Positions 1 to 64,000 of a DNA stretch of 64,000 bases are shown piece after piece (positions within the stretch are counted from its first letter, which is position 1; every line of letters begins with the position of its first letter). Made by a program: the position numbers and the translations under genes. The notes below the pieces were generated by a model. The model was given only the letters and a program-made list of their open reading frames with translations, was not told where the DNA came from and did no database searches. Source of the DNA: Alphaproteobacteria bacterium (GTDB taxonomy: Bacteria; Pseudomonadota; Alphaproteobacteria; SHVZ01); the NCBI GenBank assembly GCA_041906305.1, contig JAYRJL010000005.1, positions 212,269 through 276,268 of the forward strand, in the 5' to 3' direction.

Positions 1-1059
1 CGACATCTCGTCGAGCGCGCGGAACAGGCTGCGGTACTGGTCGGTATCGAGGCCGGCGGCCTGCCGGGCGAGGAAAGCCTGGGTGATGATCAGCTCGCCG
101 ACCATGTTGCCGAGCTTTTCCAGCTTCGGCACGTCGACGCGGACCGTCGGCGTCGGCGGCGCGCCCGGCTTCCTCTGAGGCTCGGGGGCCGGTTCCTTCG
201 ATGCGGGGGCGGGTGCCGGCTTTCCTGCCGCAGGTGCCGCCGGCGGTGGCGGCGAGGGCAGGGCGAGCGCCTTCGGTGCCGGCGCGGGCTCGGCTTCCTG
301 CGCGACATCCGGCTCCGGCCCTGCATCGACCTCGAAGGTGGCGAGGTCGTCGATCATCTCGGCGATCTCGTCGAGATCGCGCTTCGGCGCCGCGCTGTTG
401 AGCGCGATCGTCCAGGAGATGTGGCAGACCGACGGGTCGAGATCGGTGAGGCCGGGGATCTTGGAGATCTCCGCCTCGACCGAGGCGGTGCCGAGCTGCT
501 TGATCGTGCGCAGGATCAGCAGCGGATCGACGCCGGCCTGGAGCAGGCGCGGGCCCGGCGCGAAGCGGATCTGGTATTGCCGGATGATCTCGGCGACCGC
601 GGTCGAGGCCGGGGCGGGCTCCGGGATCTCGGGCTCGAACATCCCGTCGTCGGGCTCCGCCTCCGGCTCGTCGCCGAGCCCGGCGGCCTTGCGCAGACCC
701 GTCAGCGCCGCCTCGTAGCGGGCGGCCGGCGCCGGGGTTCCGTTCTGGGACTCGTCGACCAGCAGGCGCAGCACGTCGACGCCGTCGAACAGCAGGTCGA
801 GCGCCGCCTGGTCGAGCTCGGCCCTGCCCTTGCGCAGCAGGTCCATGAAGGACTCGAAGGCGTGGGCGAACTTGGCGAGCTTGTCCATGCCGAACGCGCC
901 GGCGCCGCCCTTGACCGAATGCACGGAGCGGAAGAGGGCGTTGATCGCCTCGGCCGAGGCCGCATTGCGCAGCTGCTCGACGCTGCTCTCGGCCGCGGCG
1001 AGAAGCTCCTCGCATTCGAGGAAGAAAATGCGCTTCAGATCGTCTTCTTCGGTGCTCAC
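1..1059 (-). CDS. cheA: Chemotaxis histidine kinase CheA, N-terminal part. It covers the HPt/P1 and P2 domains and the start of the dimerization domain. It is truncated by the window edge and probably starts with GTG.
   Basis: The reverse-strand translation starts VSTEEDDLKRIFFLECEELL... and contains the HPt signature FRSVHSVKGGAGAFGMDKLAKFAHAFE, followed by a Pro/Ala-rich linker and a P2-like region. A GAGGAT Shine-Dalgarno sits 10 nt upstream of GTG at 1059. The ORF track did not list it because the stop lies outside the window. Confidence 0.85.
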   Translation of the reverse strand, partial: MSTEEDDLKRIFFLECEELLAAAESSVEQLRNAASAEAINALFRSVHSVKGGAGAFGMDKLAKFAHAFESFMDLLRKGRAELDQAALDLLFDGVDVLRLLVDESQNGTPAPAARYEAALTGLRKAAGLGDEPEAEPDDGMFEPEIPEPAPASTAVAEIIRQYQIRFAPGPRLLQAGVDPLLILRTIKQLGTASVEAEISKIPGLTDLDPSVCHISWTIALNSAAPKRDLDEIAEMIDDLATFEVDAGPEPDVAQEAEPAPAPKALALPSPPPPAAPAAGKPAPAPASKEPAPEPQRKPGAPPTPTVRVDVPKLEKLGNMVGELIITQAFLARQAAGLDTDQYRSLFRALDEMS

Positions 1060-1082
1060 CTGGCGATCCTCGGCACTAGCGC

Positions 1083-1478
1083 TTACGCCCCGACCGCGGT
1101 CCGCGCCATCAGCGCGCCGAAAAGGCCGAGATCCTCGTAAGCTTGGCAGAGCGCATCGGACGGGGTGACCAGCCCGACCTCGAGGTTGCGGGCGCCGAAG
1201 GAGATGGCGGCGGCCTCGAGAAGCTGGATCAGCGCGGTCGAGGGCTCCTCGACCTGGTTGCCGTCGAGATGGACGGACTGCCCGGCTTCGAGCCTTTCCA
1301 GAAGCGCCGCCTTGAGGTCGCGCATCGTGGCGAGGTCGGCAGCCGACGGCAGTTCGAGCCGACCGATGGGCGCCGGATCTCCCACGCGTGAACCCCCAAC
1401 AAGACCGTTCTGGTCAGGATTCCCCACTCGAATCCCGATATCTCGGAGCACAGTAGCCATCGCGCCCTGATCAGGCAA
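1083..1478 (-). CDS. Small STAS-domain (anti-sigma-antagonist-like) protein immediately upstream of cheA, CheS/CheX-like. An alternative start is M7 at 1460.
   Basis: It is 131 aa and has STAS-like alternating hydrophobic segments (LEAGQSVHLDGNQVEEPSTALIQLLEAAAISF). It has the same orientation as cheA and lies 24 bp upstream of it. This position matches alphaproteobacterial che operons. Confidence 0.5.
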   Translation of the reverse strand: MPDQGAMATVLRDIGIRVGNPDQNGLVGGSRVGDPAPIGRLELPSAADLATMRDLKAALLERLEAGQSVHLDGNQVEEPSTALIQLLEAAAISFGARNLEVGLVTPSDALCQAYEDLGLFGALMARTAVGA

Positions 1479-1590
1479 TCGCGGTGGCGCGAATTTTCGC
1501 AGTTAACCTTGCGAATTTTCAGAAGACTATTGCAATCGGCCCGGCGGATGCTGCCCACTTCGCCGCGAGGGTGGGAGTTGGGGGTCGTGA

Positions 1591-2949
1591 ATGTTTTCGT
1601 TTCGCAGCAAGACCTATGACATCCAGGCGCGCCGGAAGGGCCGCTGGACGATCGAGCAGACCGCCGGCGACCAGGCCAGCGCCGAGACCATGGCGAAGGC
1701 GCTCCTGGCCAAGCTGAAGGACATCGAGGCGGTCCGCGTCGTGCTCGACAGCAAGCCCAACGAGCCGCTGTTCGAGCAGGAGAAGCCGCAGGTCACCGCC
1801 CCGCTGACCGTTCCCCAGATCGAGGAGGCGCCGCTCTGCGCCACCCCTGAGGAACTCTACGGGCCGGCCGCCCGCAAGACGCTGAACCGGCTGTTCCGCC
1901 AGTATCTCGACAAGTCGCCGCTGACCCCGACCGAGATCATGCATATCGGCCGCGAGATGAAGCGGATCAACGATTTCGAGGCGATCGTCCAGACCGCGAT
2001 CGACCGGGCCGCGCGCGCCCAGAAGGGGCCCGAGGGCGAGGACGCCAAGAAGCGCACCGACGCGCTGTGGAAGCTCGCCGAGGCGGTCACCAAGCGGGCG
2101 AACGAGGCCGACAAGGTCAAGCTGCCCTCGATCCGCGAGCTCGGGTTCGACGAGGCGATCCGCGCGGTCGCCAAGTCGGTGAAGCCCGAGGAGATGATCT
2201 TCTATCTCCGCTGCATGATCGCCCGCGAGCTGAGCCAGACGCGCTCCTGGTACGGCAAGCTGATGCAGGCGCTCGAGTGGAACAACGCCACCAAGGAAAG
2301 CGCCAGCGTCGGCCTGCTCGACGACTTCATCTCCGACATCCTCGGCAGCGCCACGCTGATCACCGATCTGCTGGGCCAGCAGCCGAGCCTGATCGACGCG
2401 CTGTTCAAGCTGCTCGACATGGCCGAAGGCAAGTTCAAGGGGCCGGGCAAGGGCCAGTCGCCCGAGGTCGTGCAGTCCGAGGAGGCGCTCTGCAAGCTCA
2501 TGGCCACCGGCCGCCTGCCGGCGAGCCAGGAGATCCTGATGGAGCGCGTGCGCGGCGAGCTGCGCAGCTCCAACCCTCTCGTCCGCAACAACCAGATCGT
2601 CGAGCAGAACCGCTTCCGCGACTTCATCAAGCACGTGCTGCGCGAGAACGGCGTGTTCGGCGGCCCGGCCATGGCGGAATCGTTGGTCTATCGAGCCGCC
2701 GCGGTGCTCGAGATGGGCGGCCCCAACGGGCTTCGCGCCGGCGTCGGCTGGATCGTCGAGGCCGGCGCCACGTCGCTCGCCAACGCCAACTTCGTCGTGG
2801 CGCTGTCGGGCACGCGGATCGCGCCGGCACTGGAGGCGGTCGCGTCGGTCGAGCTCAAGAAGCAGATCGCCGGCATCGCCGACCCGGCCGCCCGCGCCCG
2901 GATCGTGGCGCAGCTCGACCAGCAGATGAAGTCGGCGAAGGGCGCCTAG
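1591..2949 (+). CDS. Hypothetical protein, 452 aa. It is predicted to be all-helical and shows no recognisable domain.
   Basis: A long ORF with high GC3 coding bias, RBS-like GGGGG before the ATG. No family was recognised. Confidence 0.6.
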
Positions 2950-4877
2950 GCCGCGGCGCCCGCCTCGTCGCTCCGGAAGCCCGAGGCGGCGTCGACGAGC
3001 TGTCCCGCCTGGTCTGCGAGGGAGGCGGCTGCGGCGGAGCTTTCCTCGACCAGGGCGGCGTTCTGCTGGGTGGCGACGTCGAGCTCGTTCAGCGCCTTGT
3101 TGATCTCGGCGATGCTGCGCGCCTGCTCGCGGCTGCCCGAGGCGATCTTCGGCGCGATCTCGGCCACCTCGCGCACGATCTCGATGATGCTGGTCAGCGC
3201 CTCGCCGGCGCCGCTCGCGAGCTCGACGCCCTGAGCCACCTCCTTGGCGCTCTGCGCGATCAGGTCGCGGATCTGCTGGGAGGCCTGGCGCGAGCGGTCG
3301 GCCAGGGCGCGGACCTCCTGAGCCACCACCGCGAAGCCCTTGCCGGATTCCCCGGCGCGCGCCGCCTCCACCGCCGCGTTGAGCGCCAGCAGCTTGGTCT
3401 GGAACGAGATCTCCTCCATCACCTGGATGATCGCGTTGATCTTCGAGGACGAGCTCTCGATCCCGCTCATCGCCTGGATCACGCTAGAGACCGCGGTGTT
3501 GCCGCCCTCGGCCCTCGTCAGCGCGTCGGCGGCGAGCTTGCGAGCCTGCTCGGAGCTCTCGGCGTTGGCCGCGACGTTGCCCGAGACCTCGCTCATGGTC
3601 GCGACCGTCTCCTGCAGCGCGGACGCCTGGCGCTCGGTCCGCGTCGCCAGGTCGTTGCTCCCCTGGCTGATCTCGCTCGCCGCGGCCCGGATCGCGTCGA
3701 TCGACTCCGTCACACGCTCCGCAGTCTCCGATAGGCGCGTCAGCATGTCGGATTGTTCCGCCATCAGCACCTTCTGCTCCGACGTCATCTCCTTGTTGCG
3801 GGCGATGGTGTTCCGGAACCGGCCGAGCACCTTCTCAAGGTCGCCGATCTCGTCGCGCCGCCCCGTCTCCTTGTAGCTGGATCCCAGGTCGCCGATCGAC
3901 AGCCGCTGCATGACCGCCGACATCCGCGACAGCGGTCGCCCGATCGTGAGGCTGACGATCCAGACGAGGACCAGGGAGAGGACGAGGACGATCCCGGCGA
4001 GCACGCCCGAGACCTGCCAAGCGCGGCGAAGGGTCGTATCGAAGTCGCTTCGGTCGATCGCCTTGATGCTGATTCCGATCACGCGCCGGGAGAAGTCGAG
4101 CACCGGGCTCGCGATCACCGCATGCGGTCTTCCCCCGAGGAAGAGGCGGTCCAGGGTCTTGGAGCCCTTGGTCGCGTCCGCGAACGAGGTGGCGTCGAGC
4201 GCGGAAAGGCCGGGATTGCTGGCGGCGAAGAAGGTGAAGGCATTTCCTTCAAGCAGGAAGAGCCCAACCTCGACGCCCGACTGGCGCTTGTAGGCCGAGA
4301 GCAGCACGTCGTCGAAGGAAAGCCCGACCTCGACGGAACCGACATGCTGGCCGGCCGAGAGGACCGGCACGATGCCGCGGAGCCCGAGGCCTTCGCGGCC
4401 GATTTCGAGGCCGCTGACCGGCGCCTTCGTGGAATTGACGGCGACGACCCCGGGGCGGATCTCGCTCAGGTCGTCGCCGAAGCGGTCGGGGCGGTGGACG
4501 CGGAGAAAGGAGGTCGCCGGCGGCAGATGGAACTGCATCTGCTGGAAATCGAAGCGGTCCCGCATCAAGGCGTATTGCGGCACGAACTCGGCGGCGAGGG
4601 CGGCGCGGTCCTTGGTGGCCAGCGCCTTCTGGACGCTCGGCATGCCGGCGACCAGGGTCGCGACGGTGAGCGCGCGCTTCGCCTGGTCTTCGACCTTGGA
4701 CGCGAAGCTTGCTTCGGCCGCCTTCAGGGCGGCGGCGAGCTGGCGGTCGACCAGGCCTTGCGCCTCGTAGATGTTGATGCCGGCCGAGAGCGCGAGGACG
4801 GCGATCATGCCGATGGTCGCGAGCCCCGCGACCTTGAAGCCGACGGACAGCCGTTTCGGCAGCCGGACTTCGGGCAT
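2946..4877 (-). CDS. Methyl-accepting chemotaxis protein with a periplasmic Cache-type sensor, HAMP and MCP signalling domains.
   Basis: The C-terminus carries the canonical MCP signalling domain ([37 protein letters not shown]). The Cache signature is [23 protein letters not shown], and two TM segments are present. The start was chosen at M45 ([30 protein letters not shown]), before TM1. Confidence 0.9.
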
Positions 4878-5152
4878 GCGAAGCCGGAGCCTCACGCCCG
4901 GCTCCTGCCGGCAAGGCGATGGGAGAGGCAGGGGATCGGAAGTCGCGACAGTCTGCACCGGCCTTTCGGTCGCGAGACGGCGACGTGCGGGACCGTTGCG
5001 GAGCCCCACGCGCCGGCGTACCCGCGCACCGCAATCTTAGTTCGCGGCCGGGTTAACGGCTAGTCTTTGATTTTACAGGATTAAACGAACGCAGCGTGGC
5101 GCCTCCCGGGCCCCAGGGCCGGCGGGCGCCACGCATGCGCTGGGCCTGCGCC

Positions 5153-5929
5153 CTAGTGGGCGAGCAGGGCGGGAACCTTGTCCTGGTCGAGCACGCTTTC
5201 CGTGGCGCCGCCCAGCACCCATTCGCGCATGCGCGAATGGCCGTAGGCGCCCATCACCAGCAGATCGGCGCCGCTGGTACGCACTTCCTCAAGCAGAAGC
5301 TCGCCGACGTCGGCGCCGCGGGCGAGGCGCTCGCGGACGTTCGCCTTGACGCCGTGCCTGCCGAGGCTGCGCGCGATGTCGATGCCCATGCCGTCCTGAG
5401 ACGGATCGATGACGAGGATGTCGACGGCCTCGGCGGCTTCGAGAAGCGGCAGGGCGTCGTGGACGGCGCGGGCGGCTTCGCGGCTTCCGTTCCAGGCGAC
5501 CAGAGGCCGGCGAGGCGCCTGCCCTTTGGCCGAGGTAGCGGCGAGGACCGGGGTGGCTGCCGCGAACACGAGGTCGCGGGCGACGTCGGGCGTGCAGACG
5601 GTGAGGTCGGCGTAGTTGGCGTGGACCGCGGCGTTGGCGACTTCGTCGCCGCGCTCGCAGCGCCACTCGATCGCCTGGCCGGTGGCTGTGGCCGTCGCCT
5701 CGACCTTGGCCCGGATTGCCTCGGCGGCCTTTTCGGCCTCCTCCTGCTGGGCCTCGATGACGGAGGCGGGAATATCGCCGCCCATCCCGCTGTAGAGAAC
5801 CAGCGGCGGCGGAATGACGTGGAGCGCCGCCAGATGGGCCGAGTGGCGTTTGGCAAGCGCGATGGCCATGCTCAAGGGCCCTTCCTCTTGCACGGAAGAG
5901 ACGACGACGAGCAGAGTCTTGATGTTCAT
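5153..5929 (-). CDS. Tandem-domain universal stress protein (UspA family).
   Basis: Two Usp domains are present, and the C-terminus reads ...LLVMGAYGHSRMREWVLGGATESVL. The start was chosen at MNIKTLLVVVSS, which has a GAGGAGG RBS. Confidence 0.85.
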   Translation of the reverse strand: MNIKTLLVVVSSVQEEGPLSMAIALAKRHSAHLAALHVIPPPLVLYSGMGGDIPASVIEAQQEEAEKAAEAIRAKVEATATATGQAIEWRCERGDEVANAAVHANYADLTVCTPDVARDLVFAAATPVLAATSAKGQAPRRPLVAWNGSREAARAVHDALPLLEAAEAVDILVIDPSQDGMGIDIARSLGRHGVKANVRERLARGADVGELLLEEVRTSGADLLVMGAYGHSRMREWVLGGATESVLDQDKVPALLAH

Positions 5930-5981
5930 GCGATCCTCCTCGGATGTGGCAGAAGGAGGCCTCCAATTCGCGGCTCGATCC

Positions 5982-5995
5982 TTGATCTGCGTCAA
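5982..5995. promoter_or_regulatory. FixK/FNR-type anaerobox TTGATCTGCGTCAA.
   Basis: It matches TTGA-N6-TCAA exactly. It is centred about 59 bp upstream of the usp start at 5929 and about 130 bp upstream of the pat start. Confidence 0.6.
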
Positions 5996-6120
5996 GCAAA
6001 GCTCCGATCGGGGACGGGCGCGCCCGCGACCGGCGGACTTGACATGAGTCAAGCCGGGACAGGCCCCGCTCCCTCATCATGCGCGGCCCCTCGCACCGCC
6101 CCGACTCCTGGCTGAACCGC

Positions 6121-8799
6121 ATGTCCATCCGTAACCTAGACGCTCTCTTCAGACCCCGATCGGTGGCCGTCATCGGGGCCAGCCCGCGGCCCGGTTCGGT
6201 CGGACTCGTCCTGACCCAGAACCTGCTCGCCGGCGGGTTCGCCGGCCCGATCCACGCGGTCAATCCCAGGCACGCGGAGGTGGCGGGACTGAAGGTTCAT
6301 CCGGACGTCGCGGCGCTGCCCGAGGCGCCGGACCTCGCCGTCATCTGCACGCCGCCGGCGACGGTGCCGGGACTGGTCGCCGAGCTCGCGCGGCGCGGCA
6401 CGCGGGGCGCCGTCGTGGTCACCGCCGGCTTCAAGGAGCTCGGCAGCGCCGAAGGGCGCCGGCTCGAGCAGGCGATTCTCGACGCTGCCCGCCCGAACCT
6501 GCTCCGCGTCATCGGACCCAACTGCGTCGGCGTCATGTCGACCGCGGTCGGGCTCAACGCGACGTTCGCGCATATCGGTGCACGCAAGGGCAGTGTCGCC
6601 TTCGTCACCCAGTCGGGCGCCATGGCGACGACCGTGCTCGACTGGGCCTCCGATCGCGGCATCGGCTTCTCCTACCTGGCCTCGCTCGGCGACATGGCCG
6701 ACGTCGACTTCGGCGACATGCTCGATTTCCTCGCCAACGACACGGCGACGAGCTCGATCCTTCTCTACGTCGAGGCCATCACCAACAGCCGGAAGTTCAT
6801 GTCGGCGGCGCGCGCGGCCGCCCGCCTGAAGCCGGTGATCGTGATCAAGGCCGGGCGACACGACGCGGCGGCGCGCGCCGCGGCGTCGCACACCGGCGCG
6901 ATGGCGGGCGCCGACGGCGTCTACGACACCGCGTTCCGCCGCGCCGGCATGCTGCGCGTGCAGAGCCTGAGCGAGCTGTTCGATGCCGCCGGAACTCTTG
7001 CGACGTCGCTGCCGGTTTCGGGCGACAGGCTGGCGATCCTGACCAATGGCGGCGGTGCCGGCGTGCTCGCGACCGATGCCCTGCTCGATCTCGACGGCCG
7101 CCTCGCCGAGCTTTCGCCGGCCACGATCGACGCGCTGGACAAGGTCCTGCCGTCGACCTGGCCCCGGGCGAACCCGGTCGACATCATCGGCGACGCGCCG
7201 GCAGCGCGCTATGCGGATGCGCTGCGGATCATCAAGGACGCGCCCGAGGTTGACGCGACGCTGGTGCTGAACTGCCCGACCGCGATCGGGTCGGGAGTCG
7301 ATGCCGCGCGCGCCGTGGCTGGGGTCGCCTCCGAAGGGCGGCGCGCGATCCTGACCAGCTGGCTCGGCAGCAGCGCGGCGGCCGAGGCGCGACGGACCTT
7401 TGCCTCCGCCGGGATCCCGACCTACGACACGCCCGACGCGGCAGTCCGCGGCTTCATGCACCTGGTCAGGTACAAGCGCAATCAGGCGCAACTGATGGAG
7501 GTGCCGGCCGCCGGATCCGAGGAACCCAGGAGCCGCACCGAGGAGGCCCGGCAGATCGTTGCGGACGCGCTTTCCGGCGGAAGGTCGTGGCTGGACGAAG
7601 CCGAGATCACCCGGCTGTTCGCCTGCTACGGCATCCCGGCCGCGCGTTCGCTGCTCGCCACGGATCCCGACGATGCCGCCCGGTGCGCCTCGGCGCTCGG
7701 CGGCCCCTTCGCGCTCAAGGTTTCCTCGCCCGACATCACGCACAAGTCCGACGTCGGCGGCGTCGTGCTGGATCTCGCGACTCCGGAAGAGGTTCGCGGC
7801 GCGGCGGTGGCGATGCGCCGCCGCGTCGAGCAGGCGGTGCCGAACGGCCGCGTGACCGGTTTCATCGTCCAGGAGATGGTCCGTCGGCCCCGCGCGCATG
7901 AGGTGATCCTCGGCATGGCCGTCGATCGCCAGTTCGGCCCGTTCATGCTGTTCGGCCATGGCGGCACCGGCGTCGAGGTCATCGCCGACCGCGCGCTGGC
8001 CCTGCCGCCGCTCAACTTGAGCCTCGCGCGCGAACTCATGGCGCGCACGCGGATCCATCGCCTGCTGGTGGGGTACCGCAACCGTCCGGCCGCCGATCTC
8101 GACGCCGTCGCCGGGACGCTGGTCCGCCTGTCGCAGCTGATCTGCGATCTCGACGAGGTGGTCGAGATCGACCTCAATCCGCTTCTGGCGGACGAGACCG
8201 GCGCGATCGTGGTCGATGCCCGCATGCGCGTCGCACCCATGCCGGCGGGTGCCGCGCGCGGATCGCGCCTGTCGATCGTGCCCTATCCGAAGGAGCTCGA
8301 GCAGGTCGTCGAGATTCAGGGCGTCGGTCCGGTGCTGATGCGCCCGGTACGGCCGGAAGACGCGCCGGCCATCCTCCGCTACGTCGAAGGTCTTGCGCCG
8401 GAGGATGCGCGGCTGCGCTTCTTCGGCGCGATCCGCACCCTCTCCAAGGAGATGCTCGTGCGCCTGACCCAGATCGACTACGACCGTCAGATGGCATTCG
8501 TGCTCGAGGCGTCGGGCGAGATCCTCGGTGTGTCGCGCCTCGCGGCCGATCCCGACAACCGCCAGGCGGAGTTCGCGGTGACCGTCGGCAGCAAGCTCAA
8601 GTCGCGCGGCATCGGAACGCTCCTGATGCGCCGGCTGATCGAGCACGCGCAGGCGCGGCACATCGGCGAGCTGGTCGGCGAGATCCTCGCGGAGAACGCA
8701 CCGATGCTCTCGCTCGCCCGCGACCTCGGATTCAGGCTGAGCCCGCCCGACATCCGGAGCGGCACGGTCCACGCGGTGCTTCCGCTCGCGACGGCCTGA
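6121..8799 (+). CDS. pat: Pat-type protein lysine acetyltransferase (acetyl-CoA synthetase (ADP-forming)-like CoA-binding/ATP-grasp domains fused to a C-terminal GNAT)
   Basis: The N-terminus is the CoA-binding motif SVAVIGASPRPGSVG. Succinyl-CoA-synthetase-like and ATP-grasp regions follow, and the C-terminus is a GNAT domain (...QAEFAVTVGSKLKSRGIGTLLMRRLIEHA). The start was taken at M15, which gives an N-terminus like known Pat proteins. Confidence 0.8.
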   Translation: MSIRNLDALFRPRSVAVIGASPRPGSVGLVLTQNLLAGGFAGPIHAVNPRHAEVAGLKVHPDVAALPEAPDLAVICTPPATVPGLVAELARRGTRGAVVVTAGFKELGSAEGRRLEQAILDAARPNLLRVIGPNCVGVMSTAVGLNATFAHIGARKGSVAFVTQSGAMATTVLDWASDRGIGFSYLASLGDMADVDFGDMLDFLANDTATSSILLYVEAITNSRKFMSAARAAARLKPVIVIKAGRHDAAARAAASHTGAMAGADGVYDTAFRRAGMLRVQSLSELFDAAGTLATSLPVSGDRLAILTNGGGAGVLATDALLDLDGRLAELSPATIDALDKVLPSTWPRANPVDIIGDAPAARYADALRIIKDAPEVDATLVLNCPTAIGSGVDAARAVAGVASEGRRAILTSWLGSSAAAEARRTFASAGIPTYDTPDAAVRGFMHLVRYKRNQAQLMEVPAAGSEEPRSRTEEARQIVADALSGGRSWLDEAEITRLFACYGIPAARSLLATDPDDAARCASALGGPFALKVSSPDITHKSDVGGVVLDLATPEEVRGAAVAMRRRVEQAVPNGRVTGFIVQEMVRRPRAHEVILGMAVDRQFGPFMLFGHGGTGVEVIADRALALPPLNLSLARELMARTRIHRLLVGYRNRPAADLDAVAGTLVRLSQLICDLDEVVEIDLNPLLADETGAIVVDARMRVAPMPAGAARGSRLSIVPYPKELEQVVEIQGVGPVLMRPVRPEDAPAILRYVEGLAPEDARLRFFGAIRTLSKEMLVRLTQIDYDRQMAFVLEASGEILGVSRLAADPDNRQAEFAVTVGSKLKSRGIGTLLMRRLIEHAQARHIGELVGEILAENAPMLSLARDLGFRLSPPDIRSGTVHAVLPLATA

Positions 8800-8832
8800 T
8801 CCGGCTTCGTCGCGTGGTCCGGGGCGCGACGT

Positions 8833-9258
8833 TCAGGGCACGATCATGACGGGGCAGCCCGCCAGATGGATGGTCTTCCGCGACACGCTGCCGAACACCA
8901 GCGAGGTGACGCGCCCTCTGCCGCGCCGGCCGACGACGATGACGTCGGCCTGACGGCGCCTGGCGGCGTTGACGATCTCCTCGGCCGGATCGCCGACGGC
9001 AGCGGCCGTCTCGACGCCGGGGGCACCGGCGAGCGCCGCCTTCTCCTTGGCGCGCATCAGGAAGGGCGGGCGGAGGTCGACGAGGGCGTCGCGCGACTCC
9101 TCCAAGGAGGCACGTTCCCCCGAGTCGATGGCCTGGGGCAGGCTCCGCACCGCCAGCAGGGTGAGATCGGCGCCGCTCGCCTTCGCGATCTTCGCGGCGA
9201 CGCAGATCGCGCGATCGGCATGGGCCGATCCGTCGACGCCGACCAGGATTCTCTTCAT
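8833..9258 (-). CDS. Universal stress protein, single domain.
   Basis: The sequence reads MKRILVGVDGS...VIVVGRRGRGRVTSLVFGSVSRKTIHLAGCPVMIVP, which is the canonical Usp ATP-binding motif. Confidence 0.85.
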   Translation of the reverse strand: MKRILVGVDGSAHADRAICVAAKIAKASGADLTLLAVRSLPQAIDSGERASLEESRDALVDLRPPFLMRAKEKAALAGAPGVETAAAVGDPAEEIVNAARRRQADVIVVGRRGRGRVTSLVFGSVSRKTIHLAGCPVMIVP

Positions 9259-9329
9259 GGATGCCTCTCGGCGCAGGTGCGCCCGGATTCCGATGAAGAG
9301 AAGAATGACCTGCGCGGGCCGGGGTCTCC

Positions 9330-9343
9330 TTGATCTAACTCAA
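9330..9343. promoter_or_regulatory. FixK/FNR-type anaerobox TTGATCTAACTCAA.
   Basis: It lies 72 bp upstream of the usp start at 9258, between the fixK stop and usp. Confidence 0.6.
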
Positions 9344-9364
9344 GGGCCCCCGGGCGCGGGATCT

Positions 9365-10105
9365 TCAGGCGACGCCGCTTCCGATCGTGACCAGCTTGCC
9401 GCGGTCGCGGACGACGATCTGGCTGGCGGTCGGGATGTCGATGACGTGACTCTCGCGAAGCTGCGTCAGGATGCGGCTGACGGTCTCGATGGTGAGGCCC
9501 AGATAGTCGGCGATGTCCGCGCGGCACATCGGCAGCTTGATCGTGTCGGCGTCGACCGTCTTCGGCGACCGCGTGCGCTCGGTCATGGCCAGAAGGAAGG
9601 ACGCGATGCGCTCGACGGCGCTCTTGCGGCAGAGGGTGAGCAGACGCTCCTGCGCCGCCGAAAGCTGGCCGCACATCAGGTTGAAGAAGCGGCGCCCGGC
9701 ACGGGGATCTTCCTCGAGGAGCTGCTTCAGCTGCTGCTTCGGATAGCGGACGAAGCTGGTGTCGGACAGCACTTCGAGGGAGTGGCTGTAGGTGCCGTCC
9801 TCGGCGAGGCCGAAGAAGTCGCCGGGGAGCAGGAAGTCGATGACCGAGCGGCGGCCGTCGGGCAGCAGGCGGACCATGCGGAGCGCGCCACTGACCACCT
9901 TGTAGACGTGCTCCGCGGCATCTCCCTGCTCGACGATCGTCTTGCCGCGCGGCATCACGTGGAGCGAGCCCAGCCGGTCCAGCGAAGCGGTGCCCGCTTC
10001 GGCGCCGGTCGGCGGCGCGAGCCGGGGAAGCTGGGTGGACGAGGTCTTCCGCGCGGGGATCTGGGTGCGGATGGCCGGGGACGCCTGAGTAGCAACTGCC
10101 GTCAT
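9365..10105 (-). CDS. fixK: Crp/Fnr-family transcription regulator of the FixK type. It has no N-terminal Cys cluster.
   Basis: It has a cNMP-binding-like domain and a C-terminal HTH (ADIADYLGLTIETVSRILTQL). The conserved E..SR recognition residues are present and match the TTGAT half-sites found in the window. The start was chosen at the second ATG because it has a GGAGGG RBS. Confidence 0.8.
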   Translation of the reverse strand: MTAVATQASPAIRTQIPARKTSSTQLPRLAPPTGAEAGTASLDRLGSLHVMPRGKTIVEQGDAAEHVYKVVSGALRMVRLLPDGRRSVIDFLLPGDFFGLAEDGTYSHSLEVLSDTSFVRYPKQQLKQLLEEDPRAGRRFFNLMCGQLSAAQERLLTLCRKSAVERIASFLLAMTERTRSPKTVDADTIKLPMCRADIADYLGLTIETVSRILTQLRESHVIDIPTASQIVVRDRGKLVTIGSGVA

Positions 10106-10214
10106 TTTTCCCTCCTGCAGCGACATCGTCGCGTTGGGAGGAGGCTACTGGCGTTGGGCGGCGCGAGAAATTTCGGGATTGTACTTAAGGGATACTACGT
10201 AGCCGCGGCGGCCC

Positions 10215-10595
10215 TCAGGACGCGAGCTGGAGCATCGCCTTTTCGATCTCGCTGAACAGGCGCGCGCCGAAGAGCGGCTTCTCGAGAAACGCCTGGACGC
10301 CCAGCGCATCGGCCTGGGCGCGGGACGCGGGATCCCATCGGCCGGTCACCATGATGACGAAGACCCTGTCCCCGCGCTCGCGCAGCTTCTGCATCAGCTC
10401 GATGCCGGTCATCTGCGGCATGTGATTGTCGAGAATGACGCATTCTCCGGCCGTGTCCCGGTCGCGCGCCAGGAACTCGGCCGCGGAAGCGTAGTCGGAG
10501 ACCGAGAAACCACGGGACTCCAGAAGAGCCTTCAGGGAATCCCGCACCATCTCGTCGTCGTCGACGATGTGAACGGTGCGCGCGCCAGTCGTCAT
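10215..10595 (-). CDS. Single-domain response-regulator receiver protein. It is FixT-like and lies between fixJ and fixK.
   Basis: It is 126 aa and contains only a REC domain (VHIVDDDEMVRDSLKALLESRGF...D57-like...VIMVTG...K). It has no output domain. Confidence 0.8.
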   Translation of the reverse strand: MTTGARTVHIVDDDEMVRDSLKALLESRGFSVSDYASAAEFLARDRDTAGECVILDNHMPQMTGIELMQKLRERGDRVFVIMVTGRWDPASRAQADALGVQAFLEKPLFGARLFSEIEKAMLQLAS

Positions 10596-10707
10596 ACCTG
10601 CCCTAACTCCTCCGCTCCGGAATTGGTCTCATGCGAGCGGAGCCGATGTCGTTCACATATGGCGAAAATCCGGATGAATGCCCATTAAGGAGAATTACCT
10701 ATCGTCG

Positions 10708-11322
10708 CTAGCGCGCGATCATCCCGGCCGCCAGGGCCATCCGCACCAGGTGGGAGAGGCTGTCCGCTTCCATCTTCTTCATGAGATTCGCGCGATGGAT
10801 CTCGACGGTGCGCGGGCTGATCTTGAGCTCGAAAGCGATGATCTTGTTCGGGTGGCCAATCACAAGTTGCTCGAGCACGTCGCGCTCGCGCGGAGTCAGC
10901 GCCGCGATCTTGGCCGCGGTGCCGGCGTCCTGGACGTGGTCCTCGCCCGAGCTCGCCTTGGCCTGCTCGAGGGCACGCGCCACGGCGGCGAGGATGATCT
11001 CGTTGCCGTACGGCTTCTCGACGAAGTCGGTGGCGCCGGCCTTCATGGCACGGACTGCCAGCGGCACGTCCCCGTGCCCGGTCACCATGATGACCGGCAG
11101 GCTCGCCGCATCGGCCTTCAGCCGCTCGATCAGCTGCAGGCCGTCCATGCCCGGCATCCTGAGATCGACCACGGCACAGGCCTGGGTCCCCGGGCGAAAG
11201 GCGCCGAGAAACGCCTCGGCGGAGTCGTAGGTGGAAACGTTGAACCCGCGGGATTCGAGCAGCGCTTGCAGGGAGTCCCTGACCGCCTCGTCGTCGTCGA
11301 CGACATAGATCGTTCCGGCCAC
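10708..11322 (-). CDS. fixJ: Two-component response regulator FixJ, with REC and LuxR-type HTH domains.
   Basis: The sequence starts VAGTIYVVDDDEAVRDSLQALLESRGFNV... and has a C-terminal LuxR HTH (LTPRERDVLEQLVIGHPNKIIAFELKISPRTVEIHRANLMKKM). The GTG start sits 10 nt after the fixL stop and has a GGAG RBS. Confidence 0.85.
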   Translation of the reverse strand: MAGTIYVVDDDEAVRDSLQALLESRGFNVSTYDSAEAFLGAFRPGTQACAVVDLRMPGMDGLQLIERLKADAASLPVIMVTGHGDVPLAVRAMKAGATDFVEKPYGNEIILAAVARALEQAKASSGEDHVQDAGTAAKIAALTPRERDVLEQLVIGHPNKIIAFELKISPRTVEIHRANLMKKMEADSLSHLVRMALAAGMIAR

Positions 11323-11335
11323 CGGGCAGCTCCGC

Positions 11336-12823
11336 CTAACCGGCGGGCAGCAGGAAACGGAACACCGTCCCGCCGCCCGGATTGGGTTCCGCCCAGATGC
11401 GCCCGCCATGATCGCCGACGATAGACTGGCTGATCGAGAGTCCGATTCCCATGCCGGTCTTCTTCGTCGTGGTGAAGGGCTTGAACAGGTTTTCCACGAT
11501 CTCGGCCGGGAGGCCCGGTCCGGTGTCGGCGATCGCAACCTCCTGATGGTCGTCGTCGAAACCGCTCGTGCGGATCACGAGCTCGCGCCGTTCGACGCCG
11601 TTCATGGCCTCGATGGCGTTGCGCACCAGGTTCACCACGACCTGCTGGATCTGGATCTTGTCCATGCTGATGGGTCGAAGGTCCGGCGCCAGGTCGTAGA
11701 GGATAGAGATGCCGTCGAGCTTGGCACCGACCGTGGCGAGCGCACCGGCCTCCTCGACGACCATCGAGAGCGATTCCGGGGCACGCTCGACCTCCGTCTT
11801 CTCCACGAAACGTCGCAGCCGCCGGATGATCTGTCCCGCCCGCTCGGCCTGCGCCGCGATCTTGCCGAGGAAGTCGACGATGCGATCCACAGGCGGGCTC
11901 GACGTCGACATCATGTGACGGGTGGCATCGCTGTAGTTGACCACCGCTGTCAGGGGCTGGTTGAGCTCGTGCGCCAGCGAGGACGCGAGCTGGCCCATCG
12001 CGCTCAGCCGCGTGATGTGCTGCATCTCGCCGGTCAGCTCGCGGATGCGGCCTTCGGCCTGGCGAAGATCCGTGGTGTTCCGGCCGATCGTCGAGATCCC
12101 GGTCACCTCTCCCTTGTCGTTGCGGATCGGCGAGAGGGTCAGCGACATGTCGAGCAGGCGGCCGTCCTTGGTCACGCGCTGGGTATCGTACTGGGCGATC
12201 ACCTCTCCCCGACACACGCGTCGGATGAGGTCGTCGACCTCGCCCTTCCGTTCGGGCGGGGCCAGGTCGGCGATCGGCCGGCCGATCATTTCCGCGGCCG
12301 TGTAGCCGTAGGTCAGCTCCGCGCCCCGGTTCCAGGCGGCGACGATGCCGCGGAGATCCTTGCCGATGATGACGTCGTGCGAGGATTCGACGATGGCCGC
12401 GAGCCGGTCGCGCTCCTGCTCGAACTGCTTCTGCCGGGTGAGGTCGTGGATGATGCCGACGAAGATGCTCCGCCCGCCCTGGTGCCCTTCGCCGACCGAG
12501 AGGTACATCGGAAAGACCGAGCCGTCCTTCCGCCGTCCCGTGACCTCGCGCCCGTGGCCGATGATCTTGGCCTTCCCGGTGGTGCGGTAGGCCGCGATGT
12601 AGCGGTCGTGCTCGTCATGATAGGGGGACGGCATCAGCATGCGGATGTTCTGGCCGATCACCTCGGCCGCCGGATAGCCGAACAGCCGCGCGCAGGCCGG
12701 GTTGTAGACCTGGACGATCCCGACGGCGTCGATGACGATGATGCCGTCGACAGCGGTCGTCAGCAGCGCATCGAGCTGAGCGCTTTCGACGTCCCGGCGA
12801 TCGTCGGACCCGGTCCGAATCAT
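11336..12823 (-). CDS. fixL: Oxygen-sensor histidine kinase FixL. A heme-binding PAS domain comes first, then a second PAS, then HisKA/HATPase.
   Basis: The first PAS domain aligns closely with the Bradyrhizobium FixL heme-PAS (NIRMLMPSPYHDEHDRYIAAYRTTGKAKIIGHGREVTGRRKDGSVFPMYLSVGE). The H-box is LAHELNQPL, and a C-terminal ATPase domain (GMGIGLSIS) follows. Confidence 0.85.
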   Translation of the reverse strand: MIRTGSDDRRDVESAQLDALLTTAVDGIIVIDAVGIVQVYNPACARLFGYPAAEVIGQNIRMLMPSPYHDEHDRYIAAYRTTGKAKIIGHGREVTGRRKDGSVFPMYLSVGEGHQGGRSIFVGIIHDLTRQKQFEQERDRLAAIVESSHDVIIGKDLRGIVAAWNRGAELTYGYTAAEMIGRPIADLAPPERKGEVDDLIRRVCRGEVIAQYDTQRVTKDGRLLDMSLTLSPIRNDKGEVTGISTIGRNTTDLRQAEGRIRELTGEMQHITRLSAMGQLASSLAHELNQPLTAVVNYSDATRHMMSTSSPPVDRIVDFLGKIAAQAERAGQIIRRLRRFVEKTEVERAPESLSMVVEEAGALATVGAKLDGISILYDLAPDLRPISMDKIQIQQVVVNLVRNAIEAMNGVERRELVIRTSGFDDDHQEVAIADTGPGLPAEIVENLFKPFTTTKKTGMGIGLSISQSIVGDHGGRIWAEPNPGGGTVFRFLLPAG

Positions 12824-12934
12824 CGAAGGATCCTAGCGCGGTAATCCCAAAACCACGTCTTGGGATACTATATTACCGCAAATTCTTGACGCTTTCTAAT
12901 CAGCCCGCGGAACAGAGCCAGGGTGACGCGGGAC

Positions 12935-12948
12935 TTGACGTGGATCAA
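12935..12948. promoter_or_regulatory. FixK/FNR-type anaerobox TTGACGTGGATCAA in the divergent fixL / L,D-transpeptidase intergenic region.
   Basis: Its centre is about 58 bp upstream of the ldt ATG and about 118 bp upstream of the fixL ATG. Confidence 0.6.
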
Positions 12949-12999
12949 GCCGCCCGATCCGTGCGGCCGGCATCCTTAGGCGATGGCTGATCCATCGCC

Positions 13000-13944
13000 A
13001 TGAAGCACCCTTCCGTCAACCGGCGCGAGGGCATCCAACGCCTCTGCCGCACGGCTGCAGGCGCGTTGCTTCTCGGCGCTCTCGGTCTGCGCCAGAGCCA
13101 TGCACAGGCGCGGGACGACATCGTCGGTCGCTTCGCGGTCTGGGCCGCGAGATCGGAGGACACCCTCCTCGACCTGGCTATCCAGCACGATCTCGGCTTC
13201 GTCGAGACGGCCGCGGCCAATCCCGGCGTGGATCCCTGGCTCCCTGGCGCCGGGACCGTCGTCTCCCTGCCATGCGCCCATCTCCTGCCGGCGGCGCCGC
13301 GGCGGGGGATCGTGATCAACCTGGCCGATCAGCGCCTCTATTTCTTTCCGCCCGCCGGCCCCGTCCAGACCTATCCGATCGGCATCGCCGCGGACGGCAT
13401 CGCGATCGAGGTCGGCTTCGGGCGCGTCATCCGCAAGCGCCGCGATCCGGTCTGGATTCCGCCGGCGTCGGTCCGGGCCGAGGCGCCGGAGCTGCCGCAG
13501 GCGGTTCCGCCGGGGCCGGACAATCCGCTCGGGGCCTTCGCGCTCGACCTCAGCTGGACGAGCACGGCGATCCACGGGACCAACAATCCCTACGGCGTCG
13601 GCCGGCGCGTCAGCCATGGCTGCTTCCGATTGTATCCCGACGATATCGCCGCGCTGTTCCCTCAGGTCGCGATCGGGACCGAGGTGCGCATCGTCGATCA
13701 GCCGGTCAAGCTCGGCTGGTCGGCGGAGGGGCTCATGCTCGAGGTCCACCCGACGCTGTCCCAGGCCGACGAGATCGAGGCGCGTGGCGGCGCCGAACCC
13801 GTGGACCTGCCGGATCTGGAGATGCTGGTCATGGAAGCCGCGGGCGCGGTGGCGGACGACCTCGACTGGAGGACTCTCAGGCGCGTGGCCCGCGAGCATC
13901 TCGGCATTCCCTTCCCGATCCTGAGATCGGGCCGCGACCGCTAG
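13000..13944 (+). CDS. L,D-transpeptidase (YkuD-domain) with a signal peptide.
   Basis: The catalytic motif is HGTNNPYGVGRRVSHGCFRLYPDDI, and there is an N-terminal signal sequence. Confidence 0.8.
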   Translation: MKHPSVNRREGIQRLCRTAAGALLLGALGLRQSHAQARDDIVGRFAVWAARSEDTLLDLAIQHDLGFVETAAANPGVDPWLPGAGTVVSLPCAHLLPAAPRRGIVINLADQRLYFFPPAGPVQTYPIGIAADGIAIEVGFGRVIRKRRDPVWIPPASVRAEAPELPQAVPPGPDNPLGAFALDLSWTSTAIHGTNNPYGVGRRVSHGCFRLYPDDIAALFPQVAIGTEVRIVDQPVKLGWSAEGLMLEVHPTLSQADEIEARGGAEPVDLPDLEMLVMEAAGAVADDLDWRTLRRVAREHLGIPFPILRSGRDR

Positions 13945-13947
13945 CCG

Positions 13948-14502
13948 CTAGAGCGCCGGCCAGAGTACGAGCGGCTTGTGCCGCGGCGTCGGCGCCGACA
14001 CCGATGCGGGCTCGCCGACGACGATTGGGGCCACCGGCACCTGATCGGGCAGCAGGCCGAGAAGCGACCGCGTCTGCGGCAGCTCGAGCCATGGACGGGC
14101 AGTGCCGATCCAGCACGTTCCCCAGCCTCGCCCGTGGGCGGCGAGCATCAGGCCGTGTGCGGCCAGGCAGCAATCCTCGGCGGCCTGACGCGACGGCGGC
14201 CTGGCGCAGACGATGATGAGACAGGGAGCGCCGTAGAAGATGTTGGAGGACGGATCCTGGAGCATCGTTCGATGCGCCGCATCCGCCGACGGCATGGCCA
14301 GCAGCGCGCGCTTGGCGAGGCCCGACATCCTTTCCAGACGTTCCTTGCCCTCGACGACCACGAAGGACCAGGGCTGCAGGTTCATCGCGCTCGGCGACGC
14401 GGCTGCCGCCTCGATGAGGCTCAGGATCTCCTCACGCGAGACCGGCTCGTCCGTATAGTGCCTGACGGACCGGCGGTCCTTGATTGCCTGCATCAGCTCC
14501 AT
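13948..14502 (-). CDS. Nitroreductase-family protein.
   Basis: The sequence from M81 onward reads MELMQAIKDRRSVRHYTDEPVSREEILSLIEAAAASPSAMNLQPW... A GGAG RBS precedes that start. The 5' extension in the ORF track is a Pro/Arg-rich artifact. Confidence 0.8.
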   Translation of the reverse strand: MELMQAIKDRRSVRHYTDEPVSREEILSLIEAAAASPSAMNLQPWSFVVVEGKERLERMSGLAKRALLAMPSADAAHRTMLQDPSSNIFYGAPCLIIVCARPPSRQAAEDCCLAAHGLMLAAHGRGWGTCWIGTARPWLELPQTRSLLGLLPDQVPVAPIVVGEPASVSAPTPRHKPLVLWPAL

Positions 14503-14566
14503 CGACTCCGACTCCGGCTCCGAGGCTTCGGGCTGCCGCCACGAGTCCTGGCGCAGCCCGCGTCGG

Positions 14567-14890
14567 TCACGGCGTCGTCTTGCGCTGCGTGCGTCGGAAC
14601 ATGCGATCGGCGCGTTCGGCCGCGGCCTTCGCGTTGTCGGCGGCATTCGAGGCGGCGGTCGATGCGGCGCGGGCGGCGTCGGCGCTCTGGCCGGCCGTGG
14701 CCGAGGCCCGCGCGGCTGCGTCGCTGGCGCTCCTGGCGGCATCGGCGGCGCGATCCGCCGCGGCCTTCGCCTCGATCGAGGTCTGCCGCACGCTTTCGAG
14801 CAGGGCGCGGTCGTCCTGGCTGAGCGTGGTGCAGGCGCCGAGCGCGACGACCGGCAGCGCCACGGCGAGCATCCTCGTGAATCGATTCAT
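14567..14890 (-). CDS. Small lipoprotein with an Ala-rich (alanine-zipper-like) repeat region.
   Basis: The sequence MNRFTRMLAVALPVVALGAC has a lipobox, and AAADRAADAARSASDAAARASATAGQSADAARAAS repeats follow. Confidence 0.55.
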   Translation of the reverse strand: MNRFTRMLAVALPVVALGACTTLSQDDRALLESVRQTSIEAKAAADRAADAARSASDAAARASATAGQSADAARAASTAASNAADNAKAAAERADRMFRRTQRKTTP

Positions 14891-14999
14891 CGTCCTTGCT
14901 CCTTTCGTGCCTGACGTTACTTGGAGGTCCTGATGGCGGTGGTCCTGACCTTGGACTCGATTGGTGCGGACAGCGTATGGCGGCCCGGAAGTCGCCTCG

Positions 15000-15013
15000 T
15001 TGATGTAGGTCAA
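15000..15013. promoter_or_regulatory. FixK/FNR-type anaerobox TTGATGTAGGTCAA upstream of the lipoprotein gene.
   Basis: The sequence is identical to the box at 30531. It lies 110-123 bp upstream of the ATG at 14890. Confidence 0.5.
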
Positions 15014-15054
15014 CGGGGGGTCATGCGGTGCCGCACGAGGATGTGAGGACCCGT

Positions 15055-15531
15055 CTAGCGCGCCGCGAGGCCGCGCTCGATGCGATGGGCCAGCGTGTCG
15101 AGATGCTTGCCGAGATCGCCGTCGGGCACCGGGGTCAGGTCCTTCGCGAGCTCGCCGACCACCCGCTTGCTGGCCTGGGTGTCGAGGTGGCCCCTGATCT
15201 CCCCGAGCACGCGCGCCGGCGCCACCAGCACCAGCTCGTCGAACTCCGCCGCACGCGAGGCTTCGTTGATGTCGGCGGCGGTCTTGTGCGCAAAGGCGAG
15301 CTTGGCCTGCCGATGCGGGTCGTGCTTCGCCTCGGCCGCGTGGCGGGCCGAAGACGCGCTCTCGCCGACACGTCCGGCGCGATCCGACACGATCTGCGAG
15401 GTCTTGAGCCGGGCCAGTCGCGATTCCGACCGGCTCACCTGGTGATAGCCGCCGGTCTCGGCGTCGCGGCGGACGATGCGCGCATGGGCGCCGTCGGCGA
15501 TGAGGTACCAGATCTCGACGTGCTTCGACAT
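15055..15531 (-). CDS. Host-attachment-protein-like (PF10116-like) small soluble protein.
   Basis: The sequence MSKHVEIWYLIADGAHARIVRRD...FAHKTAADINEASRAAEFDELVLVAPARVLGEIRGHL matches family members as far as I can recall them. The family assignment is by memory only. Confidence 0.5.
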   Translation of the reverse strand: MSKHVEIWYLIADGAHARIVRRDAETGGYHQVSRSESRLARLKTSQIVSDRAGRVGESASSARHAAEAKHDPHRQAKLAFAHKTAADINEASRAAEFDELVLVAPARVLGEIRGHLDTQASKRVVGELAKDLTPVPDGDLGKHLDTLAHRIERGLAAR

Positions 15532-15594
15532 TTCTTCCTCCGTCTGAAGCGTGACGCAGACGACAACAGCTAGCGCAGGTCGCGCGAGATCGGA

Positions 15595-15608
15595 TTGACG
15601 TGGATCAA
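15595..15608. promoter_or_regulatory. FixK/FNR-type anaerobox TTGACGTGGATCAA in a divergent intergenic region.
   Basis: Its centre is 79 bp from the MBL gene ATG at 15680 and 71 bp from the host-attachment gene ATG at 15531. Its sequence is identical to the box at 12935. Confidence 0.6.
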
Positions 15609-15679
15609 TCTCCGGCCTTGGCTCAGGCGGCAAAAAGGAGAACGAATAGGTTCAGGCACGCGCATCAACCGGGAAATCC

Positions 15680-17308
15680 ATGACCACGACGCCCGCTCAT
15701 TCCGTCACCCTGCAGTTCTGCGGGGGCGCGCATACGGTCACCGGCTCCTGCCTCCTGTTCCGGACGCCGAGGGCCAAGGTTCTCGTGGATTGCGGGATGT
15801 TCCAGGGATCGAAGACGCTCAAGTCGCTGAACTACGGCGCCTTCGCGTTCGACCCTTCCGAGATCGACACCGTGCTCCTCACCCACGCGCATATCGACCA
15901 CAGCGGGCTGCTGCCCAAGCTCGTCACCAGCGGCTTTCGCGGCCGCATCCTGGCGACCCGCGGCACCATCGATCTCTGCTCCTATCTCCTGCCGGATGCG
16001 GGCTACATCCAGGAGAGCGAGGTCGTCGCGCTGAACCAGCGGAACGCGGCGCGCGGCCGCGAACCGGTGTCGCCGATCTACACCAAGGCCGATGCGATCG
16101 CGTCGCTCAACGCTTTCCGCCCGGTCGACTACGAGACGTGGTTTTCGGCCGCGCCGGGCGTGCGCGCGCGCTTCTGGAACGCCGGCCATCTTCTCGGATC
16201 GGCGTCGATCGAGCTCGAGTTCGAACCGGCAGCCGGCGGACGTCCGCTGACGGTGCTGGCCTCCGGCGACATCGGCCCGAACGGCAAGCTGTTCCAGCCC
16301 GACCCCGACGCGCCGTCCGGAATCGACTACGTCGTCTCGGAGTCGACCTATGGCGACACCGACCGTCCGGACGTGTCGTCGAAGGAACGCCGCAAGCGCC
16401 TGGCGGACGAGCTCCGCGCCGCGCGGTCCGCCGGCGGCGCCCTGCTGATCCCGGCCTTCGCGGTGGAGCGGACGCAGGAGCTTCTCGTCGAGCTGATGGA
16501 CCTGATGGACAAGCACGAAGTGCCGGCGGCGCCGGTCTTCCTGGACTCGCCGCTCGCGATCCGGGCGACCGAGGTGTTCCGGCAGCACGCCTCGACCCTC
16601 GAAGGCGACTTCGACATCGACCGCCTGCTCGACTCCCCGCACCTGCATGCGACGGAGACGGTGGAGGAGAGCAAGCGGATCGCGCGCTTCTCGGGCTTCC
16701 ACATCATCGTCGCCGGCAGCGGCATGTGCGAGGCAGGGCGCATCCGCCACCATCTCAAGCACTGGCTCTGGCGGCGGGATGCGACCGTGCTGCTCACCGG
16801 ATTCCAGGCGCGCGGAACCCTGGGGCGCTTCCTCGCCGACGGCGCCTCGGCGGTCCGCATCCAGGGCGAGGAGGTGAAGGTCGCCGCACGCATCCGGCAG
16901 ATCGACGACTATTCCGGCCACGCCGACGGCCCCGAGCTGCTCGACTGGATCACGCGGCGCGGGCCGATCCGCCGCGGCATCTTCCTCGATCATGGCGAGC
17001 GCGGCGCGCTCGAAGCGCTTCGCCGGCACGTCGACGAGCATCTCGGCGGAGCGCCCGTCTGTCTCGTGCCGGAGCTCGACCAGCGCTTCGAGATCGGCGA
17101 GGCCGCGCCTCGGCCCCTCGAAGGCGTGCAGCGGCGGCTTCAGCCGGAAGCCGTCGAGAACCTCGACTGGCACAACGAGATGTCGAGGCTCATCCTCGAC
17201 ATCAACCGGCGGCTGGAGGGCGCGTCGAGCGACCGCGAGCGCGACCAGCTGGTGCGGACCCTGCGCCAGGCGCTGGGAAATGCAGGTGCGGCCGCGCCGA
17301 GAGGCTGA
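15680..17308 (+). CDS. MBL-fold metallo-hydrolase with a beta-CASP / RNA-specificity domain (RNase J / CPSF-like).
   Basis: The HAHIDHSG motif is present, and MBL, beta-CASP and C-terminal RNA-metabolising regions follow in that order. It is 542 aa. Confidence 0.8.
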   Translation: MTTTPAHSVTLQFCGGAHTVTGSCLLFRTPRAKVLVDCGMFQGSKTLKSLNYGAFAFDPSEIDTVLLTHAHIDHSGLLPKLVTSGFRGRILATRGTIDLCSYLLPDAGYIQESEVVALNQRNAARGREPVSPIYTKADAIASLNAFRPVDYETWFSAAPGVRARFWNAGHLLGSASIELEFEPAAGGRPLTVLASGDIGPNGKLFQPDPDAPSGIDYVVSESTYGDTDRPDVSSKERRKRLADELRAARSAGGALLIPAFAVERTQELLVELMDLMDKHEVPAAPVFLDSPLAIRATEVFRQHASTLEGDFDIDRLLDSPHLHATETVEESKRIARFSGFHIIVAGSGMCEAGRIRHHLKHWLWRRDATVLLTGFQARGTLGRFLADGASAVRIQGEEVKVAARIRQIDDYSGHADGPELLDWITRRGPIRRGIFLDHGERGALEALRRHVDEHLGGAPVCLVPELDQRFEIGEAAPRPLEGVQRRLQPEAVENLDWHNEMSRLILDINRRLEGASSDRERDQLVRTLRQALGNAGAAAPRG

Positions 17309-17318
17309 TCCAGATCAA
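17305..17318. promoter_or_regulatory. Near-consensus anaerobox CTGATCCAGATCAA with one mismatch. It overlaps the stop of the MBL gene and lies before the CBS-BON gene.
   Basis: Its centre is 67 bp upstream of the ATG at 17379. Confidence 0.35.
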
Positions 17319-17378
17319 GGGCGGAGCGGGCGAGGCCGCGCAGACTGGATGGCGAGACCACTCCAGCGGAGAGCCGAC

Positions 17379-18083
17379 ATGCGTGCCGCAGACATCATGA
17401 CGACCGCCGTCGTCACCACGACTCCCGACGCCCTGATCAGCGACGTCGCGCAGGCGATGCTGCGTCATCGCGTCAGCGCCCTGCCGGTCGTCGACTTCAG
17501 CGGCAAGGTCGTCGGCATGGTGAGCGAAGGCGATCTGCAGCGCCGCGCCGAGACCGGCACCGAGCGGCATCGTTCCTGGTGGCTGGAGCTCGTCGCCTCG
17601 AACGCCGAGCGTGCCCACGACTTCGAGAAGTTTCGCGGCCGCCACGTGCGCAACGTCATGACGACGGGAGCGACGACCGTCGCCGAGGACACGCCATTGG
17701 CCGAGATCGCCGAGATCCTCGAGACCCGGCACATCAAGCGCGTGCCGGTGCTCCGCGAGGGACGCCTGGTCGGCATCGTCAGCCGCGCGGACCTGCTTCG
17801 CGGCCTTGCGGTGTCGAAAGGCAGGTCGGCCGCCCCCGCCGCCGACGACGCAGCGATCAGGCAGGCGGTGCTCGATGCCCTCGGTCGCCAGGAGTGGCTG
17901 TCCGTCACGCCGGCGCGGGTCGTCGTCGACCACGGCGTGGTCCATCTTTGGGGGCACGCCCTCAGCCACGAGGAAGTCGGCGCGATGCGCGTCGTCGCCG
18001 AGAACGTGCCCGGCGTCAAGGAAGTCTTGAGCCACATGGTGGTCGTCTCCGGCGCCACCTTCCAGCCGGTCGGGACGTTCTAG
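17379..18083 (+). CDS. CBS-pair plus BON domain protein.
   Basis: Two CBS motifs (MTTAVVTTTP... / VMTTGATTV...HIKRVPVL) are followed by a C-terminal BON-like region. A GGAGAG RBS is present. It is in frame with track ORF 16992..18083. Confidence 0.8.
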   Translation: MRAADIMTTAVVTTTPDALISDVAQAMLRHRVSALPVVDFSGKVVGMVSEGDLQRRAETGTERHRSWWLELVASNAERAHDFEKFRGRHVRNVMTTGATTVAEDTPLAEIAEILETRHIKRVPVLREGRLVGIVSRADLLRGLAVSKGRSAAPAADDAAIRQAVLDALGRQEWLSVTPARVVVDHGVVHLWGHALSHEEVGAMRVVAENVPGVKEVLSHMVVVSGATFQPVGTF

Positions 18084-18104
18084 CCCGACATAGAAAAGGT
18101 CGCC

Positions 18105-19040
18105 ATGGACGTCCTGACCGTCACGCCCAACCCGTCGGTGGACGTCTACACGTCGACCGAAAAGCTGACGCCGTTCACGAAGCTTCGCTGCGCTGCGCCC
18201 CGGTACGACGCGGGCGGCGGCGGCGTGAACGTCGCGCGCGTGGTGAAGCGCCTGGGCGGGGATCCTCTCGCCCTGCTTCCGGCCGGCGGGTCGTCCGGCG
18301 AGATGCTGCTTCGCCTGCTCGCGGGCCAGGGCGTCCGTACCGAGGCGATCCCCTTCGACGGAGAGACCCGCCAGGACTTCACGGTCTTCGACCGGACCGG
18401 CGAAAGCCAGTACCAGTTCGTCCTTCCTGGACCGGAACTCCCGGCGGAAACCTGGCAGGCCTGTCTCGACCGGGCGCGCAAGACCGGCCGCCATCCCCGC
18501 ATCCTCGTCGGAAGCGGCAGCCTCCCTCAGGGCGTGCCCGTGGACTTCTACGGCCGGCTCGCCTCGGTCGCGAAGGAGATGGGGGCGCGGGCGGTCGTCG
18601 ACTGCGCCGGGCCGGCCTTGCGCGCGGCCGTGGCTGAGGGCGTCCATCTCATCAAGCCGAACCTGCGCGAATTCCAGGAACTGGTCGGCCGCAAGGTCAC
18701 GGATGAGGCCGGCTGGCTCGCCGAAGGCCGGGCGCTGGTCGCCGGCGGCAAGGTCGACTACATCGCGCTGACGCTCGGCGCCGAGGGCGCGCTGCTGATC
18801 GGCGCCGACATCGCCCTTCGCGCCGACGGCGTCCGGCTCAAGCCCGCCAGCGTGATCGGCGCCGGCGACAGCTTCGTCGGCGCGCTCTCCCTGAGCCTCG
18901 CCGCTGGCGACCCGATCGAGACGGCCTTTCGCAACGGCGTCGCCGCCGGCACCGCGGCGACGCTGAACGCCGGTACCGAGCTGTGCCGGGCCGAGGATGT
19001 CCATCGGCTGCTCGCGCAGGTCGCGTTGCGGAGGATCTAG
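18105..19040 (+). CDS. pfkB: PfkB-family carbohydrate kinase (1-phosphofructokinase / tagatose-6-P kinase-like).
   Basis: The sequence contains GGGGVNVARV...DPLALLPAGG...GAGDSFVGAL, which is the PfkB signature. Confidence 0.8.
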   Translation: MDVLTVTPNPSVDVYTSTEKLTPFTKLRCAAPRYDAGGGGVNVARVVKRLGGDPLALLPAGGSSGEMLLRLLAGQGVRTEAIPFDGETRQDFTVFDRTGESQYQFVLPGPELPAETWQACLDRARKTGRHPRILVGSGSLPQGVPVDFYGRLASVAKEMGARAVVDCAGPALRAAVAEGVHLIKPNLREFQELVGRKVTDEAGWLAEGRALVAGGKVDYIALTLGAEGALLIGADIALRADGVRLKPASVIGAGDSFVGALSLSLAAGDPIETAFRNGVAAGTAATLNAGTELCRAEDVHRLLAQVALRRI

Positions 19041-19058
19041 CTGAGGTCTCCGCCCCGC

Positions 19059-19072
19059 TTGATCGAGATCAA
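19059..19072. promoter_or_regulatory. A perfectly palindromic FixK/FNR box TTGATCGAGATCAA.
   Basis: Its centre is 43 bp upstream of the first ATG (19109) of the next gene. This spacing implies a leaderless or very short-leader transcript. Confidence 0.6.
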
Positions 19073-19108
19073 GCCGTGCCCACGCCGACCGGTTCAGAAT
19101 TGCGCCGG

Positions 19109-19699
19109 ATGGAAAGTTCCTCGCATCGCAGTCCCGCTCCGCCCCGAGCCGGCGAAGCCGACGCCGTGGCCATCGAGATACGGCTGTCCTCGCTCCAGCA
19201 GCTCTTCAACTCCTTCGACCCGTCGCCCTTCCACGACAAGGAGCTCGATCGCGAGGCGGAGGAGTACATCGTCGGCTCGGTCGACGAGTATCCGCTGGCC
19301 CGCCCGCTGCGGCTCGTGGTGCGCCTTCCGGCGGAGCGGATCGCACCCGGCGACGCGGCGACCGTCCAGCAGGCCGTCGCCAACTATTTCACCTATCGCG
19401 GCGTCGAGGCGGCGCGGCGGTTGCGCTTCCAGCTCCGAGAAGGTCGCTTTGCGCTCGCGATCGGCCTGATGTTCCTCTTCGCCTGCGTCGTGATACGGCA
19501 GCTCGCGATGGAGCTTGCCGGCCCGACGGCTTCGCAGATCATCTCCGAAGGCTTCCTGATCCTGGGCTGGGTCGCGATGTGGCGCCCGCTCCAGATCTTT
19601 CTCTACGACTGGTGGCCGATCCGCCACCAGGCGCGGCTGTTCGCGAAGCTGGCCGCCATGCCGGTCGAGATCCGCGGCGAGTGGCCGCTCGAGCAGTGA
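19109..19699 (+). CDS. Hypothetical protein with two C-terminal transmembrane helices.
   Basis: The ORF track frame 18983..19699 overlaps pfkB, so the first ATG after the pfkB region was used. No family was recognised. Confidence 0.45.
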   Translation: MESSSHRSPAPPRAGEADAVAIEIRLSSLQQLFNSFDPSPFHDKELDREAEEYIVGSVDEYPLARPLRLVVRLPAERIAPGDAATVQQAVANYFTYRGVEAARRLRFQLREGRFALAIGLMFLFACVVIRQLAMELAGPTASQIISEGFLILGWVAMWRPLQIFLYDWWPIRHQARLFAKLAAMPVEIRGEWPLEQ

Positions 19700-19717
19700 G
19701 CGGTGCGGCCTTCGACG

Positions 19718-19731
19718 TTGATCTGCGTCAA
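19718..19731. promoter_or_regulatory. FixK/FNR-type anaerobox TTGATCTGCGTCAA. Its sequence is identical to the boxes at 5982 and 27503.
   Basis: Its centre is 85 bp upstream of the ATG at 19809. Confidence 0.55.
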
Positions 19732-19808
19732 GGCGGTCCCCGCGCGCATTGCTAGCTTGTGACGGACGCGCGACGAAACCGTGTCGGCGTCGTGCGAGGG
19801 AGCAACCG

Positions 19809-20114
19809 ATGCTGACCCGAGAAGATTGCCTCGCCTTGAGCGGCGTCGACGAAGAGATCATCGACGCGATCGCCGAGCACGAGCACATTCCGGAAATGGT
19901 CGCGGCCGAGCTCGGCTGCTATCTGTGTCGCTCACCGGCCGGGGAGCTGCGCATCCGCCGCATCGTGCTTGATGACATCGAAGCCGCGCGGGCCGCTGGA
20001 AACGAGGAGAAGGTCCTGCACCTGAAGCTGGCTCTCGCCGCCTTCATCCGCAATCATCCGGTCTGCCTCGCCGTCGCCCCGGACGCGCCTAGAGACGGTG
20101 CCGTCGGCGTCTGA
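19809..20114 (+). CDS. Small hypothetical protein of 101 aa containing CxxC.
   Basis: A GAGGGA RBS precedes the start. The sequence reads MLTREDCLALSGVDEEIIDAIAEHEHIPEMVAAELGCYLC. Confidence 0.4.
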   Translation: MLTREDCLALSGVDEEIIDAIAEHEHIPEMVAAELGCYLCRSPAGELRIRRIVLDDIEAARAAGNEEKVLHLKLALAAFIRNHPVCLAVAPDAPRDGAVGV

Positions 20115-20123
20115 CGCCTGCGG

Positions 20124-20621
20124 CTATCGTGCGGTGATGACGACGAGCAGCCGGTCCTCGAACGAGCCGGCGGCGGGGCTCTGGTCGTCCGTCAGCTCGA
20201 GCTCGAGAAGCTGCGGAGCGCCGCTATCGGCGCCGGCATTCATCGCGAGCTGCGCCTCTCCGTTCTCGAACCGGACTTCGCGTCCGCCGAAGGTCAGGCG
20301 GTAGGGAACGCTCCGGTCGCCGATTTCATCCACGAAGGCCGGCGATCCGTCGCTGGTCGTATTGGTCGAGCTCAGCTTCACGGAGAACAGCTTGTTGTTC
20401 GCGGAGATGTTGAGTTCGGTGAGGATCACCCGCCCGCGACGGGACGCGAGCGGAACCAGCGACGCGGTCTGGGTCATGGATATGCTGGCGCGCGCCGGCA
20501 CATAACCGGCGATCTGAAGATTCGACTTGGGATTGGCCGCGGCCGTGCCCGAGACACTAGCGATCCCGACGGGAAGCATGAGCACCGTCAGGAGACGAAG
20601 GATGGCTGTGCGAACCCCCAT
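20124..20621 (-). CDS. Spore-coat-U (SCPU) domain minor pilus subunit, Csu-type. It is the last gene of the pilus operon.
   Basis: It has a signal peptide (MGVRTAILRLLTVLMLPVGIASVSG). Its size matches CsuA/B-like subunits, and it lies directly downstream of the tip subunit gene. Confidence 0.6.
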   Translation of the reverse strand: MGVRTAILRLLTVLMLPVGIASVSGTAAANPKSNLQIAGYVPARASISMTQTASLVPLASRRGRVILTELNISANNKLFSVKLSSTNTTSDGSPAFVDEIGDRSVPYRLTFGGREVRFENGEAQLAMNAGADSGAPQLLELELTDDQSPAAGSFEDRLLVVITAR

Positions 20622-20647
20622 ACCTTTTATGTAGGCAGCGGAGCCCG

Positions 20648-21583
20648 CTACCGCAAGCTCCAAACCACGAGATTGATGACATCGCCGTAGTCGCCGGCCG
20701 ACGCGTCCTCGGTCGAATCCACAATGAACTCAAGCCTGTGGGTCCGGCCGCCGGGCCCGGTCCTTTCGCTGTTCACGATCGCCGTCGTCTCGCCGCCGTT
20801 GAGCTTGAGCGGGCTTCCGTCGACGAGCACGGTGTAGGGCACGACGCTCTCGTCGCTCGCATCGAGGGGACGCAACGCGCCGCCGTTCATGGACTGGAGA
20901 AGCAGGCGGTAGCCGCCATTGCTTCGCGCTTTCACATGCACCACCTGCCGGTCCCCGGCGCGAAGCTGGCCGAAATGGACAGTGTGGCTGCCGCGGTTGG
21001 GGTCGAAGCCCGTGCCTTCGGCGAAAGACACCTGCGCCACCGACGGCACCGGTGCCGAAACCGCGACGCGGCGGCGATCCCGGACCACGCCCGAGCCGAA
21101 GACGCCTTCGTACAGCGTGAACTCGATCTCGCCGCTGTAGAATCCGGATCCGGCGACCTGCTCCGGCGGGATCGAGAGCACGAGCTGCTGGATGACCGTC
21201 CCGCCCGCCGGAACGGCGCCGACATACATGTCCGCCTCGACCGCGAGCCCCGACGGACGCAGCGGCTGGCCGCCGCTCGCGTCCTTGGAGAGCCCGAATT
21301 CGAGCGAGCCCTCGCCGCCGACCAGGTACCCGGTTCCGTCGCCGCGGCCGTTCGACGGCGAGACTGTCAGATAGTACGCGCAGCCCCCGTCGTTGCTGCG
21401 CACGCGGAAATAGACGAGCTGGATGCGGCGCTGCGGGTCGAAGACGTCGTAGCCGCGGCCGTTGCCGCCGGCCCAGGTGGTCGAGGTGATGTCGCCGATG
21501 TTGATGTTGCACGCGGCCTCGGCGGCGCCGGCGAGGAGGGTCCATGTGGTCGCGGCGCCGAGCAGGAGCTTTCTGAGGTTCAT
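20648..21583 (-). CDS. Large two-domain SCPU-family pilus tip subunit (CsuE-like putative adhesin).
   Basis: It is about 311 aa, with the signal peptide MNLRKLLLGAATTWTLLAGAAEA. It follows the usher gene directly, and its start is 12 bp downstream of the usher stop (the alternative GTG at 21598 would overlap the usher stop). Confidence 0.65.
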   Translation of the reverse strand: MNLRKLLLGAATTWTLLAGAAEAACNINIGDITSTTWAGGNGRGYDVFDPQRRIQLVYFRVRSNDGGCAYYLTVSPSNGRGDGTGYLVGGEGSLEFGLSKDASGGQPLRPSGLAVEADMYVGAVPAGGTVIQQLVLSIPPEQVAGSGFYSGEIEFTLYEGVFGSGVVRDRRRVAVSAPVPSVAQVSFAEGTGFDPNRGSHTVHFGQLRAGDRQVVHVKARSNGGYRLLLQSMNGGALRPLDASDESVVPYTVLVDGSPLKLNGGETTAIVNSERTGPGGRTHRLEFIVDSTEDASAGDYGDVINLVVWSLR

Positions 21584-21594
21584 GGAGAGCGCCC

Positions 21595-24156
21595 TCACGG
21601 TGTGATCGGGTAGGTCAGACGGCCGAGATCGACACGGCCGGTGCTGTCGGCCGGAATATCGAACTCGATCGCCTTGTCGGGGTCGTTCGCCAGCGTCAGC
21701 CGGAAACGGCCCGACGAGAGTCCTTCGACGCGGAAGCGGCCGCCCCGGCTGGTGAAGAAGTCGATCGCGGGACGCGACGGATCGTCGACGGAGGTGATGG
21801 TGCCGGCTTCGAGCGGCAGCGGCTTGTCCTCGGCGTCGACGAGGAGGCCGTCGCCGAGCACGGTCGCACCGGTGCCGACATTGATCACCGTGCCGCTGCG
21901 GTAGGTCGGCTGCAGGTCGTAGACCTGCCGGCCGAGCTCGTAGCCGAGCGGAAGCTCGGGCGCGTCGATGGTGACGTGGTGCTGATAGTAGGATCCCAGC
22001 TCGGGCAGCACGGCGGTGCCGAGAATGTCGGTCCGTGCCTGGGGCGTCTCGCTGATGTTGTTCACCTCGATCGACTGGCCGGCCAGGGACGGGTGCGGGA
22101 CGAAGAGAGCGAAGCTGTCGTTGATCGGCCGCGTGATCGCGGTCTGGCCGCCGGCAAAGGCGATCGCCGTGCCGAAGTTGACCCGGGTCCGAGGATGGGT
22201 CGAGTTGCCGTCGCCGCGCTCGGTCATCGTCGCGTGCGAGGCGGAGGTGGTGAAGCGATAGCCGGTGTAGCCGACGTCGCCGTCGATCGTGTCGCGGCCG
22301 GCGTCGCGGCCGAGCGCAAGGTCTGCCTGGACGCCGTCAACCCGCATCGTCGGCGTATAGGACCAGTCGACCCTGCGGGCGCGCTCGGTCGTATCGTAGG
22401 AGGTGCCGACGCGCTGGCCGGAGCCGCGCGGGAACCAGGAAACGCCGAGGAAGATGCGGTTGTCGCTGCCGCCGTAGCTCGCTTGGCGCGTGCTCAGCAG
22501 CAGCGACGCGGTGACGTCCTCGGCGATCTGCATGCTCATGCTCGCGTCGCCCGTGGTCACGTTCGGCTGGCCGTCGCGCGCGAACTGCCGGGCGACGCCG
22601 AGACTGCCGTAGAGCGTCTCGCTGAGCCGCTGCCCGAACAGCACGCCGAGGCTGAGCGCGACCGGGTTGCTGGCCGAGGTCTGCGAGATGCTGGTGAAGT
22701 CGGGCGAGCGATACGTCGCGGTCGAGGCGAGGAACCGCCCGCGCGAGGTGGTCGACGGGCTCTCGGTGAACCGGTGCTGGATGCGGAAGGCGCCGCCGGT
22801 GCCGGCGAAGCTCGACTGGCTGGCGGAGAGGTCGGAGCGGAAGGTTCCGATGGCGGTCGCGAGCCGCATCTCGGTCCCCACCAGGTTCACGTTCCGCGAG
22901 GCCTGGTAGTTGCCGCCGAGCGTCAGCTGGTCGGTGAGGCCGAAGGTGTGGAACGCCGAGACCACGCGGTCCGTGCGGTCGTAGGTGCGGCCGGCGTTGG
23001 TCGCCGTCGAGGGGAAGCCGATGGCATAGCCGAAATCCTGCTCGCCCTCCGCCAGCACGCTCGCATCGAAGACGAAGGGAAAGCGGATGACGTCGACGCG
23101 GCCGACCTCGTCGACGATCCGCAGCGTCACGTCGTTGGTGCCGCCGACCAAGGGCAGGTCGCGGACGTTGTAGCGGCCGGGCGTGAGGTCGAGGGTCCGC
23201 ATCCGCTGCCCGTTGACGATCACGTCGACGCGGGCGTTGCGGTCGAGGTTCAGGTCGGTCTCGCCGACCGGGGCGCTCGAGCGGTAGGGCTGGAGCCCGA
23301 AGTTGCGGGCGATCGAGATGCCGCCGGCGCGGCGGTAGGACTGGAAGCCACCGATGCCATAGTTGACGTCGCCTATCGACAGCCGGGTGCGGCTCTCCGG
23401 ATCGTCGCGGACGATCCGCGTGTCGCCCCGCGTCCAGGGCGCCGCGCCGATGTCGCGATAGGTCCCGACGCTCTCGATGACGTTGCCGTAGAGATTCAGC
23501 GCCGCGTCGAGGTCGGTGACGATCGGCGTCGACCCGTCGCGGTTCGGAACGAAGTCGTGCCCGGAAAGCAGATTGACGTAGCCGCTGACGTCGGCGGGCG
23601 CGAGGAGCTCCCTGCGTTCGGCACCATACGGGTTGGCGAGGCTGAGCGACTGGGTCGTGCGCATGTCGAGCGGCACGCGCAGCGTCGCCTCGATACGGCC
23701 GATGTCGTAGGCGACGGCGATGCCCTCGCTGCGGATGTCGTCGGCGGTGAGGCGTCCGCCCGAGCCGATCCGCGCCCGCAGCGCCTGCAGCTTCTCGGGC
23801 ACGAGAAACCGCTCCAGCAGCTTGAGCAGGGCAGGGCCGTCGAAGGCGAGGAGCTCGTCCCGGACCGAGATGAAGGCGACGGCCTCGCCCAACGGCAGCT
23901 GCTCGATCTTCACCGGAATCTCGAGGCGGGTCGCCGGCGGCGGCTTTTTCGCCTCGGGCTTGGACGGGGTCGGCTCGTCGGTCTTGGGGGCGGCGGCGAT
24001 GCCCGGCTGCAGCGGCAGGGTCCGCATGGACGCCACGCCGGACGGATCCGCGAGAGCGCTGCCGGCGACCGCCGTCAGCGCGAGGGCGAGGAGACCCGGG
24101 ATCAGCCCGCGGGTGTCGCCGAAAAGGAAAGGGCGGCGGCAGTGACGACGCGACAT
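21595..24156 (-). CDS. Outer-membrane fimbrial usher protein.
   Basis: It is 853 aa with a signal peptide. Its size and overall architecture match PapC/CsuD ushers, and it lies between the chaperone and tip genes. Confidence 0.85.
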   Translation of the reverse strand: MSRRHCRRPFLFGDTRGLIPGLLALALTAVAGSALADPSGVASMRTLPLQPGIAAAPKTDEPTPSKPEAKKPPPATRLEIPVKIEQLPLGEAVAFISVRDELLAFDGPALLKLLERFLVPEKLQALRARIGSGGRLTADDIRSEGIAVAYDIGRIEATLRVPLDMRTTQSLSLANPYGAERRELLAPADVSGYVNLLSGHDFVPNRDGSTPIVTDLDAALNLYGNVIESVGTYRDIGAAPWTRGDTRIVRDDPESRTRLSIGDVNYGIGGFQSYRRAGGISIARNFGLQPYRSSAPVGETDLNLDRNARVDVIVNGQRMRTLDLTPGRYNVRDLPLVGGTNDVTLRIVDEVGRVDVIRFPFVFDASVLAEGEQDFGYAIGFPSTATNAGRTYDRTDRVVSAFHTFGLTDQLTLGGNYQASRNVNLVGTEMRLATAIGTFRSDLSASQSSFAGTGGAFRIQHRFTESPSTTSRGRFLASTATYRSPDFTSISQTSASNPVALSLGVLFGQRLSETLYGSLGVARQFARDGQPNVTTGDASMSMQIAEDVTASLLLSTRQASYGGSDNRIFLGVSWFPRGSGQRVGTSYDTTERARRVDWSYTPTMRVDGVQADLALGRDAGRDTIDGDVGYTGYRFTTSASHATMTERGDGNSTHPRTRVNFGTAIAFAGGQTAITRPINDSFALFVPHPSLAGQSIEVNNISETPQARTDILGTAVLPELGSYYQHHVTIDAPELPLGYELGRQVYDLQPTYRSGTVINVGTGATVLGDGLLVDAEDKPLPLEAGTITSVDDPSRPAIDFFTSRGGRFRVEGLSSGRFRLTLANDPDKAIEFDIPADSTGRVDLGRLTYPITP

Positions 24157-24196
24157 GCGCCTTCGCCTCCCGCCGCCCTCGTGTACGCGCGAGGGA

Positions 24197-24967
24197 TTAC
24201 TGTGCCGTGTACTTGAAGTCGGCCTTGATCGCGCCTTCGGGCAGATCCTGGGGCAGCGGCAGCAGGAACCGGCGCTGAGACTTGGCGAGGATGTTCTCGC
24301 CGGTCACGGTCTCGGCGACCGCCGACTTGTCGAGGGTGCGGCTGACGCTGCCGGCGGAAACGGTCACCGAGGGAGCGTCGATGATCGCATGGCGGCTGCC
24401 GCGATTCTCGAGCACGACCTCGAGCAGCTTGCCGCCGCCGCGCGGGGCGGGCACGGCCTGCGCCGAGGCGACGACCACGTCGGCCTTCACGCCCTTCGGC
24501 ACGACGTAGATCGAGCCGACGTAGCGGACGGTGAGGAACACCGAGGCGCCGGGCGTGTCGCGGCGCTTATTGAGCGGGGTCTCTTCGGCGATGATGCGGT
24601 AGGAGAGCTCCTGCTTGGGCGCCGGATCGCCGATCCACTTGGCGCGCACCAGGCGCGAGGTCTTCGGCTGGAGCTGGATCTCCGTCGGGAAGACGGTGAA
24701 GTCCTCGGTCGGCTCGAGCGTCTCCTGGCCGTTGATGTCGACCTTGCGGAGCGCCATCGCCACGGTGACGGTGATCGGCTCGTCGCGGTCGTTCTCGACC
24801 TGGAAGGTCTGGTTGGAGCCGCGGCCCGACGGATCGAAATCCTGCGAGATCGGGACGATCTGGAAGGCGCTGGCGGCGGACGAGATCGCGCCCGAGACCA
24901 GCACGCCGGCGACGAGGGCGGCCACCTTGCGGCCGCCCATGTCGGGGAGAAGCTTGAACAGGTTCAT
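24197..24967 (-). CDS. Periplasmic pilus chaperone (PapD-like / CsuC).
   Basis: The N-terminus MNLFKLLPDMGGRKVAALVAGVLVSGAISSAASA is a signal peptide, and an Ig-like chaperone fold follows (FQIVPISQDF...). A GAGG RBS is present. The start was chosen at M89 of the track ORF. Confidence 0.8.
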   Translation of the reverse strand: MNLFKLLPDMGGRKVAALVAGVLVSGAISSAASAFQIVPISQDFDPSGRGSNQTFQVENDRDEPITVTVAMALRKVDINGQETLEPTEDFTVFPTEIQLQPKTSRLVRAKWIGDPAPKQELSYRIIAEETPLNKRRDTPGASVFLTVRYVGSIYVVPKGVKADVVVASAQAVPAPRGGGKLLEVVLENRGSRHAIIDAPSVTVSAGSVSRTLDKSAVAETVTGENILAKSQRRFLLPLPQDLPEGAIKADFKYTAQ

Positions 24968-24974
24968 GGCAGCC

Positions 24975-25571
24975 TCACTGCATGTTGAGAGAGATGGTGA
25001 CGATGTCTTGGTAGGTACCGGCGCCGAGGTCCGACGACCCGGTGAAGTTGAGGTAGATCTGGCTTGTCTCGTTGGTGACCTTGCCATGCGTGACTTCGCG
25101 GCCGACCTGGCCGACGCAGCTCGTGGCGAGGAGCCCGGTGACGACCGGGGTGCTTCCGCCGGTCGCCGGATTGACGAACTCGGCGGAGTAGGGGAGGAAC
25201 TCGTCCGACCCCGTGTTGAGGATCTTGCCACCGGCCGGTGCCACCGCGCAGCTCATCGAGGTGACGCTGACGATGTAGCTGCGCCTGCCGTTGCAGTCCT
25301 GGAGAGCGCTGCCGATCATGATCCGGTGCGCTCCCGGCGCGGTGATCGGAAGCTCGACGGCCTGGGACGTCGAGGAAACGTTGATCGTGCATTTGCCCTC
25401 GACCGTCCCCGAGAGCAGGATTGCAGTCGCGGCCTCGCAGACGTCGCAGACGTCGAGCAGCCATGGAGCCGTGAGCGCCCCGCCCGTGAGGGCCGCCGCG
25501 AGGGCCAGCGCCAGCCATGCTTTGCGGAAGTTCGGCATGTTGCTGCGGAAATCATCGTCGCTGCGTTTCAA
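24975..25571 (-). CDS. SCPU-domain major pilin paralog 4, Csu-type.
   Basis: It has a signal peptide, a CDVCEAA motif and a C-terminal GTYQDIVTISLNMQ donor-strand-like motif. Confidence 0.75.
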   Translation of the reverse strand: MKRSDDDFRSNMPNFRKAWLALALAAALTGGALTAPWLLDVCDVCEAATAILLSGTVEGKCTINVSSTSQAVELPITAPGAHRIMIGSALQDCNGRRSYIVSVTSMSCAVAPAGGKILNTGSDEFLPYSAEFVNPATGGSTPVVTGLLATSCVGQVGREVTHGKVTNETSQIYLNFTGSSDLGAGTYQDIVTISLNMQ

Positions 25572-25587
25572 GCTCGAGGCGTGCCGG

Positions 25588-26160
25588 TCACTTCGTCGCG
25601 AGCGTGACGGTCAGGGTGTCGGTGTAGGTACCCGCCGTGAGCGCACCCGAGCCCGTGTAGTTGAGATAGACGTAGCTGGTCTCGGCAAAGATCGGCACGC
25701 CGGTGACGTCGCGCGCGACCTGCGAGGAGCAGCTGCTGAGCAGAAGATCGGTGGTGTCGGTGCTGGTGCCGGTGGCGGGATTGTCGAACTCGACGGAGTA
25801 CTGAAGATAGTCGGTCGCCGGCGTCGGCCCGACGACCTTCGCGCCGGTCGGAGCCGCCGCACAGTGCGACGAGGTCACGGTCAGCGTGTAGCCGTCAGGG
25901 TCGTTGCAGCTCTGCACGACGTTGGCGACCATGACGCGGGTGACGCCGCCCGTCAGGGTGAGGTTGGAGGCGGCCGGAAGGGCCGTCGCATCGACCGAGC
26001 AGGTCGGTCCGACGATTCCGGAGAGCGGGATCGTGTCGGAGAGCTGCGCCATGCAGATGTCGCACTTAGAGAATGACCAGACGCCGACGAGCGCGAGTCC
26101 GAGGGCGGCGAGGCCGCCGGCGATCAGGTTGCGCCTGGTGAACTTGCTGGGGGACTTCAT
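25588..26160 (-). CDS. SCPU-domain major pilin paralog 3.
   Basis: The sequence runs MKSPSKFTRRNLIAGGLAALGLALVGVWSFSKCDICMAQ...GTYTDTLTVTLATK. The start at 26160 is consistent with the FixK box spacing. Confidence 0.75.
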   Translation of the reverse strand: MKSPSKFTRRNLIAGGLAALGLALVGVWSFSKCDICMAQLSDTIPLSGIVGPTCSVDATALPAASNLTLTGGVTRVMVANVVQSCNDPDGYTLTVTSSHCAAAPTGAKVVGPTPATDYLQYSVEFDNPATGTSTDTTDLLLSSCSSQVARDVTGVPIFAETSYVYLNYTGSGALTAGTYTDTLTVTLATK

Positions 26161-26225
26161 CTTCGTTCCTCTCGCGGCTGCGGAGCCGGATAAGTGCAAT
26201 TTGATGGGTATTTGCGGTGCCGACC

Positions 26226-26239
26226 TTGAGATGGATCAA
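26226..26239. promoter_or_regulatory. FixK/FNR-type anaerobox TTGAGATGGATCAA upstream of pilin paralog 3.
   Basis: Its centre is about 72 bp upstream of the ATG at 26160. Confidence 0.55.
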
Positions 26240-26258
26240 GCAAAACCGGCGTCGCCGC

Positions 26259-26852
26259 CTACTTGATGTTCATCGTGACGGTGAGCGTGTCCTGGTAGGT
26301 GCCGGCGGCAAGCGCGCCGTCGCCGGTGAAGTTCACGAAGATGTTGCTGTTCTCGCCGAACGCCTTCCAGTTGGAGACGTCGCGCGCGACCTGGCCGGTG
26401 CAGGCGCTCTGCAGCAGGTTGGTGACGGTGGCCTGGCTGCCGCCGCCGGTCGGGTTGTTGAACTCCGCCGTGTAGCGCAGAACCTCGTTCGAGGCGGCAT
26501 CGATCACCTTGGCGCCGGCCGTGCCCGAGGCGCAGTTGAGCGAGGTGATGGTGAGCGTGTAGCCGATCTTCTTGTTGCAGGTCTGTGCGGCGGCGCCAAC
26601 CTGCACATGCTGCGCGCCCGTCGTGGTCAGAGGCAGGTTGGACGCGCCCGTCGCCGTGCTGACGCTGAGCGTGCAGTTCTGCGCCACGGCGCCTTGCAGC
26701 AGCACCGTCGTCGCGGCGGCGCAGATCTCGCAGTCCTCGGCGAACTGCGAGGCGACCACCGCGGCGCCGACGAGGACGGCGGCCACGGCCGCCGCAGCGA
26801 GAGGAGCGCGGCGATTTTTGCGGTTGAGGATGGTCATGTCTGCCGACTTCAC
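26259..26852 (-). CDS. SCPU-domain major pilin paralog 2.
   Basis: The sequence ...FAEDCEICAAATTVLLQG...GTYQDTLTVTMNIK identifies it. Its ATG and the stop of paralog 1 overlap in an ATGA arrangement. Confidence 0.75.
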   Translation of the reverse strand: MKSADMTILNRKNRRAPLAAAAVAAVLVGAAVVASQFAEDCEICAAATTVLLQGAVAQNCTLSVSTATGASNLPLTTTGAQHVQVGAAAQTCNKKIGYTLTITSLNCASGTAGAKVIDAASNEVLRYTAEFNNPTGGGSQATVTNLLQSACTGQVARDVSNWKAFGENSNIFVNFTGDGALAAGTYQDTLTVTMNIK

Positions 26853-27415
26853 TTCACGTTCATGGTGACGGTGATCGTGTCCTGGTACGTGCCGGCGGCG
26901 AGGTTGCCGTCACCGGTGAAGTTCACGAAGACCAGGCTGCTCTCGTTCCGCGCCTTCCAGTTGGTGACGTCGCGACCGACCTGGCTCGCGCAGGCCGACT
27001 GCAGCAGGCCGGTCACGGTCGCCTGGCTGCCGCCGTCCGTCGGGTTGTTGAACTCGGTGCTGTAGGCCAGGACCTCGGTCGACACCGGATCGATCACCTT
27101 CGCGCCGGCAGTGCCGCTCGCGCAGTTTGCCGAGCTGACGGTAAGCGTGTAGCCGACCTTCTTGTTGCAACTCTGGAGGACCGAGCCGACCTGGACATGC
27201 TGGCTGCCGGCGGTCGTCAGGGGCAGGTTCGCCGCCGCGGCCGTCGAACTGACGTCGAGCGTGCAGTTCTGCGCGACGGTGCCCTGCAGCAGGATCTGGT
27301 TCGCCGCCTCGCACACCTCGCAGTCGCTGAACAGCGACAGCCCGGCGGCAATCGCGATCGCGCCGGCACCGGCGGCGAGCAGATGCCACCGCTTGAACTG
27401 GGGTTTGAACGACAT
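26849..27415 (-). CDS. SCPU-domain major pilin paralog 1, the first gene of the pilus operon.
   Basis: The sequence runs MSFKPQFKRWHLLAAGAGAIAIAAGLSLFSDCEVCEAAN...GTYQDTITVTMNVK. Confidence 0.75.
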   Translation of the reverse strand: MSFKPQFKRWHLLAAGAGAIAIAAGLSLFSDCEVCEAANQILLQGTVAQNCTLDVSSTAAAANLPLTTAGSQHVQVGSVLQSCNKKVGYTLTVSSANCASGTAGAKVIDPVSTEVLAYSTEFNNPTDGGSQATVTGLLQSACASQVGRDVTNWKARNESSLVFVNFTGDGNLAAGTYQDTITVTMNVK

Positions 27416-27502
27416 GGTTTGCCCTTTCCGAGATCAGGAGGGTGGCCTGGCGGACCACCGCACTTTCTGTTTCCAGGAGAGCAAATCGCCGCCTGACGCA
27501 CC

Positions 27503-27516
27503 TTGATCTGCGTCAA
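27503..27516. promoter_or_regulatory. FixK/FNR-type anaerobox TTGATCTGCGTCAA upstream of the pilus operon.
   Basis: Its centre is about 94 bp upstream of the ATG at 27415. Confidence 0.6.
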
Positions 27517-27550
27517 ACAAAATTGAGTAAAATGCGGCGTTTTCGAGGCG

Positions 27551-28603
27551 TCAGCGAAGTTGTTCGACCGCCTGCAACCGACGCTCCGGCGATGCGGCAC
27601 GGTGGTGGAAGTAGGCCGCGACGGCGACGAGGATCGCGCCGACGAAGATGGCGATGTGGCGATCCACGACGATCGGGTCGCCCCGCCATGCGGCCCTCGT
27701 CTCGACCAAGACCATCAGCGTGCCCAGCAGGCTCGCGAAGGCCCCGAGCAGATCGAGACGCCAGGCGCGGTACCCGAACAGCGAACCCCGCCCATAGCGC
27801 GCGGTCGAGCCTCCCTGCGCGAGCACGATGCGATAGACGAGCCTTGCGGCGGCGAGCACCGCGATGGTTCCGACCACGAATCCGGCGGTCTGCAGCAGCG
27901 GCGCGAACGGTGCATGGATGCCGAACGTGTTGCGCACCAGCAGGAGCGGGTAGTTGTAGAGCGCGTGAAGGGCGACCGGGACGTAGAGGGCGGCCGCATA
28001 GCTGCGCCATCTGAACGAAGCGCCGTGACTCGCGCCCATGACGTTGCCGAACTTGGCGCGCGCGACATAGACACCGGCGATCACGCCCAGCGCGCCGTGG
28101 GTGGGTACGGTGAGGATGCTGCGGATGACCGCGTGCTCGCGCCACGCATCGGTGAGATGCACGGCGAGCAGGAGGTTCTCGTAGGCGGCCAGCCCGAGCC
28201 CGACGGCGGCGCCGTAGATGACGCCCTCCATCGGATGGTCGTAGGCGAGGAACCGGCGTGAGAAGAGAAGAAGGATAAGGACCTTGAGCGTCTCCTCCGG
28301 GATCGCGATGTCGACCACCGCCTGAAGCAGGGTCGCCACCGACCGGTCCGGCTCGAGCCAGGCGACATCCTCGCCGAACAGGAGCTGCAGGGCGTCGAGG
28401 ATGTAGTCGCCGATGAAGCTCGCCGCGGGTGAGATCACGTGCAGCGCCGAGGTGCTGAGGGCGCCGAGGAGGAACGTCCCGACGACCGCGTAGGCCGGCT
28501 CGGGCCGCTTGTCGAAGAACGTCAGGGTCAGGAGATAGAGAAGCGGCGGCGCTACGGCCGCCGCGCCGAGCACGGTGACCATGGCTTCAGCGGCCGCGCC
28601 CAT
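27551..28603 (-). CDS. PrsW-family intramembrane metalloprotease-like protein (polytopic membrane protein).
   Basis: Multiple TM helices carry the PrsW motifs EExxK (IPEETLKV), FxxxE-like (AAYEN) and conserved His residues (PTHGALG, HALYNYP). The start is uncertain (M51 or M58 of the track ORF). Confidence 0.6.
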   Translation of the reverse strand: MGAAAEAMVTVLGAAAVAPPLLYLLTLTFFDKRPEPAYAVVGTFLLGALSTSALHVISPAASFIGDYILDALQLLFGEDVAWLEPDRSVATLLQAVVDIAIPEETLKVLILLLFSRRFLAYDHPMEGVIYGAAVGLGLAAYENLLLAVHLTDAWREHAVIRSILTVPTHGALGVIAGVYVARAKFGNVMGASHGASFRWRSYAAALYVPVALHALYNYPLLLVRNTFGIHAPFAPLLQTAGFVVGTIAVLAAARLVYRIVLAQGGSTARYGRGSLFGYRAWRLDLLGAFASLLGTLMVLVETRAAWRGDPIVVDRHIAIFVGAILVAVAAYFHHRAASPERRLQAVEQLR

Positions 28604-28676
28604 GGGACTGCTTCGGCTCGAAGCGGGGCGACCCCGCCGGAATGCACGGGTTTGAGCGCATGCAGGGCTCGATCGC

Positions 28677-30365
28677 TCAATCCAGGTGGATGGTGCGGCC
28701 GCCCATGCGCTGGGCCGCTTCGGCGGCCTGGCGACGGGTGGCGCTGACCGCATGCTCGGCCGCCCAGACGCGCATCTGCGCGATCTGCTCGCGCCGGGTC
28801 TGCGCCAACGGCACGAGCCGCGGCAGGATCGCCTCGAAATCCGCCATCTCGAGGTCGCCCTCGACCTTGGCGTTCCGCGTGCGCTGGAAGGATTCGATCA
28901 GCGCCTCGGACACCCACGCCTCGATCTCGGCGCCGCTCATGCGGATGTCGGGGCCGAAATGCTTCTCGCCCGACAGCTCGACCAGGCGATCGAGGTCGAA
29001 CTTGGACGGATCGCGGCGACGCCGGCGGATCTGGACCTCGAAGATCTGCTTACGCTCCTCGTCGTTCGGCAGGTCGATGAAGAACACCTCGTCGAACCGC
29101 CCCTTGCGCAGTATTTCCGGCGGCAGGGCGGCGACGTCGTTGGCGGTGGCGAAGATGAACACCGGCGCGGTCTTCTCCTGCATCCAGGTGAGCAGGGTGC
29201 CGAACACGCGAAGCGAGACGCCGCTGTCGCCGATCATGCGGCTGGAATGGGCGAGGCCCTTCTCGATCTCGTCGATCCACAGCACGCAGGGGGCGATCGC
29301 CTCGCAGGTCTTGAGCGCGTTCCGCATGTGCTCTTCCGACGAGCCGATCAGCGAGGAGAAGATCTTGCCCATGTCGAGCTTGACCAGGGGGAGGCCCCAG
29401 GCGGCGGCCGTGCACTTGGCGGACAGCGACTTGCCGCAGCCGGGGATGCCGGTCAGCAGCACGCCCTTGGGCGGATCGAGGCCGTAGGCCTTCGCCTCCC
29501 GGCCGAAGGTCAGGCTGCGGATCTGCAGCCAGCGCTTGAGCACGTCGAGGCCGCCGACGTCGCCGGCCGAAAGCGACCGGTTGTCGATGTATTCGAGGAT
29601 TCCCGACTTCCGGATGATCTGCTTCTTCTCGTCGAACATGAAGCGCGTGTCTTCGAGCGTGATCGCCCGGTCGTGGACGAGGGCCTTGGCCAGGCAGTTT
29701 TCGATCTCGGCGAGCGTCAGGCCCATCGCCGCGTCCGTCAGCGCCTCGATCATCTCGCGCCCGGGCTCGACGGTGATCGTGGTGTTCTCGGCGACGCGGG
29801 TGACGAACTGCTCGACGAAGCGGCCCACCTGCTCGCGATCCGGAACCGGGAAGTCGACGACCGTGATCTCCTTCTCGAGCTCGAGAGGGATCTCGAGGCT
29901 CGGGGAGATGATCACGCAGGAGGCGCTGAAGCCGTGGCCGCGGATGGCCATGGCGAACTCGCGCAGCCGGCGGCGGTAGATCGCATCGACGGGCTTGTCG
30001 CTGAGGAAGGGGAACGGGTCGAGAAGCACGAACAGGTGCCGCTTGCCGTCCTGGGCGATGCGCTCGCACTGGTCGATCGCGATCTTGAGATCGGCAAGGG
30101 AGTCCTTGAAGGTCTGCGGCTTCTCGTCCCCGTCCTCGAGCTTCGAGACCAGGCCGCGCACCACCGTCCAGACGTGGATGTGATAGGTCAGCGCCTTGGC
30201 GACGTCGACGACGACCTTGAGCGCCCGCTCCTCCTCGTAGGTGAAGACCTGCACGATGGGAAAGCGGGCGCGCAGCAGGTCGGCGATCTCGTTGGCGAAC
30301 GCGGTCTTGAAGGTCGCAGCCGGATATCCGGCTGTCGCGACCTTGGCCAGGGAGACGGGGCACAT
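28677..30365 (-). CDS. AAA+ ATPase of the classical AAA clade (FtsH/Cdc48-like ATPase domain) with a 270-aa N-terminal domain of unknown function.
   Basis: Walker A is GVLLTGIPGCGKS, Walker B is CVLWIDEIE, and the second region of homology is ATANDVAALPPEILRKGRFDEVFFIDLP. The N-terminal 270 aa are unassigned. Confidence 0.8.
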   Translation of the reverse strand: MCPVSLAKVATAGYPAATFKTAFANEIADLLRARFPIVQVFTYEEERALKVVVDVAKALTYHIHVWTVVRGLVSKLEDGDEKPQTFKDSLADLKIAIDQCERIAQDGKRHLFVLLDPFPFLSDKPVDAIYRRRLREFAMAIRGHGFSASCVIISPSLEIPLELEKEITVVDFPVPDREQVGRFVEQFVTRVAENTTITVEPGREMIEALTDAAMGLTLAEIENCLAKALVHDRAITLEDTRFMFDEKKQIIRKSGILEYIDNRSLSAGDVGGLDVLKRWLQIRSLTFGREAKAYGLDPPKGVLLTGIPGCGKSLSAKCTAAAWGLPLVKLDMGKIFSSLIGSSEEHMRNALKTCEAIAPCVLWIDEIEKGLAHSSRMIGDSGVSLRVFGTLLTWMQEKTAPVFIFATANDVAALPPEILRKGRFDEVFFIDLPNDEERKQIFEVQIRRRRRDPSKFDLDRLVELSGEKHFGPDIRMSGAEIEAWVSEALIESFQRTRNAKVEGDLEMADFEAILPRLVPLAQTRREQIAQMRVWAAEHAVSATRRQAAEAAQRMGGRTIHLD

Positions 30366-30530
30366 GTTCCGGTCGCCCGCCTAACGGACGACGGTCGTCG
30401 GGCATACGGCGCGCCGCAGGCGTTTCCGTCCGCGCTCGCCGCCCACGATCTTCTGCATCGCCGTTTCTCCCAACCGTCGCCGCCGCATGACGGGCCGGAA
30501 TGACCATGGACGGCGGGGCAGAGACGTTCC

Positions 30531-30544
30531 TTGATGTAGGTCAA
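30531..30544. promoter_or_regulatory. FixK/FNR-type anaerobox TTGATGTAGGTCAA between the divergent AAA-ATPase and transporter genes.
   Basis: It overlaps the GTG that the track uses as the ORF start. The true transporter start is therefore probably downstream, for example the ATG at 30687. Confidence 0.5.
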
Positions 30545-30545
30545 C

Positions 30546-32231
30546 GTGCAGTCGCGTCTTCCGGCCGAGAAAGGCCCGGCAGGAGGGAAGGCCATCCAGC
30601 CCCTAGCCGCATTCTTCCGTCGCTGGTTCGATGTCCTGGTCCTCGACCTCGGGCGTCAGTTCCGCATCTCCTACCTTCCGCCCCTGATGGTCTACCTGGC
30701 GGCGGGCGTGTCCGGCCTGACGGCGATCGTCGGGACCTTCTTCGTGAAGGAGCATTTCGGGTTCTCTGCCTCCCTGCTGGCGTCGCTGGCGTTCTGGGCC
30801 GGGGTGCCCTGGACGCTCAAGATCCCGGTCGGCCACGCGGTCGACCTGCTGTGGCGGTGGAAAGCGGCGCTGATCTTTCTCGGTGCGCTCCTGATCGCCG
30901 CGTCCATCGGCATCATGTACGGCCTGATCGCACATCCCGGCCCGATGGGGTCGGTGCTGCCGCTCGAGGTCTGGTACGTCTCGAGCGTCCTGCTGGCGCC
31001 GATCGGCTACGTCCTCCAGGACGCGGTCGCCGATGCGATGACCGTGGAGGCCGTGCCCCTCTTCGACCCGCACGGCGTCAAGTACGCGGAAGAGACGGTG
31101 AAGGCGATGCACACGACGATGCAGACCCTCGGGCGGGTCGCGATCATCGGCGGGCTCGCCGCCGTCGCCGCGCTGAACATCTGGATGCTCGCCGGCGCGG
31201 CCGGGATGACGGAAGCGGCCCGGGCGGAGATCTACGCCGACATCTACCTGCTCGCGCTCTGCATCCCGGCGATCTCGGTGGCCGGCGTCGTCCTCGCCTG
31301 GGTCGTCCGCCGACGGGACGTTCGCCGGCTGGCGAGCCAGGGACTCGACCCGGAACGGATCGCGGCGATGCTGGATGTCCACGGCGCCGCGCCGAAGGCG
31401 AACTGGTGGATACTCGGCGGCGGCAGCGCCTTCGCGCTGTTCACGCTGGGGGCCGGCCTCGCCCCGGTCGCGTTCAACCAGGAAATCGTCTTCGCCGGAT
31501 CCATGGCGATCGTCGCCTTCCTGATGCGCCGCCTCCTGGTCGAGCTTCCGGCCGAGCAGCGGCAGGCCCTGGTCGGCACCGCGGTGATCATCTTCGTCTT
31601 CCGGGCGGTGCCCGGACCGGGGCCCGGGGTCGGCTGGTGGGAGATCGACGTCCTCGGATTCGACCAGCAGTTCCTCTCGGTATTGAGCTTCATCACGTCG
31701 GGCCTCACGCTCGCTGGCATGCTGGCGCTTCGCCCGCTGATCGCCCGGCGGTCGATCGCGGACGTCGTGATCATCCTGACGCTGGCCGGCGCGGTCCTGT
31801 CGCTGCCGAACATCTCGCTGTTCTACGGCCTGCACGAATGGACCGCGTCCCTGACCGGCGGCATCGTCGACGCGCGCGCCATCGCGATCATGGACACGAT
31901 GCTCGAATCTCCGCTCGGGCAGCTGGCGATGATCCCGATGCTGGCCTGGATCGCCAAGAACGCGCCGGAGCAGCTGAAGGCGACCTTCTTCGCGGTGATG
32001 GCGTCGTTCGCCAATCTGGCGCTGGCCGCGAGCAGCCTCGGGACCAAGTACCTGAACGAGATCTTCATCGTCACGCGCGAGGTTCGCGATCGCGCGACGG
32101 GGGCCGTGCTGGTTTCCCCCGACTACTCCCGGGTCGGCTGGCTCCTGGTCACCGCGGCGCTGCTGGCAGCGATCGTGCCGCTGCTGACCGTTGCGGTCGT
32201 CCAGGCGTCGCCGCTCCGGACGAAGCAGTAG
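30546..32231 (+). CDS. Polytopic membrane transporter, MFS-like and possibly of the BT1 folate-biopterin transporter family. The start is uncertain, and the ATG at 30687 is more likely.
   Basis: It has at least 12 predicted TM segments. The family assignment is tentative. Confidence 0.5.
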   Translation: MQSRLPAEKGPAGGKAIQPLAAFFRRWFDVLVLDLGRQFRISYLPPLMVYLAAGVSGLTAIVGTFFVKEHFGFSASLLASLAFWAGVPWTLKIPVGHAVDLLWRWKAALIFLGALLIAASIGIMYGLIAHPGPMGSVLPLEVWYVSSVLLAPIGYVLQDAVADAMTVEAVPLFDPHGVKYAEETVKAMHTTMQTLGRVAIIGGLAAVAALNIWMLAGAAGMTEAARAEIYADIYLLALCIPAISVAGVVLAWVVRRRDVRRLASQGLDPERIAAMLDVHGAAPKANWWILGGGSAFALFTLGAGLAPVAFNQEIVFAGSMAIVAFLMRRLLVELPAEQRQALVGTAVIIFVFRAVPGPGPGVGWWEIDVLGFDQQFLSVLSFITSGLTLAGMLALRPLIARRSIADVVIILTLAGAVLSLPNISLFYGLHEWTASLTGGIVDARAIAIMDTMLESPLGQLAMIPMLAWIAKNAPEQLKATFFAVMASFANLALAASSLGTKYLNEIFIVTREVRDRATGAVLVSPDYSRVGWLLVTAALLAAIVPLLTVAVVQASPLRTKQ

Positions 32232-32245
32232 AACCGGCGGCCGCG

Positions 32246-33619
32246 ATGACCGAACCGAAGGAGAGGTGGGGCAGCCGGATCGGCTTCGTGCTGGCGACGA
32301 TCGGCTCCGCCGTCGGCCTCGGCAGCATCTGGAAGTTCCCCTACGAGGTCGGCGAGAACGGCGGCAGCGGATTCGTCCTCCTCTACCTCGCCGGCCTTGC
32401 GCTCATCGTGACGCCGCTGATGCTCGGCGAATTCGCGATCGGCCGTGCCGGCGGCCGGGACGCGCGCAAGAGCATGGAGATCCTCGCGGCCGCGCATCGG
32501 GCGCCTCGCTCCTGGCGCGACGCGGGCACGCTCGGCGTCGTCGCGTCCGCCCTCATCCTCAGCTTCTACTCGGTCGTCGGCGGATGGGCGCTGGCCTACG
32601 CCGTCGAGACGCCGTTCCTCGGCCTGCCGGGCTCCGGCATCGGCGAGGCGCAGCAGCGCTTCGACGCCCTGCTCGGCTCGCCCGGGCGCATCGGCCTCTA
32701 TCACTCGGCCTTCATGGCATTCACGGCGGTGATCGTCGGGCGCGGCGTCGCCGCCGGAATCGAGGCCGCGGCCAAGTTCCTGATGCCGCTCCTGGTCTGC
32801 CTGATGCTGGCCGTCGCCGCCTATGCCCTCGCGGTCGGCGACGTCTCGCGCACCCTGGCCTACCTCTTCGCCTTCGACCTCGACCGCATGACCGCACGGA
32901 CGGCCCTGGAGGCGGTCGGGCTCGGCTTCTTCTCCATCGGCGTCGGCCTCGCCGTCATGGTGACCTACGCGGCCTATGCCGAGAGGAGCATCGATCTGAA
33001 ATCCGCTGCCGTCTGGGCGATCCTCAGCGACACGGCGATCTCGTTCCTCGCCGGCTTCGCGATCTTTCCGATCGTGTTCGCGAACGGCCTCGATCCCGCG
33101 AGCGGCCCTGGCCTGATGTTCGTCACCCTTCCGCTCGCCTTCTCGGCGATGCCGGCGGGCGGCGTGGTCGCCTTCGCATTCTTCACCTTGTTGTTCGTCG
33201 CCGCCCTGGTCTCGGCGATCTCGATGCTGGAGATGCCGGTCGCCTTCGCGCACAGCACCTTCGGATGGTCCCGGCGGAAGGCGGTCGCCGTCTCGGCCGC
33301 GGCGATATGGCTGGCGGGCTTCCTCTCGGTCTTTTCGTTCAATCTCTGGCGCGATTGGTTTCCGCTCTCGGCATATCCGATCTTCGCCTCGTCGACCTTC
33401 TTCGACCTGATCGACTACCTCACATCCAGCATCATGCTGCCGCTCGGCGGCCTGGCGATCTCGGTCTTCGCCGGCTGGGTCCTGCCGCGCGAGGTGCTGA
33501 GGGACGGGCTCGGCCTCGGCGGGCCGGCGTCGACAATTCTGTACGTCCTGCTGCGCTATGTGGTGCCGCCGATCCTCCTCGCGGTGACTGCCGCGCCTCT
33601 GATCTTTGCCGGCCGCTGA
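32246..33619 (+). CDS. Sodium-dependent transporter of the NSS/SNF family.
   Basis: The hallmark N-terminus is ATIGSAVGLGSIWKFPY. It is in frame with track ORF 30500..33619, and the true start was set at MTEPKERW. Confidence 0.85.
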   Translation: MTEPKERWGSRIGFVLATIGSAVGLGSIWKFPYEVGENGGSGFVLLYLAGLALIVTPLMLGEFAIGRAGGRDARKSMEILAAAHRAPRSWRDAGTLGVVASALILSFYSVVGGWALAYAVETPFLGLPGSGIGEAQQRFDALLGSPGRIGLYHSAFMAFTAVIVGRGVAAGIEAAAKFLMPLLVCLMLAVAAYALAVGDVSRTLAYLFAFDLDRMTARTALEAVGLGFFSIGVGLAVMVTYAAYAERSIDLKSAAVWAILSDTAISFLAGFAIFPIVFANGLDPASGPGLMFVTLPLAFSAMPAGGVVAFAFFTLLFVAALVSAISMLEMPVAFAHSTFGWSRRKAVAVSAAAIWLAGFLSVFSFNLWRDWFPLSAYPIFASSTFFDLIDYLTSSIMLPLGGLAISVFAGWVLPREVLRDGLGLGGPASTILYVLLRYVVPPILLAVTAAPLIFAGR

Positions 33620-33632
33620 TGCAGGGCCGGTC

Positions 33633-34631
33633 ATGACGACGTATCGGGCGATGGTCCTGGAGGCGCCGCGGACGCCGCTGGTGCTGCGGCGCCGGACGGT
33701 GGAGCCGCTGGAGCCGGCGCAGCTGCGTGTCCGCGTCCATGCCTGCGGCGTGTGCCGGACCGATCTTCACGTCGTCGATGGCGAGCTTCCGGCGCTCCGA
33801 TGCCCGATCGTGCCGGGTCACGAGATCGTCGGCACCGTAGAGGCATGCGGTGATGCCGTCTCTCGATTCAGGCCCGGCGACCGCGTCGGCGTGCCCTGGC
33901 TCGGCTGGTCCTGCGGTGCCTGCGCCCATTGCGCTGCCGGCCGCGAGAATCTCTGCGACGAGGCGCGCTTCACCGGCTACCAGATCGACGGCGGCTACGC
34001 GGAATGCGCGGTCGTCGACGAGCGCTTCTGCTTCGCCATTCCGTCCTCCTATGGCGACGTCGAGGCGGCGCCGCTGCTCTGCGCCGGGCTCATCGGCTAC
34101 CGGGCGCTGCGGATGGCAGGGGAGGCGCGGACGCTCGGCATCTACGGCTTCGGCGCCGCCGGCCACATTGTCGCGCAGGTCGCCAGGTGGCAGGGTCGGA
34201 AGGTCTTCGCCTTCGTGCGATCAGGCGACGAGGAGGCGCGACGCTTCGCGCTCGAGCTCGGCTGCGCCTGGGCCGGATCGTCGGACGAGATGCCGCCGGA
34301 GCCGCTGGAGGCGGCACTCGTCTTCGCGCCGGTCGGCGCGCTGGTTCCGGCCGCCCTCGGCGCGGTCGCCAAGGGCGGGATCGTGGTCTGCGCCGGCATC
34401 CACATGAGCGACATTCCGTCCTTCCCCTACCGCCTTCTCTGGGAGGAGCGAACGGTCCGCTCGGTCGCCAACCTGACGCGTGCCGACGCGGAGGATTTCT
34501 TGGCCCTCGCGCCGAAGATTCCGGTGCGGACGCAGACCACGCCCTATCCGCTCGAGCGCGCCAACGACGCCTTGTCCGACCTGAGGTCGGGACGCCTGAA
34601 AGGGGCGGCCGTCCTGACCTTCGGCGCCTGA
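33633..34631 (+). CDS. Zinc-dependent alcohol dehydrogenase family oxidoreductase.
   Basis: The sequence contains GHEIVGTV, the structural-zinc Cys cluster CGACAHCAAGRENLC and a Rossmann motif GFGAAGH. Confidence 0.85.
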   Translation: MTTYRAMVLEAPRTPLVLRRRTVEPLEPAQLRVRVHACGVCRTDLHVVDGELPALRCPIVPGHEIVGTVEACGDAVSRFRPGDRVGVPWLGWSCGACAHCAAGRENLCDEARFTGYQIDGGYAECAVVDERFCFAIPSSYGDVEAAPLLCAGLIGYRALRMAGEARTLGIYGFGAAGHIVAQVARWQGRKVFAFVRSGDEEARRFALELGCAWAGSSDEMPPEPLEAALVFAPVGALVPAALGAVAKGGIVVCAGIHMSDIPSFPYRLLWEERTVRSVANLTRADAEDFLALAPKIPVRTQTTPYPLERANDALSDLRSGRLKGAAVLTFGA

Positions 34632-34717
34632 GGCGATCTGGCCCATGGCTTTTCCTTGACCCAGGCGCGGACGCGCGCAGGATGGGCGTCTCCCCTGAAG
34701 GACCGACTTTCCTCCCG

Positions 34718-35638
34718 ATGACTCAGCTTCCGGCTTCCGTCGACACGACGCTCGCGCTGCTCGCCAAGGGCGACTACGTCGCCGACCGCTCGCTCGCCAC
34801 CGCGGTCTATCTCTCGCTGTCGCTGAAGCGGCCGCTGTTCCTCGAAGGCGAGGCCGGCGTCGGCAAGACCGAGATCGCGAAGGTGCTCTCGGCGACGCTC
34901 GGCCGCGACCTGATCCGCCTTCAATGCTACGAGGGCCTCGACGTCGCATCTGCGGTCTACGAGTGGAACTACGCCCGCCAGATGATCGAGATCCGGATGG
35001 CGGAGGCCACCGGCACCGGCGACCGCGAGCGGGTCGCGACCGACATTTTCGACCGCAAGTTCCTGATCGAGCGGCCGCTGCTCAAGGCGATCGCGCACCC
35101 GAAGCCGTCGCCGGTGCTGCTGATCGACGAGCTCGACCGCGCCGACGAGCCCTTCGAGGCCTACCTGCTGGAAGTGCTGTCGGACTGGAAGATCACCATC
35201 CCCGAGCTCGGCACGGTCGCCGCGGAGGAGCCGCCGATCGTGGTGGTGACCTCCAACCGCACGCGCGAGATCCACGACGCGCTGAAGCGCCGCTGCTTCT
35301 ACTACTGGGTCGACTACCCCAAGGCCGAGCGCGAGCTCGAGATCCTGCGCGTCAAGGCGCCGAACGCGCCGGCGGAGCTCTCCCGCCAGATCGTCGCCTT
35401 CATCCAGAAGCTGCGCGGCACCGACCTCTTCAAGCTGCCCGGCGTCGCCGAGACCATCGACTGGGCGAACGCGCTGGTCCAGCTCGACCAGCTCCAGCTC
35501 GAGCCCGACGCGGTCAACAACACGCTCGGCGTGCTGCTCAAGTACCAGGACGACATCTCCAAGATCCAGGGCAGCGAGGCCAACCGCCTGCTCATGGAAG
35601 TGAAGGCCGAGATCGCGCGGGCGCAGGCGACCGCGTGA
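34718..35638 (+). CDS. coxD: MoxR-family AAA ATPase, CoxD-like.
   Basis: Walker A is GEAGVGKT and Walker B is LLIDELDRA. A MoxR-type C-terminus follows. Confidence 0.85.
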   Translation: MTQLPASVDTTLALLAKGDYVADRSLATAVYLSLSLKRPLFLEGEAGVGKTEIAKVLSATLGRDLIRLQCYEGLDVASAVYEWNYARQMIEIRMAEATGTGDRERVATDIFDRKFLIERPLLKAIAHPKPSPVLLIDELDRADEPFEAYLLEVLSDWKITIPELGTVAAEEPPIVVVTSNRTREIHDALKRRCFYYWVDYPKAERELEILRVKAPNAPAELSRQIVAFIQKLRGTDLFKLPGVAETIDWANALVQLDQLQLEPDAVNNTLGVLLKYQDDISKIQGSEANRLLMEVKAEIARAQATA

Positions 35639-35659
35639 TGAAACCGCGGCTCGCCTCGT

Positions 35660-35764
35660 ACCCCCTCCCCCTTGACGGGGGAGGGATGGGGTGGGGGTGG
35701 AGCAGCAAACTCGTTGCTGGCAGCACCCCCCACCCTAACCCTCCCCCGCAAGGGGGGAGGGGAC
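35660..35764. repeat. Composite GC-rich palindromic repeat (REP/MITE-like), copy 1.
   Basis: The sequence is CCCTCCCCC-ttgac-GGGGGAGGG atGGGGTGGGGGTGG ... CCCCCCACCCTAACCCTCCCCCgcaaGGGGGGAGGGG. It belongs to the same family as the copies at 38.1, 47.7, 50.4, 54.4-54.8 and 60.6 kb. Confidence 0.8.
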
Positions 35765-35789
35765 ATGAGACGCGAGCGGAGTCACTCTG

Positions 35790-37031
35790 ATGCTCGACGG
35801 GCCGGTCCCCGAAGGCGGACGCCTCGCGCAGAACCTGATGCGCTTCGGGCGCGTGCTGCGCGCGGCCGGGCTGCCGGTCGGGCCGGGCAAGGTGCTGGAC
35901 GCGATCCGCGCGGTCGAGACGGTCGGCATCTCGAGCCGCGCCGATTTCTACTGGGCGCTGCATGCGGTGTTCGTGAACCGGCGCGACCAGCGCGAGGTCT
36001 TCGACCAGGCCTTCCACGTCTTCTGGCGCAACCCGAAGATCATGGAACGCCTGATGGCCCTGGTGCTGCCGAGCTTCCGTGCCGAAGGGGTGGGCGACCA
36101 GATGGAGGTCTCGCGCCGCGTCGCCGAGGCGATGCAGGGAAACGCCGGCGCCTTCCCCGAGACCCAGACCGAGGAGAACAACGAGATCGAGGTCGATGCG
36201 ACGCTGACCTTCTCCGAGAAGGAGGTGCTGCGCGCGATGGACTTCGAGAAGATGTCGGCCGATGAAATCAGGAAGGCGGAGGCGGCGATCCGCCGTCTCG
36301 CCGCCCGGATCAAGATGGAGCCGACGCGGCGCTTCCGTCCCAATCCATCCGGCAGCCGCATAGATCTCCGTCAGACCATGCGCTCGGCGCTGCGCGGCAA
36401 TCCGGACGTGATCGACCTCAAGCGCCGTCGCCGCGTGATGAAGCCGCCGCCGCTGGTGGCGCTCTGCGACATCTCCGGCTCGATGAGCCGCTACAGCCGG
36501 CTCTTCCTGCATTTCCTGCACGCCGTCACCAACGACCGCGACCGGGTGCACAGCTTCGTCTTCGGGACCCGGCTCACCAACGTCACGCGCGATCTCCGCC
36601 AGAAGGACATCGACGTGGCGCTCGCCCGCGTCGCCCAGCATGTCGAGGACTGGTCGGGCGGCACGCGCATCGGCGCCACGCTGCACGAGTTCAACACGCG
36701 CTGGTCGCGCCGCGTGCTGGGGCAGGGCGCGGTCGTGCTGTTCATCTCCGATGGTCTCGATCGCGATGCCGGCGCCGGCATCGAGCGCGAGATCGAGCGG
36801 CTCCACAAATCCGCGCGGCGGCTGATCTGGCTCAATCCGCTGTTGCGCTACGAGGGCTTCGCCCCCAAATCCATGGGGGTCCGGGCGCTCTTGCCCCATG
36901 TGGACGAGTTCCGTCCGGTGCATAATCTCGAAAGCCTGGAGGCGCTGGCGACGGCGCTGGCCCAGCCCGCCCCGAGGCGGCTCGAAGCCGCCGCCGCCTG
37001 GTCGGGCAGACTCGAAGGAGAAGCCGCATGA
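35790..37031 (+). CDS. coxE: VWA-domain protein, CoxE-like.
   Basis: The VWA MIDAS context (LVALCDISGSMSRYS) is present. It follows the MoxR ATPase, as in cox accessory clusters. Confidence 0.8.
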   Translation: MLDGPVPEGGRLAQNLMRFGRVLRAAGLPVGPGKVLDAIRAVETVGISSRADFYWALHAVFVNRRDQREVFDQAFHVFWRNPKIMERLMALVLPSFRAEGVGDQMEVSRRVAEAMQGNAGAFPETQTEENNEIEVDATLTFSEKEVLRAMDFEKMSADEIRKAEAAIRRLAARIKMEPTRRFRPNPSGSRIDLRQTMRSALRGNPDVIDLKRRRRVMKPPPLVALCDISGSMSRYSRLFLHFLHAVTNDRDRVHSFVFGTRLTNVTRDLRQKDIDVALARVAQHVEDWSGGTRIGATLHEFNTRWSRRVLGQGAVVLFISDGLDRDAGAGIEREIERLHKSARRLIWLNPLLRYEGFAPKSMGVRALLPHVDEFRPVHNLESLEALATALAQPAPRRLEAAAAWSGRLEGEAA

Positions 37032-37369
37032 GCCAAGCCCTCCCGTTCGATTCCGGCGCCGCCGACGTGCTGGCGACGGCGGCGTCGTGGAAGGCCCAGG
37101 GGAAGAAGGTGGCGCTCGCCACCGTGGTCACCACCTGGGGCTCCTCGCCGCGTCCGCAGGGCAGCCAGCTCGCGATCGACGAATCCGGGGCCTTCGTCGG
37201 CTCCGTCTCCGGCGGCTGCATCGAGGGCGCGGTGGTCAAGGAAGGCCTGGCGGCGATGAAGGACGGCAAGCCGCGCCTCCTCGACTTCGGCGTGACCGAC
37301 GAGCAGGCCTGGGATGTCGGCCTCGCCTGCGGCGGCAAGGTGCAGGTCTTCGTCGAGCCCGTCGGATAA
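37028..37369 (+). CDS. XdhC/CoxI-family N-terminal domain protein. The two XdhC domains are encoded separately.
   Basis: The sequence ...WGSSPRPQGSQLAIDESGAFVGSVSGGCIEGAV matches XdhC_CoxI. Confidence 0.7.
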   Translation: MSQALPFDSGAADVLATAASWKAQGKKVALATVVTTWGSSPRPQGSQLAIDESGAFVGSVSGGCIEGAVVKEGLAAMKDGKPRLLDFGVTDEQAWDVGLACGGKVQVFVEPVG

Positions 37370-37379
37370 GGGTGGGCGG

Positions 37380-38078
37380 ATGAAGCTCGACATCCTCGAG
37401 AAGCTGCAGAAGGCGCGTGCCGGGCGCGTGCCCGTCGCGCTGGTGACCGACCTCGACTCCGGTGCGCAGGCGCTGCTCGAAGCCGGCGAGATGATTGGCG
37501 ACGTTGCCCTTGCCGACGACGCGCTGGCCGCCGCGGTTAAGCTGATCGAGCGCGATTCGAGCGGCCAGATCGAGGTCGAGGGCCGGCGCATCTTCGTCCA
37601 TGTCCACAACCCGCCGGCACGGCTGATCGTCGTCGGCGCGGTGCACATCGCCCAGGCGCTGGTGCCGATGGCGGCGCTCGCAGGCTATGCGGTCACCGTC
37701 GTCGATCCGCGCCGCGCGTTCGCGACCGACGCGCGCTTCCCGACGGTGACGCTCTCCGACGACTGGCCCGACGAAGCGATGGAGAAGCTGTCTCCCGATG
37801 CGCGCACGGCGGTCGTCACGCTGACCCACGATCCCAAGCTCGACGATCCGGCGCTGACCGTGGCGCTACGCTCGCCGGCCTTCTATGTCGGCTGCCTCGG
37901 CTCCAAGCGCACGCACGCGAAGCGGATCGACCGGCTGAAGGCGCAGGGCCTGACCGACGCCGAGATCGGCCGCATCCACGGCCCTGTCGGGCTTCCGATC
38001 CACGCGATCTCGCCGGCCGAGATCGCGATCTCGATCCTGGCCGAGATTACGCAGGTTCGTCGAAAGGACGCGAAGTGA
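37380..38078 (+). CDS. XdhC Rossmann-like C-terminal domain protein.
   Basis: The sequence ...LIVVGAVHIAQALVPMAALAGYAVTVVDPR...YVGCLGSKRTHAKR matches XdhC_C. Confidence 0.7.
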   Translation: MKLDILEKLQKARAGRVPVALVTDLDSGAQALLEAGEMIGDVALADDALAAAVKLIERDSSGQIEVEGRRIFVHVHNPPARLIVVGAVHIAQALVPMAALAGYAVTVVDPRRAFATDARFPTVTLSDDWPDEAMEKLSPDARTAVVTLTHDPKLDDPALTVALRSPAFYVGCLGSKRTHAKRIDRLKAQGLTDAEIGRIHGPVGLPIHAISPAEIAISILAEITQVRRKDAK

Positions 38079-38095
38079 CGACCTCGCTACGCTCG

Positions 38096-38222
38096 GCCCC
38101 CACCCCGTCCCTCCCCCGGCAGAGCCGGGGGAGGGTGCTCGATGTCGTCTTTCGTGCCCCCTCCCTCGGCTGCGTAGCAGACGGGGGAGGGACGGGGTGG
38201 GGGCAGCGCTGCGTAGCAGCGC
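38096..38222. repeat. Composite GC-rich palindromic repeat, copy 2.
   Basis: The sequence is CCCCCACCCCGTCCCTCCCCC-loop-GGGGGAGGG ... CCCCCTCCC-loop-GGGGGAGGGACGGGGTGGGGG. A direct repeat GCTGCGTAGCAG is also present. Confidence 0.8.
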
Positions 38223-38232
38223 GGGGCTGTCG

Positions 38233-39878
<1,646 letters not shown>

Positions 39879-39882
<4 letters not shown>

Positions 39883-41075
39883 GGCTGCGCGAGCAGTTTC
39901 CGCTGCTGGCATCCGACCCCGGGATCCACTACCTGGATTCCGGCGCGTCGTCGCAGGTGCCGCAGGCGGTGCTCGACGCGGTGCATACATTCGAGACCAC
40001 CCAGCGCGCCAATGTCCATCGGGGCGTGCATCGCCTGGCGGAGGCCGCGACCGCAGCCTATGAGGGTGCGCGCGACGAGATCGCGGGGTTCTTCTCGGCG
40101 AAGCGCGAGGAGATCGTCTTCACCTCGGGCACGACGGGCGCGATCAACCTGGTCGCGCATAGCTTCGGCGATGCGCTCAGGCCCGGCGACGAGATCGTCA
40201 TCAGCGAGATCGAGCACCACTCCAACGTCGTCCCCTGGCAGATGCTACGCGACCGGCGCGGCCTCGTGCTGAAGGCGCTGCCGGTGACCGTCGAGGGCCG
40301 CATCGACCTCTCCGCGCTCGACCGCCTGGTGACGGCGAAGACGAAGCTGATCGCGCTCGCCCATTGCTCCAACGTTACCGGTGCCGTCGCCGAGCTCGCC
40401 AGGGTGGTCGACGCGGCGAAGGCGGTGGGCGCCGCGGTGCTGATCGACGGCGCCCAGCGCGTGCCGCACGGACCGCTCGACATCCCGGCGCTCGGCGTCG
40501 ATTTCTACGCCTTCTCCGGCCACAAGATGTACGCGCCGCACGGCATCGGCGTGCTGTGGGGAAAGCGCCAGCGCCTGGAGGCGATGCCGCCCTTCCTCGG
40601 CGGCGGCGACATGATCCGCCACGTGACGATCGAGAAGACCACCTATGCTCCGCCGCCGATGCGCTTCGAGGCGGGCACGCCCAACATCTCCGGCGCGATC
40701 GGCCTCGGCGCCGCCTGCCGCTGGATGCGCGGCCTCGACTGGACCGCGATCGCTCAAGCGGAGATGCGGCTCACCGGCCGCGTGCTCGACGGCCTCGCCA
40801 AGGTTCCGGGCGCGCGCATCGTCGGTCCTCTCGGATTGCAGCAGCGGATCGGCGTCGTCTCCTTCGCGCTCGGCGCCGCACACCCGCACGACGTGGCGCA
40901 GATCCTCGACCGGCACGGCGTCGCCTGCCGCGGCGGGCATCACTGCGCGGAACCGCTGATGGACCGCTTCGACCTGATGGGAACGACCCGCGCCTCGATC
41001 GCGCCCTACACCGAGGACGCGGACATCGACGCGCTGCTCCGCGGCGTCGACGAGGCGCGGAGGCTGCTCGGATGA
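39879..41075 (+). CDS. sufS: Class-V aminotransferase cysteine desulfurase (SufS/CsdA-like). The GTG start overlaps the upstream stop.
   Basis: The PLP-lysine context is FSGHKMYAPHGIGVLWG. The active-site loop is HHCA, and the motif RASIAPYT is present. Confidence 0.8.
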
Positions 41076-41479
41076 GCGACGCGCTCTACCAGGACGCGCT
41101 GCTGAAGCTCGCGAAGGAAGCGCCGAGGAAGGGCCGGCTCGAGCCCAACGACGCCAGCGTCCGCCTCGACAACCCGCTCTGCGGCGACCGGGTTCGGATC
41201 GACCTCCGGATGAGTGGCCCTCGGATCGCCGACCTCGCTCACGAGGTCCGCGGCTGCGTGCTCTGCGAGGCGGCGGCGGGCGCGATCGGCCGGCTGGCGG
41301 TCGGCCTGGACAAGGACGGGGTCGCCGGGCTCGCCGCCGAAGCCGACAAGGCGCTCGCCGGGGAGGCGACGAACATCCAGGAATTACAGGCGTTTAGCCC
41401 GGTATCCAAGCACCGCAGCCGTCAGGACTGTGTTCGCCTGCCATTCCAGGCACTTAGGGAAGCAATCGGCGCCGTGTAA
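41072..41479 (+). CDS. NifU/IscU-like Fe-S scaffold N-terminal-domain protein (SufU-like).
   Basis: The three conserved Cys contexts are NPLCGD, VRGCVLC and HRSRQDC. Its ATG overlaps the sufS stop in an ATGA arrangement. Confidence 0.65.
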   Translation: MSDALYQDALLKLAKEAPRKGRLEPNDASVRLDNPLCGDRVRIDLRMSGPRIADLAHEVRGCVLCEAAAGAIGRLAVGLDKDGVAGLAAEADKALAGEATNIQELQAFSPVSKHRSRQDCVRLPFQALREAIGAV

Positions 41480-41566
41480 CGAGTTATCCCGCCTACGATG
41501 CGTAGTTTACAAAAGATTATTTAAAATTTGTCGTGAACTTGGGCATGATCTTCCGGGGTGGAAATC

Positions 41567-42196
41567 ATGACCGACAAGATTCCGACGACGTCGCGTCCGG
41601 GCTGGGCGCGCATCGAAGCGGAACACGATATCGCCGAGGCCCATGAGGTCCTCGGCCATCCGCTGCTCGTCGACCTCCTCAAGTTGTGGGCCCAGCTCTG
41701 CCGGAACGGCGAGCCGCCGGCGCGCGAGGACGTCGACAACCTGATCTACAGGCCCAGCATCCTGCCGAACATCTTCCTGCTCGAAGGCGTCGAGCGCAGC
41801 GGTGGGCGCGATCTCCGCTACAGCGTGATCGGCAAGGGCCTCGCGACAAGCTTCGGCAGCGACATGACCGGGCGCTATGCCCGCGACATCTTCGCCGACC
41901 GGGCCTATGCCGAAGAACTCATCTCGGTCGCGTTCCTGGTGATGGACGGACGCCGGCCGATCGCGACCACCGGCCGATACTTTCCGCCGTCGTCCTCGGG
42001 TGCGGCGATCGACGTCCTTCGCCTGGGCCTGCCGCTGAAGCCATTGGCGAGCGGAACACCGACCCTTCTCGTCTGCCAGGTAAGTCTCATGGGGGGCGAG
42101 ATCGTCGAGGTCGCTCCCCACGTCCCGTATTCCTATGAACCCGGAAGCGTCGTCGCCTTCGTCGACCGCAGCTCCGGAAGGAGCCAGCCGACATGA
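41567..42196 (+). CDS. Hypothetical cytoplasmic protein, possibly with a PAS-like fold. It sits upstream of mucR.
   Basis: A 209-aa ORF behind an AT-rich promoter island. Alternative GTG start at 41558. Confidence 0.5.
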   Translation: MTDKIPTTSRPGWARIEAEHDIAEAHEVLGHPLLVDLLKLWAQLCRNGEPPAREDVDNLIYRPSILPNIFLLEGVERSGGRDLRYSVIGKGLATSFGSDMTGRYARDIFADRAYAEELISVAFLVMDGRRPIATTGRYFPPSSSGAAIDVLRLGLPLKPLASGTPTLLVCQVSLMGGEIVEVAPHVPYSYEPGSVVAFVDRSSGRSQPT

Positions 42197-42609
42197 GCGA
42201 CGACAAGACCCGGACCCTCCGGCAGCTGACGGCGGAGATCGCCGCCTCCTATGCCTCCCGCAATTCGATGACAGCGGCGGAGCTCCCGCGCGTGATCGAG
42301 ATCGTGCATTCGTCGCTGGCCGCGCTCGATCCGTCGTCGGTCGCGATCGACCTGGCGTCGAGCGAGCCGGCGGTGCCGGTCAAGCGCTCGATCGGCGCGA
42401 CGCATCTCGTCTGCCTGGGCTGCGGCATCTCGCTGAAGACACTGAAGCGCCATCTGCGTGCCGTGCACGACATGACGCCGCAGCAGTATCGCGAAGCCTG
42501 GAAGCTGCCGCCCACCTACCCGATGGTGGCGCCGGCCTACGCCCAGCAGCGCTCGCGCCACGCCAAGCAGATGGGCCTCGGCAAGCGTCCTTCGTCGAAG
42601 AGGCGCTAG
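42193..42609 (+). CDS. mucR: Ros/MucR-family C2H2 zinc-finger transcriptional regulator.
   Basis: The sequence HLVCLGCGISLKTLKRHLRAVHDMTPQQYREAWKLP is the Ros/MucR zinc finger. Confidence 0.85.
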   Translation: MSDDKTRTLRQLTAEIAASYASRNSMTAAELPRVIEIVHSSLAALDPSSVAIDLASSEPAVPVKRSIGATHLVCLGCGISLKTLKRHLRAVHDMTPQQYREAWKLPPTYPMVAPAYAQQRSRHAKQMGLGKRPSSKRR

Positions 42610-42613
42610 GCGG

Positions 42614-43378
42614 TCACCGCATCAGGAACCCGCCGTCGACGGCCAGGATGTGGCCGTTGACGTAGCTGGCAAGATCGCTGGCGAGGAACACCGCGCCGCG
42701 CGCGCACTCGGACGCCAGGCCCATGCGGCCGAGCGGGATGCGCGAGCGCGCGTTCTCCAGCGTCTCCTTGGTCATGCCCGTCCGCTGCATCGGCGTGTCG
42801 ATCGCGCCCGGCGACAGCGTGTTCACGGTGATGCCGTGGGGACCCAGGTCCTTCGCGAAGGACTTGGTCATCGTCATGATGCCGGCCTTGGTGATCGCAT
42901 AGGCGGTGGCGCCGACGAAGCCGCCGACGAGACCGGCGCCGCTCGAGCAGTTGACGATGCGGCCCCATTTGCGCGGCTTCATCACTTCGCCTGCGGCGCG
43001 GCAGAGGAAGAACTGGCTGCGCAGGTTGACGTTCATGAGCTTGTCCCACTCGGCCTCGTCGACCTGCTCCATGTCGATGCGGCGGAGCGTGGCGGCGATG
43101 TTGAGGAGACAGTCGAGGCGGCCTTCGCGCTTCGCCGTGCGGGCGATCAGCGCGTCGCAGGCGGCGATGTCGGCGAGGTCGACGACCTCGGCCGTGTGGC
43201 CCGATCCGGCAAAGCCGGCGACGGTCGCCTTCACGCCGTCGGCGTTGACGTCGACCGCGATCACCTTGGCGCCGGCGGCGGCCATGATCTGGGCCGCGGC
43301 CTGGCCGATGCCGGACGCGGCACCGGTGACGATGGCGACGCGGCCCTGGAGGCCGAGGAGTTCGAGTTCGGGGCTCAT
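42614..43378 (-). CDS. SDR-family oxidoreductase (FabG-like).
   Basis: The TGAASGIG motif, the catalytic YxxxK context and the C-terminal HILAVDGGF motif are all present. Confidence 0.85.
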   Translation of the reverse strand: MSPELELLGLQGRVAIVTGAASGIGQAAAQIMAAAGAKVIAVDVNADGVKATVAGFAGSGHTAEVVDLADIAACDALIARTAKREGRLDCLLNIAATLRRIDMEQVDEAEWDKLMNVNLRSQFFLCRAAGEVMKPRKWGRIVNCSSGAGLVGGFVGATAYAITKAGIMTMTKSFAKDLGPHGITVNTLSPGAIDTPMQRTGMTKETLENARSRIPLGRMGLASECARGAVFLASDLASYVNGHILAVDGGFLMR

Positions 43379-44163
43379 CGCAGCATCAGCCCCCCTTCGA
43401 CGTCGAGCGTATGCCCGGTGACATAGCTTCCCCAGTCGGAGACCAGGAACAGGATCGCCTTGGCGACTTCCTCGGGCTGGCCGGCGCGCTTGAGCGGCAC
43501 GTTCTTCTGATAGTGCGCGTTCCAGCTCTCGTCGGTGAAGCCGAAGCGGCCCATCGGCGTGTCGATGCCGCCGGGCGCCACCGCATTCACGGTGATGTTG
43601 TCGGCGGCGACCTGGCGGGCGAGCGACTTCGCCAGCGCCAGCGCGCCGCCCTTGCCGATCGCGTAGACCGAGGAGTTGTCGGCGCCGCCGTTGAAGGCGG
43701 CGGTCGAGGCGATGACCACGACGCGTCCGGACTTCTGCTTGCGCATGGGACGCACCGCGGCGCGGCACATCGCGAACTGGCTGAGCAGGTTGGTGTCCAT
43801 CATCTGCTCCCACAGGGCCGCATCCACGTCCTTGATCGCGACGCGGCGGAGGATCGCCGCCGCGTTGACCAGGATGTCGAGGCGGCCGTGGCGCTTGAGC
43901 ACGGCATCCACCACCTGCTCGCAGGCGGCCGGCACCGAGAGGTCGGCGGTGTCGGTCGAGCCGTCGCGGCCGAGGTCGAGCCCGGCGAAGCCCTTCGGGT
44001 TGATGTCGACCGCGGTGACCACGGCGCCGGCGCGTGCCAGGAGCTCGGCGGTGGCGCGGCCGATGCCGGATCCGGCACCGGTCACGATCGTGACCTTGCC
44101 GGCGAGGCCGAAGCCGGCGCCGGGCTCGCCGGAGACGGTGACGCCTTTCGTGAGCTCGCTCAT
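43375..44163 (-). CDS. SDR-family oxidoreductase (FabG-like).
   Basis: The TGAGSGIG motif and the motif YAIGKGG...HTLDVEGG are present. An ATGA overlap links it to both neighbours. Confidence 0.85.
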   Translation of the reverse strand: MSELTKGVTVSGEPGAGFGLAGKVTIVTGAGSGIGRATAELLARAGAVVTAVDINPKGFAGLDLGRDGSTDTADLSVPAACEQVVDAVLKRHGRLDILVNAAAILRRVAIKDVDAALWEQMMDTNLLSQFAMCRAAVRPMRKQKSGRVVVIASTAAFNGGADNSSVYAIGKGGALALAKSLARQVAADNITVNAVAPGGIDTPMGRFGFTDESWNAHYQKNVPLKRAGQPEEVAKAILFLVSDWGSYVTGHTLDVEGGLMLR

Positions 44164-46364
44164 GCGTTCTCCGGCATCTGGAACGGGGTGGGATCGATGA
44201 AGCGCTTCAGCACGTTCCGGGTGATCCGTTCGATGTTGTTGTCGAAGTTGTTCCACGACAGCGAGCCCGACCAGGCGATCGAGCCGACGGAGAAGACCGC
44301 GCCGCCGCCCGCCGTCTCGAAGAAGACGATGTCGGCGCGGACGGGATCGAGGGTCTCCTCGTTCGGCTTCGGCACCAGGTCGGTGAAGCTCGGCACCGAG
44401 ATGTCATAGACGTTGGTGTGGTTCCAGGAGGACGCCAGCAGCAGCGCGTGCCGCGGAGATCCGAGACTCGTGTCGTGGCGGTCGATCTCGTAGCCCGCGG
44501 CACCGCCCATCAGCACGCCGAAGTCGCCGACGATCTCGTCCTTCACGCCCTCGAAGATGAAGGCGGCGCGCGGGTCGTGGCTCGCCTTCGAGCGCTTGTA
44601 GCCGGAACAGGCGTCGAACCCTTGCGTCACCATGCCGACGCCGCAGATCAGGTTGGGCGGGCGGCCGACGCGGAGCCACGTGCCGGCGACCTCGCCGGTG
44701 AAGCTCATGTTGCTCTCGCCCTCGACGTTGGAGGCCAGGAAGCCCTGGCCGGCGCGGCGCACCTCGACCACGCCGGGCAGCGTCGGATGGTAGGCCGTCC
44801 GCCAGTAGAAGCCGTTGCCGCCGAGATACATGAAGCGGCCGCCGTCGCGCAGGAAGGTCTCGACCGCATCCATCATCTCGGTCGTGTAGTACTCGGGATG
44901 CGAGCCGGTGAAGATGCAGGCGTAGTCCGAGATCGCGGAGACGCCTTCGGCGTGCAGGTCGTCGTCGGTGACGATCTCGTAGTCGATCTTCGCGTGCTCG
45001 AGCCAGGCGATGAAGAACATGTCCTGGCAGAACTTGTAGACGCGCCCCGTGGGCCGGTAGTTGGTCACCGGCCGCATCATCGAGGAGTAGAGCGTCAGGC
45101 TGCCGTCGGAGTGCGGATCGTAGGTCGAGGAGCCCAGATCCGGATACTCCTCCATCAGGAAGTCGGTGCGGTCGAGCACGGTGACGCGGCCATGATAGAG
45201 CTCGCTCCAGCGGCCCTCCACGCGCGACCGGAAGTTCGAATAGGCGGCGTAGGTGCAGGTGGGCACCAGGAAGGCGCAGCGTGCCTTGGCGCCGCCCTTC
45301 TTCGGACGCACGAAGAACGGCACGAAGAACTCGGCATCGCCGGCTTCGAGCCTCAGCGCATAGGTACCGCTCTTCCAGTTGTCCGGGATCGTCAGCTCGT
45401 AGGCGGTCGGCCAGAGGCAGTCGTAGATGTCGTCGTCATGGAAGTGGATCGAGCCGTACTGCTCGGGGATCGACTTCCAGTCGTGCCGCTCGGCCTTCCA
45501 GTTCGAGCCGAACACGGCCCTGGTCGGCAGGTTGACGGTGGTGCCCCAGAGCGCGTTCGGCGAGACGTCGCGCACGATCTCGGACGAGATGTCGCGCGAG
45601 AAGTCCCAGTCCGCGATCGCATCGACATGGGCGGGCCCGGTCGGACCGGCGAGCGCGAGGCGTTCGAGATCGGAAAAGGTGAGGGCGCGGCCGAGCACGC
45701 GCGGCCGCTCGATCTTGCCGTTGTAGTGGCGGATGACCTTCGGCCCGTCCGCTTGCGCGCCGATCCGGAACGGCCGTTCCGAGGGGGTGGGACGCGGCAC
45801 GCGGTCGAAGCGCTGCTGAAGCGAGCCCAGCGCGTCGAACTGGAACAGCTCGACCTCGCGCGCATAGACGAGCGCGGTGCCGGTCGCCGCGTCGATCGCG
45901 GCGGCGACGAAGCTCCAGCGCTTCGGGCGCAGCTTCCGCGGCAGCGCATAGTGCTGGCCGCCGACGACGAGGGCCAGCCGTCCTTCGTCGTCGATATGGA
46001 GGCCGATGCCGGCGGTCCCGTCGGCGTTGCCCAGGATCGCCTGCTCGCCCTTCGCCGGGGTCGTCGGCCAGACGAACGCGGCGAGTGTGCAGGTGGTGAG
46101 CCGCGTCAGCTTCGGGTGCGCCGGGATCTCGGCGTAGCTGCCGGCGGGGATCGGATGATGCTGGCCCTTGTGCTCGCCGTTGAACGGGCACGGCATCGCG
46201 TCGTACCGGAATTCCGGCGCGTGCGGCGCGGGAAACGTCTGCGCGCTTAAGAGGCGGACCACCGTCGCCTTGTAGTTGGGCGATCCGTCGACGCTGACCT
46301 TGAACTGGATCGGCTCGCCGACGCGCACGCTGCGGCGATCGGCATATCCCATGACCGAGACCAT
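44160..46364 (-). CDS. N,N-dimethylformamidase large (beta) subunit-family protein.
   Basis: It is 734 aa and contains the LYLGGNGFYWR-type motif shared with the paralog at 47800. The family assignment is from memory of DmfA2 homologs, so confidence is moderate. Confidence 0.5.
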   Translation of the reverse strand: MVSVMGYADRRSVRVGEPIQFKVSVDGSPNYKATVVRLLSAQTFPAPHAPEFRYDAMPCPFNGEHKGQHHPIPAGSYAEIPAHPKLTRLTTCTLAAFVWPTTPAKGEQAILGNADGTAGIGLHIDDEGRLALVVGGQHYALPRKLRPKRWSFVAAAIDAATGTALVYAREVELFQFDALGSLQQRFDRVPRPTPSERPFRIGAQADGPKVIRHYNGKIERPRVLGRALTFSDLERLALAGPTGPAHVDAIADWDFSRDISSEIVRDVSPNALWGTTVNLPTRAVFGSNWKAERHDWKSIPEQYGSIHFHDDDIYDCLWPTAYELTIPDNWKSGTYALRLEAGDAEFFVPFFVRPKKGGAKARCAFLVPTCTYAAYSNFRSRVEGRWSELYHGRVTVLDRTDFLMEEYPDLGSSTYDPHSDGSLTLYSSMMRPVTNYRPTGRVYKFCQDMFFIAWLEHAKIDYEIVTDDDLHAEGVSAISDYACIFTGSHPEYYTTEMMDAVETFLRDGGRFMYLGGNGFYWRTAYHPTLPGVVEVRRAGQGFLASNVEGESNMSFTGEVAGTWLRVGRPPNLICGVGMVTQGFDACSGYKRSKASHDPRAAFIFEGVKDEIVGDFGVLMGGAAGYEIDRHDTSLGSPRHALLLASSWNHTNVYDISVPSFTDLVPKPNEETLDPVRADIVFFETAGGGAVFSVGSIAWSGSLSWNNFDNNIERITRNVLKRFIDPTPFQMPENA

Positions 46365-46376
46365 CTGCGTGCTCCC

Positions 46377-46703
46377 TTAAGCGATCGCCAGTTTCTGGCC
46401 GGTCATCGCTTCCCAGCGCAGTTTGAACACGTGCCACTCCGCTTCCTCGAGCGAGGTGAACGTCGGCCCCACCATGATCGGCTTCAGCGGGCGCGTGTCC
46501 GACATCTTCGCCAGCGTCCATTCGGTATGGGGCTTGGAGAGCCAGAGAAAATAGCGGCCCTCGATCGGCGTGGTGCGCATCACCGCCAGCAGCTCCTGCA
46601 GCGCCGGCGTGTGGCCGCCGAACGGCTTCCGCCGGAACTCCTGGGCGAGGTCGGTCCAGGACGGATCGATCCTGATCGTCAGATTGCCGTTGCGGTCGCG
46701 CAT
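46377..46703 (-). CDS. Small protein, a putative dimethylformamidase small (alpha) subunit-like partner.
   Basis: It is 108 aa, lies 12 bp upstream of the large-subunit-like gene on the same strand, and shows coding bias. The assignment rests on context only. Confidence 0.35.
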   Translation of the reverse strand: MRDRNGNLTIRIDPSWTDLAQEFRRKPFGGHTPALQELLAVMRTTPIEGRYFLWLSKPHTEWTLAKMSDTRPLKPIMVGPTFTSLEEAEWHVFKLRWEAMTGQKLAIA

Positions 46704-46769
46704 GAATCCCCCGGCGCAAAGATGTCCGGGAGTGTCGGAAGGCCCAGGGAGGCGGTCAACCGAGACCGT

Positions 46770-47066
46770 CTAACGACGGTGTGGCGCCTTGGGCGGCGGC
46801 TCCGACGCGGGCTCGTCCTTGCCGGTCCAGCTCCGGGAAGGCTCCGACTCGCCCGTCATCGCCTGGATGTAGTCTCTCCCGGCCTCGGTGATCTCGAGGA
46901 CGGAGACGTGGCGACCGAAAAGACGAAGGCTCTCGTCGGCGATGTCGGCGTAGCCGGCCAGCGTCAGCTCGATCATGACCTTGGGTGCGACGACGGGAAC
47001 GGGAAGCGATCCCTGAGCCAGGGCCTTCAGGGTGAGCAGGGCTGCACGTGAAAGCGAACTGGCCAT
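46770..47066 (-). CDS. Hypothetical small protein.
   Basis: A 98-aa ORF with no homology recognised. Confidence 0.3.
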   Translation of the reverse strand: MASSLSRAALLTLKALAQGSLPVPVVAPKVMIELTLAGYADIADESLRLFGRHVSVLEITEAGRDYIQAMTGESEPSRSWTGKDEPASEPPPKAPHRR

Positions 47067-47149
47067 CGATGCGACCGGACCCTAGCCCGATTCGCGCCGA
47101 TCCGCCGGTGACATCTTCGCAATGAAAAGGCGCGTCGCGCCCGCGCACT

Positions 47150-47562
47150 CAACTCTTGATGTCGAGAAGCGCCTTGTCGAGCTCGCCGGCGGTCTGGATG
47201 ACCTTGAGGTTCGCCTCGAAGGCCCGCTGCGCGACGATCTGGTTCGACTGCTGCTGGGCGAGGTCGACCGCCGGGCGGTCGACGAAGCCGGCATCGTTGG
47301 CGTCGGGTGCGTCCGGCTCGAACTGCTGGATCGAGGTCGGGTCGATCGCCGCGACCGTCGCCCGCACGCCGCCGGCGGCATTGCTGGTCTCGACCACCTG
47401 CCCCGGCCGGAACAGCGGCGTGCCGTCGGCCGCGGTCGCGTCCGCCGAATCCTTCGGGGCGCCCCGGCTGCGCAGATTCGCGATGTTGGAGGCGGTGACC
47501 TCCTCGCGCCTGGCGGCGGCGATGGCTCCGGAGAGCGCGTTCGAGATGATGCCGGTCATCAT
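47150..47562 (-). CDS. Flagellar basal-body rod (FlgB/FlgC)-like protein. It is an orphan outside any flagellar cluster.
   Basis: The N-terminal rod motif is ISNALSGAIAAARREEVTASNIANLRSRGA. The C-terminus is QRAFEANLKVIQTAGELDKALLDI. It is 137 aa, similar to the FlgC size. Confidence 0.45.
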
Positions 47563-47624
47563 GGAAGGATACTGCGGCGGCCCGGGCCGGCATAGCTGTG
47601 ACGGAAGTCACGGTTAATTCTGAA

Positions 47625-47774
47625 CCCTCCCTCGCGTCGTACGCGGGGGAGGGCAGGGTGGGGGCACTGGCTCGATTGACCGGTTAGTCCAAGTGGTTGC
47701 CGGCGTTCCTGCGACGTCGACCTCGCGCAGGCCCCCATCCCGTCCTTCCTCCGCGTACGACGCGAGGGAAGGGG
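47625..47774. repeat. Composite GC-rich palindromic repeat, copy 3. It is more degenerate than the others.
   Basis: The sequence is CCCTCCCTCGCGTCGTACGCGGGGGAGGGCAGGGTGGGGGC ... GCCCCCATCCCGTCCTTCCTCCGCGTACGACGCGAGGGAAGGGG. Confidence 0.7.
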
Positions 47775-47799
47775 TACGAGGCGGGCGTTCTCGCTCGTC

Positions 47800-49380
47800 C
47801 TACTTCAGGAAGTTCTCGATCACGTTCCGGGTGATCTTCGACACCTTGTCGTCGATGAAGATCGAGGCGTTCCAGGCGATCGAGCCGGCGGAGAAGACCT
47901 TTCCGCCCGACGGCATCTCGTAATAGATCATGTCGGCGCCGCCATTGTCGGGGTTCTCGCCCTTGGCGAGCTGGACCGTGCCCTTAGGCGTCCACGGCGT
48001 GACCTTGTCGGTCTCGTGACCGGAAGCGCCGCCGGGGCAGCGCATGTGCAGGCTCTTCTCGCCGAACAGGTCGCCGTTCTTGAGGCCCGTGCTCGCATAG
48101 ATCCAGTGGCTCGCGTCCTTGACGCGATAGGGGGCGCCGGTCATCGCGCCATCGTAGTCGAAGACGACGCCGAGCAGGTTGGACGGGCACTCGACGCGGT
48201 CGCGGAAGCGCGGCGTGTACTTGCCGGGCTGGCGGAGCCGCCGCGCGTCGCCGTTGTGGCAGACGACGGCGTCGCCCTCGAACGTCACCTCGCAGTCGAT
48301 GCCGTTGCCGCCGAGATAGAGGAGCCGTCCGCCGCGCTCATGCACCCAGGCCTTCACCTTGAAGTACATCTCCTTCGACCAGTACTCGGGATGGGTCGAG
48401 AGGATCAGGATCTTGTAGGCATCCAGGTCGAGCGTGCCCTCGTGCAGCTGGCTCTCGGCCCAGAAGTCGTAGGCGAAGCCCTCGCGCTCGAGCCAGGCGA
48501 GGAAGCGCCACTCGGCCGGCGCGATATGGCAGGCCGAGCGGCCCTCGATGATGTTCTCGGGCTTCTCGTCCTCGGGCACGAAGTTGATCGGCTCCGGCCG
48601 GTCGAAGGACAGCGGCGCGTAGGTCTCGGACTGGTACGTCAGGAAGTTCGTCGCGGTGTAGCGCTGCAGGTCCTGGCGCGAGTTGACCGTCGGCGTCTCG
48701 GGAAGCTTGTCGGTGTTGATGTAGTTCGAGCGCCCGCCGAAGGCGTTGTAGACGTTCCAGGTGATGTTGGAGGCGAGCACCGCGATCTTCGCGGTCGGCT
48801 TCTTCGGCGCCACGATCCACGGGAACGAGAAGAACAGACCCGACTTGGTCGAGGCGTGGAAGTAGTAGAGCCCGCTCTTCTCCGGCGCCGTCGCGGTCGG
48901 CCGGAATCCCGGGCTCGCATAGCCCGTCTTGCTCCACTGCACGCCGGTCTGGGTGTAGTCGCCGTCGGGCGTGATCTGCACCATCGCACGCGGCCCGTGC
49001 TCGTCCCACCAGCCGAGCCCTTCGACGCGCTCCTTCTTCAGGCCGTAGCGCCAGAGCTCCATGTGGAAGGCTTCCGGCGAATGCACGCGGAACTCGGACT
49101 TCTCGCCCGACTGCACGTATTTCGGCCACGGGTACCCGAGGAGCTGGTCGGCGAGCAGACGGAAGTGATGCGGCACGCCGCGCTGCACGGTCATCGTCGT
49201 GCGCTTCGCTCCGAACCCGGCCTTCGACAGCACGACCTCGTACTCGCCGGGCGCGATGTCCGCGTAGACGGCGCCGGAGGCGCGGGACGTCACCGCCTCG
49301 GAGATGCCGTTCCGGATGAACTCGAGCGCGACGCCTTCGATTGCGACATAACGTTCGTCGCTGACATAGCCGACCAGCAT
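47800..49380 (-). CDS. N,N-dimethylformamidase large-subunit-family paralog that lacks the N-terminal domain.
   Basis: The start at MLVGYVSDERYV has a GGAG RBS. The LYLGGNGIDCEV motif is present. The track ORF 47800..50067 extends artifactually into the DMT gene on the opposite strand. Confidence 0.55.
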   Translation of the reverse strand: MLVGYVSDERYVAIEGVALEFIRNGISEAVTSRASGAVYADIAPGEYEVVLSKAGFGAKRTTMTVQRGVPHHFRLLADQLLGYPWPKYVQSGEKSEFRVHSPEAFHMELWRYGLKKERVEGLGWWDEHGPRAMVQITPDGDYTQTGVQWSKTGYASPGFRPTATAPEKSGLYYFHASTKSGLFFSFPWIVAPKKPTAKIAVLASNITWNVYNAFGGRSNYINTDKLPETPTVNSRQDLQRYTATNFLTYQSETYAPLSFDRPEPINFVPEDEKPENIIEGRSACHIAPAEWRFLAWLEREGFAYDFWAESQLHEGTLDLDAYKILILSTHPEYWSKEMYFKVKAWVHERGGRLLYLGGNGIDCEVTFEGDAVVCHNGDARRLRQPGKYTPRFRDRVECPSNLLGVVFDYDGAMTGAPYRVKDASHWIYASTGLKNGDLFGEKSLHMRCPGGASGHETDKVTPWTPKGTVQLAKGENPDNGGADMIYYEMPSGGKVFSAGSIAWNASIFIDDKVSKITRNVIENFLK

Positions 49381-49382
49381 GG

Positions 49383-50366
49383 TCACTCCTTGGGCTTTCG
49401 ATAGAGAACGAGGACGAGCGAGACGATGACGAGGCTCAGCGACGCGATCTCGCGCCAGCCGACCGGCTCGCCGAGCAGCATCGCGCCGGAGAGCACGCCC
49501 AGCACCGGCGTCGCCAGGGTCGCGATCGAGGCGATCGTCGCCGGTAGCACCTCGACCAGGCGGAACCAGGCCCAGTAGCCGAAACAGACCGGAATCGTCG
49601 AGGCATAGAGCGCACCGGCAACCACCGGCCAGGTCAGCGTCGAGAAGTCGGGCGGGGTCTCGAGCATCGCGCCGGCGAGCTGCACCGGGAACGCGAAGAC
49701 GAAGAACCAGGCGGTCGCCACCATCGTCGGCATCGGCAGCTTGATGTATTTGAGCTGGATCGTGCCGAGCGCCCAGGAGAGCGCCGCGCACAGCATCAGC
49801 CCGATGCCGAGAAGCTGACGGTCGCCGCGATGGAGGAAGTCGTCGGGCAGCAGCAGCGCCATGCCGCCGGTGCCGAGCAGGAGGGCCGCCATCACGCGCG
49901 GGCTGATCTTCTCGCCGAGAACCGGGATCGACAGCAGCGCCGTCATCAGCGGCATCGTGTAGGCGATGATCGCGCCGCGGCCGGACTCGATGTACTGCAG
50001 GCTCATCGCCGAGAACACCTGCCAGCCGGCGACATTGAGCACGCCGGCCAGCGCCAGCTTCCACCACAGGCCCGGCGGCGGTCTTATGTCGCGGCCGCTG
50101 GCCTTGGCGATCGTGAACAGCGCGACCATGCCGAAGGCGGCGCAGAAGGCGCGGAACTGCCAGGGCGGGAAACCCTGCACCGCCAGCCTCATCGCCGGCC
50201 AGTTGAGGCCCCAGACGATGGTCAGGAAGAAAAGCACCACCAGCGCGTGACGGGTGGAGGCACCTTGCGGCGCGAGGGAGGAAGAAGTCATGAAGCCGGG
50301 CGGAGGAATGGGAGGCCGTAAGACGCGCCTCGGGGTGATTTCCGTCAACCGAATTGTACTGCTCAT
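49383..50366 (-). CDS. EamA/DMT-family transporter. The start is uncertain (50366, or 50291 at MTSSS).
   Basis: It has 10 TM segments and duplicated EamA domains. The upstream repeat element supplies a GGGAGGG Shine-Dalgarno for the 50366 start. Confidence 0.8.
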   Translation of the reverse strand: MSSTIRLTEITPRRVLRPPIPPPGFMTSSSLAPQGASTRHALVVLFFLTIVWGLNWPAMRLAVQGFPPWQFRAFCAAFGMVALFTIAKASGRDIRPPPGLWWKLALAGVLNVAGWQVFSAMSLQYIESGRGAIIAYTMPLMTALLSIPVLGEKISPRVMAALLLGTGGMALLLPDDFLHRGDRQLLGIGLMLCAALSWALGTIQLKYIKLPMPTMVATAWFFVFAFPVQLAGAMLETPPDFSTLTWPVVAGALYASTIPVCFGYWAWFRLVEVLPATIASIATLATPVLGVLSGAMLLGEPVGWREIASLSLVIVSLVLVLYRKPKE

Positions 50367-50387
50367 CGGAACCCTCCCGCGAACGCG

Positions 50388-50545
50388 CCTCGAGTCCCCT
50401 CCCTCGCCGGAGGCGGGGGAGGGCTAGGGTGGGGGCAAGACTCGGTGGCGCGATCGGTCGAGACGGCAGCCGCCGCGACTCCGACGTGCCACCTCGCGCG
50501 GGCCCCCCACCCCGACCCTCCCCCGCGTATGACGCGAGGGAGGGG
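50388..50545. repeat. Composite GC-rich palindromic repeat, copy 4.
   Basis: The sequence is CCCCTCCCTCGCCGGAGGCGGGGGAGGGCTAGGGTGGGGGC ... GCCCCCCACCCCGACCCTCCCCCGCGTATGACGCGAGGGAGGGGG. Confidence 0.8.
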
Positions 50546-50623
50546 GTAAGAAGCGTGTTCCTCTGCGATCTCCGCGAGGTTTCGTTCTCGATTTATCCCC
50601 GCTGCCGCTATGATCGCCGCCTC

Positions 50624-53380
50624 ATGACTTTGCCCAGCCCAACCGCCGCGCCCTTGCCGCGCCGGATCCTGCTTCCGGAAGCGCCGGCGATGGTGCTGAA
50701 GGCGATGGGCGCGGTCTGGCTGAACCCCGAGGGCGACGTCGAGACGATCGGCCGGAGCGAGGCGATCCGCCGCTTCGAGTCGGGCCAGCGCCCCTTTCTC
50801 TGCCATGGCCGCGCGATCGGCCGCCGGCTCGGCCAGGCGATCGCCGGGCACGACGTCATGGAGCTGTTCGCCTTCGTCCGTCCCGCGCGCTTCGCCCCGC
50901 CGACGCCGCGCGGGCTCGCCGAGGCGATGGGGCTGGATGCGCCCGAGACAGCGGAAGCCGAGGCCGCTTCGCTCTATGCGATCGCGCGTGCGCTGATGAC
51001 CGAGCTCGCCGACGATCGCGACGCCGAGACCGCGGCGGTCGCCAAGGTGATGGCGGCGGCCGGATGGTCTTGGGGCCCGGCGGTGCTGGCCGCCCTCGGC
51101 ATCGATCCGTCGGAGCGCGCGCATACGGCGGCGCTCGAAGCCTGGCGCCGCCTGCCGGAGTGGCAGGAGCACGCGCCGCCGGCGCCGCCGGGGAGCGAGC
51201 CGGTCGACCCGATGGAGGCACGCGCGCGGCTCGCCCGACTGCTGGGCGATCGTTCCGAGCCGCGACCTTCGCAGGCGGACTACGCGTCCGCGGTCTCCGC
51301 CGCCTTCCTGCCGCGCGAACGCGAGGACGAGCCACGGATGGTGCTGGCCGAGGCCGGCACCGGCGTCGGCAAGACTCTCGGCTACGTCGCGCCGTCGAGC
51401 GTCTGGGCCGAGAAGAACGAGGGCTCGGTCTGGTTCTCCACATACACGCGGAACCTGCAGCACCAGATCGACGGCGAGCTCGATCGCCTTTATCCGATCC
51501 CGTCGGAGAAGGCGCTCAATGTCGTCATCCGCAAGGGCCGCGAGAACTATCTCTGCCTGCTGAACTTCGAGGAGGCGATCCGCAACCTCCGCGCCAATCC
51601 GGACAACTCCGTCGCGCTCGGGCTTCTCGCGCGCTGGGCGGCGGCGACGCGCGATGGCGACATGGTCGGCGGCGACTTCCCGGGCTGGCTCGCCGATCTC
51701 GTCGGCCGCGGCCGCGCCATGGGGCTCACCGACCGCCGTGGCGAATGCGTCTACTCGGCGTGCACGCATTACCAGAAATGCTTCATCGAACGCGCGCAGC
51801 GACGCTCGCGCCGCGCCCGCCTCGTCGTCGCCAACCACGCGCTGGTGATGAGCCTCGCCGCCGCCGGCGGCATGGCGGAGGGCGCGCTCTCGCATCGCCT
51901 CGTCTTCGACGAAGGCCATCACGTCTTCGATGCGGCGGACTCGGCGTTCTCGCTGGCGCTGTCGGGACTGGAGGCGGTCGAGCTCAAGCGCTGGGTGCGC
52001 GGGCCCGAAGGCAGCCGGCGTGCGCGCGGCCGCGGCCTGCAGCGGCGCGTCGAAGATCTCGTCGTCGAGGACGAGGAAGGAAAGCAGGCGCTCGACCAGG
52101 CGCTGGAAGCGGCGCGCGTGCTGCCGTCGGAAGGCTGGCTGACCCGCATCGCCGAGAACCAGCCGAACGGCGTGTGCGAGAAGTTCCTCACGCTCTGCCG
52201 CCAGCAGGTCTTCGCGCGCGCCACCGAGACCGAGAACGCCTATGGCATCGAGGCCGATGCCCAGCCGCCGATCGAGGGACTGGTCGCGGCGGCGGCGCAT
52301 CTCAAGCGCGCGATGCAGGAGTTGCGTCGGCCGCTCGCCAAGCTGCGCGATCGACTGAAGGCGCGGCTCGACGACGAGGCGGAGGAGCTCGAGACCGCGA
52401 TGCGGCTTCGCCTGGAAGCAATGGCGCGCACCATCGACCGCCGCATCCAGGGCCTGATCGACGGCTGGATCTCGATGCTGGAGTCGCTGGCGGCGCCGAC
52501 GCCGGCAGAGTTCGTCGACTGGCTGCAGGTCGACCGCATCGAGGGCCGCGACATCGATGTCGGCCTGCATCGCCACTGGGTCGATCCCACGGTGCCGTTC
52601 ACCGAGACGGTGCTGAAGCCGGCGCACGGCGTCGTCGTCACCTCGGCGACGCTGCGCGACGCGACCGGGCTCGTCGAGCTCGACTGGGCGGCGGCCGAGT
52701 CGATCTCGGGCGCGCGTCACCTTCCGGCGCCGGCGATCATGCGCGCGGCGGTGGCCTCGCCCTTCGACTATCCGAAGCAGACGCGGATCTACGTCGTCAC
52801 CGACGTCGACAAGCGCGACCTGGCGCAGGTTGCCTCCGCCTATCGCGAGCTGTTCCTGGCCTCGGGCGGCGGCGCGCTCGGCCTCTTCACCGCGATCAGG
52901 CGCTTGCGGGAGGTGCACCAGCGGATCGCGCCGCCGCTCGAGGAAGCCGGATTGTCGCTCTACGCCCAGCATGTCGACGGGCTCGACACCGCGACCCTGA
53001 TCGACATCTTCCGCGCCGAGCACGAGAGCTGCCTGCTCGGCACGGACGCGGTCCGCGACGGCGTCGACGTGCCTGGCCGGTCCCTCCGGCTCATCGTCTT
53101 CGACCGCGTGCCGTGGCCGCGCCCCGACATCTTGCACCGGGCCCGCCGGAAGGCCTTCGGCGACAAGGCCTATGACGAACGGGTCACCCGCTTCCGTCTC
53201 AAACAGGCCTTCGGCCGGCTGATCCGCCGGGCCGACGATATCGGGGTTTTCGTCATGCTGGACAAGGCTTTACCCAGCCGGCTGGCGGCCGCTTTCCCCG
53301 ACGGCGTCGAGGTCCAGCGGATCGGTCTGGCCGAGGCGGTCAAGGGAACCCGGGAGTTCCTCAGCATAGCCCCGGCGTAG
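50624..53380 (+). CDS. dinG: DinG/Rad3-family ATP-dependent DNA helicase (Fe-S helicase).
   Basis: Walker A is LAEAGTGVGKT. The four-Cys Fe-S module is C...C...C...C (NYLCLL...ECVYSACTHYQKCF). The DEGHH box and C-terminal helicase motifs are present. The product is 918 aa. Confidence 0.8.
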   Translation: MTLPSPTAAPLPRRILLPEAPAMVLKAMGAVWLNPEGDVETIGRSEAIRRFESGQRPFLCHGRAIGRRLGQAIAGHDVMELFAFVRPARFAPPTPRGLAEAMGLDAPETAEAEAASLYAIARALMTELADDRDAETAAVAKVMAAAGWSWGPAVLAALGIDPSERAHTAALEAWRRLPEWQEHAPPAPPGSEPVDPMEARARLARLLGDRSEPRPSQADYASAVSAAFLPREREDEPRMVLAEAGTGVGKTLGYVAPSSVWAEKNEGSVWFSTYTRNLQHQIDGELDRLYPIPSEKALNVVIRKGRENYLCLLNFEEAIRNLRANPDNSVALGLLARWAAATRDGDMVGGDFPGWLADLVGRGRAMGLTDRRGECVYSACTHYQKCFIERAQRRSRRARLVVANHALVMSLAAAGGMAEGALSHRLVFDEGHHVFDAADSAFSLALSGLEAVELKRWVRGPEGSRRARGRGLQRRVEDLVVEDEEGKQALDQALEAARVLPSEGWLTRIAENQPNGVCEKFLTLCRQQVFARATETENAYGIEADAQPPIEGLVAAAAHLKRAMQELRRPLAKLRDRLKARLDDEAEELETAMRLRLEAMARTIDRRIQGLIDGWISMLESLAAPTPAEFVDWLQVDRIEGRDIDVGLHRHWVDPTVPFTETVLKPAHGVVVTSATLRDATGLVELDWAAAESISGARHLPAPAIMRAAVASPFDYPKQTRIYVVTDVDKRDLAQVASAYRELFLASGGGALGLFTAIRRLREVHQRIAPPLEEAGLSLYAQHVDGLDTATLIDIFRAEHESCLLGTDAVRDGVDVPGRSLRLIVFDRVPWPRPDILHRARRKAFGDKAYDERVTRFRLKQAFGRLIRRADDIGVFVMLDKALPSRLAAAFPDGVEVQRIGLAEAVKGTREFLSIAPA

Positions 53381-53484
53381 CCGCTGTTTTGACAGGAGTC
53401 TCCCGGCTCGCTAGCATTTCTCGTTGGTAGAACGCCTTTCCCGGCGGCCGCCTTTGCGGTCGCGGGCCGAAGAGGGTGCCTGAA

Positions 53485-54348
53485 ATGGCGCTGGAAATCG
53501 GCCAAGTCGCAGGCGGATTCGGGGTCTTCTCGGTCCGCAGGGGAAACCAGGCCCCGGGCGACGCGGTCGCACCCATCGGGACGGAAGACGCGGCTCCTCA
53601 GCAGGAGCAGGCCCCGCCTTTGACCGGCGTCGTGGGCGTGCGGCCCGTTTCCGGCCAGGCGATCCAGACCCTCCAGGGCACAGACCCCAGCGCCGATACC
53701 GGTGAAGAGGGCAAAGACTCCAAGCAGGACGGCGAGCTCACCGAGGACGAGGAAAAGGTCGTCCGCGAGCTGAAGCAGCGCGACCAGGAGGTCCGCCGCC
53801 ACGAGGCCGCGCATGCGGCGGCGGGCGGCAGCTTCGCAGGCTCGCCGACCTTCACCTACGAGTCCGGCCCGGACGGCCAGCGCTATGCCGTCGGCGGCGA
53901 GGTCTCGATCGACGCGAGCCCCGGGCGCACGCCGGAAGAGACGATCCGCAAGGCCGACCAGATCCGCGCCGCGGCGCTGGCGCCGGCCGACCCGTCGGGC
54001 CAGGACCGCGCGGTCGCCGCCGCCGCCGCCAAGATGAAGCTCGACGCCCAGGGCGAAGCGGCGAAGCAGCGCCAGGAAGAGTTCGAGGCGAAGCAGGCCG
54101 AAGGCAAGTCCGAGCCGGCGCTGCCCGGCCAGAAGAAGCCGGAAGAGACGGCGCCCGAGATCGTCGGGCCGAAGCCGATCGGGCAGAAGGACGAAGAGAA
54201 GGGCGCGCCGGGTGCGACCTCCGCGGGCAACGAGCCCTTGGCAACCGACGGCCGACTCGCCGCTGCCGCCAACGCCTACGGCCGCGTCGATGCCTCCGTC
54301 ACGCGCTCGAACCGCACCGCTGCCAACGCGCTGAGCCTGGTGGCGTAA
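53485..54348 (+). CDS. SprA-related family putative metalloprotease.
   Basis: The sequence RRHEAAHAAAGGSFAGSPTFTYESGPDGQRYAVGGEVSIDASPGRTPEETIRKADQIRAAALAPADPSGQD matches the family, and an AGAGGG RBS is present. The family assignment is from memory. Confidence 0.5.
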   Translation: MALEIGQVAGGFGVFSVRRGNQAPGDAVAPIGTEDAAPQQEQAPPLTGVVGVRPVSGQAIQTLQGTDPSADTGEEGKDSKQDGELTEDEEKVVRELKQRDQEVRRHEAAHAAAGGSFAGSPTFTYESGPDGQRYAVGGEVSIDASPGRTPEETIRKADQIRAAALAPADPSGQDRAVAAAAAKMKLDAQGEAAKQRQEEFEAKQAEGKSEPALPGQKKPEETAPEIVGPKPIGQKDEEKGAPGATSAGNEPLATDGRLAAAANAYGRVDASVTRSNRTAANALSLVA

Positions 54349-54378
54349 GGCCTCATTAGGGCGCGAGGCGCCTCGTAT

Positions 54379-54842
54379 CCCCTCACCCCGCGGAGCGTGG
54401 GGGAGGGTTAGGGTGGGGGGCGAGACTCGCTTGCACCACCCAACGCCGCAGCAATCTTCTCCATCACGCCATCGAGGTTCTCCAGAACCTCGTTGTTCCA
54501 GAAGCGCAGGACGCTGAAGCCTTCGCTTGCCAGCCACCGCGTCCGTTGCTCGTCATAGGCGGATTGTCCTGCGTGCTGGCCGCCATCGAGCTCGATCACG
54601 ACTTTCGGGTCGAAGCAGGCGAAGTCGGCGATGTAGCGCCCGATGACAGCCTGTCTGCGAAAACGTGCGCCGCGGATCTGTCCGTTGCGGAGGCGCTGCC
54701 AGAGCGTGCGCTCGGCGTCGGTCATGTTCCGGCGGAGAGAGCGGGCGTTCGGAGTGAGAGGCGAGGACTTGTCGGGCACCCCCCACCCTAACCCTCCCCC
54801 ACGCTCCGCGGGGGGAGGGGATAAGAGATGACGTTGTCTTAC
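54379..54842. mobile_element. Candidate small mobile element. A DUF559 endonuclease gene lies between about 43-bp terminal inverted repeats that belong to the same GC-rich repeat family.
   Basis: The left end is CCCCTCACCCCGCGGAGCGTGGGGGAGGGTTAGGGTGGGGGG. The right end, CCCCCCACCCTAACCCTCCCCCACGCTCCGCGGGGGGAGGGGA, is its reverse complement. The cargo is the DUF559 ORF. Confidence 0.5.
54408..54725 (-). CDS. DUF559 (Vsr-like endonuclease-fold) domain protein.
   Basis: The sequence MTDAERTLWQRLRNGQIRGARFRRQAVIGRYIADFACFDPKVVIELDGGQHAG...RTRWLASEGFSVLRFWNNEV matches DUF559. The track ORF extends 5' through the inverted repeat, so the true start was set at M151. Confidence 0.7.
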   Translation of the reverse strand: MTDAERTLWQRLRNGQIRGARFRRQAVIGRYIADFACFDPKVVIELDGGQHAGQSAYDEQRTRWLASEGFSVLRFWNNEVLENLDGVMEKIAAALGGASESRPPP

Positions 54843-54847
54843 GTCCC

Positions 54848-55336
54848 CTACTTCACCACTTCGTCCGGGTACGCGCCGAAGAACTCGGTGCGCTTGAGCC
54901 AGCCCTTGTAGCCGCCGATCTCGGCGCGGCACCAGGCTTCGCGGCATTCCATCAGGCGGCCGACCAGGCCGGGCTCGACCATGGCGATGGCGTCGGCGTC
55001 GTCCTTGCGGTCGCTCCGGAGCTTCCGGGTCTCGCCGGTGATCAGCAGCGTGCGGCGGCCGGTGAGGAAGCTCGACTGCACCCAGCCGACCGAGCCCTGG
55101 AAGTCGCGGATGCGCCGCCAGGTGTCGAATTCCTGGATCACCTCGACCGGCATCGCGCGCTTGGTCAGCACCCACTCGATCGGATAGCGGGTGCCGGGGC
55201 CGGTCCTGAGGTTGATCTCGCCCGAGCGCAGCGAAACGAAGCGCGGCACCGGCAGGCCGCTCTCGTTGGCGGCGTCCGCAGGGAAAGAACCCGTGGCGAG
55301 GAGGAGGATCAGGAGGACGGCGAGACGACGCAGCAT
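54848..55336 (-). CDS. Secreted bacterial SH3-domain protein.
   Basis: It has a signal peptide (MLRRLAVLLILLLATGSFPADA). The SH3b-like motifs are PRFVSLRSGEINLRTGPGTRYPIEWVL and WCRAEIGGYKGWL. Confidence 0.7.
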   Translation of the reverse strand: MLRRLAVLLILLLATGSFPADAANESGLPVPRFVSLRSGEINLRTGPGTRYPIEWVLTKRAMPVEVIQEFDTWRRIRDFQGSVGWVQSSFLTGRRTLLITGETRKLRSDRKDDADAIAMVEPGLVGRLMECREAWCRAEIGGYKGWLKRTEFFGAYPDEVVK

Positions 55337-55489
55337 GCCGGTCCGGAACGAGCCTTGAGGAATGACCCTGTTTAGGTGCGGAGTGCCTTCCGGGTCAAGG
55401 ATTTGCGCCCCGTCCGTCGGGGATTTGCGGCTGGAAACCGGGTTATGCCGGGCTATAGTCGAGCGGTGACACCTAAACGCGGGGAATGA

Positions 55490-56230
55490 GTGGGCGTCTG
55501 GGAGGATCTGGCGCGGGAACTCGACGCCTGGGGGATGGCCGAGCGGCGGGCGACGCTGTGGTGGCGCGACGACGACGCCGTGGCGCCGACCCAGGCGCTG
55601 GCGCGCCTGAACGACCTCGGCCGGGCCCACGACGTGGTCCCGGCGCTGGCGGTGGTGCCGAAGTCCGCCGAAGCGTCCTTGCCGGGGGCGGTCCTCCTCC
55701 AGCACGGCTACGCGCATACCAACCACGGCATCGCCAAGAAGGCCGAGCTCGGTTCCGACCGGCCGGCGGCGGCGGTCGCCGACGAGCTGAAGGCCGGCCG
55801 CAGGCGGCTCCTCGATCTCTTCGCCGAGCGCGTGCTGCCGGTGCTGGCGCCGCCCTGGAACCGCATCGCGCCCGACGTCGTGGTGCTGCTGCCGGGTCTC
55901 GGATTTCGCGGGCTCTCGACCTACCAGCCGCGCGCGCAGGCGGAAGCCGCGCCGGGGTTGACGCAGGTCAACACGCATGCCGACATCATCGACTGGCGCG
56001 AGCGGCGCTTCATCGGCGACGAATTCGCCTGCGGCGCGGTCATCCGCCACCTGATCGATCGCCGACTCGGCCGCGTCGATCCGGTCGAGCCGACCGGAAT
56101 CCTGACGCATCATCTCGTCCACGACGCGCCGGCCTGGCGCTTCCTCGAGCGCCTGCTGAAGCTCACGCGCGCTCATCCCGCCATCCGCTGGCTGACGCCG
56201 GCCCAAGCTTTCGGACTTACGCCCGCATGA
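55490..56230 (+). CDS. Hypothetical protein, possibly polysaccharide-deacetylase-like.
   Basis: A 246-aa ORF with coding bias. The family is uncertain. Confidence 0.45.
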   Translation: MGVWEDLARELDAWGMAERRATLWWRDDDAVAPTQALARLNDLGRAHDVVPALAVVPKSAEASLPGAVLLQHGYAHTNHGIAKKAELGSDRPAAAVADELKAGRRRLLDLFAERVLPVLAPPWNRIAPDVVVLLPGLGFRGLSTYQPRAQAEAAPGLTQVNTHADIIDWRERRFIGDEFACGAVIRHLIDRRLGRVDPVEPTGILTHHLVHDAPAWRFLERLLKLTRAHPAIRWLTPAQAFGLTPA

Positions 56231-56715
56231 CCGTGCATACCTATCCGACCAAGGCAATGATGGGAGACTATCTCCGCGCCGCTTTCGGCCTGGCCCTCAC
56301 CGGCACGCCGATCCTGCTGTCGCCGCCGGGATCGGCGGCGATGTACATCCTTGGACCGCTCGCCCTGCTGTTCGCGATCTTCGGCGCGCGCACCTGGCTG
56401 CGCCACCGCACCACGGTCGAGGTCGACGACCTCAAGGTCGCCATGCGCGGGCTGTGGAGAAGCGAGCTCGCTTGGTCCGACCTGCAGGAAGTGAAGCTCA
56501 ACTACTATTCGACCAAGCGCGACCGCAGCCAGGGCTGGATGCAGCTCGCGCTGCGCGGGCCGAAGGGGCGGCTGCGCTTCGACTCGACGCTCGACGGCTT
56601 CCCGGAGGTCGCGCGCCGCGCCTACCAGACCGCGCGCGCCAAGGGCCTGGAACTCCCAGAGGCCTCGATCTCGAACTTCGCCGCGCTCGGCTTCGAGCCG
56701 CCGAAGTCGCACTGA
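56227..56715 (+). CDS. Hypothetical membrane protein of 162 aa.
   Basis: An ATGA overlap links it to the upstream gene. It has two TM helices and no recognised family. Confidence 0.45.
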   Translation: MTVHTYPTKAMMGDYLRAAFGLALTGTPILLSPPGSAAMYILGPLALLFAIFGARTWLRHRTTVEVDDLKVAMRGLWRSELAWSDLQEVKLNYYSTKRDRSQGWMQLALRGPKGRLRFDSTLDGFPEVARRAYQTARAKGLELPEASISNFAALGFEPPKSH

Positions 56716-56723
56716 CCCTTCCC

Positions 56724-58616
56724 ATGAGCACGAGCCCGCTTCTCCGCGTCAGCGACCTCAAGATCGTCTTCGACCTGCCGGAGGGTCAGCTCGTCGCGGT
56801 CGACGGCGTCAACTTCCGCGTCCGCTACGGCCAGACCACCGCGCTGGTCGGCGAGTCCGGCTCGGGCAAGACCGTCGTCTCGCAGGCGATCCTCAACATC
56901 CTGCCGAAGTCGGCGCGCGTCGCCTCGGGCCAGATCCTGTTCGCCGATCCGGCCAAGGCAGGCACCGTCAACGACATCGCCCACATGCCGCCGGAGAGCC
57001 GCGGCATGCGCGCGATCCGTGGCGGGCGGATCTCGATCATCTTTCAGGAGCCGATGACCTCGCTCTCGGCGCTCCATACGATCGGCGACCAGATCGCCGA
57101 GACGATGGAGCTGCACAAGCCGGTGAGCCGCGCCCAGGCGCTGGAGGCGACCCGCGACATGCTTCGCCTCGTCGGCTTCCCGGATCCGAAGAAGGCGGTC
57201 GACACCTATCCGTTCGAGCTTTCGGGCGGGCTTCGCCAGCGCGCGATGATCGCGATGGCGCTGATCTGCCGGCCGGCGCTGCTGATCGCCGACGAGCCGA
57301 CGACCGCGCTCGACGTCACCATCCAGGCGCAGATCCTGAAGCTGATCGCCGATCTCCAGCAGGAGCTCGGCATGGCGGTGCTGGTCATCACCCACGACCT
57401 CGGCGTCGTCGCCAACGTCGCCCAGGAGGTCGTGGTGATGTACCGCGGCCGGGTCATGGAGGCGGGCACCGTCGAGGACATCTTCCGCGCGCCCGAGCAT
57501 CCCTACCTCAAGGCGCTCATGCGCGCGGTGCCGCGCTTCGGCATGAAGCCGGGCGAGCGCCTGATCCCGCTCCGCGAGATCAAGAGCGAGCAGATGCGCC
57601 TGATGGAGGCGAAGGCCGAGTGGCCCGAGGGCGCGGACGCCGCCGGTCCGCTGCTCAAGGTCGAGGGCGTCGGCAAGCGCTTCCGCATCCGCAAGACCGC
57701 GTGGTTCGGCGACAAGCAGGCCGGCGAGGTGATCGCGGTCGACGACGTCTCCTTCGAGGTGAAGCGCGGCGAATGCCTCGGCCTCGTCGGCGAGTCGGGC
57801 TGCGGCAAGACCACGCTGTCGAAGATCCTGCTGCGCGCGCTCAGGCCCGATGCCGGCTCCGTCGTCTTCAACGACCGCGGCACGCCGGTCGACATGCTGG
57901 CGCTCGAGGGCAACGACCTCGTCAAGTTCCGCACCAAGATGCAGTACGTGTTCCAGGATCCGTTCGGATCCCTGAACCCGCGCATGACCGTCTTCGACAT
58001 CATCGCCGAGCCGCTGGTGATCCATGGGATCGGCCGCGAGGAGGAGCGCCAGGAGCGCGTCAAGGAGCTGATGCGACTGGTCGGCCTCGATGTGCGTCAT
58101 CTCAGGCGCTACCCGCACAGCTTCTCCGGCGGCCAGCGCCAGCGCATCTGCATCGCGCGCGCGCTCGCGCTCCGTCCCGACCTGCTCATCTGCGACGAGC
58201 CGGTGTCCGCGCTCGACGTCTCGATCCAGGCGCAGATCCTCAACCTGCTGAAGGACCTGCAGCAGCAGCTCGGGCTCACTTACCTTTTCATCAGCCACAA
58301 CCTCGCGGTCGTCGACTACGTCGCGCACCGCATCGCGGTGATGTGCGCCGGCCGCCTGGTCGAGATCGCGCCGCGCGAGGTGCTGTTCCGGAACCCGATC
58401 CATCCCTACACGCGGGCGCTGCTTTCGGCGGTGCCCGAGCCCGACCTCGAGCGGAAGCTCGACTTCGCGCATGTCCTCGACAGCAAGGCCTCGGTGCCGT
58501 CCGCCTGGCCGGAGCCGTTCAAGATCGACGGCGAGCTTCGCCCGCGCCTGATCGACGTCGGCGGGGGCCACTACGTCCGCGCCAGCTCGGTGCCGGATCT
58601 CAAGGAGGTCGCGTGA
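56724..58616 (+). CDS. yejF: Fused double-ATPase ABC transporter protein, YejF/DppDF-like (peptide or microcin C transport).
   Basis: There are two Walker A motifs (GESGSGKT and GESGCGKT) and two signature motifs (LSGGLRQR and FSGGQRQR). Confidence 0.9.
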
Positions 58617-60520
58617 TGCGCCTGCTGATCGCCGCACTCCTCGCGCTCGCGACCGTCGATGCGTCCGCGCAGACGACCTATCGCGACCCGCCGAGCCTGC
58701 TCGACGCGGTGCACGCAGGCCAGCTTCCGCCGATCGCCCAGCGCCTGCCCGAGCGGCCCGACGTCGCCAAGCTCTATTCCTTCCAGACGATCGGCCGCCA
58801 CGGCGGCTCGCTCCGGATGATCTCGGGCGGCGCCGGCGACACGCGCTTCGCCGTCGTCTACGGCTATGCCCGGCTCGCCGGGCACGACATGAACTTCAAG
58901 CTGCAGGCCGACATCGCCGAGAAGGTCGAGGTCGAGGGCGACCGGCGCTTCACCTTCCATCTGCGCCCGGGCCACCGCTGGTCGGACGGCCAGCCGTTCA
59001 CCACCGAGGACTTCCGCTACACCTGGGAGGACGTGTTCGGCAACGCGCGGCTGCGTCCGTCGGGCGTGCCGATCGAGATGCTGGTGCACGGCGAGCGGCC
59101 GCTGTTCGAGGTCCTGTCGCCGACCGTCGTCCGATACACGTGGTCGCACCCGAACCCGACATTCCTCGCCTCGCTCGCCGGCCCGCGCCCGCTCGAGATC
59201 TTCGCGCCGGCGCACTACCTCAAGCAGTTCCACGAGAAGTACGCGAAGCCGGAAGACCTCGAGAAGAAGGTCCGCGACGAGCGCGTGCGCAACTGGGCGG
59301 TGCTGCACAATCGCCGCGACAACCAGTACCGTCTCGACAATCCGGATATGCCGACGCTGCAGCCCTGGATGCTGGTGACCGCGCCGCCGGCCGACCGTTT
59401 CGTCTTCAAGCGCAATCCCTTCTATCACCGCGTCGACAGCGAGGGGCGCCAGCTCCCCTACCTCGACGAGCTGGTCATGTCGGTCGCCGACGGCAAGATC
59501 GTGCCGCTGAAGACCGGCGCCGGCGAGGCCGACCTGCAGGCGCGCTACCTCCGCTTCGACAACTACACCTTCCTCAAGGAGGCCGAGCAGCGGAGCGGAT
59601 TCAAGGTCAGGCTGTGGCGCACCGTGCGCGGCGCCGACCAGGCGCTGGTGCCGAACCTCAACGTCAACGATCCGGTGTGGCGCGGCGTGCTGCGCGACGT
59701 CCGCTTCCGCCGCGCGCTCTCGCTCGCCACCAACCGGCACGAGATCAACCAGGTGATCTATTACGGGCTCGGCATCGAGGGGAACAACACGGTGCTGCCG
59801 GGATCGCCGCTCTACAACGACGATCTCCGCACGCGCTGGGCCCGCTACGACATCAGGGCGGCGAACGCCCTGCTCGACGAGATGGGGCTCACCAAGCGCG
59901 ACCACCACGGCATCCGCCTGCTGCCCGACGGCCGGCCGATGAAGATCGTGGTCGAGACCGCCGGCGAGTCGACCGAGCAGATGGACATCCTCGAGCTGGT
60001 GCACGACACCTGGCTCGACCTCGGCATCAAGATCTATCCCAAGGCGCTGCAGCGAGACGTGCTGCGCAACCGCGTCTTCGCCGGCGAGACGGTGATGTGC
60101 ATCTGGTTCGGCGCGGAGTTCGCGCTGGCGGACGCCGACTCCAACCCGCGCGACTTCGTCGTCTCCGAGCAGCAGCAGCTGCAATGGCCGAAATGGGGCC
60201 AGTACCGCGAGACCAAGGGCAAGTCGGGCGAGCCGGCGGATCTGCCGGAGGCGAAGGAGCTGCAGACGCTCGACCACGCCTGGGGCGAGACGGCCGATCC
60301 CGACGTCCGGCGCGGCATCTGGCGGCGGATCCTGGAGATCAACGCCGACCAGCAGTTCACCATCGGCATCGTCGCCGGCGCCATGCAGCCGGTGGTGATC
60401 GGAGCCGCGCTCAAGAACCTGCCGGAGCAGGGCATCTTCAACTGGGAGCCCGGCGCGCAGTTCGGCATGTACCGGCCGGACACCTTCTACTTCGGCAATG
60501 CCGACGTGGCGCAGCGATGA
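58616..60520 (+). CDS. yejA: ABC transporter substrate-binding protein of family 5, YejA-like.
   Basis: It has a signal peptide ([18 protein letters not shown]), is about 634 aa and has the SBP_bac_5 architecture. Its ATG overlaps the yejF stop. Confidence 0.85.
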   Translation: MRLLIAALLALATVDASAQTTYRDPPSLLDAVHAGQLPPIAQRLPERPDVAKLYSFQTIGRHGGSLRMISGGAGDTRFAVVYGYARLAGHDMNFKLQADIAEKVEVEGDRRFTFHLRPGHRWSDGQPFTTEDFRYTWEDVFGNARLRPSGVPIEMLVHGERPLFEVLSPTVVRYTWSHPNPTFLASLAGPRPLEIFAPAHYLKQFHEKYAKPEDLEKKVRDERVRNWAVLHNRRDNQYRLDNPDMPTLQPWMLVTAPPADRFVFKRNPFYHRVDSEGRQLPYLDELVMSVADGKIVPLKTGAGEADLQARYLRFDNYTFLKEAEQRSGFKVRLWRTVRGADQALVPNLNVNDPVWRGVLRDVRFRRALSLATNRHEINQVIYYGLGIEGNNTVLPGSPLYNDDLRTRWARYDIRAANALLDEMGLTKRDHHGIRLLPDGRPMKIVVETAGESTEQMDILELVHDTWLDLGIKIYPKALQRDVLRNRVFAGETVMCIWFGAEFALADADSNPRDFVVSEQQQLQWPKWGQYRETKGKSGEPADLPEAKELQTLDHAWGETADPDVRRGIWRRILEINADQQFTIGIVAGAMQPVVIGAALKNLPEQGIFNWEPGAQFGMYRPDTFYFGNADVAQR

Positions 60521-60539
60521 AAGTCGAGCCCTTGCACCT

Positions 60540-60640
60540 TCCCCCCACCCTGACCCTCCCCCACAAAGGGGGGAGGGGACACGAGGCGTCCTTTCATGCC
60601 CCCTCCTCCTCGATGGGGGAGGGTTGGGGTGGGGGTGGAG
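60540..60640. repeat. Composite GC-rich palindromic repeat, copy 6.
   Basis: The sequence is CCCCCCACCCTGACCCTCCCCCacaaaGGGGGGAGGGG ... CCCCCTCCTCCTCGATGGGGGAGGGTTGGGGTGGGGGTGG. Confidence 0.8.
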
Positions 60641-60667
60641 CCGCACACACGGTGAGAACGGCCTGAC

Positions 60668-61666
60668 ATGTTCGGCTACGTCATCCATCGCCTGCTGGTG
60701 ATGATCCCGACCCTGCTCGCGATCAGCGCGATCACCTTCCTGATCATGCAGCTGCCGCCGGGCGACTTCCTCTCGACCCACATCGCCGAGCTGCAGAGCC
60801 AGGGCGAGTCGGTCGACATGGCCAAGATCGAGTTCCTGCGCCAGCAGTACGGCCTCGACCGCTCGCCGGTGGAGCAGTACTTCCACTGGATCATCGGCAT
60901 GCTGCAGGGCGACTTCGGCTACTCCTTCGAGTTCCAGCTGCCGGTGACCAAGGTGGTCGGCGACAAGATGTGGCTGACGGTGATCATCTCGGTCGCGACC
61001 ATCCTGTTCACCTGGATCGTCAGCTTCCCGATCGCGATCTACTCGGCCACGCACCAGTACTCGTGGACCGACCACGGCCTCACCTTCGTCGGCTTCCTCG
61101 GGCTCGCGACGCCGAACTTCCTGCTGGCGCTCGTGCTGCTCTACTTCGCCAACGTCGTCTTCGGCACCTCGATCGGCGGCCTCATGGACGACCGCTTCCT
61201 CAACGCGCCATGGAGCTGGGAGAAGTTCCGCTCGATCCTGGCGCATCTGTGGGTGCCGACGCTGGTGATCGGCGCCTCGGGCACCGCCGGCATGATCCGG
61301 CGGCTCCGCGCCAACCTGCTGGACGAGCTGCAGAAGCAGTACTACGTGACCGCGCGTGCCAAGGGCATGCCGCCGTTCCGGGCACTGCTCAAGTATCCGC
61401 TCCGCATGTCGCTGAACCCCTTCATCAGCGACATCGGCGGCATCCTGCCGCACATCATCTCCGGTGCGGCGGTGGTCTCGATCGTGATGAACCTGCCGAC
61501 CACCGGGCCGATGCTGCTGCGCGCGCTCCAGGCGCAGGACACCTATCTCGCCGGCTCGTTCCTGATGTTCCTCGCGGTCCTGACGGTGATCGGCGTGTTC
61601 CTCTCCGATCTGGCGCTGGCGGCGCTCGACCCGCGCATCCGTCTCGAAGGCGGGACCAGCCGATGA
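60668..61666 (+). CDS. yejB: ABC transporter permease of the DppB/YejB family.
   Basis: It has the BPD_transp_1 core and the N-terminus MFGYVIHRLLVMIPTLLAISAITFLIMQLPPGDF. Confidence 0.9.
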   Translation: MFGYVIHRLLVMIPTLLAISAITFLIMQLPPGDFLSTHIAELQSQGESVDMAKIEFLRQQYGLDRSPVEQYFHWIIGMLQGDFGYSFEFQLPVTKVVGDKMWLTVIISVATILFTWIVSFPIAIYSATHQYSWTDHGLTFVGFLGLATPNFLLALVLLYFANVVFGTSIGGLMDDRFLNAPWSWEKFRSILAHLWVPTLVIGASGTAGMIRRLRANLLDELQKQYYVTARAKGMPPFRALLKYPLRMSLNPFISDIGGILPHIISGAAVVSIVMNLPTTGPMLLRALQAQDTYLAGSFLMFLAVLTVIGVFLSDLALAALDPRIRLEGGTSR

Positions 61667-62823
61667 CCGCCCAGCAGCCGCTCGACCATTTCGTCAGCAA
61701 GGCGCCGTTCAACCCGGCGACCGACGAGAAGCTCACGCCCGAGCAGGAACGCTACTACATGGCGTCCCAGTGGCAGATGGTGTGGCGGAAGCTCCGCCGT
61801 CACCATCTCGCCGTCGCCTCCGGCGTGATCCTGCTGCTGCTCTACCTCTCGATCTTCATCACCGAGTTCCTGGCGCCCTACGCGCTGGCGACGCGGCACA
61901 CCGACCACCTGTTCGCGCCGCCGCAGACGATCCATTTCTTCCACGAGGGCGAGTTCGTCGGTCCCTTCGTCTACGGCTACACCTACCGCCTCAACATGGA
62001 CAACCTGAAGCGCGAGTACACGCCGGACCCGCGCAAGGTGAACAAGCTCCGCTTCTTCTGCGACGGCGACTCCTACCGCTTCTGGGGCATGGTCGAGATG
62101 GATTTCCATCTCGTCTGCCCGGCTCGGAACACCGAGTTCTTCTGGCTCGGCACCGATCGCCTCGGGCGCGACATGTTCTCGCGCATCATGTACGGCACGC
62201 GGATATCGCTCACGGTCGGGCTCATCGGCATCACGATCTCCTTCGTGCTCGGCATCGTCGTCGGCGGGCTCGCCGGATACTACGGCGGCTGGACGGACGC
62301 GATCGTGCAACGGACGATCGAGTGCATCCGGTCGTTCCCGGAGCTGCCGCTGTGGATGGCGCTGTCGGCGGCGCTGCCGGTCGACTGGAGCCCGATCGTC
62401 ATCTATTTCGGCATCACGATCATCTTAGGATTGCTGGACTGGACCGGCCTGGCGCGCTCGGTGCGCTCGAAGCTGCTGGCGCTGCGCGAGGAGGACTTCT
62501 GCACCGCCGCCGTGCTGATGGGCGCCAAGCCGAGCCGCGTGATCTTCCGCCACCTGATGCCGAGCTTCACCAGCCACCTGATCGCCTCGGCCACGCTCTC
62601 GATCCCCGGCATGATCCTCGGCGAGACCGCGCTGTCGTTCCTGGGATTGGGCCTGCGCCCGCCGATCACAAGCTGGGGCGTGCTGCTCAACGAGGCGCAG
62701 AACATCAACGTGGTCGCGCTCTATCCGTGGCTGATGATCCCGGTGCTGCCGGTGATCGTCACGGTGCTCGCCTTCAACTTCCTCGGCGACGGACTCAGGG
62801 ACGCGGCGGATCCGTACAAGTAG
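61663..62823 (+). CDS. yejE: ABC transporter permease of the DppC/YejE family.
   Basis: It has a C-terminal BPD_transp_1 domain and a long N-terminal extension typical of YejE. Its ATG overlaps the yejB stop. Confidence 0.9.
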   Translation: MTAQQPLDHFVSKAPFNPATDEKLTPEQERYYMASQWQMVWRKLRRHHLAVASGVILLLLYLSIFITEFLAPYALATRHTDHLFAPPQTIHFFHEGEFVGPFVYGYTYRLNMDNLKREYTPDPRKVNKLRFFCDGDSYRFWGMVEMDFHLVCPARNTEFFWLGTDRLGRDMFSRIMYGTRISLTVGLIGITISFVLGIVVGGLAGYYGGWTDAIVQRTIECIRSFPELPLWMALSAALPVDWSPIVIYFGITIILGLLDWTGLARSVRSKLLALREEDFCTAAVLMGAKPSRVIFRHLMPSFTSHLIASATLSIPGMILGETALSFLGLGLRPPITSWGVLLNEAQNINVVALYPWLMIPVLPVIVTVLAFNFLGDGLRDAADPYK

Positions 62824-64000
62824 CTAGGTCGGCCGGCCCGCGTCCCTCAGCGGCTTCGTCAGCAACCCGGCGACGCCCGCCATCGCCGTCGCGCCGCCGA
62901 CCAAGGCGATCGTCGCGGCGATGCCTGCGACGGGCAGGAGGAATCCGGCGAGCGCGCCGCCGATCGGGCGGCCGGATTGCATCAGCATCCGCAGAAGCGC
63001 GAAGGCGCGGCCGCGCGTCGCCTCGGGGATGATCGCCATGCGCAGCGTCTGCGCCCAGGGCGTCAGCGGTGCGTTGGCGATGCCCCAGACGAAGAGCACG
63101 ATGCCGACCGTCACGGCCGTGTCGGTGGCGATCACCAGGATCATCAGGAGACCGGCGGCGACCTCCGCGAGGCAGATGCCGAGACCGAGCCGGACGCGGT
63201 TGCCGAGCTGGCCGATGACGAGCGTGGAGGCGACCTGGCCGGCGAAGATGACGCCGACCAGGATGCCGTAGAGTTCCGGCCCGCCTTTCAGCGTCGTCTC
63301 GACCAGGATCGGCAGCCAAACCGGGATGCTGCCGGTGCCGATGTTGAAGACCAGGAACATGAAGGTGGTGGCGATCAGGATCGGGCTGCCGAAGAGAAGG
63401 CGGACCGCGTCACCGATCGCGACCGAGGCGCGCTTGACCGGCGCCGGCAGCGACAGCTTCAGGCGGAAGAGAATCAGCGCATAGAGGAGATATGTGGCGA
63501 CGTCGAACAGGACGGTCGCCGGCGCGCCGATCCCGGCGATCAGGAACCCGGCGATCACCGGACCCGCGACGCCGGCGGTCGAGTAGCCCAGGCTCTCCAG
63601 CGCGTTCGCGGTCGCCAGCCGCTCCGTCGGCACCAGCGCCAGGATCATCGACGGCGTGCCGGCGAGCGAGATCATCATCAGCAGGCCATGGACGCCAGCC
63701 GCCAAATAGACGTGCCAGACCTCAAGCCATCCGAGGAAATGCAGCGCCGGCACCAGCGCGATGGCGAGGCCGCGGGTGAGGTTGTCGACGGTCATGACGA
63801 GGCGCCGGTCGAAGCGGTCGAGCAGCCAGCCGGCGAGGAAGCCGCCGACCACGATCGGCCCGGTGAAGCAGAGCATCAGCAGGCCGAGCGCCTCGGCCGA
63901 TCCGGTCCTCTCGTAGACGAACCAGACGAAGGCGACCCGGGTCAGCTCGTCGCCGGTCGCCGACGCCATGAGCCCGAGCCAGAAGCGGCGGAACGGCTTG
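62824..64000 (-). CDS. MFS transporter, with the N-terminus beyond the window edge.
   Basis: It has 12-TM MFS-like hydropathy. The frame continues upstream of the track start as ...FRRFWLGLMASATG. Confidence 0.75.
   Translation of the reverse strand, partial: KPFRRFWLGLMASATGDELTRVAFVWFVYERTGSAEALGLLMLCFTGPIVVGGFLAGWLLDRFDRRLVMTVDNLTRGLAIALVPALHFLGWLEVWHVYLAAGVHGLLMMISLAGTPSMILALVPTERLATANALESLGYSTAGVAGPVIAGFLIAGIGAPATVLFDVATYLLYALILFRLKLSLPAPVKRASVAIGDAVRLLFGSPILIATTFMFLVFNIGTGSIPVWLPILVETTLKGGPELYGILVGVIFAGQVASTLVIGQLGNRVRLGLGICLAEVAAGLLMILVIATDTAVTVGIVLFVWGIANAPLTPWAQTLRMAIIPEATRGRAFALLRMLMQSGRPIGGALAGFLLPVAGIAATIALVGGATAMAGVAGLLTKPLRDAGRPT

Follow-up and report, generated by a model that had tools for sequence, protein, structure and literature searches.

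Palindromic repeats in which a hairpin is followed by a mirrored third strand are known from E. coli and other Proteobacteria as BoxC, PIT elements or TMECO (Bachellier, 1990s; Hoyne et al., 2000; Holder et al., 2015, PMC4666352). A C-rich arm and a purine arm, each of 9 nt, flank the loop of each unit, and after a linker of about 3 nt comes a mirrored G-run, also of 9 nt; the TMECO consensus is given as CCCTCNCCC N3-6 GGGNGAGGG N3 GGGNGAGGG (Holder et al., 2015). TMECO copies are intergenic, strain-variable and often arranged as inverted pairs, and in E. coli their neighbouring genes share no functional class; no mobility gene was found in their neighbourhoods, and for the E. coli variant the triplex was demonstrated in vitro by CD and NMR (Holder et al., 2015). 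Work on PIT elements in vivo by Maher's group is summarised as showing that replication, promoter, terminator and conjugation functions are unaffected. A motif called HPGQ, read as a G-quadruplex (G4), is apparently this E. coli repeat as well, with four G-tracts after a conserved C-rich flank, copies that tend to pair on opposite strands, and hairpin/G4 switching seen by CD (Kaplan et al., 2016, PMC5100583).

Other described systems resemble these repeats in part. H-DNA and homopurine-homopyrimidine mirror repeats have the same purine-tract mirror symmetry and purine-motif triads, but the BoxC-type module differs from a simple tract in being dispersed as a repeat unit, and it carries its pyrimidine partner on the same strand, so that one strand can form the whole triplex. 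REPIN-RAYT systems (Nunvar, 2010; Bertels and Rainey, 2011; Ton-Hoang, 2012) likewise consist of short palindromes in inverted doublets that can fold as one long hairpin, with many gene-less intergenic copies and a single-copy, vertically inherited nuclease gene flanked by its own repeats. I-Bth0305I, a selfish nuclease of the EDxHD family with a Vsr-like catalytic domain, spreads via host repair of its own break (Taylor et al., 2011, PMC3239194; PDB 3R3P).

The window, a stretch of 64,000 nt from an uncultured alphaproteobacterium whose genome is 66-72% (about 69%) G+C, contains twelve modules arranged as six inverted pairs, all within 35663-60635 (Table 1). The module order is pyrimidine arm CCCTCCCCC, loop, purine arm GGGGGAGGG, a linker of 2-3 nt and third run GGGTGGGGG, the last being the mirror image of the purine arm. 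All six are copies of BoxC/PIT/TMECO, the palindromic repeat of the intrastrand-triplex kind, in a variant with arms CCCTCCCCC / GGGGGAGGG / GGGTGGGGG; unit architecture, intergenic copies in either orientation, frequent and often heterotypic inverted pairs, differences in loci between close strains and arms better conserved than loops are common to both. They depart from the E. coli repeat in having GGGGGAGGG/GGGTGGGGG in place of GGGAGAGGG/GGGTGAGGG, in failing the strict TMECO pattern, in loops of up to 15 nt, in their host and, unlike the published repeats with no associated gene and no mobility function nearby, in that one pair encloses a DUF559 gene.

Table 1. Repeat sites, modules and associated features in the window. 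U denotes a module in the order hairpin, G-run; U' denotes the reverse complement.
Feature	Position	Orientation	Description
Site 1	35663-35761	U..U'	gap 29 nt; neighbours a CoxD-like AAA ATPase gene (end 35638) and coxE (start 35790)
Site 1 U	35663-35697	+	CCCTCCCCC / TTGAC / GGGGGAGGG / ATG / GGGTGGGGG
Site 1 U'	35727-35761	-	inverted partner; the two arms 80% matched over 46 nt
Site 2	38097-38203	U'..U, back-to-back	gap 23 nt; neighbours an XdhC-like and a MobA-like gene
Site 2 U'	38097-38135	-	
Site 2 U	38159-38203	+	15-nt loop
Site 3	47625-47772	U..U'	gap 68 nt; two minus-strand neighbours, a DMFA2_C gene (stop side) and a Flg_bbr_C gene (start side)
Site 3 U	47625-47664	+	2-nt linker (CA)
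Site 3 U'	47733-47772	-	degenerate; C-run CCCCCATCC, arm CCTTCC, the GGGGGAAGG/GGATGGGGG class
Site 4	50397-50544	U..U'	gap 68 nt; between divergent EamA (minus) and helicase (plus) genes
Site 4 U	50397-50435	+	
Site 4 U'	50504-50544	-	
Site 5	54380-54819	U..U'	gap 360 nt; DUF559 gene inside
Site 5 module, DUF559 3' end	54380-54419	+	on the gene strand C-run CCCCCCACCC, TAA stop, then hairpin
DUF559 (PF04480) gene, predicted Vsr-fold nuclease	54408-54779	-	E = 5.7e-45; PDB 3HRL E = 1.6e-41
Site 5 module, DUF559 5' end	54780-54819	-	purine arm GGGGGAGGG
Site 6	60542-60635	U'..U, back-to-back	gap 23 nt; between genes for the substrate-binding protein and the permease of an ABC transporter
Site 6 U'	60542-60577	-	
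Site 6 U	60601-60635	+	
Segment with site 6	60521-60667		147 nt; two modules plus 20-nt and 32-nt arms; present in the window and in locus L212

The first-pass annotation had noticed six GC-rich repeat copies in the second half of the window, arranged as inverted modules, and both observations are borne out. A generic finder for a hairpin plus mirrored third run, with at most one mismatch in each, returned 11 modules, whereas 100 dinucleotide shuffles averaged 0.01 and never gave more than 1, so the motif is not generic GC-rich sequence. CCCTCCCCC occurs 16 times in the window (1.07 expected from shuffles) and GGGTGGGGG 11 times (0.65 expected), while GGGGGAGGG-N3-GGGTGGGGG with up to three mismatches gives 13 matches at the 12 modules (0.16 expected), with none ahead of 35677. 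All six sites are inverted pairs, with gaps of 23-360 nt; that at site 3 is heterotypic, its U' being of a different sequence class. The absence of copies from the first 35 kb, which the annotation found striking, is real, but little can be concluded from it: on a rough gene map, intergenic gaps number 17 in the first half and 13 in the second, the probability of all six sites falling in one part is about 0.01 with a boundary chosen post hoc and no correction, and regional clustering is also seen in E. coli K-12 (Holder et al., 2015). The annotation was wrong to place every copy between genes, as the pair at 54.4-54.8 kb encloses the DUF559 gene, which the annotation had missed, and overlaps its start and stop. 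Its suggestion that copies supply Shine-Dalgarno sequences fails for the flanking genes, purine arms or third runs stopping 27-33 nt short of the starts at 35790, 38233 and 60668, and no ORF reaching 30 aa begins at the ATG at 54829; the suggestion fits the DUF559 gene alone. Neighbouring genes are co-directional at four of the six sites, and no functional class emerges among them.

On the G-rich strand the pyrimidine and purine arms would pair as a hairpin, and the third run is predicted to fold back antiparallel to the purine arm, giving G.G:C, A.A:T and T.A:T triads; an inverted module pair can also fold into a single hairpin 90-150 nt long. Base changes in the purine arm are matched in the third run in the way that such triads demand. 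At loci chosen only by DUF559 homology, the third-run base opposite a purine-arm A is T in 99 cases, A in 126, G in 9 and C in 1. Perfect mirrors make up 83 of 112 unique modules, against 13.6 ± 3.1 with shuffled partners and the register re-optimised. The mirror rule is kept across 57 sequence classes, including GGGAGAGGG/GGGTGAGGG, GGGGGAAGG/GGATGGGGG and GGGAGAAGG/GGATGAGGG.

The DUF559 gene is the only repeat-bracketed gene in the window, lying between 49-nt arms that are 96% matched. Its product belongs by homology to the YcjD-like Vsr-fold PD-(D/E)XK proteins and is presumably a nuclease. The likely start, GTG at 54779-54777, abuts the third run of the upstream module. Nothing upstream of this GTG resembles a Shine-Dalgarno sequence except the purine arm GGGGGAGGG, and the ribosome-binding region falls within the upstream module; the TAA stop lies within the linker of the downstream module. 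Repeat-encoded tails (such as ...PPP, ...PHPNPPPQGGRE and ...PPSQPSPLQGEG) end most of the top 120 DUF559 homologues. The association between DUF559 and the module recurs across bacteria: among 80 metagenome loci selected only by DUF559 homology, of which 78 were counted, a module lies upstream in 50 and downstream in 59, and the stretch within 200 nt of the gene has 4.1 modules per kb against 0.18 per kb elsewhere, a 23-fold enrichment. Most loci with the gene between two modules have the order U..gene..U', while L028 and L152 have U'..gene..U. Conversely, of 120 unrelated genome loci selected for a module, four have a DUF559 ORF immediately next to it, about 3% of randomly sampled modules, yet DUF559 is the most recurrent neighbour family, others reaching at most three loci each. 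Of the two partners that the annotation had proposed to look for, DUF559 was thus on target, and a RAYT left no sign among module-adjacent ORFs in the window or at the 120 loci.

The same module occurs in genomes labelled as Bacteroidota, Dehalococcoidia, Planctomycetota, Nitrospirae, delta-proteobacteria and CPR. E. coli ycjD has the arrangement of the window's gene: it ends in a canonical module, 12 nt of which K-12 has lost, and it lies 167 nt from a BoxC. The gene is single-copy, at a fixed locus, in 3378 of 5426 E. coli genomes; it is reported from phylogroups A, B1 and C, with eefRABCD in its place elsewhere. BoxC is far more abundant in lineages that have ycjD, a correlation confounded by phylogeny, as these three phylogroups make up a single clade: strains that we assign to A, B1 or C have published TMECO counts of 13-30 (18-30 in nearly all), those that we assign to B2 have 0-2, and matching places number 5-18 in sampled genomes with ycjD against 1-13 in sampled genomes without it. 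A further 910 genomes have zero matches, so that ycjD is necessarily absent from them, and lineages of phylogroups D, E and F that lack ycjD still hold 6-13 copies.

One copy, site 6, was gained or lost between near-identical strains: in seven of them (flanks 98-99% identical) a 14-nt spacer, ggcaggcttaaacg, replaces the 147-nt segment, which is present in two loci and also missing from a more distant relative. No target-site duplication is visible at site 6, the only site with an empty allele for comparison. Most copies are old rather than recently mobile, since the DUF559 copy and sites 3 and 4 are found at matching places in a relative that shares about 80% gene identity. In comparison with a relative whose DUF559 protein is 81% identical, the 41-nt module cores show no difference, and identity is 96-98% in the 49-nt arms against 79% in the gene region. 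The interiors of the short pairs have no significant similarity to the DUF559 element, and these pairs are therefore not demonstrable deletion derivatives of it.

The best explanation, and in our judgement a probable one, is that triplex repeats are paired with a DUF559 nuclease in the manner of REPINs and RAYT; their association is shown by the data, and the role of the enzyme is our inference. DUF559 would be the cognate single-copy nuclease of the modules, as RAYT is for REPINs, recognising or cutting the structured module, and repair of the break would copy a module pair from another site. Such copying would explain repeats that replace a short spacer without target duplication; rejoining DNA is beyond a nuclease of some 120 aa, and spread must therefore rely on host repair. 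Against spread driven by DUF559, the adjacency could reflect a gene that inserted into the repeats or is regulated by them. The annotation's label of a REP/MITE-like family captured the REP/REPIN-like form of interspersed palindromes in inverted doublets, but the family is not genome-specific, spans many phyla and matches BoxC/PIT/TMECO. That form, with many short GC-rich intergenic hairpins, is also what recommends mobilisation of a classical REP/REPIN family by a RAYT (Y1 transposase) whose gene lies elsewhere in the genome, a reading that we regard as very improbable: the repeats flank a Vsr-fold PD-(D/E)XK nuclease gene rather than an HUH/Y1 transposase, besides DUF559 no neighbour family recurs beyond three loci, the outer ends lack a GTAG or CGTC tag, the third run with its mirror co-variation and predicted triplex has no counterpart in REPs, and the module is common to many phyla, whereas REPs are specific to a lineage and its RAYT. 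Chance low-complexity G/C-rich sequence can be set aside almost completely; a high-GC genome favours it, and by our own estimate an 18-base G-rich pattern is expected at a low rate in the high-GC part of a 596-Gb collection, but the shuffles refute it, the C-arm lies just upstream of the G-run in 101 of 144 genome matches, some with clearly AT-rich flanks, and module-bearing DUF559-selected loci range from 40 to 71% G+C.

Two further readings deny DUF559 the multiplying role. The host might select the modules for a structural or regulatory function, as a switch between G-quadruplex and hairpin, an mRNA 3' stabiliser or a site where replication or transcription pauses, and DUF559 would only use them as leader and terminator. 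The window modules do carry a canonical G4 motif (G3 N1 G3 N3 G3 N1 G3), the E. coli motif switches between hairpin and G4, four of six sites separate co-directional genes and the cores are better conserved than neighbouring genes. We nonetheless find this rather improbable: four G3 tracts are kept by 96 of 190 modules and 17 of 57 classes, the mirror rule by all, so that G4 potential is not conserved in the family; neighbour genes show no functional class in the window or in E. coli; promoter and terminator activity was not found by Maher's group; one copy is dispensable between near-identical strains; and a 23-fold enrichment around one small gene family in many taxa would not be expected. 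Somewhat less doubtful, though still unlikely, is that DUF559 is a homing-type parasite of pre-existing repeats, which would serve as landing site and homology arms and be kept for another reason or spread otherwise. Distant homology to a genuine homing endonuclease, I-Bth0305I, in the catalytic domain (3R3P, E = 0.004), placement of the gene exactly between two modules in both arrangements, the large excess of modules over DUF559 genes and the copies persisting in E. coli lineages without ycjD all fit it. DUF559 differs from I-Bth0305I in being free-standing rather than within an intron or intein, in having no extra DNA-binding domain and in its stable locus. Against the homing reading, the fixed, single-copy ycjD and the synteny of the window's gene in the relative with about 80% gene identity are unlike active homing, and the rise in module number with ycjD is not what pure parasitism predicts.

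BoxC/PIT/TMECO repeats have thus been known but unexplained, and, with the pairing of triplex repeats and a DUF559 nuclease as the favoured explanation, DUF559 becomes a testable candidate for the enzyme behind them.

The first-pass annotation had described six GC-rich palindromic repeat sites, laid out as inverted pairs in the second half of the window, and in this it is borne out: both nine-nucleotide motifs that it named are over-represented, CCCTCCCCC with 16 copies against 1.07 expected and GGGTGGGGG with 11 against 0.65, and all module copies lie between 35663 and 60635. A search for GGGGGAGGG-N3-GGGTGGGGG with up to 3 mismatches returned 13 matches in the window, where 0.16 were expected, and this tolerance gained only a degenerate copy (47732-47752) and none in the first 35 kb. 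The absence of the repeats from those 35 kb, which had been called striking, is real but of modest weight, with 17 intergenic gaps before this point and 13 after it on a rough gene map. Each module (U, its reverse complement being U') is composed of a pyrimidine arm, a loop, a purine arm, a linker and a third, G-rich run (see the table). The two arms, of about 9 nt each, form a hairpin with 8-9 of 9 Watson-Crick pairs in the 11 window modules, and the third run, set against the purine arm, gives 9/9 triads (G.G:C, A.A:T, T.A:T) in 11/11. If the pyrimidine arm is instead matched to the third run by Watson-Crick rules, mismatches remain in every class inspected by hand, so that the mirror (triplex) alignment is preferred, and a closing stem CCTCG..CGAGG around every module was dropped, being found in some modules only. 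A sequence-blind finder, which requires a pyrimidine/purine hairpin and then a mirrored third run, recovered 11 modules in the window as against a mean of 0.01 in 100 dinucleotide shuffles. Rfam, searched with the whole window and its gathering thresholds, yielded nothing.

Positions, composition and neighbours of the repeat pairs in the window, with the parts of module U
Feature	Position	Strand	Length	Sequence, class or family	Neighbouring genes or remark
Site 1	35663-35761				CoxD-like ATPase, CoxE
Site 2	38097-38203				XdhC-like, MobA-like
Site 3	47625-47772				DMFA2_C, Flg_bbr_C
Site 3, one module	47625-47664			GGGGGAGGG/GGGTGGGGG
Site 3, other module	47733-47772			GGGGGAAGG/GGATGGGGG
Site 4	50397-50544				EamA + helicase (divergent)
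Site 5	54380-54819				SprA-related + SH3 (convergent)
DUF559 gene	54408-54779	-		PF04480	fills the 360-nt interior of the site 5 pair
Site 6	60542-60635				ABC-transporter binding protein, permease
Module U, outer extension			~7-9 nt	often CGCCTCGTA
Module U, pyrimidine arm				CCCTCCCCC
Module U, loop			5-15 nt
Module U, purine arm				GGGGGAGGG
Module U, linker			2-3 nt
Module U, third run				GGGTGGGGG

Four of the pairs (sites 1, 3, 4 and 5) are of the form U..U', with the third runs facing inward, and two (sites 2 and 6) stand back to back as U'..U, with the third runs outward. In the U..U' pairs the arms match including the loop, over 49 nt at 96% at site 5 and with identical loops at site 3; the loops of sites 2 and 6 do not match. 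Terminal inverted repeats, a trait of MITEs, are present as arms of 45-49 nt that are 80-96% complementary. Whole pairs fold into single long hairpins (-34 to -59 kcal/mol, z-scores -4.1 to -7.9), and single modules reach z-scores of merely -0.8 to -2.3, because shuffled G/C blocks fold well too. Site 3 is heterotypic. Its two modules each obey the mirror rule of their class, and a relative has this mixed pair as well. The genes flanking the six sites have unrelated functions. Five pairs are purely intergenic and the sixth, at site 5, contains the DUF559 gene only, an exception to the earlier statement that all copies are intergenic. The window has further repeated sequence: two paralogous N,N-dimethylformamidase beta-like (DMFA2_C) genes (44160-46364 and 47800-49380) flank DMF_alpha-like and Flg_bbr_C genes in a cluster within which site 3 falls (the Pfam labels of 47800-49380 coming from the window and the others from a syntenic relative); at 24977-27150, a run of minus-strand ORFs of ~200 aa includes three paralogous stretches in tandem, each of ~300 nt and 64-80% identical; and direct repeats at 42763-44111, 70-73% identical at a constant spacing of 755-764 nt, point to two adjacent paralogous genes.

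An element of this kind has already been described as BoxC, as PIT elements (Hoyne et al., 2000) and as TMECO (Holder et al., 2015; PMC4666352), the last with the consensus CCCTCNCCC N3-6 GGGNGAGGG N3 GGGNGAGGG, and evidence that it forms a triplex comes from CD and NMR on the E. coli sequence only (Hoyne et al., 2000; Holder et al., 2015). For 262 proteobacterial genomes the TMECO census gives 3610 copies, which lie between genes and at unstable loci and frequently form inverted, heterotypic pairs (type A joined with type B in 5/5 pairs of E. coli K-12); its authors know of no function for them and “never found” transposases or integrases nearby (Holder et al., 2015). The window copies likewise are intergenic (bar site 5), occur in either orientation and form inverted pairs, and site 6 is similarly present or absent between close strains. 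They do not meet the strict TMECO pattern, since their third run, GGGTGGGGG, carries a G where the pattern has A (position 6), loops exceed 6 nt in 6/11 modules and one linker is of 2 nt; the failures in third run and loop length make them a variant of BoxC/PIT/TMECO. We hold it very probable that the window repeats are triplex repeats of the BoxC/TMECO type.

Scanning GGGGGAGGG-N2-3-GGGTGGGGG against 185,579 species genomes gave at least 120 loci, and those listed come from Alpha-, Beta-, Gamma- and Deltaproteobacteria, Bacteroidota, Dehalococcoidia, Anaerolineae, Planctomycetota, Nitrospirae and one CPR genome, the C-arm lying directly upstream of the G-run in 101/144 of the matches listed, some with clearly AT-rich flanks. 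A module common to so many phyla is therefore not a lineage-specific REP. At loci selected by DUF559 homology the module sequence is variable, but the third run is always coupled to the purine arm as its mirror: opposite a purine-arm A it carries T in 99 cases, A in 126, G in 9 and C in 1, and perfect mirrors are found in 83/112 unique modules as compared with 13.6 ± 3.1 when partners are shuffled and the register re-optimised. This co-variation holds over 57 sequence classes, and an antiparallel purine-motif triplex (G.G:C, A.A:T, T.A:T) demands just such mirror symmetry. In the modules of these loci the linker nearly always opens with a pyrimidine, and TTA, TCA and CTA, the reverse complements of stop codons, make up ~40% of all linkers; use of the linker as the DUF559 stop codon does not explain this, these triplets occurring in 21/60 downstream, 23/53 upstream and 35/77 modules elsewhere, with no excess downstream. 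At least 120 IMG/VR contigs, which may include host DNA, also carry modules, further classes among them keep the mirror rule, and 4/9 close DUF559 genes on viral contigs, with the same caveat as to host DNA, have flanking modules. On one IMG/VR contig (L220, 66-1887) a DUF559 gene is surrounded by three module pairs of a class, GGGAGAAGG/GGATGAGGG, unseen elsewhere, which again follows the mirror rule.

The protein encoded within the site 5 pair matches PF04480 with E = 5.7e-45 over profile positions 4-108 of 109, has all 19 of the 19 invariant columns of a 30-sequence alignment, and has PDB 3HRL as its closest solved structure (E = 1.6e-41), together with a weak match to the catalytic domain of the homing endonuclease I-Bth0305I (E = 0.004); judged by these matches it is a predicted member of the Vsr-fold PD-(D/E)XK nuclease family. 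The PADLOC library of defence systems holds no match for it. The Pfam match starts upstream of the ATG chosen by the gene caller, and translation from an in-frame GTG touching the third run opens with MPDKSSPLTPNARSLRRNMTDAE..., in alignment with relatives beginning MPGLTP... or MPDLTP...; with this start, the only Shine-Dalgarno-like sequence is the purine arm, within the hairpin. The earlier suggestion that the repeats supply Shine-Dalgarno sequences to adjacent start codons thus survives for the DUF559 gene only, the flanking genes lying at a distance of 27-33 nt. The reading frame closes at the TAA that serves the other module as linker (...S R P P P stop). This DUF559 gene is the only one in the window, which has no recognisable fragments of it elsewhere; as to an origin of the short pairs by internal deletion of this element, the derivation typical of MITEs, tblastn and blastn-short found no significant remnant of the DUF559 element in them, and a resemblance of 8-10 nt beside the third run is seen by eye only.

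The association extends well beyond the window. Most of the best 120 homologues end in module-encoded peptides (...PPP, ...PHPNPPPQGGRE, ...PPSQPSPLQGEG, ...TLTLPHKGGG), and 80 metagenome loci were picked by DUF559 homology only (49-62% identity), of which 78 could be assessed. U lies within 160 nt upstream of DUF559 in at least 50/78 and U' at its 3' end in at least 59/78, both lower bounds because the finder misses linkers that have expanded into a small hairpin in some lineages (L130, L144 and L195; for example gggagagg-tcgcgccgaaggcgcg-ggtgaggg). Over the 80 loci, modules occur at 4.1 per kb up to 200 nt from DUF559 versus 0.18 per kb elsewhere; the end of U precedes the MTDAE motif by a median of ~65 nt (range 39-159), and the last matched DUF559 codon is usually no more than ~20 nt from the start of U'. 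In the reverse direction, among the 120 module-selected loci listed, DUF559 is the commonest family beside modules, abutting them in 4/4 cases, and no other family stands beside modules in more than 3. Flanks are heterotypic in 14/67 DUF559 genes of the metagenome loci. Module class tracks DUF559 relatedness, nearest neighbours sharing a class in 42/67 cases versus 23 ± 4.5 with shuffled labels, a match that would also result from shared ancestry. That the association of DUF559 with the module is real we regard as very probable.

Escherichia coli K-12 carries both a DUF559 gene, ycjD, and BoxC repeats. In strain FDAARGOS_943, ycjD ends in CCCTCACCC-CAA-CCCTCTCCC-loop-GGCGAGGGGG; relative to this allele the K-12 gene has lost 12 nt (C-run and linker), and 3' of ycjD (L204 7250-7440, the ycjD-fabI spacer of K-12; L219 740-990) there is a degenerate second copy of the last ~60 nt of the gene, followed by a decayed module and an intact BoxC. 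The gene is single-copy and present in 3378/5426 complete E. coli genomes. A combined query of ycjD and a BoxC pair, with genomes sampled across the ranking, matched 5-18 places in 44 genomes with ycjD and 1-13 in 16 without it; a further 910 E. coli genomes have no match to it at all, and 179 genomes have one place covering at least 80% of the query. TMECO counts per strain are those of Holder's table (PMC4666352). On our own assignment of its strains to phylogroups, the counts are 13-30 (nearly all 18-30) in A, B1 and C, 6-13 in D, E and F, and 0-2 in B2. An independent paper reports that A, B1 and C have ycjD and that eefRABCD substitutes for it elsewhere. The copy-number correlation between ycjD and BoxC is confounded by phylogeny and is suggestive.

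Copies of the repeat are both constrained and subject to turnover. A JGI metagenome relative, with the same gene order and a DUF559 protein 81% identical, shares with the window the positions of the DUF559 element and of sites 3 and 4. The 41-nt module cores of site 5 are identical in the two, loops and one imperfection included, and the 49-nt arms 96-98% identical, against 79% for the DUF559 gene region and 80-90% for the neighbouring genes. Site 6 is empty in this more distant relative and also in seven near-identical loci (L205-L211), where the permease is identical, the flanks are 98.2% and 99.3% identical and only ggcaggcttaaacg, a spacer of 14 nt, separates TGA from ATG; the filled site measures 147 nt in the window and one other contig (L212). 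The spacer has been replaced and nothing duplicated, so that at this one compared site there is no target-site duplication of the kind that flanks MITE insertions. By inspection only, the insert looks like a circularly permuted U..U' element of the site 1 kind, its outer extensions abutting centrally and its outward arms (tggagcCgca..., ...cttgcacctt) resembling the ends of the site 1 interior. Exact-protein look-ups for sites 1-5 returned short contigs only, apparently of the same population, and such short-read contigs tend to end at or within repeat pairs (L213, L121, L214-L217), L213 beginning 55 nt upstream of coxE and L121 being 771 nt long. In practical terms, assemblies of metagenomes are therefore broken up by the repeats, and called DUF559 ORFs acquire spurious tails rich in proline and glycine.

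Several readings may be weighed of what is established here, namely the module architecture, its triplex-type co-variation, the DUF559 association, the strong constraint on the arms and the indel without target duplication. Chance, with 11 modules found where shuffles give a mean of 0.01, is negligible. A REP family driven by RAYT would account for short intergenic palindromes arranged as inverted doublets, each folding into a single hairpin, and the inverted doublets and terminal inverted repeats are the part of the earlier REP/MITE-like label that stands; but the gene flanked in the window is DUF559 rather than a Y1 (IS200/IS605-like) RAYT transposase, and a GTAG or CGTC tag at one end, a REP trait (Di Nocera, 2013), is not conserved in outer flanks that read ..CCTCGTAYC, ..TCTCATGTC, ..ATCGAGCA and similar, which leaves this reading highly improbable. 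The modules could instead be host regulatory or structural elements, and an E. coli motif, apparently the same repeat, has been taken as a G4/hairpin switch (Kaplan et al., 2016; PMC5100583). Four G3+ tracts with loops of 1-7 nt do occur in window modules; family-wide, they are found in 96/190 modules and 17/57 classes, and G4 was rejected as a conserved feature, being missing in half of the family; a host element seems improbable. The quadruplex-forming repeats of Xanthomonas and Nostoc (Rehm, 2015) are heptamer simple repeats and not the window element. DUF559 as a parasite of the repeats is unlikely, since traits of homing endonucleases are lacking: rather than residing in an intron or intein the window gene is free-standing, and rather than being present or absent at its target it is syntenic in the relative, as the ycjD locus is fixed.

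The composite reading, in which BoxC/TMECO-type triplex repeats are paired with a DUF559 nuclease much as REPINs are with RAYT, is in our judgement the probable one, and the chances that DUF559 is the enzyme maintaining or spreading the repeats are about even. Under it, DUF559 would be an active nuclease that recognises the module, new copies would arise from break repair templated on another copy, and translation of DUF559 may be held down by the placement of its ribosome-binding region and GTG in or against the hairpin.

BoxC/PIT/TMECO have been known in E. coli for ~30 years as elements that form a stable triplex in vitro and mark unstable loci, yet the fullest study of them came to no associated mobility gene and no function. 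The literature searched, subscription-only papers apart, contained no paper linking DUF559, ycjD or COG2852 with BoxC, TMECO or PIT, and the link appears unreported. The arrangement in the window, with a DUF559 gene set precisely into a repeat pair, is shared by most of the metagenome DUF559 loci sampled and by ycjD of E. coli. It joins two unknowns into one pairing, a “domain of unknown function” family of very large size and a class of orphan repeats. We tentatively propose, at somewhat less than even confidence, that DUF559/YcjD may be the missing cognate nuclease of BoxC/PIT/TMECO, and the pair a second system of REPIN type that does not depend on RAYT and extends over many phyla, in which a Vsr-fold nuclease would recognise an intramolecular triplex or hairpin and copies would spread by break repair. 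If true, this would explain the origin of the repeats, open since the 1990s, and the “genomic instability” near them.

Follow-up and report, generated by a model that had tools for sequence, protein, structure and literature searches.

Intrastrand purine-motif triplex motifs were reportedly described by Hoyne in 2000. They are also described by Holder and co-workers in 2015, whose survey is the main account of the BoxC/PIT/TM repeats (PMC4666352). Known from the early 1990s onwards, with Bergler 1992 and Hoyne and Maher 2002 among the earlier accounts, these repeats occur in hundreds of genomes; in each unit a C-rich stem of 9 nt and its G-rich complement enclose a loop of 3-6 nt, and a second loop of 3 nt (TTA or CCG) leads on to a mirror-image G-tract. 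They are intergenic, multi-copy and often arranged as inverted doublets that can be reduced to one hairpin by the so-called 'palindrome effect', and TM loci are unusually variable, with local instability raised (PMC4666352). Oligonucleotides of the E. coli variant, TMECO, fold as a triplex in vitro by CD and NMR, the latter excluding a G-quadruplex, and in vivo the double-stranded motif appeared as duplex DNA, not triplex (PMC4666352). According to the introduction of the survey, TM units block DNA polymerase in vitro; works cited in it state that purine-motif triplexes are not formed in RNA and that E. coli units lack promoter or terminator activity (Hoyne and Maher). The survey saw no function, origin or mobilising activity and reports no associated mobility or enzyme gene, ycjD and DUF559 being unmentioned (PMC4666352).

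Two other groups of systems are relevant here. In the REP/REPIN-RAYT partnership, a usually single gene for a HUH/Y1 (IS200/IS605-like) transposase lies between two inverted copies of a dispersed hairpin repeat, which is also scattered as singlets and inverted doublets. The second group is the Vsr-like (EDxHD) nucleases, in which homing endonucleases such as I-Bth0305I (PDB 3R3P) are grouped with Vsr and DUF559 (PMC3424549). A DUF559 protein of Caulobacter, VsrA, apparently acts as a mismatch nuclease of the Vsr kind and is linked to a methyltransferase, so the DUF559 family is not uniformly repeat-associated.

The window, that is, the whole 64-kb stretch of DNA analysed here, contains a 456-bp segment (54372-54827) in which a DUF559 gene on the minus strand lies between two inverted arms (Table 1). 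The arms are 49 nt long, 96% complementary and separated by 358 nt, and form the longest inverted repeat of the window. The sequence-only reading had recognised these reverse-complementary ends, at a length of 43 nt, and had extended the segment to 54842, 15 nt past the end of the repeat. Both arms fold into DNA hairpins (-11 kcal/mol for the left and -13.9 kcal/mol for the right). On the coding strand the right arm reads Y-loop-R-TTA-R' and terminates at a GTG start codon, and a GGAGG within it, paired with CCUCC, lies immediately 5' of that codon. The neighbouring genes encode an SH3_4 protein and a SprA-related protein; no methyltransferase or invertase gene adjoins DUF559 in the window. 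A promoter search found no sigma-70-like promoter for the gene, so its expression may be unusual.

Table 1. Coordinates of the gene-bearing segment and of the gene-less doublets in the window. Y, C-stem; R, G-stem; R' and Y', mirror G-tract and its complement; type 1, mirror G-tracts inside; type 2, mirror tracts outside.
Feature	Position	Strand	Remarks
Downstream repeat unit (left arm)	54372-54420	+	inverted-repeat arm, sequence reading, DNA folding
Left arm, outer tag CTCGTAT	54372-54378	+	
Left arm, C-stem (Y) CCCCTCACCCC	54379-54389	+	
Left arm, loop GCGGAGCGT	54390-54398	+	
Left arm, G-stem (R) GGGGGAGGG	54399-54407	+	
Left arm, linker TTA	54408-54410	+	reads TAA, the DUF559 stop, on the minus strand
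Left arm, mirror G-tract (R') GGGTGGGGGG	54411-54420	+	
DUF559 (Vsr-like PD-(D/E)XK) endonuclease gene, most likely extent	54408-54779	-	123 codons; Pfam, PDB, invariant residues, pN/pS
Upstream repeat unit (right arm)	54779-54827	-	inverted-repeat arm, sequence pattern, DNA folding
Right arm, Y' CCCCCCACCC	54779-54788		read on + strand
Right arm, linker TAA	54789-54791		read on + strand
Right arm, Y CCCTCCCCC	54792-54800		read on + strand
Right arm, loop ACGCTCCGC	54801-54809		read on + strand
Right arm, R GGGGGGAGGGG	54810-54820		read on + strand
Right arm, outer tag ATAAGAG	54821-54827		read on + strand
Gene-less doublet, type 1	35652-35772		spacer 29 nt; long DNA hairpin fold, z=-8.4
Gene-less doublet, type 2	38091-38209		
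Gene-less doublet, type 1	47625-47772		spacer 66 nt
Gene-less doublet, type 1	50396-50543		spacer 68 nt; complementarity reaches 50381-50560
Gene-less doublet, type 2	60542-60635		between two co-directional genes; DNA fold z=-4.1

The DUF559 gene most likely starts at the GTG at 54779-54777 and ends at the TAA at 54410-54408, giving 123 codons rather than the 105 previously counted from an ATG at 54726. This GTG adjoins the inner edge of the upstream arm and recurs in the orthologous copy L001. Translation from it gives an N-terminus, (M)PDK, that is like the MPDR of homologues, and the DUF559 domain itself begins 5' of the ATG. The presence of a DUF559 ORF between the arms, as read earlier, is borne out by a match to Pfam PF04480 (E=1e-44, profile positions 4-108 of 109; 151.3 bits, above the gathering cut-off of 20.6), the only other Pfam match being MTES_1575. 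The ORF also matches the solved Neisseria DUF559 structure 3HRL (E=3e-30); the title of that PDB entry says only 'endonuclease-like protein'. Its product is a single-domain PD-(D/E)XK protein lacking an integrase or strand-transfer domain, with the conserved acidic/histidine motif (D...ExDGxxH) and the RFWNNE motif; D52, E63, D65, G66, H69 and RFWNNEVL are invariant among 81 sequences and all present in the window protein, as are the family-invariant Q68 and R79. Against the YcjD equivalog PRK09767 (NCBIfam) it scores 119.4 bits, below the curated cut-off of 218; judged by its sequence, it is a relative of YcjD and not an ortholog. The cassette is under purifying selection (pN/pS = 0.16 between the window gene and its orthologous copy). 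Membership in an anti-phage defence system was considered and rejected, as PADLOC matched none of its families.

The pattern CCCTCCCCC-N4-20-GGGGGAGGG occurs five times in the window against 0 expected, and GGGGGAGGG-NNN-GGGTGGGGG with up to three mismatches gives 13 matches, corresponding to 12 units, against 0.16 expected. All 12 units fall in six inverted doublets, five of them without a gene and the sixth holding DUF559, which upholds the proposal that the arms are built from the modules of the short copies. In each unit a short loop joins a C-rich stem to its G-rich complement on the same strand, and 2-4 nt further downstream comes a third G-rich segment that mirrors the G-stem (G.GC, T.AT and A.AT triads). 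By this order of C-stem, loop, G-stem, 3-nt linker and mirror-image G-tract, the window units belong, as a variant form, to the published BoxC/PIT/TM intrastrand-triplex repeats, an identity that the sequence-only reading had missed. They do not match the exact TMECO consensus, CCCTCNCCC N3-6 GGGNGAGGG N3 GGGNGAGGG; their R' is GGGTGGGGG, another G/C-rich TM variant, so that a one-A form (GGGGGAGGG / GGGTGGGGG) stands in place of the GGGNGAGGG / GGGNGAGGG of TMECO. TMECO-type variants flank DUF559 at other loci, also in E. coli and Enterobacter.

A set of 581 hairpins served to test the Y / R / mirror-R' architecture; 426 unique ones among them have an asymmetric G-stem. The downstream tract is a perfect mirror of the G-stem in 150 of these 426 and a perfect direct copy in 26, whereas permuted partners gave only 7% perfect mirrors. 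In the hairpin set the tract base opposite a stem A is T in 194 cases, A in 178 and C in one, and a mirror tract with T or A opposite A fits the published class II triplex motif. Triplex folding of the window variant itself is predicted from its likeness to TMECO. The triplex geometry of these units is already published and is not new here. Other structures were considered. A structural switch in which the third tract would pair with the C-stem needs a direct copy and is rejected because direct copies are rare. A G-quadruplex of the G-rich half would leave the mirror placement of the A/T interruptions unexplained, and the GGAAGG/GGATGG variants carry only G2 tracts. A known structured RNA is likewise rejected, the window having no Rfam match to a structured RNA or intron.

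Terminal inverted repeats are common to the long and the short copies, and the latter outnumber the coding one, as with MITEs and a parent transposon. The gene-bearing copy had been taken for a candidate autonomous element and the short copies for its internal deletions; an autonomous transposon of the classical kind, bounded by terminal inverted repeats, would mobilise these in trans. Short copies are polymorphic between relatives: the doublet at 50396-50543 is present in L001 and absent in L082, and that at 47625-47772 is common to the window and L001. In addition, the 3' sub-terminal 9 nt of the gene-bearing copy (CGAGTCTCG) resemble the inner edge of the 50.4-kb copy. We nevertheless regard such a transposon as very improbable. 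The ORF encodes a nuclease of ~120 aa and no transposase, and the target-site duplications looked for were not found: the ends of 36 elements carry no consistent direct repeats, and where two in-gene junctions were set against their empty alleles there are only weak, inconsistent similarities and nothing convincing. Nor do the short copies look like deletion derivatives. When aligned with the DUF559 interior, their spacers score within the range of shuffled controls (a 15-of-18 match in the 38.1-kb copy spacer is a marginal exception), and two of the five gene-less doublets have the G-tracts outside, an arrangement that cannot come from internal deletion. The units are modular: a pair may have its mirror tracts inside or outside, and in some elements the arms are two unlike unit variants. 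Within the window, one unit of the 47625-47772 doublet carries the GGAAGG/GGATGG variant, the loops of its two units are mutually reverse-complementary, and the right end of its spacer is homologous to the right end of the 50.4-kb copy spacer. In Enterobacter the gene is single-copy and stable in position at a conserved locus while the repeats exceed 100, so an autonomous element fits less well than a RAYT-like partnership.

To place the locus in a wider context, 80 related DUF559 loci were collected by protein motifs only, a collection biased towards the FWNNEVLE subfamily. Their hosts belong to at least eight phyla and include Alpha-, Beta-, Gamma- and Deltaproteobacteria, Omnitrophota, Chloroflexota and Patescibacteria. 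Flanking inverted repeats were found at 68 of the 77 testable loci (z of at least 5), and strict TM units lie within 150 nt of the gene at 67 of the 80, on both sides at 44 and on one side at 23. Compared with a background of 0.118 units per kb this is an enrichment of ~30-fold; several of the 13 loci without strict units have composite arms. Where units stand on both sides, the mirror tracts face inwards (+/-) at 36 of the 44 loci and outwards (-/+) at five. The same link is seen in the cultured strains Deinococcus proteolyticus, Synechocystis B12 and Azospirillum brasilense and in homologues from Enterobacter asburiae and E. cloacae; E. coli ycjD is flanked by units too, and NGO0050 of N. 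gonorrhoeae is a DUF559 gene with a decayed unit. The link between DUF559 and TM units is thus specific and phylum-spanning, with a preferred inverted orientation, as the sequence-only reading had anticipated in tying DUF559 to this palindromic family. It is the new element here, the repeat architecture being already known; in openly accessible papers we found no literature tying DUF559 or YcjD to BoxC/PIT/TM repeats. Co-clustering of protein clades with unit variants was tried as a test of co-evolution and was uninformative, since both track host taxonomy.

A coincidental link, in which TM units and a transferred Vsr-like DUF559 repair gene gather in the same variable hotspots, would draw on the variability of TM loci, on the different cargo that one orthologous site carries in different relatives, and on Caulobacter VsrA as a DUF559 mismatch nuclease. 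Within it, the inverted repeats might instead make the gene an invertible, phase-variable cassette, and DUF559 is indeed 14-fold enriched among predicted programmed-inversion targets (PMC9881135). We give these two versions the least credence, both being extremely improbable in our judgement: the enrichment, the preferred orientation, the start and stop codons overlapping the units and the many phyla all speak against chance, no methyltransferase or invertase neighbours the gene in the window, and the cassette has the same orientation in the window and in L001. The window DUF559 shares fold and Pfam family with Vsr and VsrA, but its conserved partner is the flanking repeat and not an adjoining cytosine methyltransferase.

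The cassette is discrete and is present or absent at orthologous sites. The intergenic site between the SH3 and SprA genes, for which polymorphism among relatives had been predicted, is occupied in the window and in the MAG MBR_H10.65; among relatives, a solo hairpin with an identical loop stands there where the SH3 neighbour is 83% identical, and an unrelated small ORF where it is 88% identical. The solo hairpin, at the orthologous site of L086, recalls the doublet collapse known for BoxC/PIT/TM repeats. The idea that the cassette was inserted into the loop of an older hairpin is rejected because the loop of the window arm is complete in this solo hairpin. Since the split of the window and MBR_H10.65 the element has stayed in place (dS about 0.11, same site). 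The cassette is also nested in frame in PriA (twice), IleS, HrpA and DnaE, where translation runs through it within the host protein and intein domains are lacking. In a set of 120 close HrpA homologues the length is 1374-1668 aa with DUF559 and 1242-1305 aa without it, and two HrpA sites (A and C) are seen in three states: empty, units only, and units plus DUF559. The Rickettsia palindromic elements (RPE) are likewise palindromic repeats that sit in frame in coding genes without destroying them. We know of no protein encoded by them, and the likeness to the TM cassette is an analogy only, the sequence families being unrelated.

Such a distribution has a selfish look, and DUF559 might be a homing-endonuclease-like selfish gene for which TM doublets are only landing sites, cut and then filled by repair, while the gene-less units spread or arise separately through replication slippage at structured DNA or some host function. 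The position of DUF559 nearly always exactly between two inverted units, the HrpA sites with units alone and with units plus gene, the in-frame insertions into conserved replication and translation genes, and the cross-phylum spread at 50-70% identity, which suggests horizontal transfer, would all suit it, and the Vsr-like fold contains a proven homing endonuclease family (PMC3424549). We still consider it unlikely. The units-only in-frame doublets of HrpA are arranged -/+ and the DUF559-bearing ones +/-, so the former are not just the latter allele without its gene. More than one DUF559 copy was present at one of the 80 loci only, the other 79 having a single copy, and the window has one DUF559 for its six doublets; in Enterobacter and E. 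coli the gene occupies a single conserved locus despite dozens to hundreds of potential target doublets. The cassette shares with the EDxHD homing endonucleases their nuclease superfamily and clade and their presence or absence at conserved sites, gene interiors included, but differs in being bracketed by structured repeats, in being mostly single-copy and in having no intron or intein.

Purifying selection and apparent vertical inheritance at a fixed locus could also mean that DUF559 is a host-beneficial maintenance enzyme that removes or resolves TM hairpins and triplexes at replication forks, where the units may block DNA polymerase as they are stated to do in vitro in the introduction of the survey (PMC4666352). 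The flanking units would then be regulatory (autoregulation, an RBS-sequestering hairpin, a terminator) rather than marks of mobility, which would accord with the paired GGAGG just 5' of the start codon and with the missing sigma-70-like promoter. We rate this as quite unlikely: it explains neither the in-frame nesting in PriA, IleS, HrpA and DnaE nor the presence and absence at orthologous sites, and the reversed units at five of the 44 two-sided loci make a fixed RBS or terminator role improbable. The lack of promoter or terminator activity of the E. coli units, as the survey cites it from Hoyne and Maher (PMC4666352), speaks against it as well.

We favour, with a probability of roughly 0.55, the reading that DUF559 proteins of the window protein's subfamily are the cognate structure-specific nucleases of TM repeats, in a partnership like that of RAYTs and REPINs. 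As a rule a single nuclease gene between two inverted units would serve the dispersed gene-less units and doublets. It is proposed that a unit on transiently single-stranded DNA folds into a hairpin plus triplex, that DUF559 recognises this fold and nicks at or beside it, and that the break is repaired by recombination or by copying from other units, whereby units would be duplicated, converted, collapsed or deleted. The gene-bearing doublet could reach other sites in that way, in-frame positions in genes included. That DUF559 binds or cuts the units and so drives their spread or turnover is what we infer from these patterns. Being a PD-(D/E)XK nuclease, DUF559 cannot rejoin DNA or transfer strands alone.

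The resemblance to REP/REPIN-RAYT extends to the dispersal of the repeats as singlets and inverted doublets around a nuclease gene that seems usually to be single, to the probable vertical inheritance of the gene at a fixed locus, as in Enterobacter, and to the lack of target-site duplications. The differences are equally definite. DUF559 is a Vsr-like PD-(D/E)XK enzyme and not a HUH/Y1 transposase, so that it forms no covalent intermediate; TM repeats have no GTAG/CGTC head and possess a third, triplex-forming segment; and the DUF559 cassette is itself inserted in frame in host genes. A broader version, in which the RFWNNE DUF559 proteins including E. coli YcjD are triplex- or hairpin-recognising enzymes that drive birth, conversion and loss of TM repeats across most phyla, is put forward more tentatively, at somewhat less than even odds.

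Copy numbers in enterobacteria touch on the nuclease-repeat partnership. The E. coli phylogroups with ycjD have 13-30 TMECOs, against 0-2 in phylogroup B2, where ycjD is missing, but phylogroups D and E have 10-15 TMECOs though they are reported to lack ycjD; the lineages ST69 and ST182 are ycjD-positive and have ycjD-negative sisters in D and E. The contrast within E. coli is confounded by phylogeny. TMECO is reported to be absent in Salmonella and most abundant in E. asburiae; YcjD homologues occur in Enterobacter, and no Salmonella protein is among the best 120 YcjD homologues. The agreement between TMECO abundance and YcjD presence at the level of taxa is weak.

The DUF559 nucleases are found very widely, with one structure solved and hitherto no assigned role, and the phylum-spanning physical link gives them and the TM repeats each a candidate partner, suggesting a RAYT-like system based on an unrelated nuclease plus triplex DNA. 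If the broader version is true, this would be a second, mechanistically independent origin of the RAYT-REPIN type of nuclease-repeat partnership, and DUF559 the first enzyme known to be directed specifically at a natural DNA triplex in the genome. The link also bears on genome annotation. Assemblies break at TM units, the location of the DUF559 start and stop codons within the repeats often causes them to be mis-called, and the essential proteins PriA, IleS, HrpA and DnaE, where they carry a nested nuclease domain, appear as odd fusions in annotation pipelines.

The DUF559 gene of the window lies between the arms of an inverted repeat that is the longest in the 64-kb stretch, and five short copies without a gene are built of the same modules. 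This observation of the sequence-only reading is confirmed with small corrections to the arms, as listed in the table. Its assignment of the ORF also stands, with matches to Pfam DUF559 (PF04480; E=1e-44, profile positions 4-108 of 109) and to the solved Neisseria gonorrhoeae DUF559 protein 3HRL (E=3e-30), but its start and length do not: the domain starts 5' of the ATG at 54726 chosen there, and the probable start, an in-frame GTG precisely at the inner edge of the upstream arm, gives an N-terminus, (M)PDK..., similar to the MPDR... of homologues. The TAA stop codon is the 3-nt linker within the downstream arm. The gene is maintained: it differs from the orthologous copy at 15 of 372 nt (10 synonymous, 5 non-synonymous; pN/pS = 0.16), a purifying signal, and D52, E63, D65, H69 and RFWNNEVL are invariant in 81 DUF559 sequences. 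No sigma-70-like promoter for DUF559 was found across 54200-55000. A small terminator-like hairpin (GACGT...ACGTC, then a T-rich tail) is located just outside the upstream arm at 54830-54845, directly 3' of the SH3 gene stop codon.

Features of the window element and of related loci (plain coordinates are window positions; L numbers denote DUF559-bearing or comparison loci)
Feature	Location	Description
Inverted repeat, 49 nt	arms 54372-54420 and 54779-54827	96% complementary, separation 358 nt
DUF559 gene	GTG 54779-54777 to TAA 54410-54408, minus strand	123 codons, between the arms
Type-2 doublets	38091-38209 and 60542-60635	mirror tracts outside
In-frame insertion, PriA	L024, L040	
In-frame insertion, IleS	L078	tRNA-synt_1 match residues 43-874, DUF559 at 323-428
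In-frame insertion, HrpA	L039	
In-frame insertion, DnaE-type polymerase	L033	
Tandem doublet arrays, gammaproteobacterial MAG	L015, 8488-9593 and 14699-16328	periods ~357 and ~399 nt; adjoin DUF559 gene
ycjD to fabI, E. coli K-12	L089:2250-2430	duplicated DUF559 3' fragment (ATGGAGACGGTGCTGGAGAATATTCGGCAAGGTCTGAACCG), then decayed unit (GGGTTAGGGG), then intact TMECO no. 9
Deinococcus proteolyticus DUF559		units both sides
Synechocystis sp. B12 DUF559		units both sides; cassette appears to split DUF1156 gene
Azospirillum brasilense DUF559		unit upstream
Picosynechococcus PCC 7002 DUF559		shorter G5 units
Gene of the crystallised Neisseria DUF559 protein		decayed unit ~110 nt upstream

Each repeat unit comprises a C-rich stem Y (e.g. 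CCCTCCCCC), a loop of 3-16 nt, the complementary G-rich stem R (GGGGGAGGG), a linker of 2-3 nt, often TTA, and a second G-tract R' (GGGTGGGGG), which is the mirror image of R and neither its copy nor its complement. A search of the window for GGGGGAGGG-NNN-GGGTGGGGG that allowed at most 3 mismatches returned 13 matches where 0.16 were expected; these represent 12 units, each of which belongs to one of six inverted doublets, four of type 1 (mirror tracts inside, +/-; DUF559 copy included) and two of type 2 (mirror tracts outside, -/+). The mirror relation was tested on 581 hairpins of this type from the window and 80 related loci; for the 426 unique hairpins with an asymmetric R, the downstream tract is a perfect mirror in 150 and a perfect direct copy in 26 under identical search freedom, and permuted partners give 7% perfect mirrors. 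The tract base opposite each A of R is T in 194 cases, A in 178 and C in one, and there are three-way co-varying variants (GGGGGAAGG with GGATGGGGG, GGGAGAGGG with GGGTGAGGG, GGGAGGGG with GGGGAGGG). Mirror tract and co-variation together are the sequence signature of a predicted single-strand purine-motif triplex (G.GC, T.AT and A.AT triads).

The repeat, whose identity escaped the sequence-only reading, is already known as BoxC, PIT or TM (TMECO), and the units of the window belong to this family as a one-A variant. E. coli K-12 carries 23 TMECO copies, five as inverted doublets, and CD and NMR demonstrated a stable intrastrand triplex for TMECO; more than 260 genomes contain the TM repeat, which goes together with local instability of the loci and has no function or mode of spread assigned to it (PMC4666352). 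According to the same survey, mobility-related genes were never found near TM motifs; it explicitly reports no associated enzyme and nowhere mentions ycjD or DUF559. The linker is TTA, TCA or CTA in 72 of 196 perfect units (window and loci), which reads TAA, TGA or TAG on the opposite strand, and the unit harbours a DUF559 stop codon in both Enterobacter and the window; besides serving as a triplex loop, the linker may be under selection as a built-in stop.

One genome per species was scanned with protein motifs of the window DUF559. Of the 268 relatives, the best 80 (50-97% identity) were used as loci; they come from Alpha-, Beta-, Gamma- and Deltaproteobacteria, Omnitrophota, Chloroflexota, Patescibacteria, Dadabacteria and one Firmicute, with a bias towards the subfamily with the FWNNEVLE motif. 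Because only coding motifs guided the retrieval, any selection for repeats is excluded. At 68 of 77 testable loci the two 200-nt flanks of DUF559 contain an inverted repeat (z≥5 against shuffles), nearly always with the Y-loop-R-linker-R' architecture. Strict units lie within 150 nt of DUF559 on both sides at 44 of the 80 loci and on one side at 23, an approximately 30-fold enrichment over the background of 0.118 units per kb (99 units in the 840 kb at distances above 500 nt), and several of the 13 strict-unit "negative" loci (e.g. Stellaceae, Caulobacter) carry composite two-hairpin arms that form very strong inverted repeats. The flanking units are oriented +/- at 36 loci and -/+ at 5. It could be argued that the pairing is a coincidence, or that the cassette is invertible; for the latter, a survey found DUF559 proteins 14-fold enriched among predicted inversion targets (PMC9881135), an enrichment that is probably due to these very repeats. 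More than one DUF559 copy occurs at one of the 80 loci only, a Thermodesulfobacteriota MAG with three copies within 3 kb (L042:1364-4305; 43-53% identical to the query).

Apart from that of E. coli K-12, the loci of cultured organisms in the table were drawn from a plasmid collection, and they show the association too. The cassette on the Synechocystis sp. B12 plasmid (L092:828-3333) is situated between a 5' DUF1156-annotated fragment and a downstream hypothetical ORF, as if splitting a methylase-like gene, and in Picosynechococcus PCC 7002 pAQ6 (L094) the DUF559 gene is just upstream of a DUF1156 gene. Another explanation to be considered is that DUF559 serves the host as a maintenance nuclease and that its flanking units are regulatory. 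In Caulobacter a DUF559 protein appears to function like Vsr, as a nuclease tied to a methyltransferase, and association with the repeats therefore need not extend to the whole Pfam family.

In E. coli K-12, ycjD is the only DUF559 gene; its 3' end runs into a decayed unit, TMECO no. 9 lies 168 nt downstream of its stop codon, and BoxC was first described in this very ycjD-fabI region. Enterobacter asburiae and E. cloacae have a DUF559 homologue at one conserved locus, the hemW-yggN interval, with its last codons and TGA stop inside a "-" TMECO unit and an intact "+" TMECO 10 nt beyond. TMECO counts are 13-30 in the ycjD-carrying E. coli phylogroups A, B1 and C, 6-15 in D, E and F, and 0-2 in B2, where eefRABCD occupies the ycjD locus, a contrast confounded by phylogeny. 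Reported TMECO numbers are highest in Enterobacter, with up to 143 copies in E. asburiae, and Salmonella is reported to have none (Holder et al., PMC4666352); the best 120 named YcjD homologues include many from Enterobacter and none from Salmonella. These correlations lend weak support to a nuclease-repeat link.

At 6 of the 80 loci the cassette of units and DUF559 interrupts a large conserved gene without breaking its reading frame. Among 120 close HrpA homologues (Gallionellaceae and Sideroxydans), proteins with PF04480 have 1374-1668 aa versus 1242-1305 aa without it, and an alignment of 18 of the 120 reveals at least four insertion sites. At site A, 11 proteins have no insertion, five (including Sideroxydans lithotrophicus and Ferrigenium UT5) have units and DUF559, and one has units only; at site C, 16 have no insertion, L039 has units and DUF559, and one further protein has a units-only doublet. 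The units-only in-frame doublets are -/+ whereas the gene-bearing ones are +/-. A homing-endonuclease-like gene, with the doublets merely its landing sites, is one rival reading to be set beside these nested insertions. Units-only in-frame insertions, with peptides such as PLPSPPPGGEG and SPSPNGGGVGEG, occur at at least two further sites in Gallionellaceae HrpA (P0148, P0170, P0203, P0216 and P0220), and P0148 (1668 aa) has long tandem runs of unit-type peptides around its DUF559.

The window element itself lies between convergent SH3_4 and SprA-related genes. As the proposal of a distinct element would have it, this site is polymorphic. The element is present here in the window and in MAG MBR_H10.65, both contigs of which break inside the arms. 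In relatives with an 83%-identical SH3, the SH3/SprA spacer is only 61 nt and has no gene but a solo hairpin that shares its loop (cgcggagcgt) and outer tags with the window arm and lacks a mirror tract, which fits the "palindrome effect" of collapsed doublets (Holder et al., PMC4666352). In relatives with an 88%-identical SH3 (L082-L085), an unrelated 84-aa ORF (L082:5540-5794), Cys-rich and zinc-ribbon-like, has no Pfam match and no repeat unit at the site; the cargo of this spot thus varies between lineages. The 50.4-kb short doublet is common to the window and MBR_H10.65 and absent from the 88% relative. These patterns are evidence that the cassette is a discrete piece of DNA that is gained and lost.

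The sequence-only reading had cast the gene-bearing copy as a candidate autonomous element and the short copies as its internally deleted derivatives. Its link between DUF559 and the repeat is borne out; the literal transposon/MITE details are not. No consistent target-site duplication was found at the ends of 36 elements, and filled and empty alleles at two HrpA sites share only weak similarities, again with no consistent duplication. Spacers of the window short copies resemble the DUF559 interior no more closely than shuffled sequence does, except for a marginal 15/18-nt match between the 38.1-kb type-2 spacer (38136-38158) and 54590-54607 (score 21 versus a shuffled maximum of 20), which may have arisen by chance or be a small vestige of an earlier gene copy. 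Type-2 doublets cannot be internal deletions of the gene-bearing copy, their mirror tracts being outside. Given also that the two arms of one element are sometimes different unit variants and that the gene is present as a single copy at all but one of the 80 loci, the units behave as modules, and the classical picture of an autonomous transposon plus MITEs fits poorly.

The arrangement resembles REP/REPIN-RAYT systems, in which one conserved nuclease gene has an inverted copy of a hairpin-forming repeat on either side, and many more copies are dispersed as gene-less singlets and doublets. Because this relationship, by analogy, best matches the pattern, we propose that the TM repeats have their cognate, structure-specific nuclease in this DUF559 subfamily. 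Building on the observed anatomy, specific association, orientation preference, selection and polymorphism, and on the triplex folding and local instability that others showed for E. coli (PMC4666352), DUF559 would recognise the folded hairpin or triplex on transiently single-stranded DNA and nick near it; repair by recombination or copying among units would then create, convert, collapse or delete units and occasionally move a gene-bearing doublet. PD-(D/E)XK nucleases are unable to rejoin DNA, so any mobility has to rely on host repair, which would also explain the lack of target-site duplications. Repeat and gene family are each already known; full-text searches of freely readable papers found neither their specific association nor the nested in-frame insertions. 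The link offers a concrete, testable answer to a ~30-year-old question about TM repeats and a candidate function for a very common orphan nuclease.

MAG and Logan contigs often end inside units or within 5 nt of DUF559 (L001:1-39 from MBR_H10.65, L081:5502-5554, and the ends of L101-L103 and L105). The units break short-read assemblies, so that the cassette will be under-counted in draft genomes. The gammaproteobacterial MAG locus L015 has 24 repeat units in 16 kb, and tblastn found no second DUF559 copy there. In Sinorhizobium sp. K101, repeats 3' of the DUF559 gene (L096:1858-2030) read ATCTCCCCC-loop-GGGGGAGAT, with CAGAGGGGG, which mirrors the G-stem, placed beyond a longer linker; the triplex units may accordingly have long-linker relatives among rhizobial intergenic repeats.
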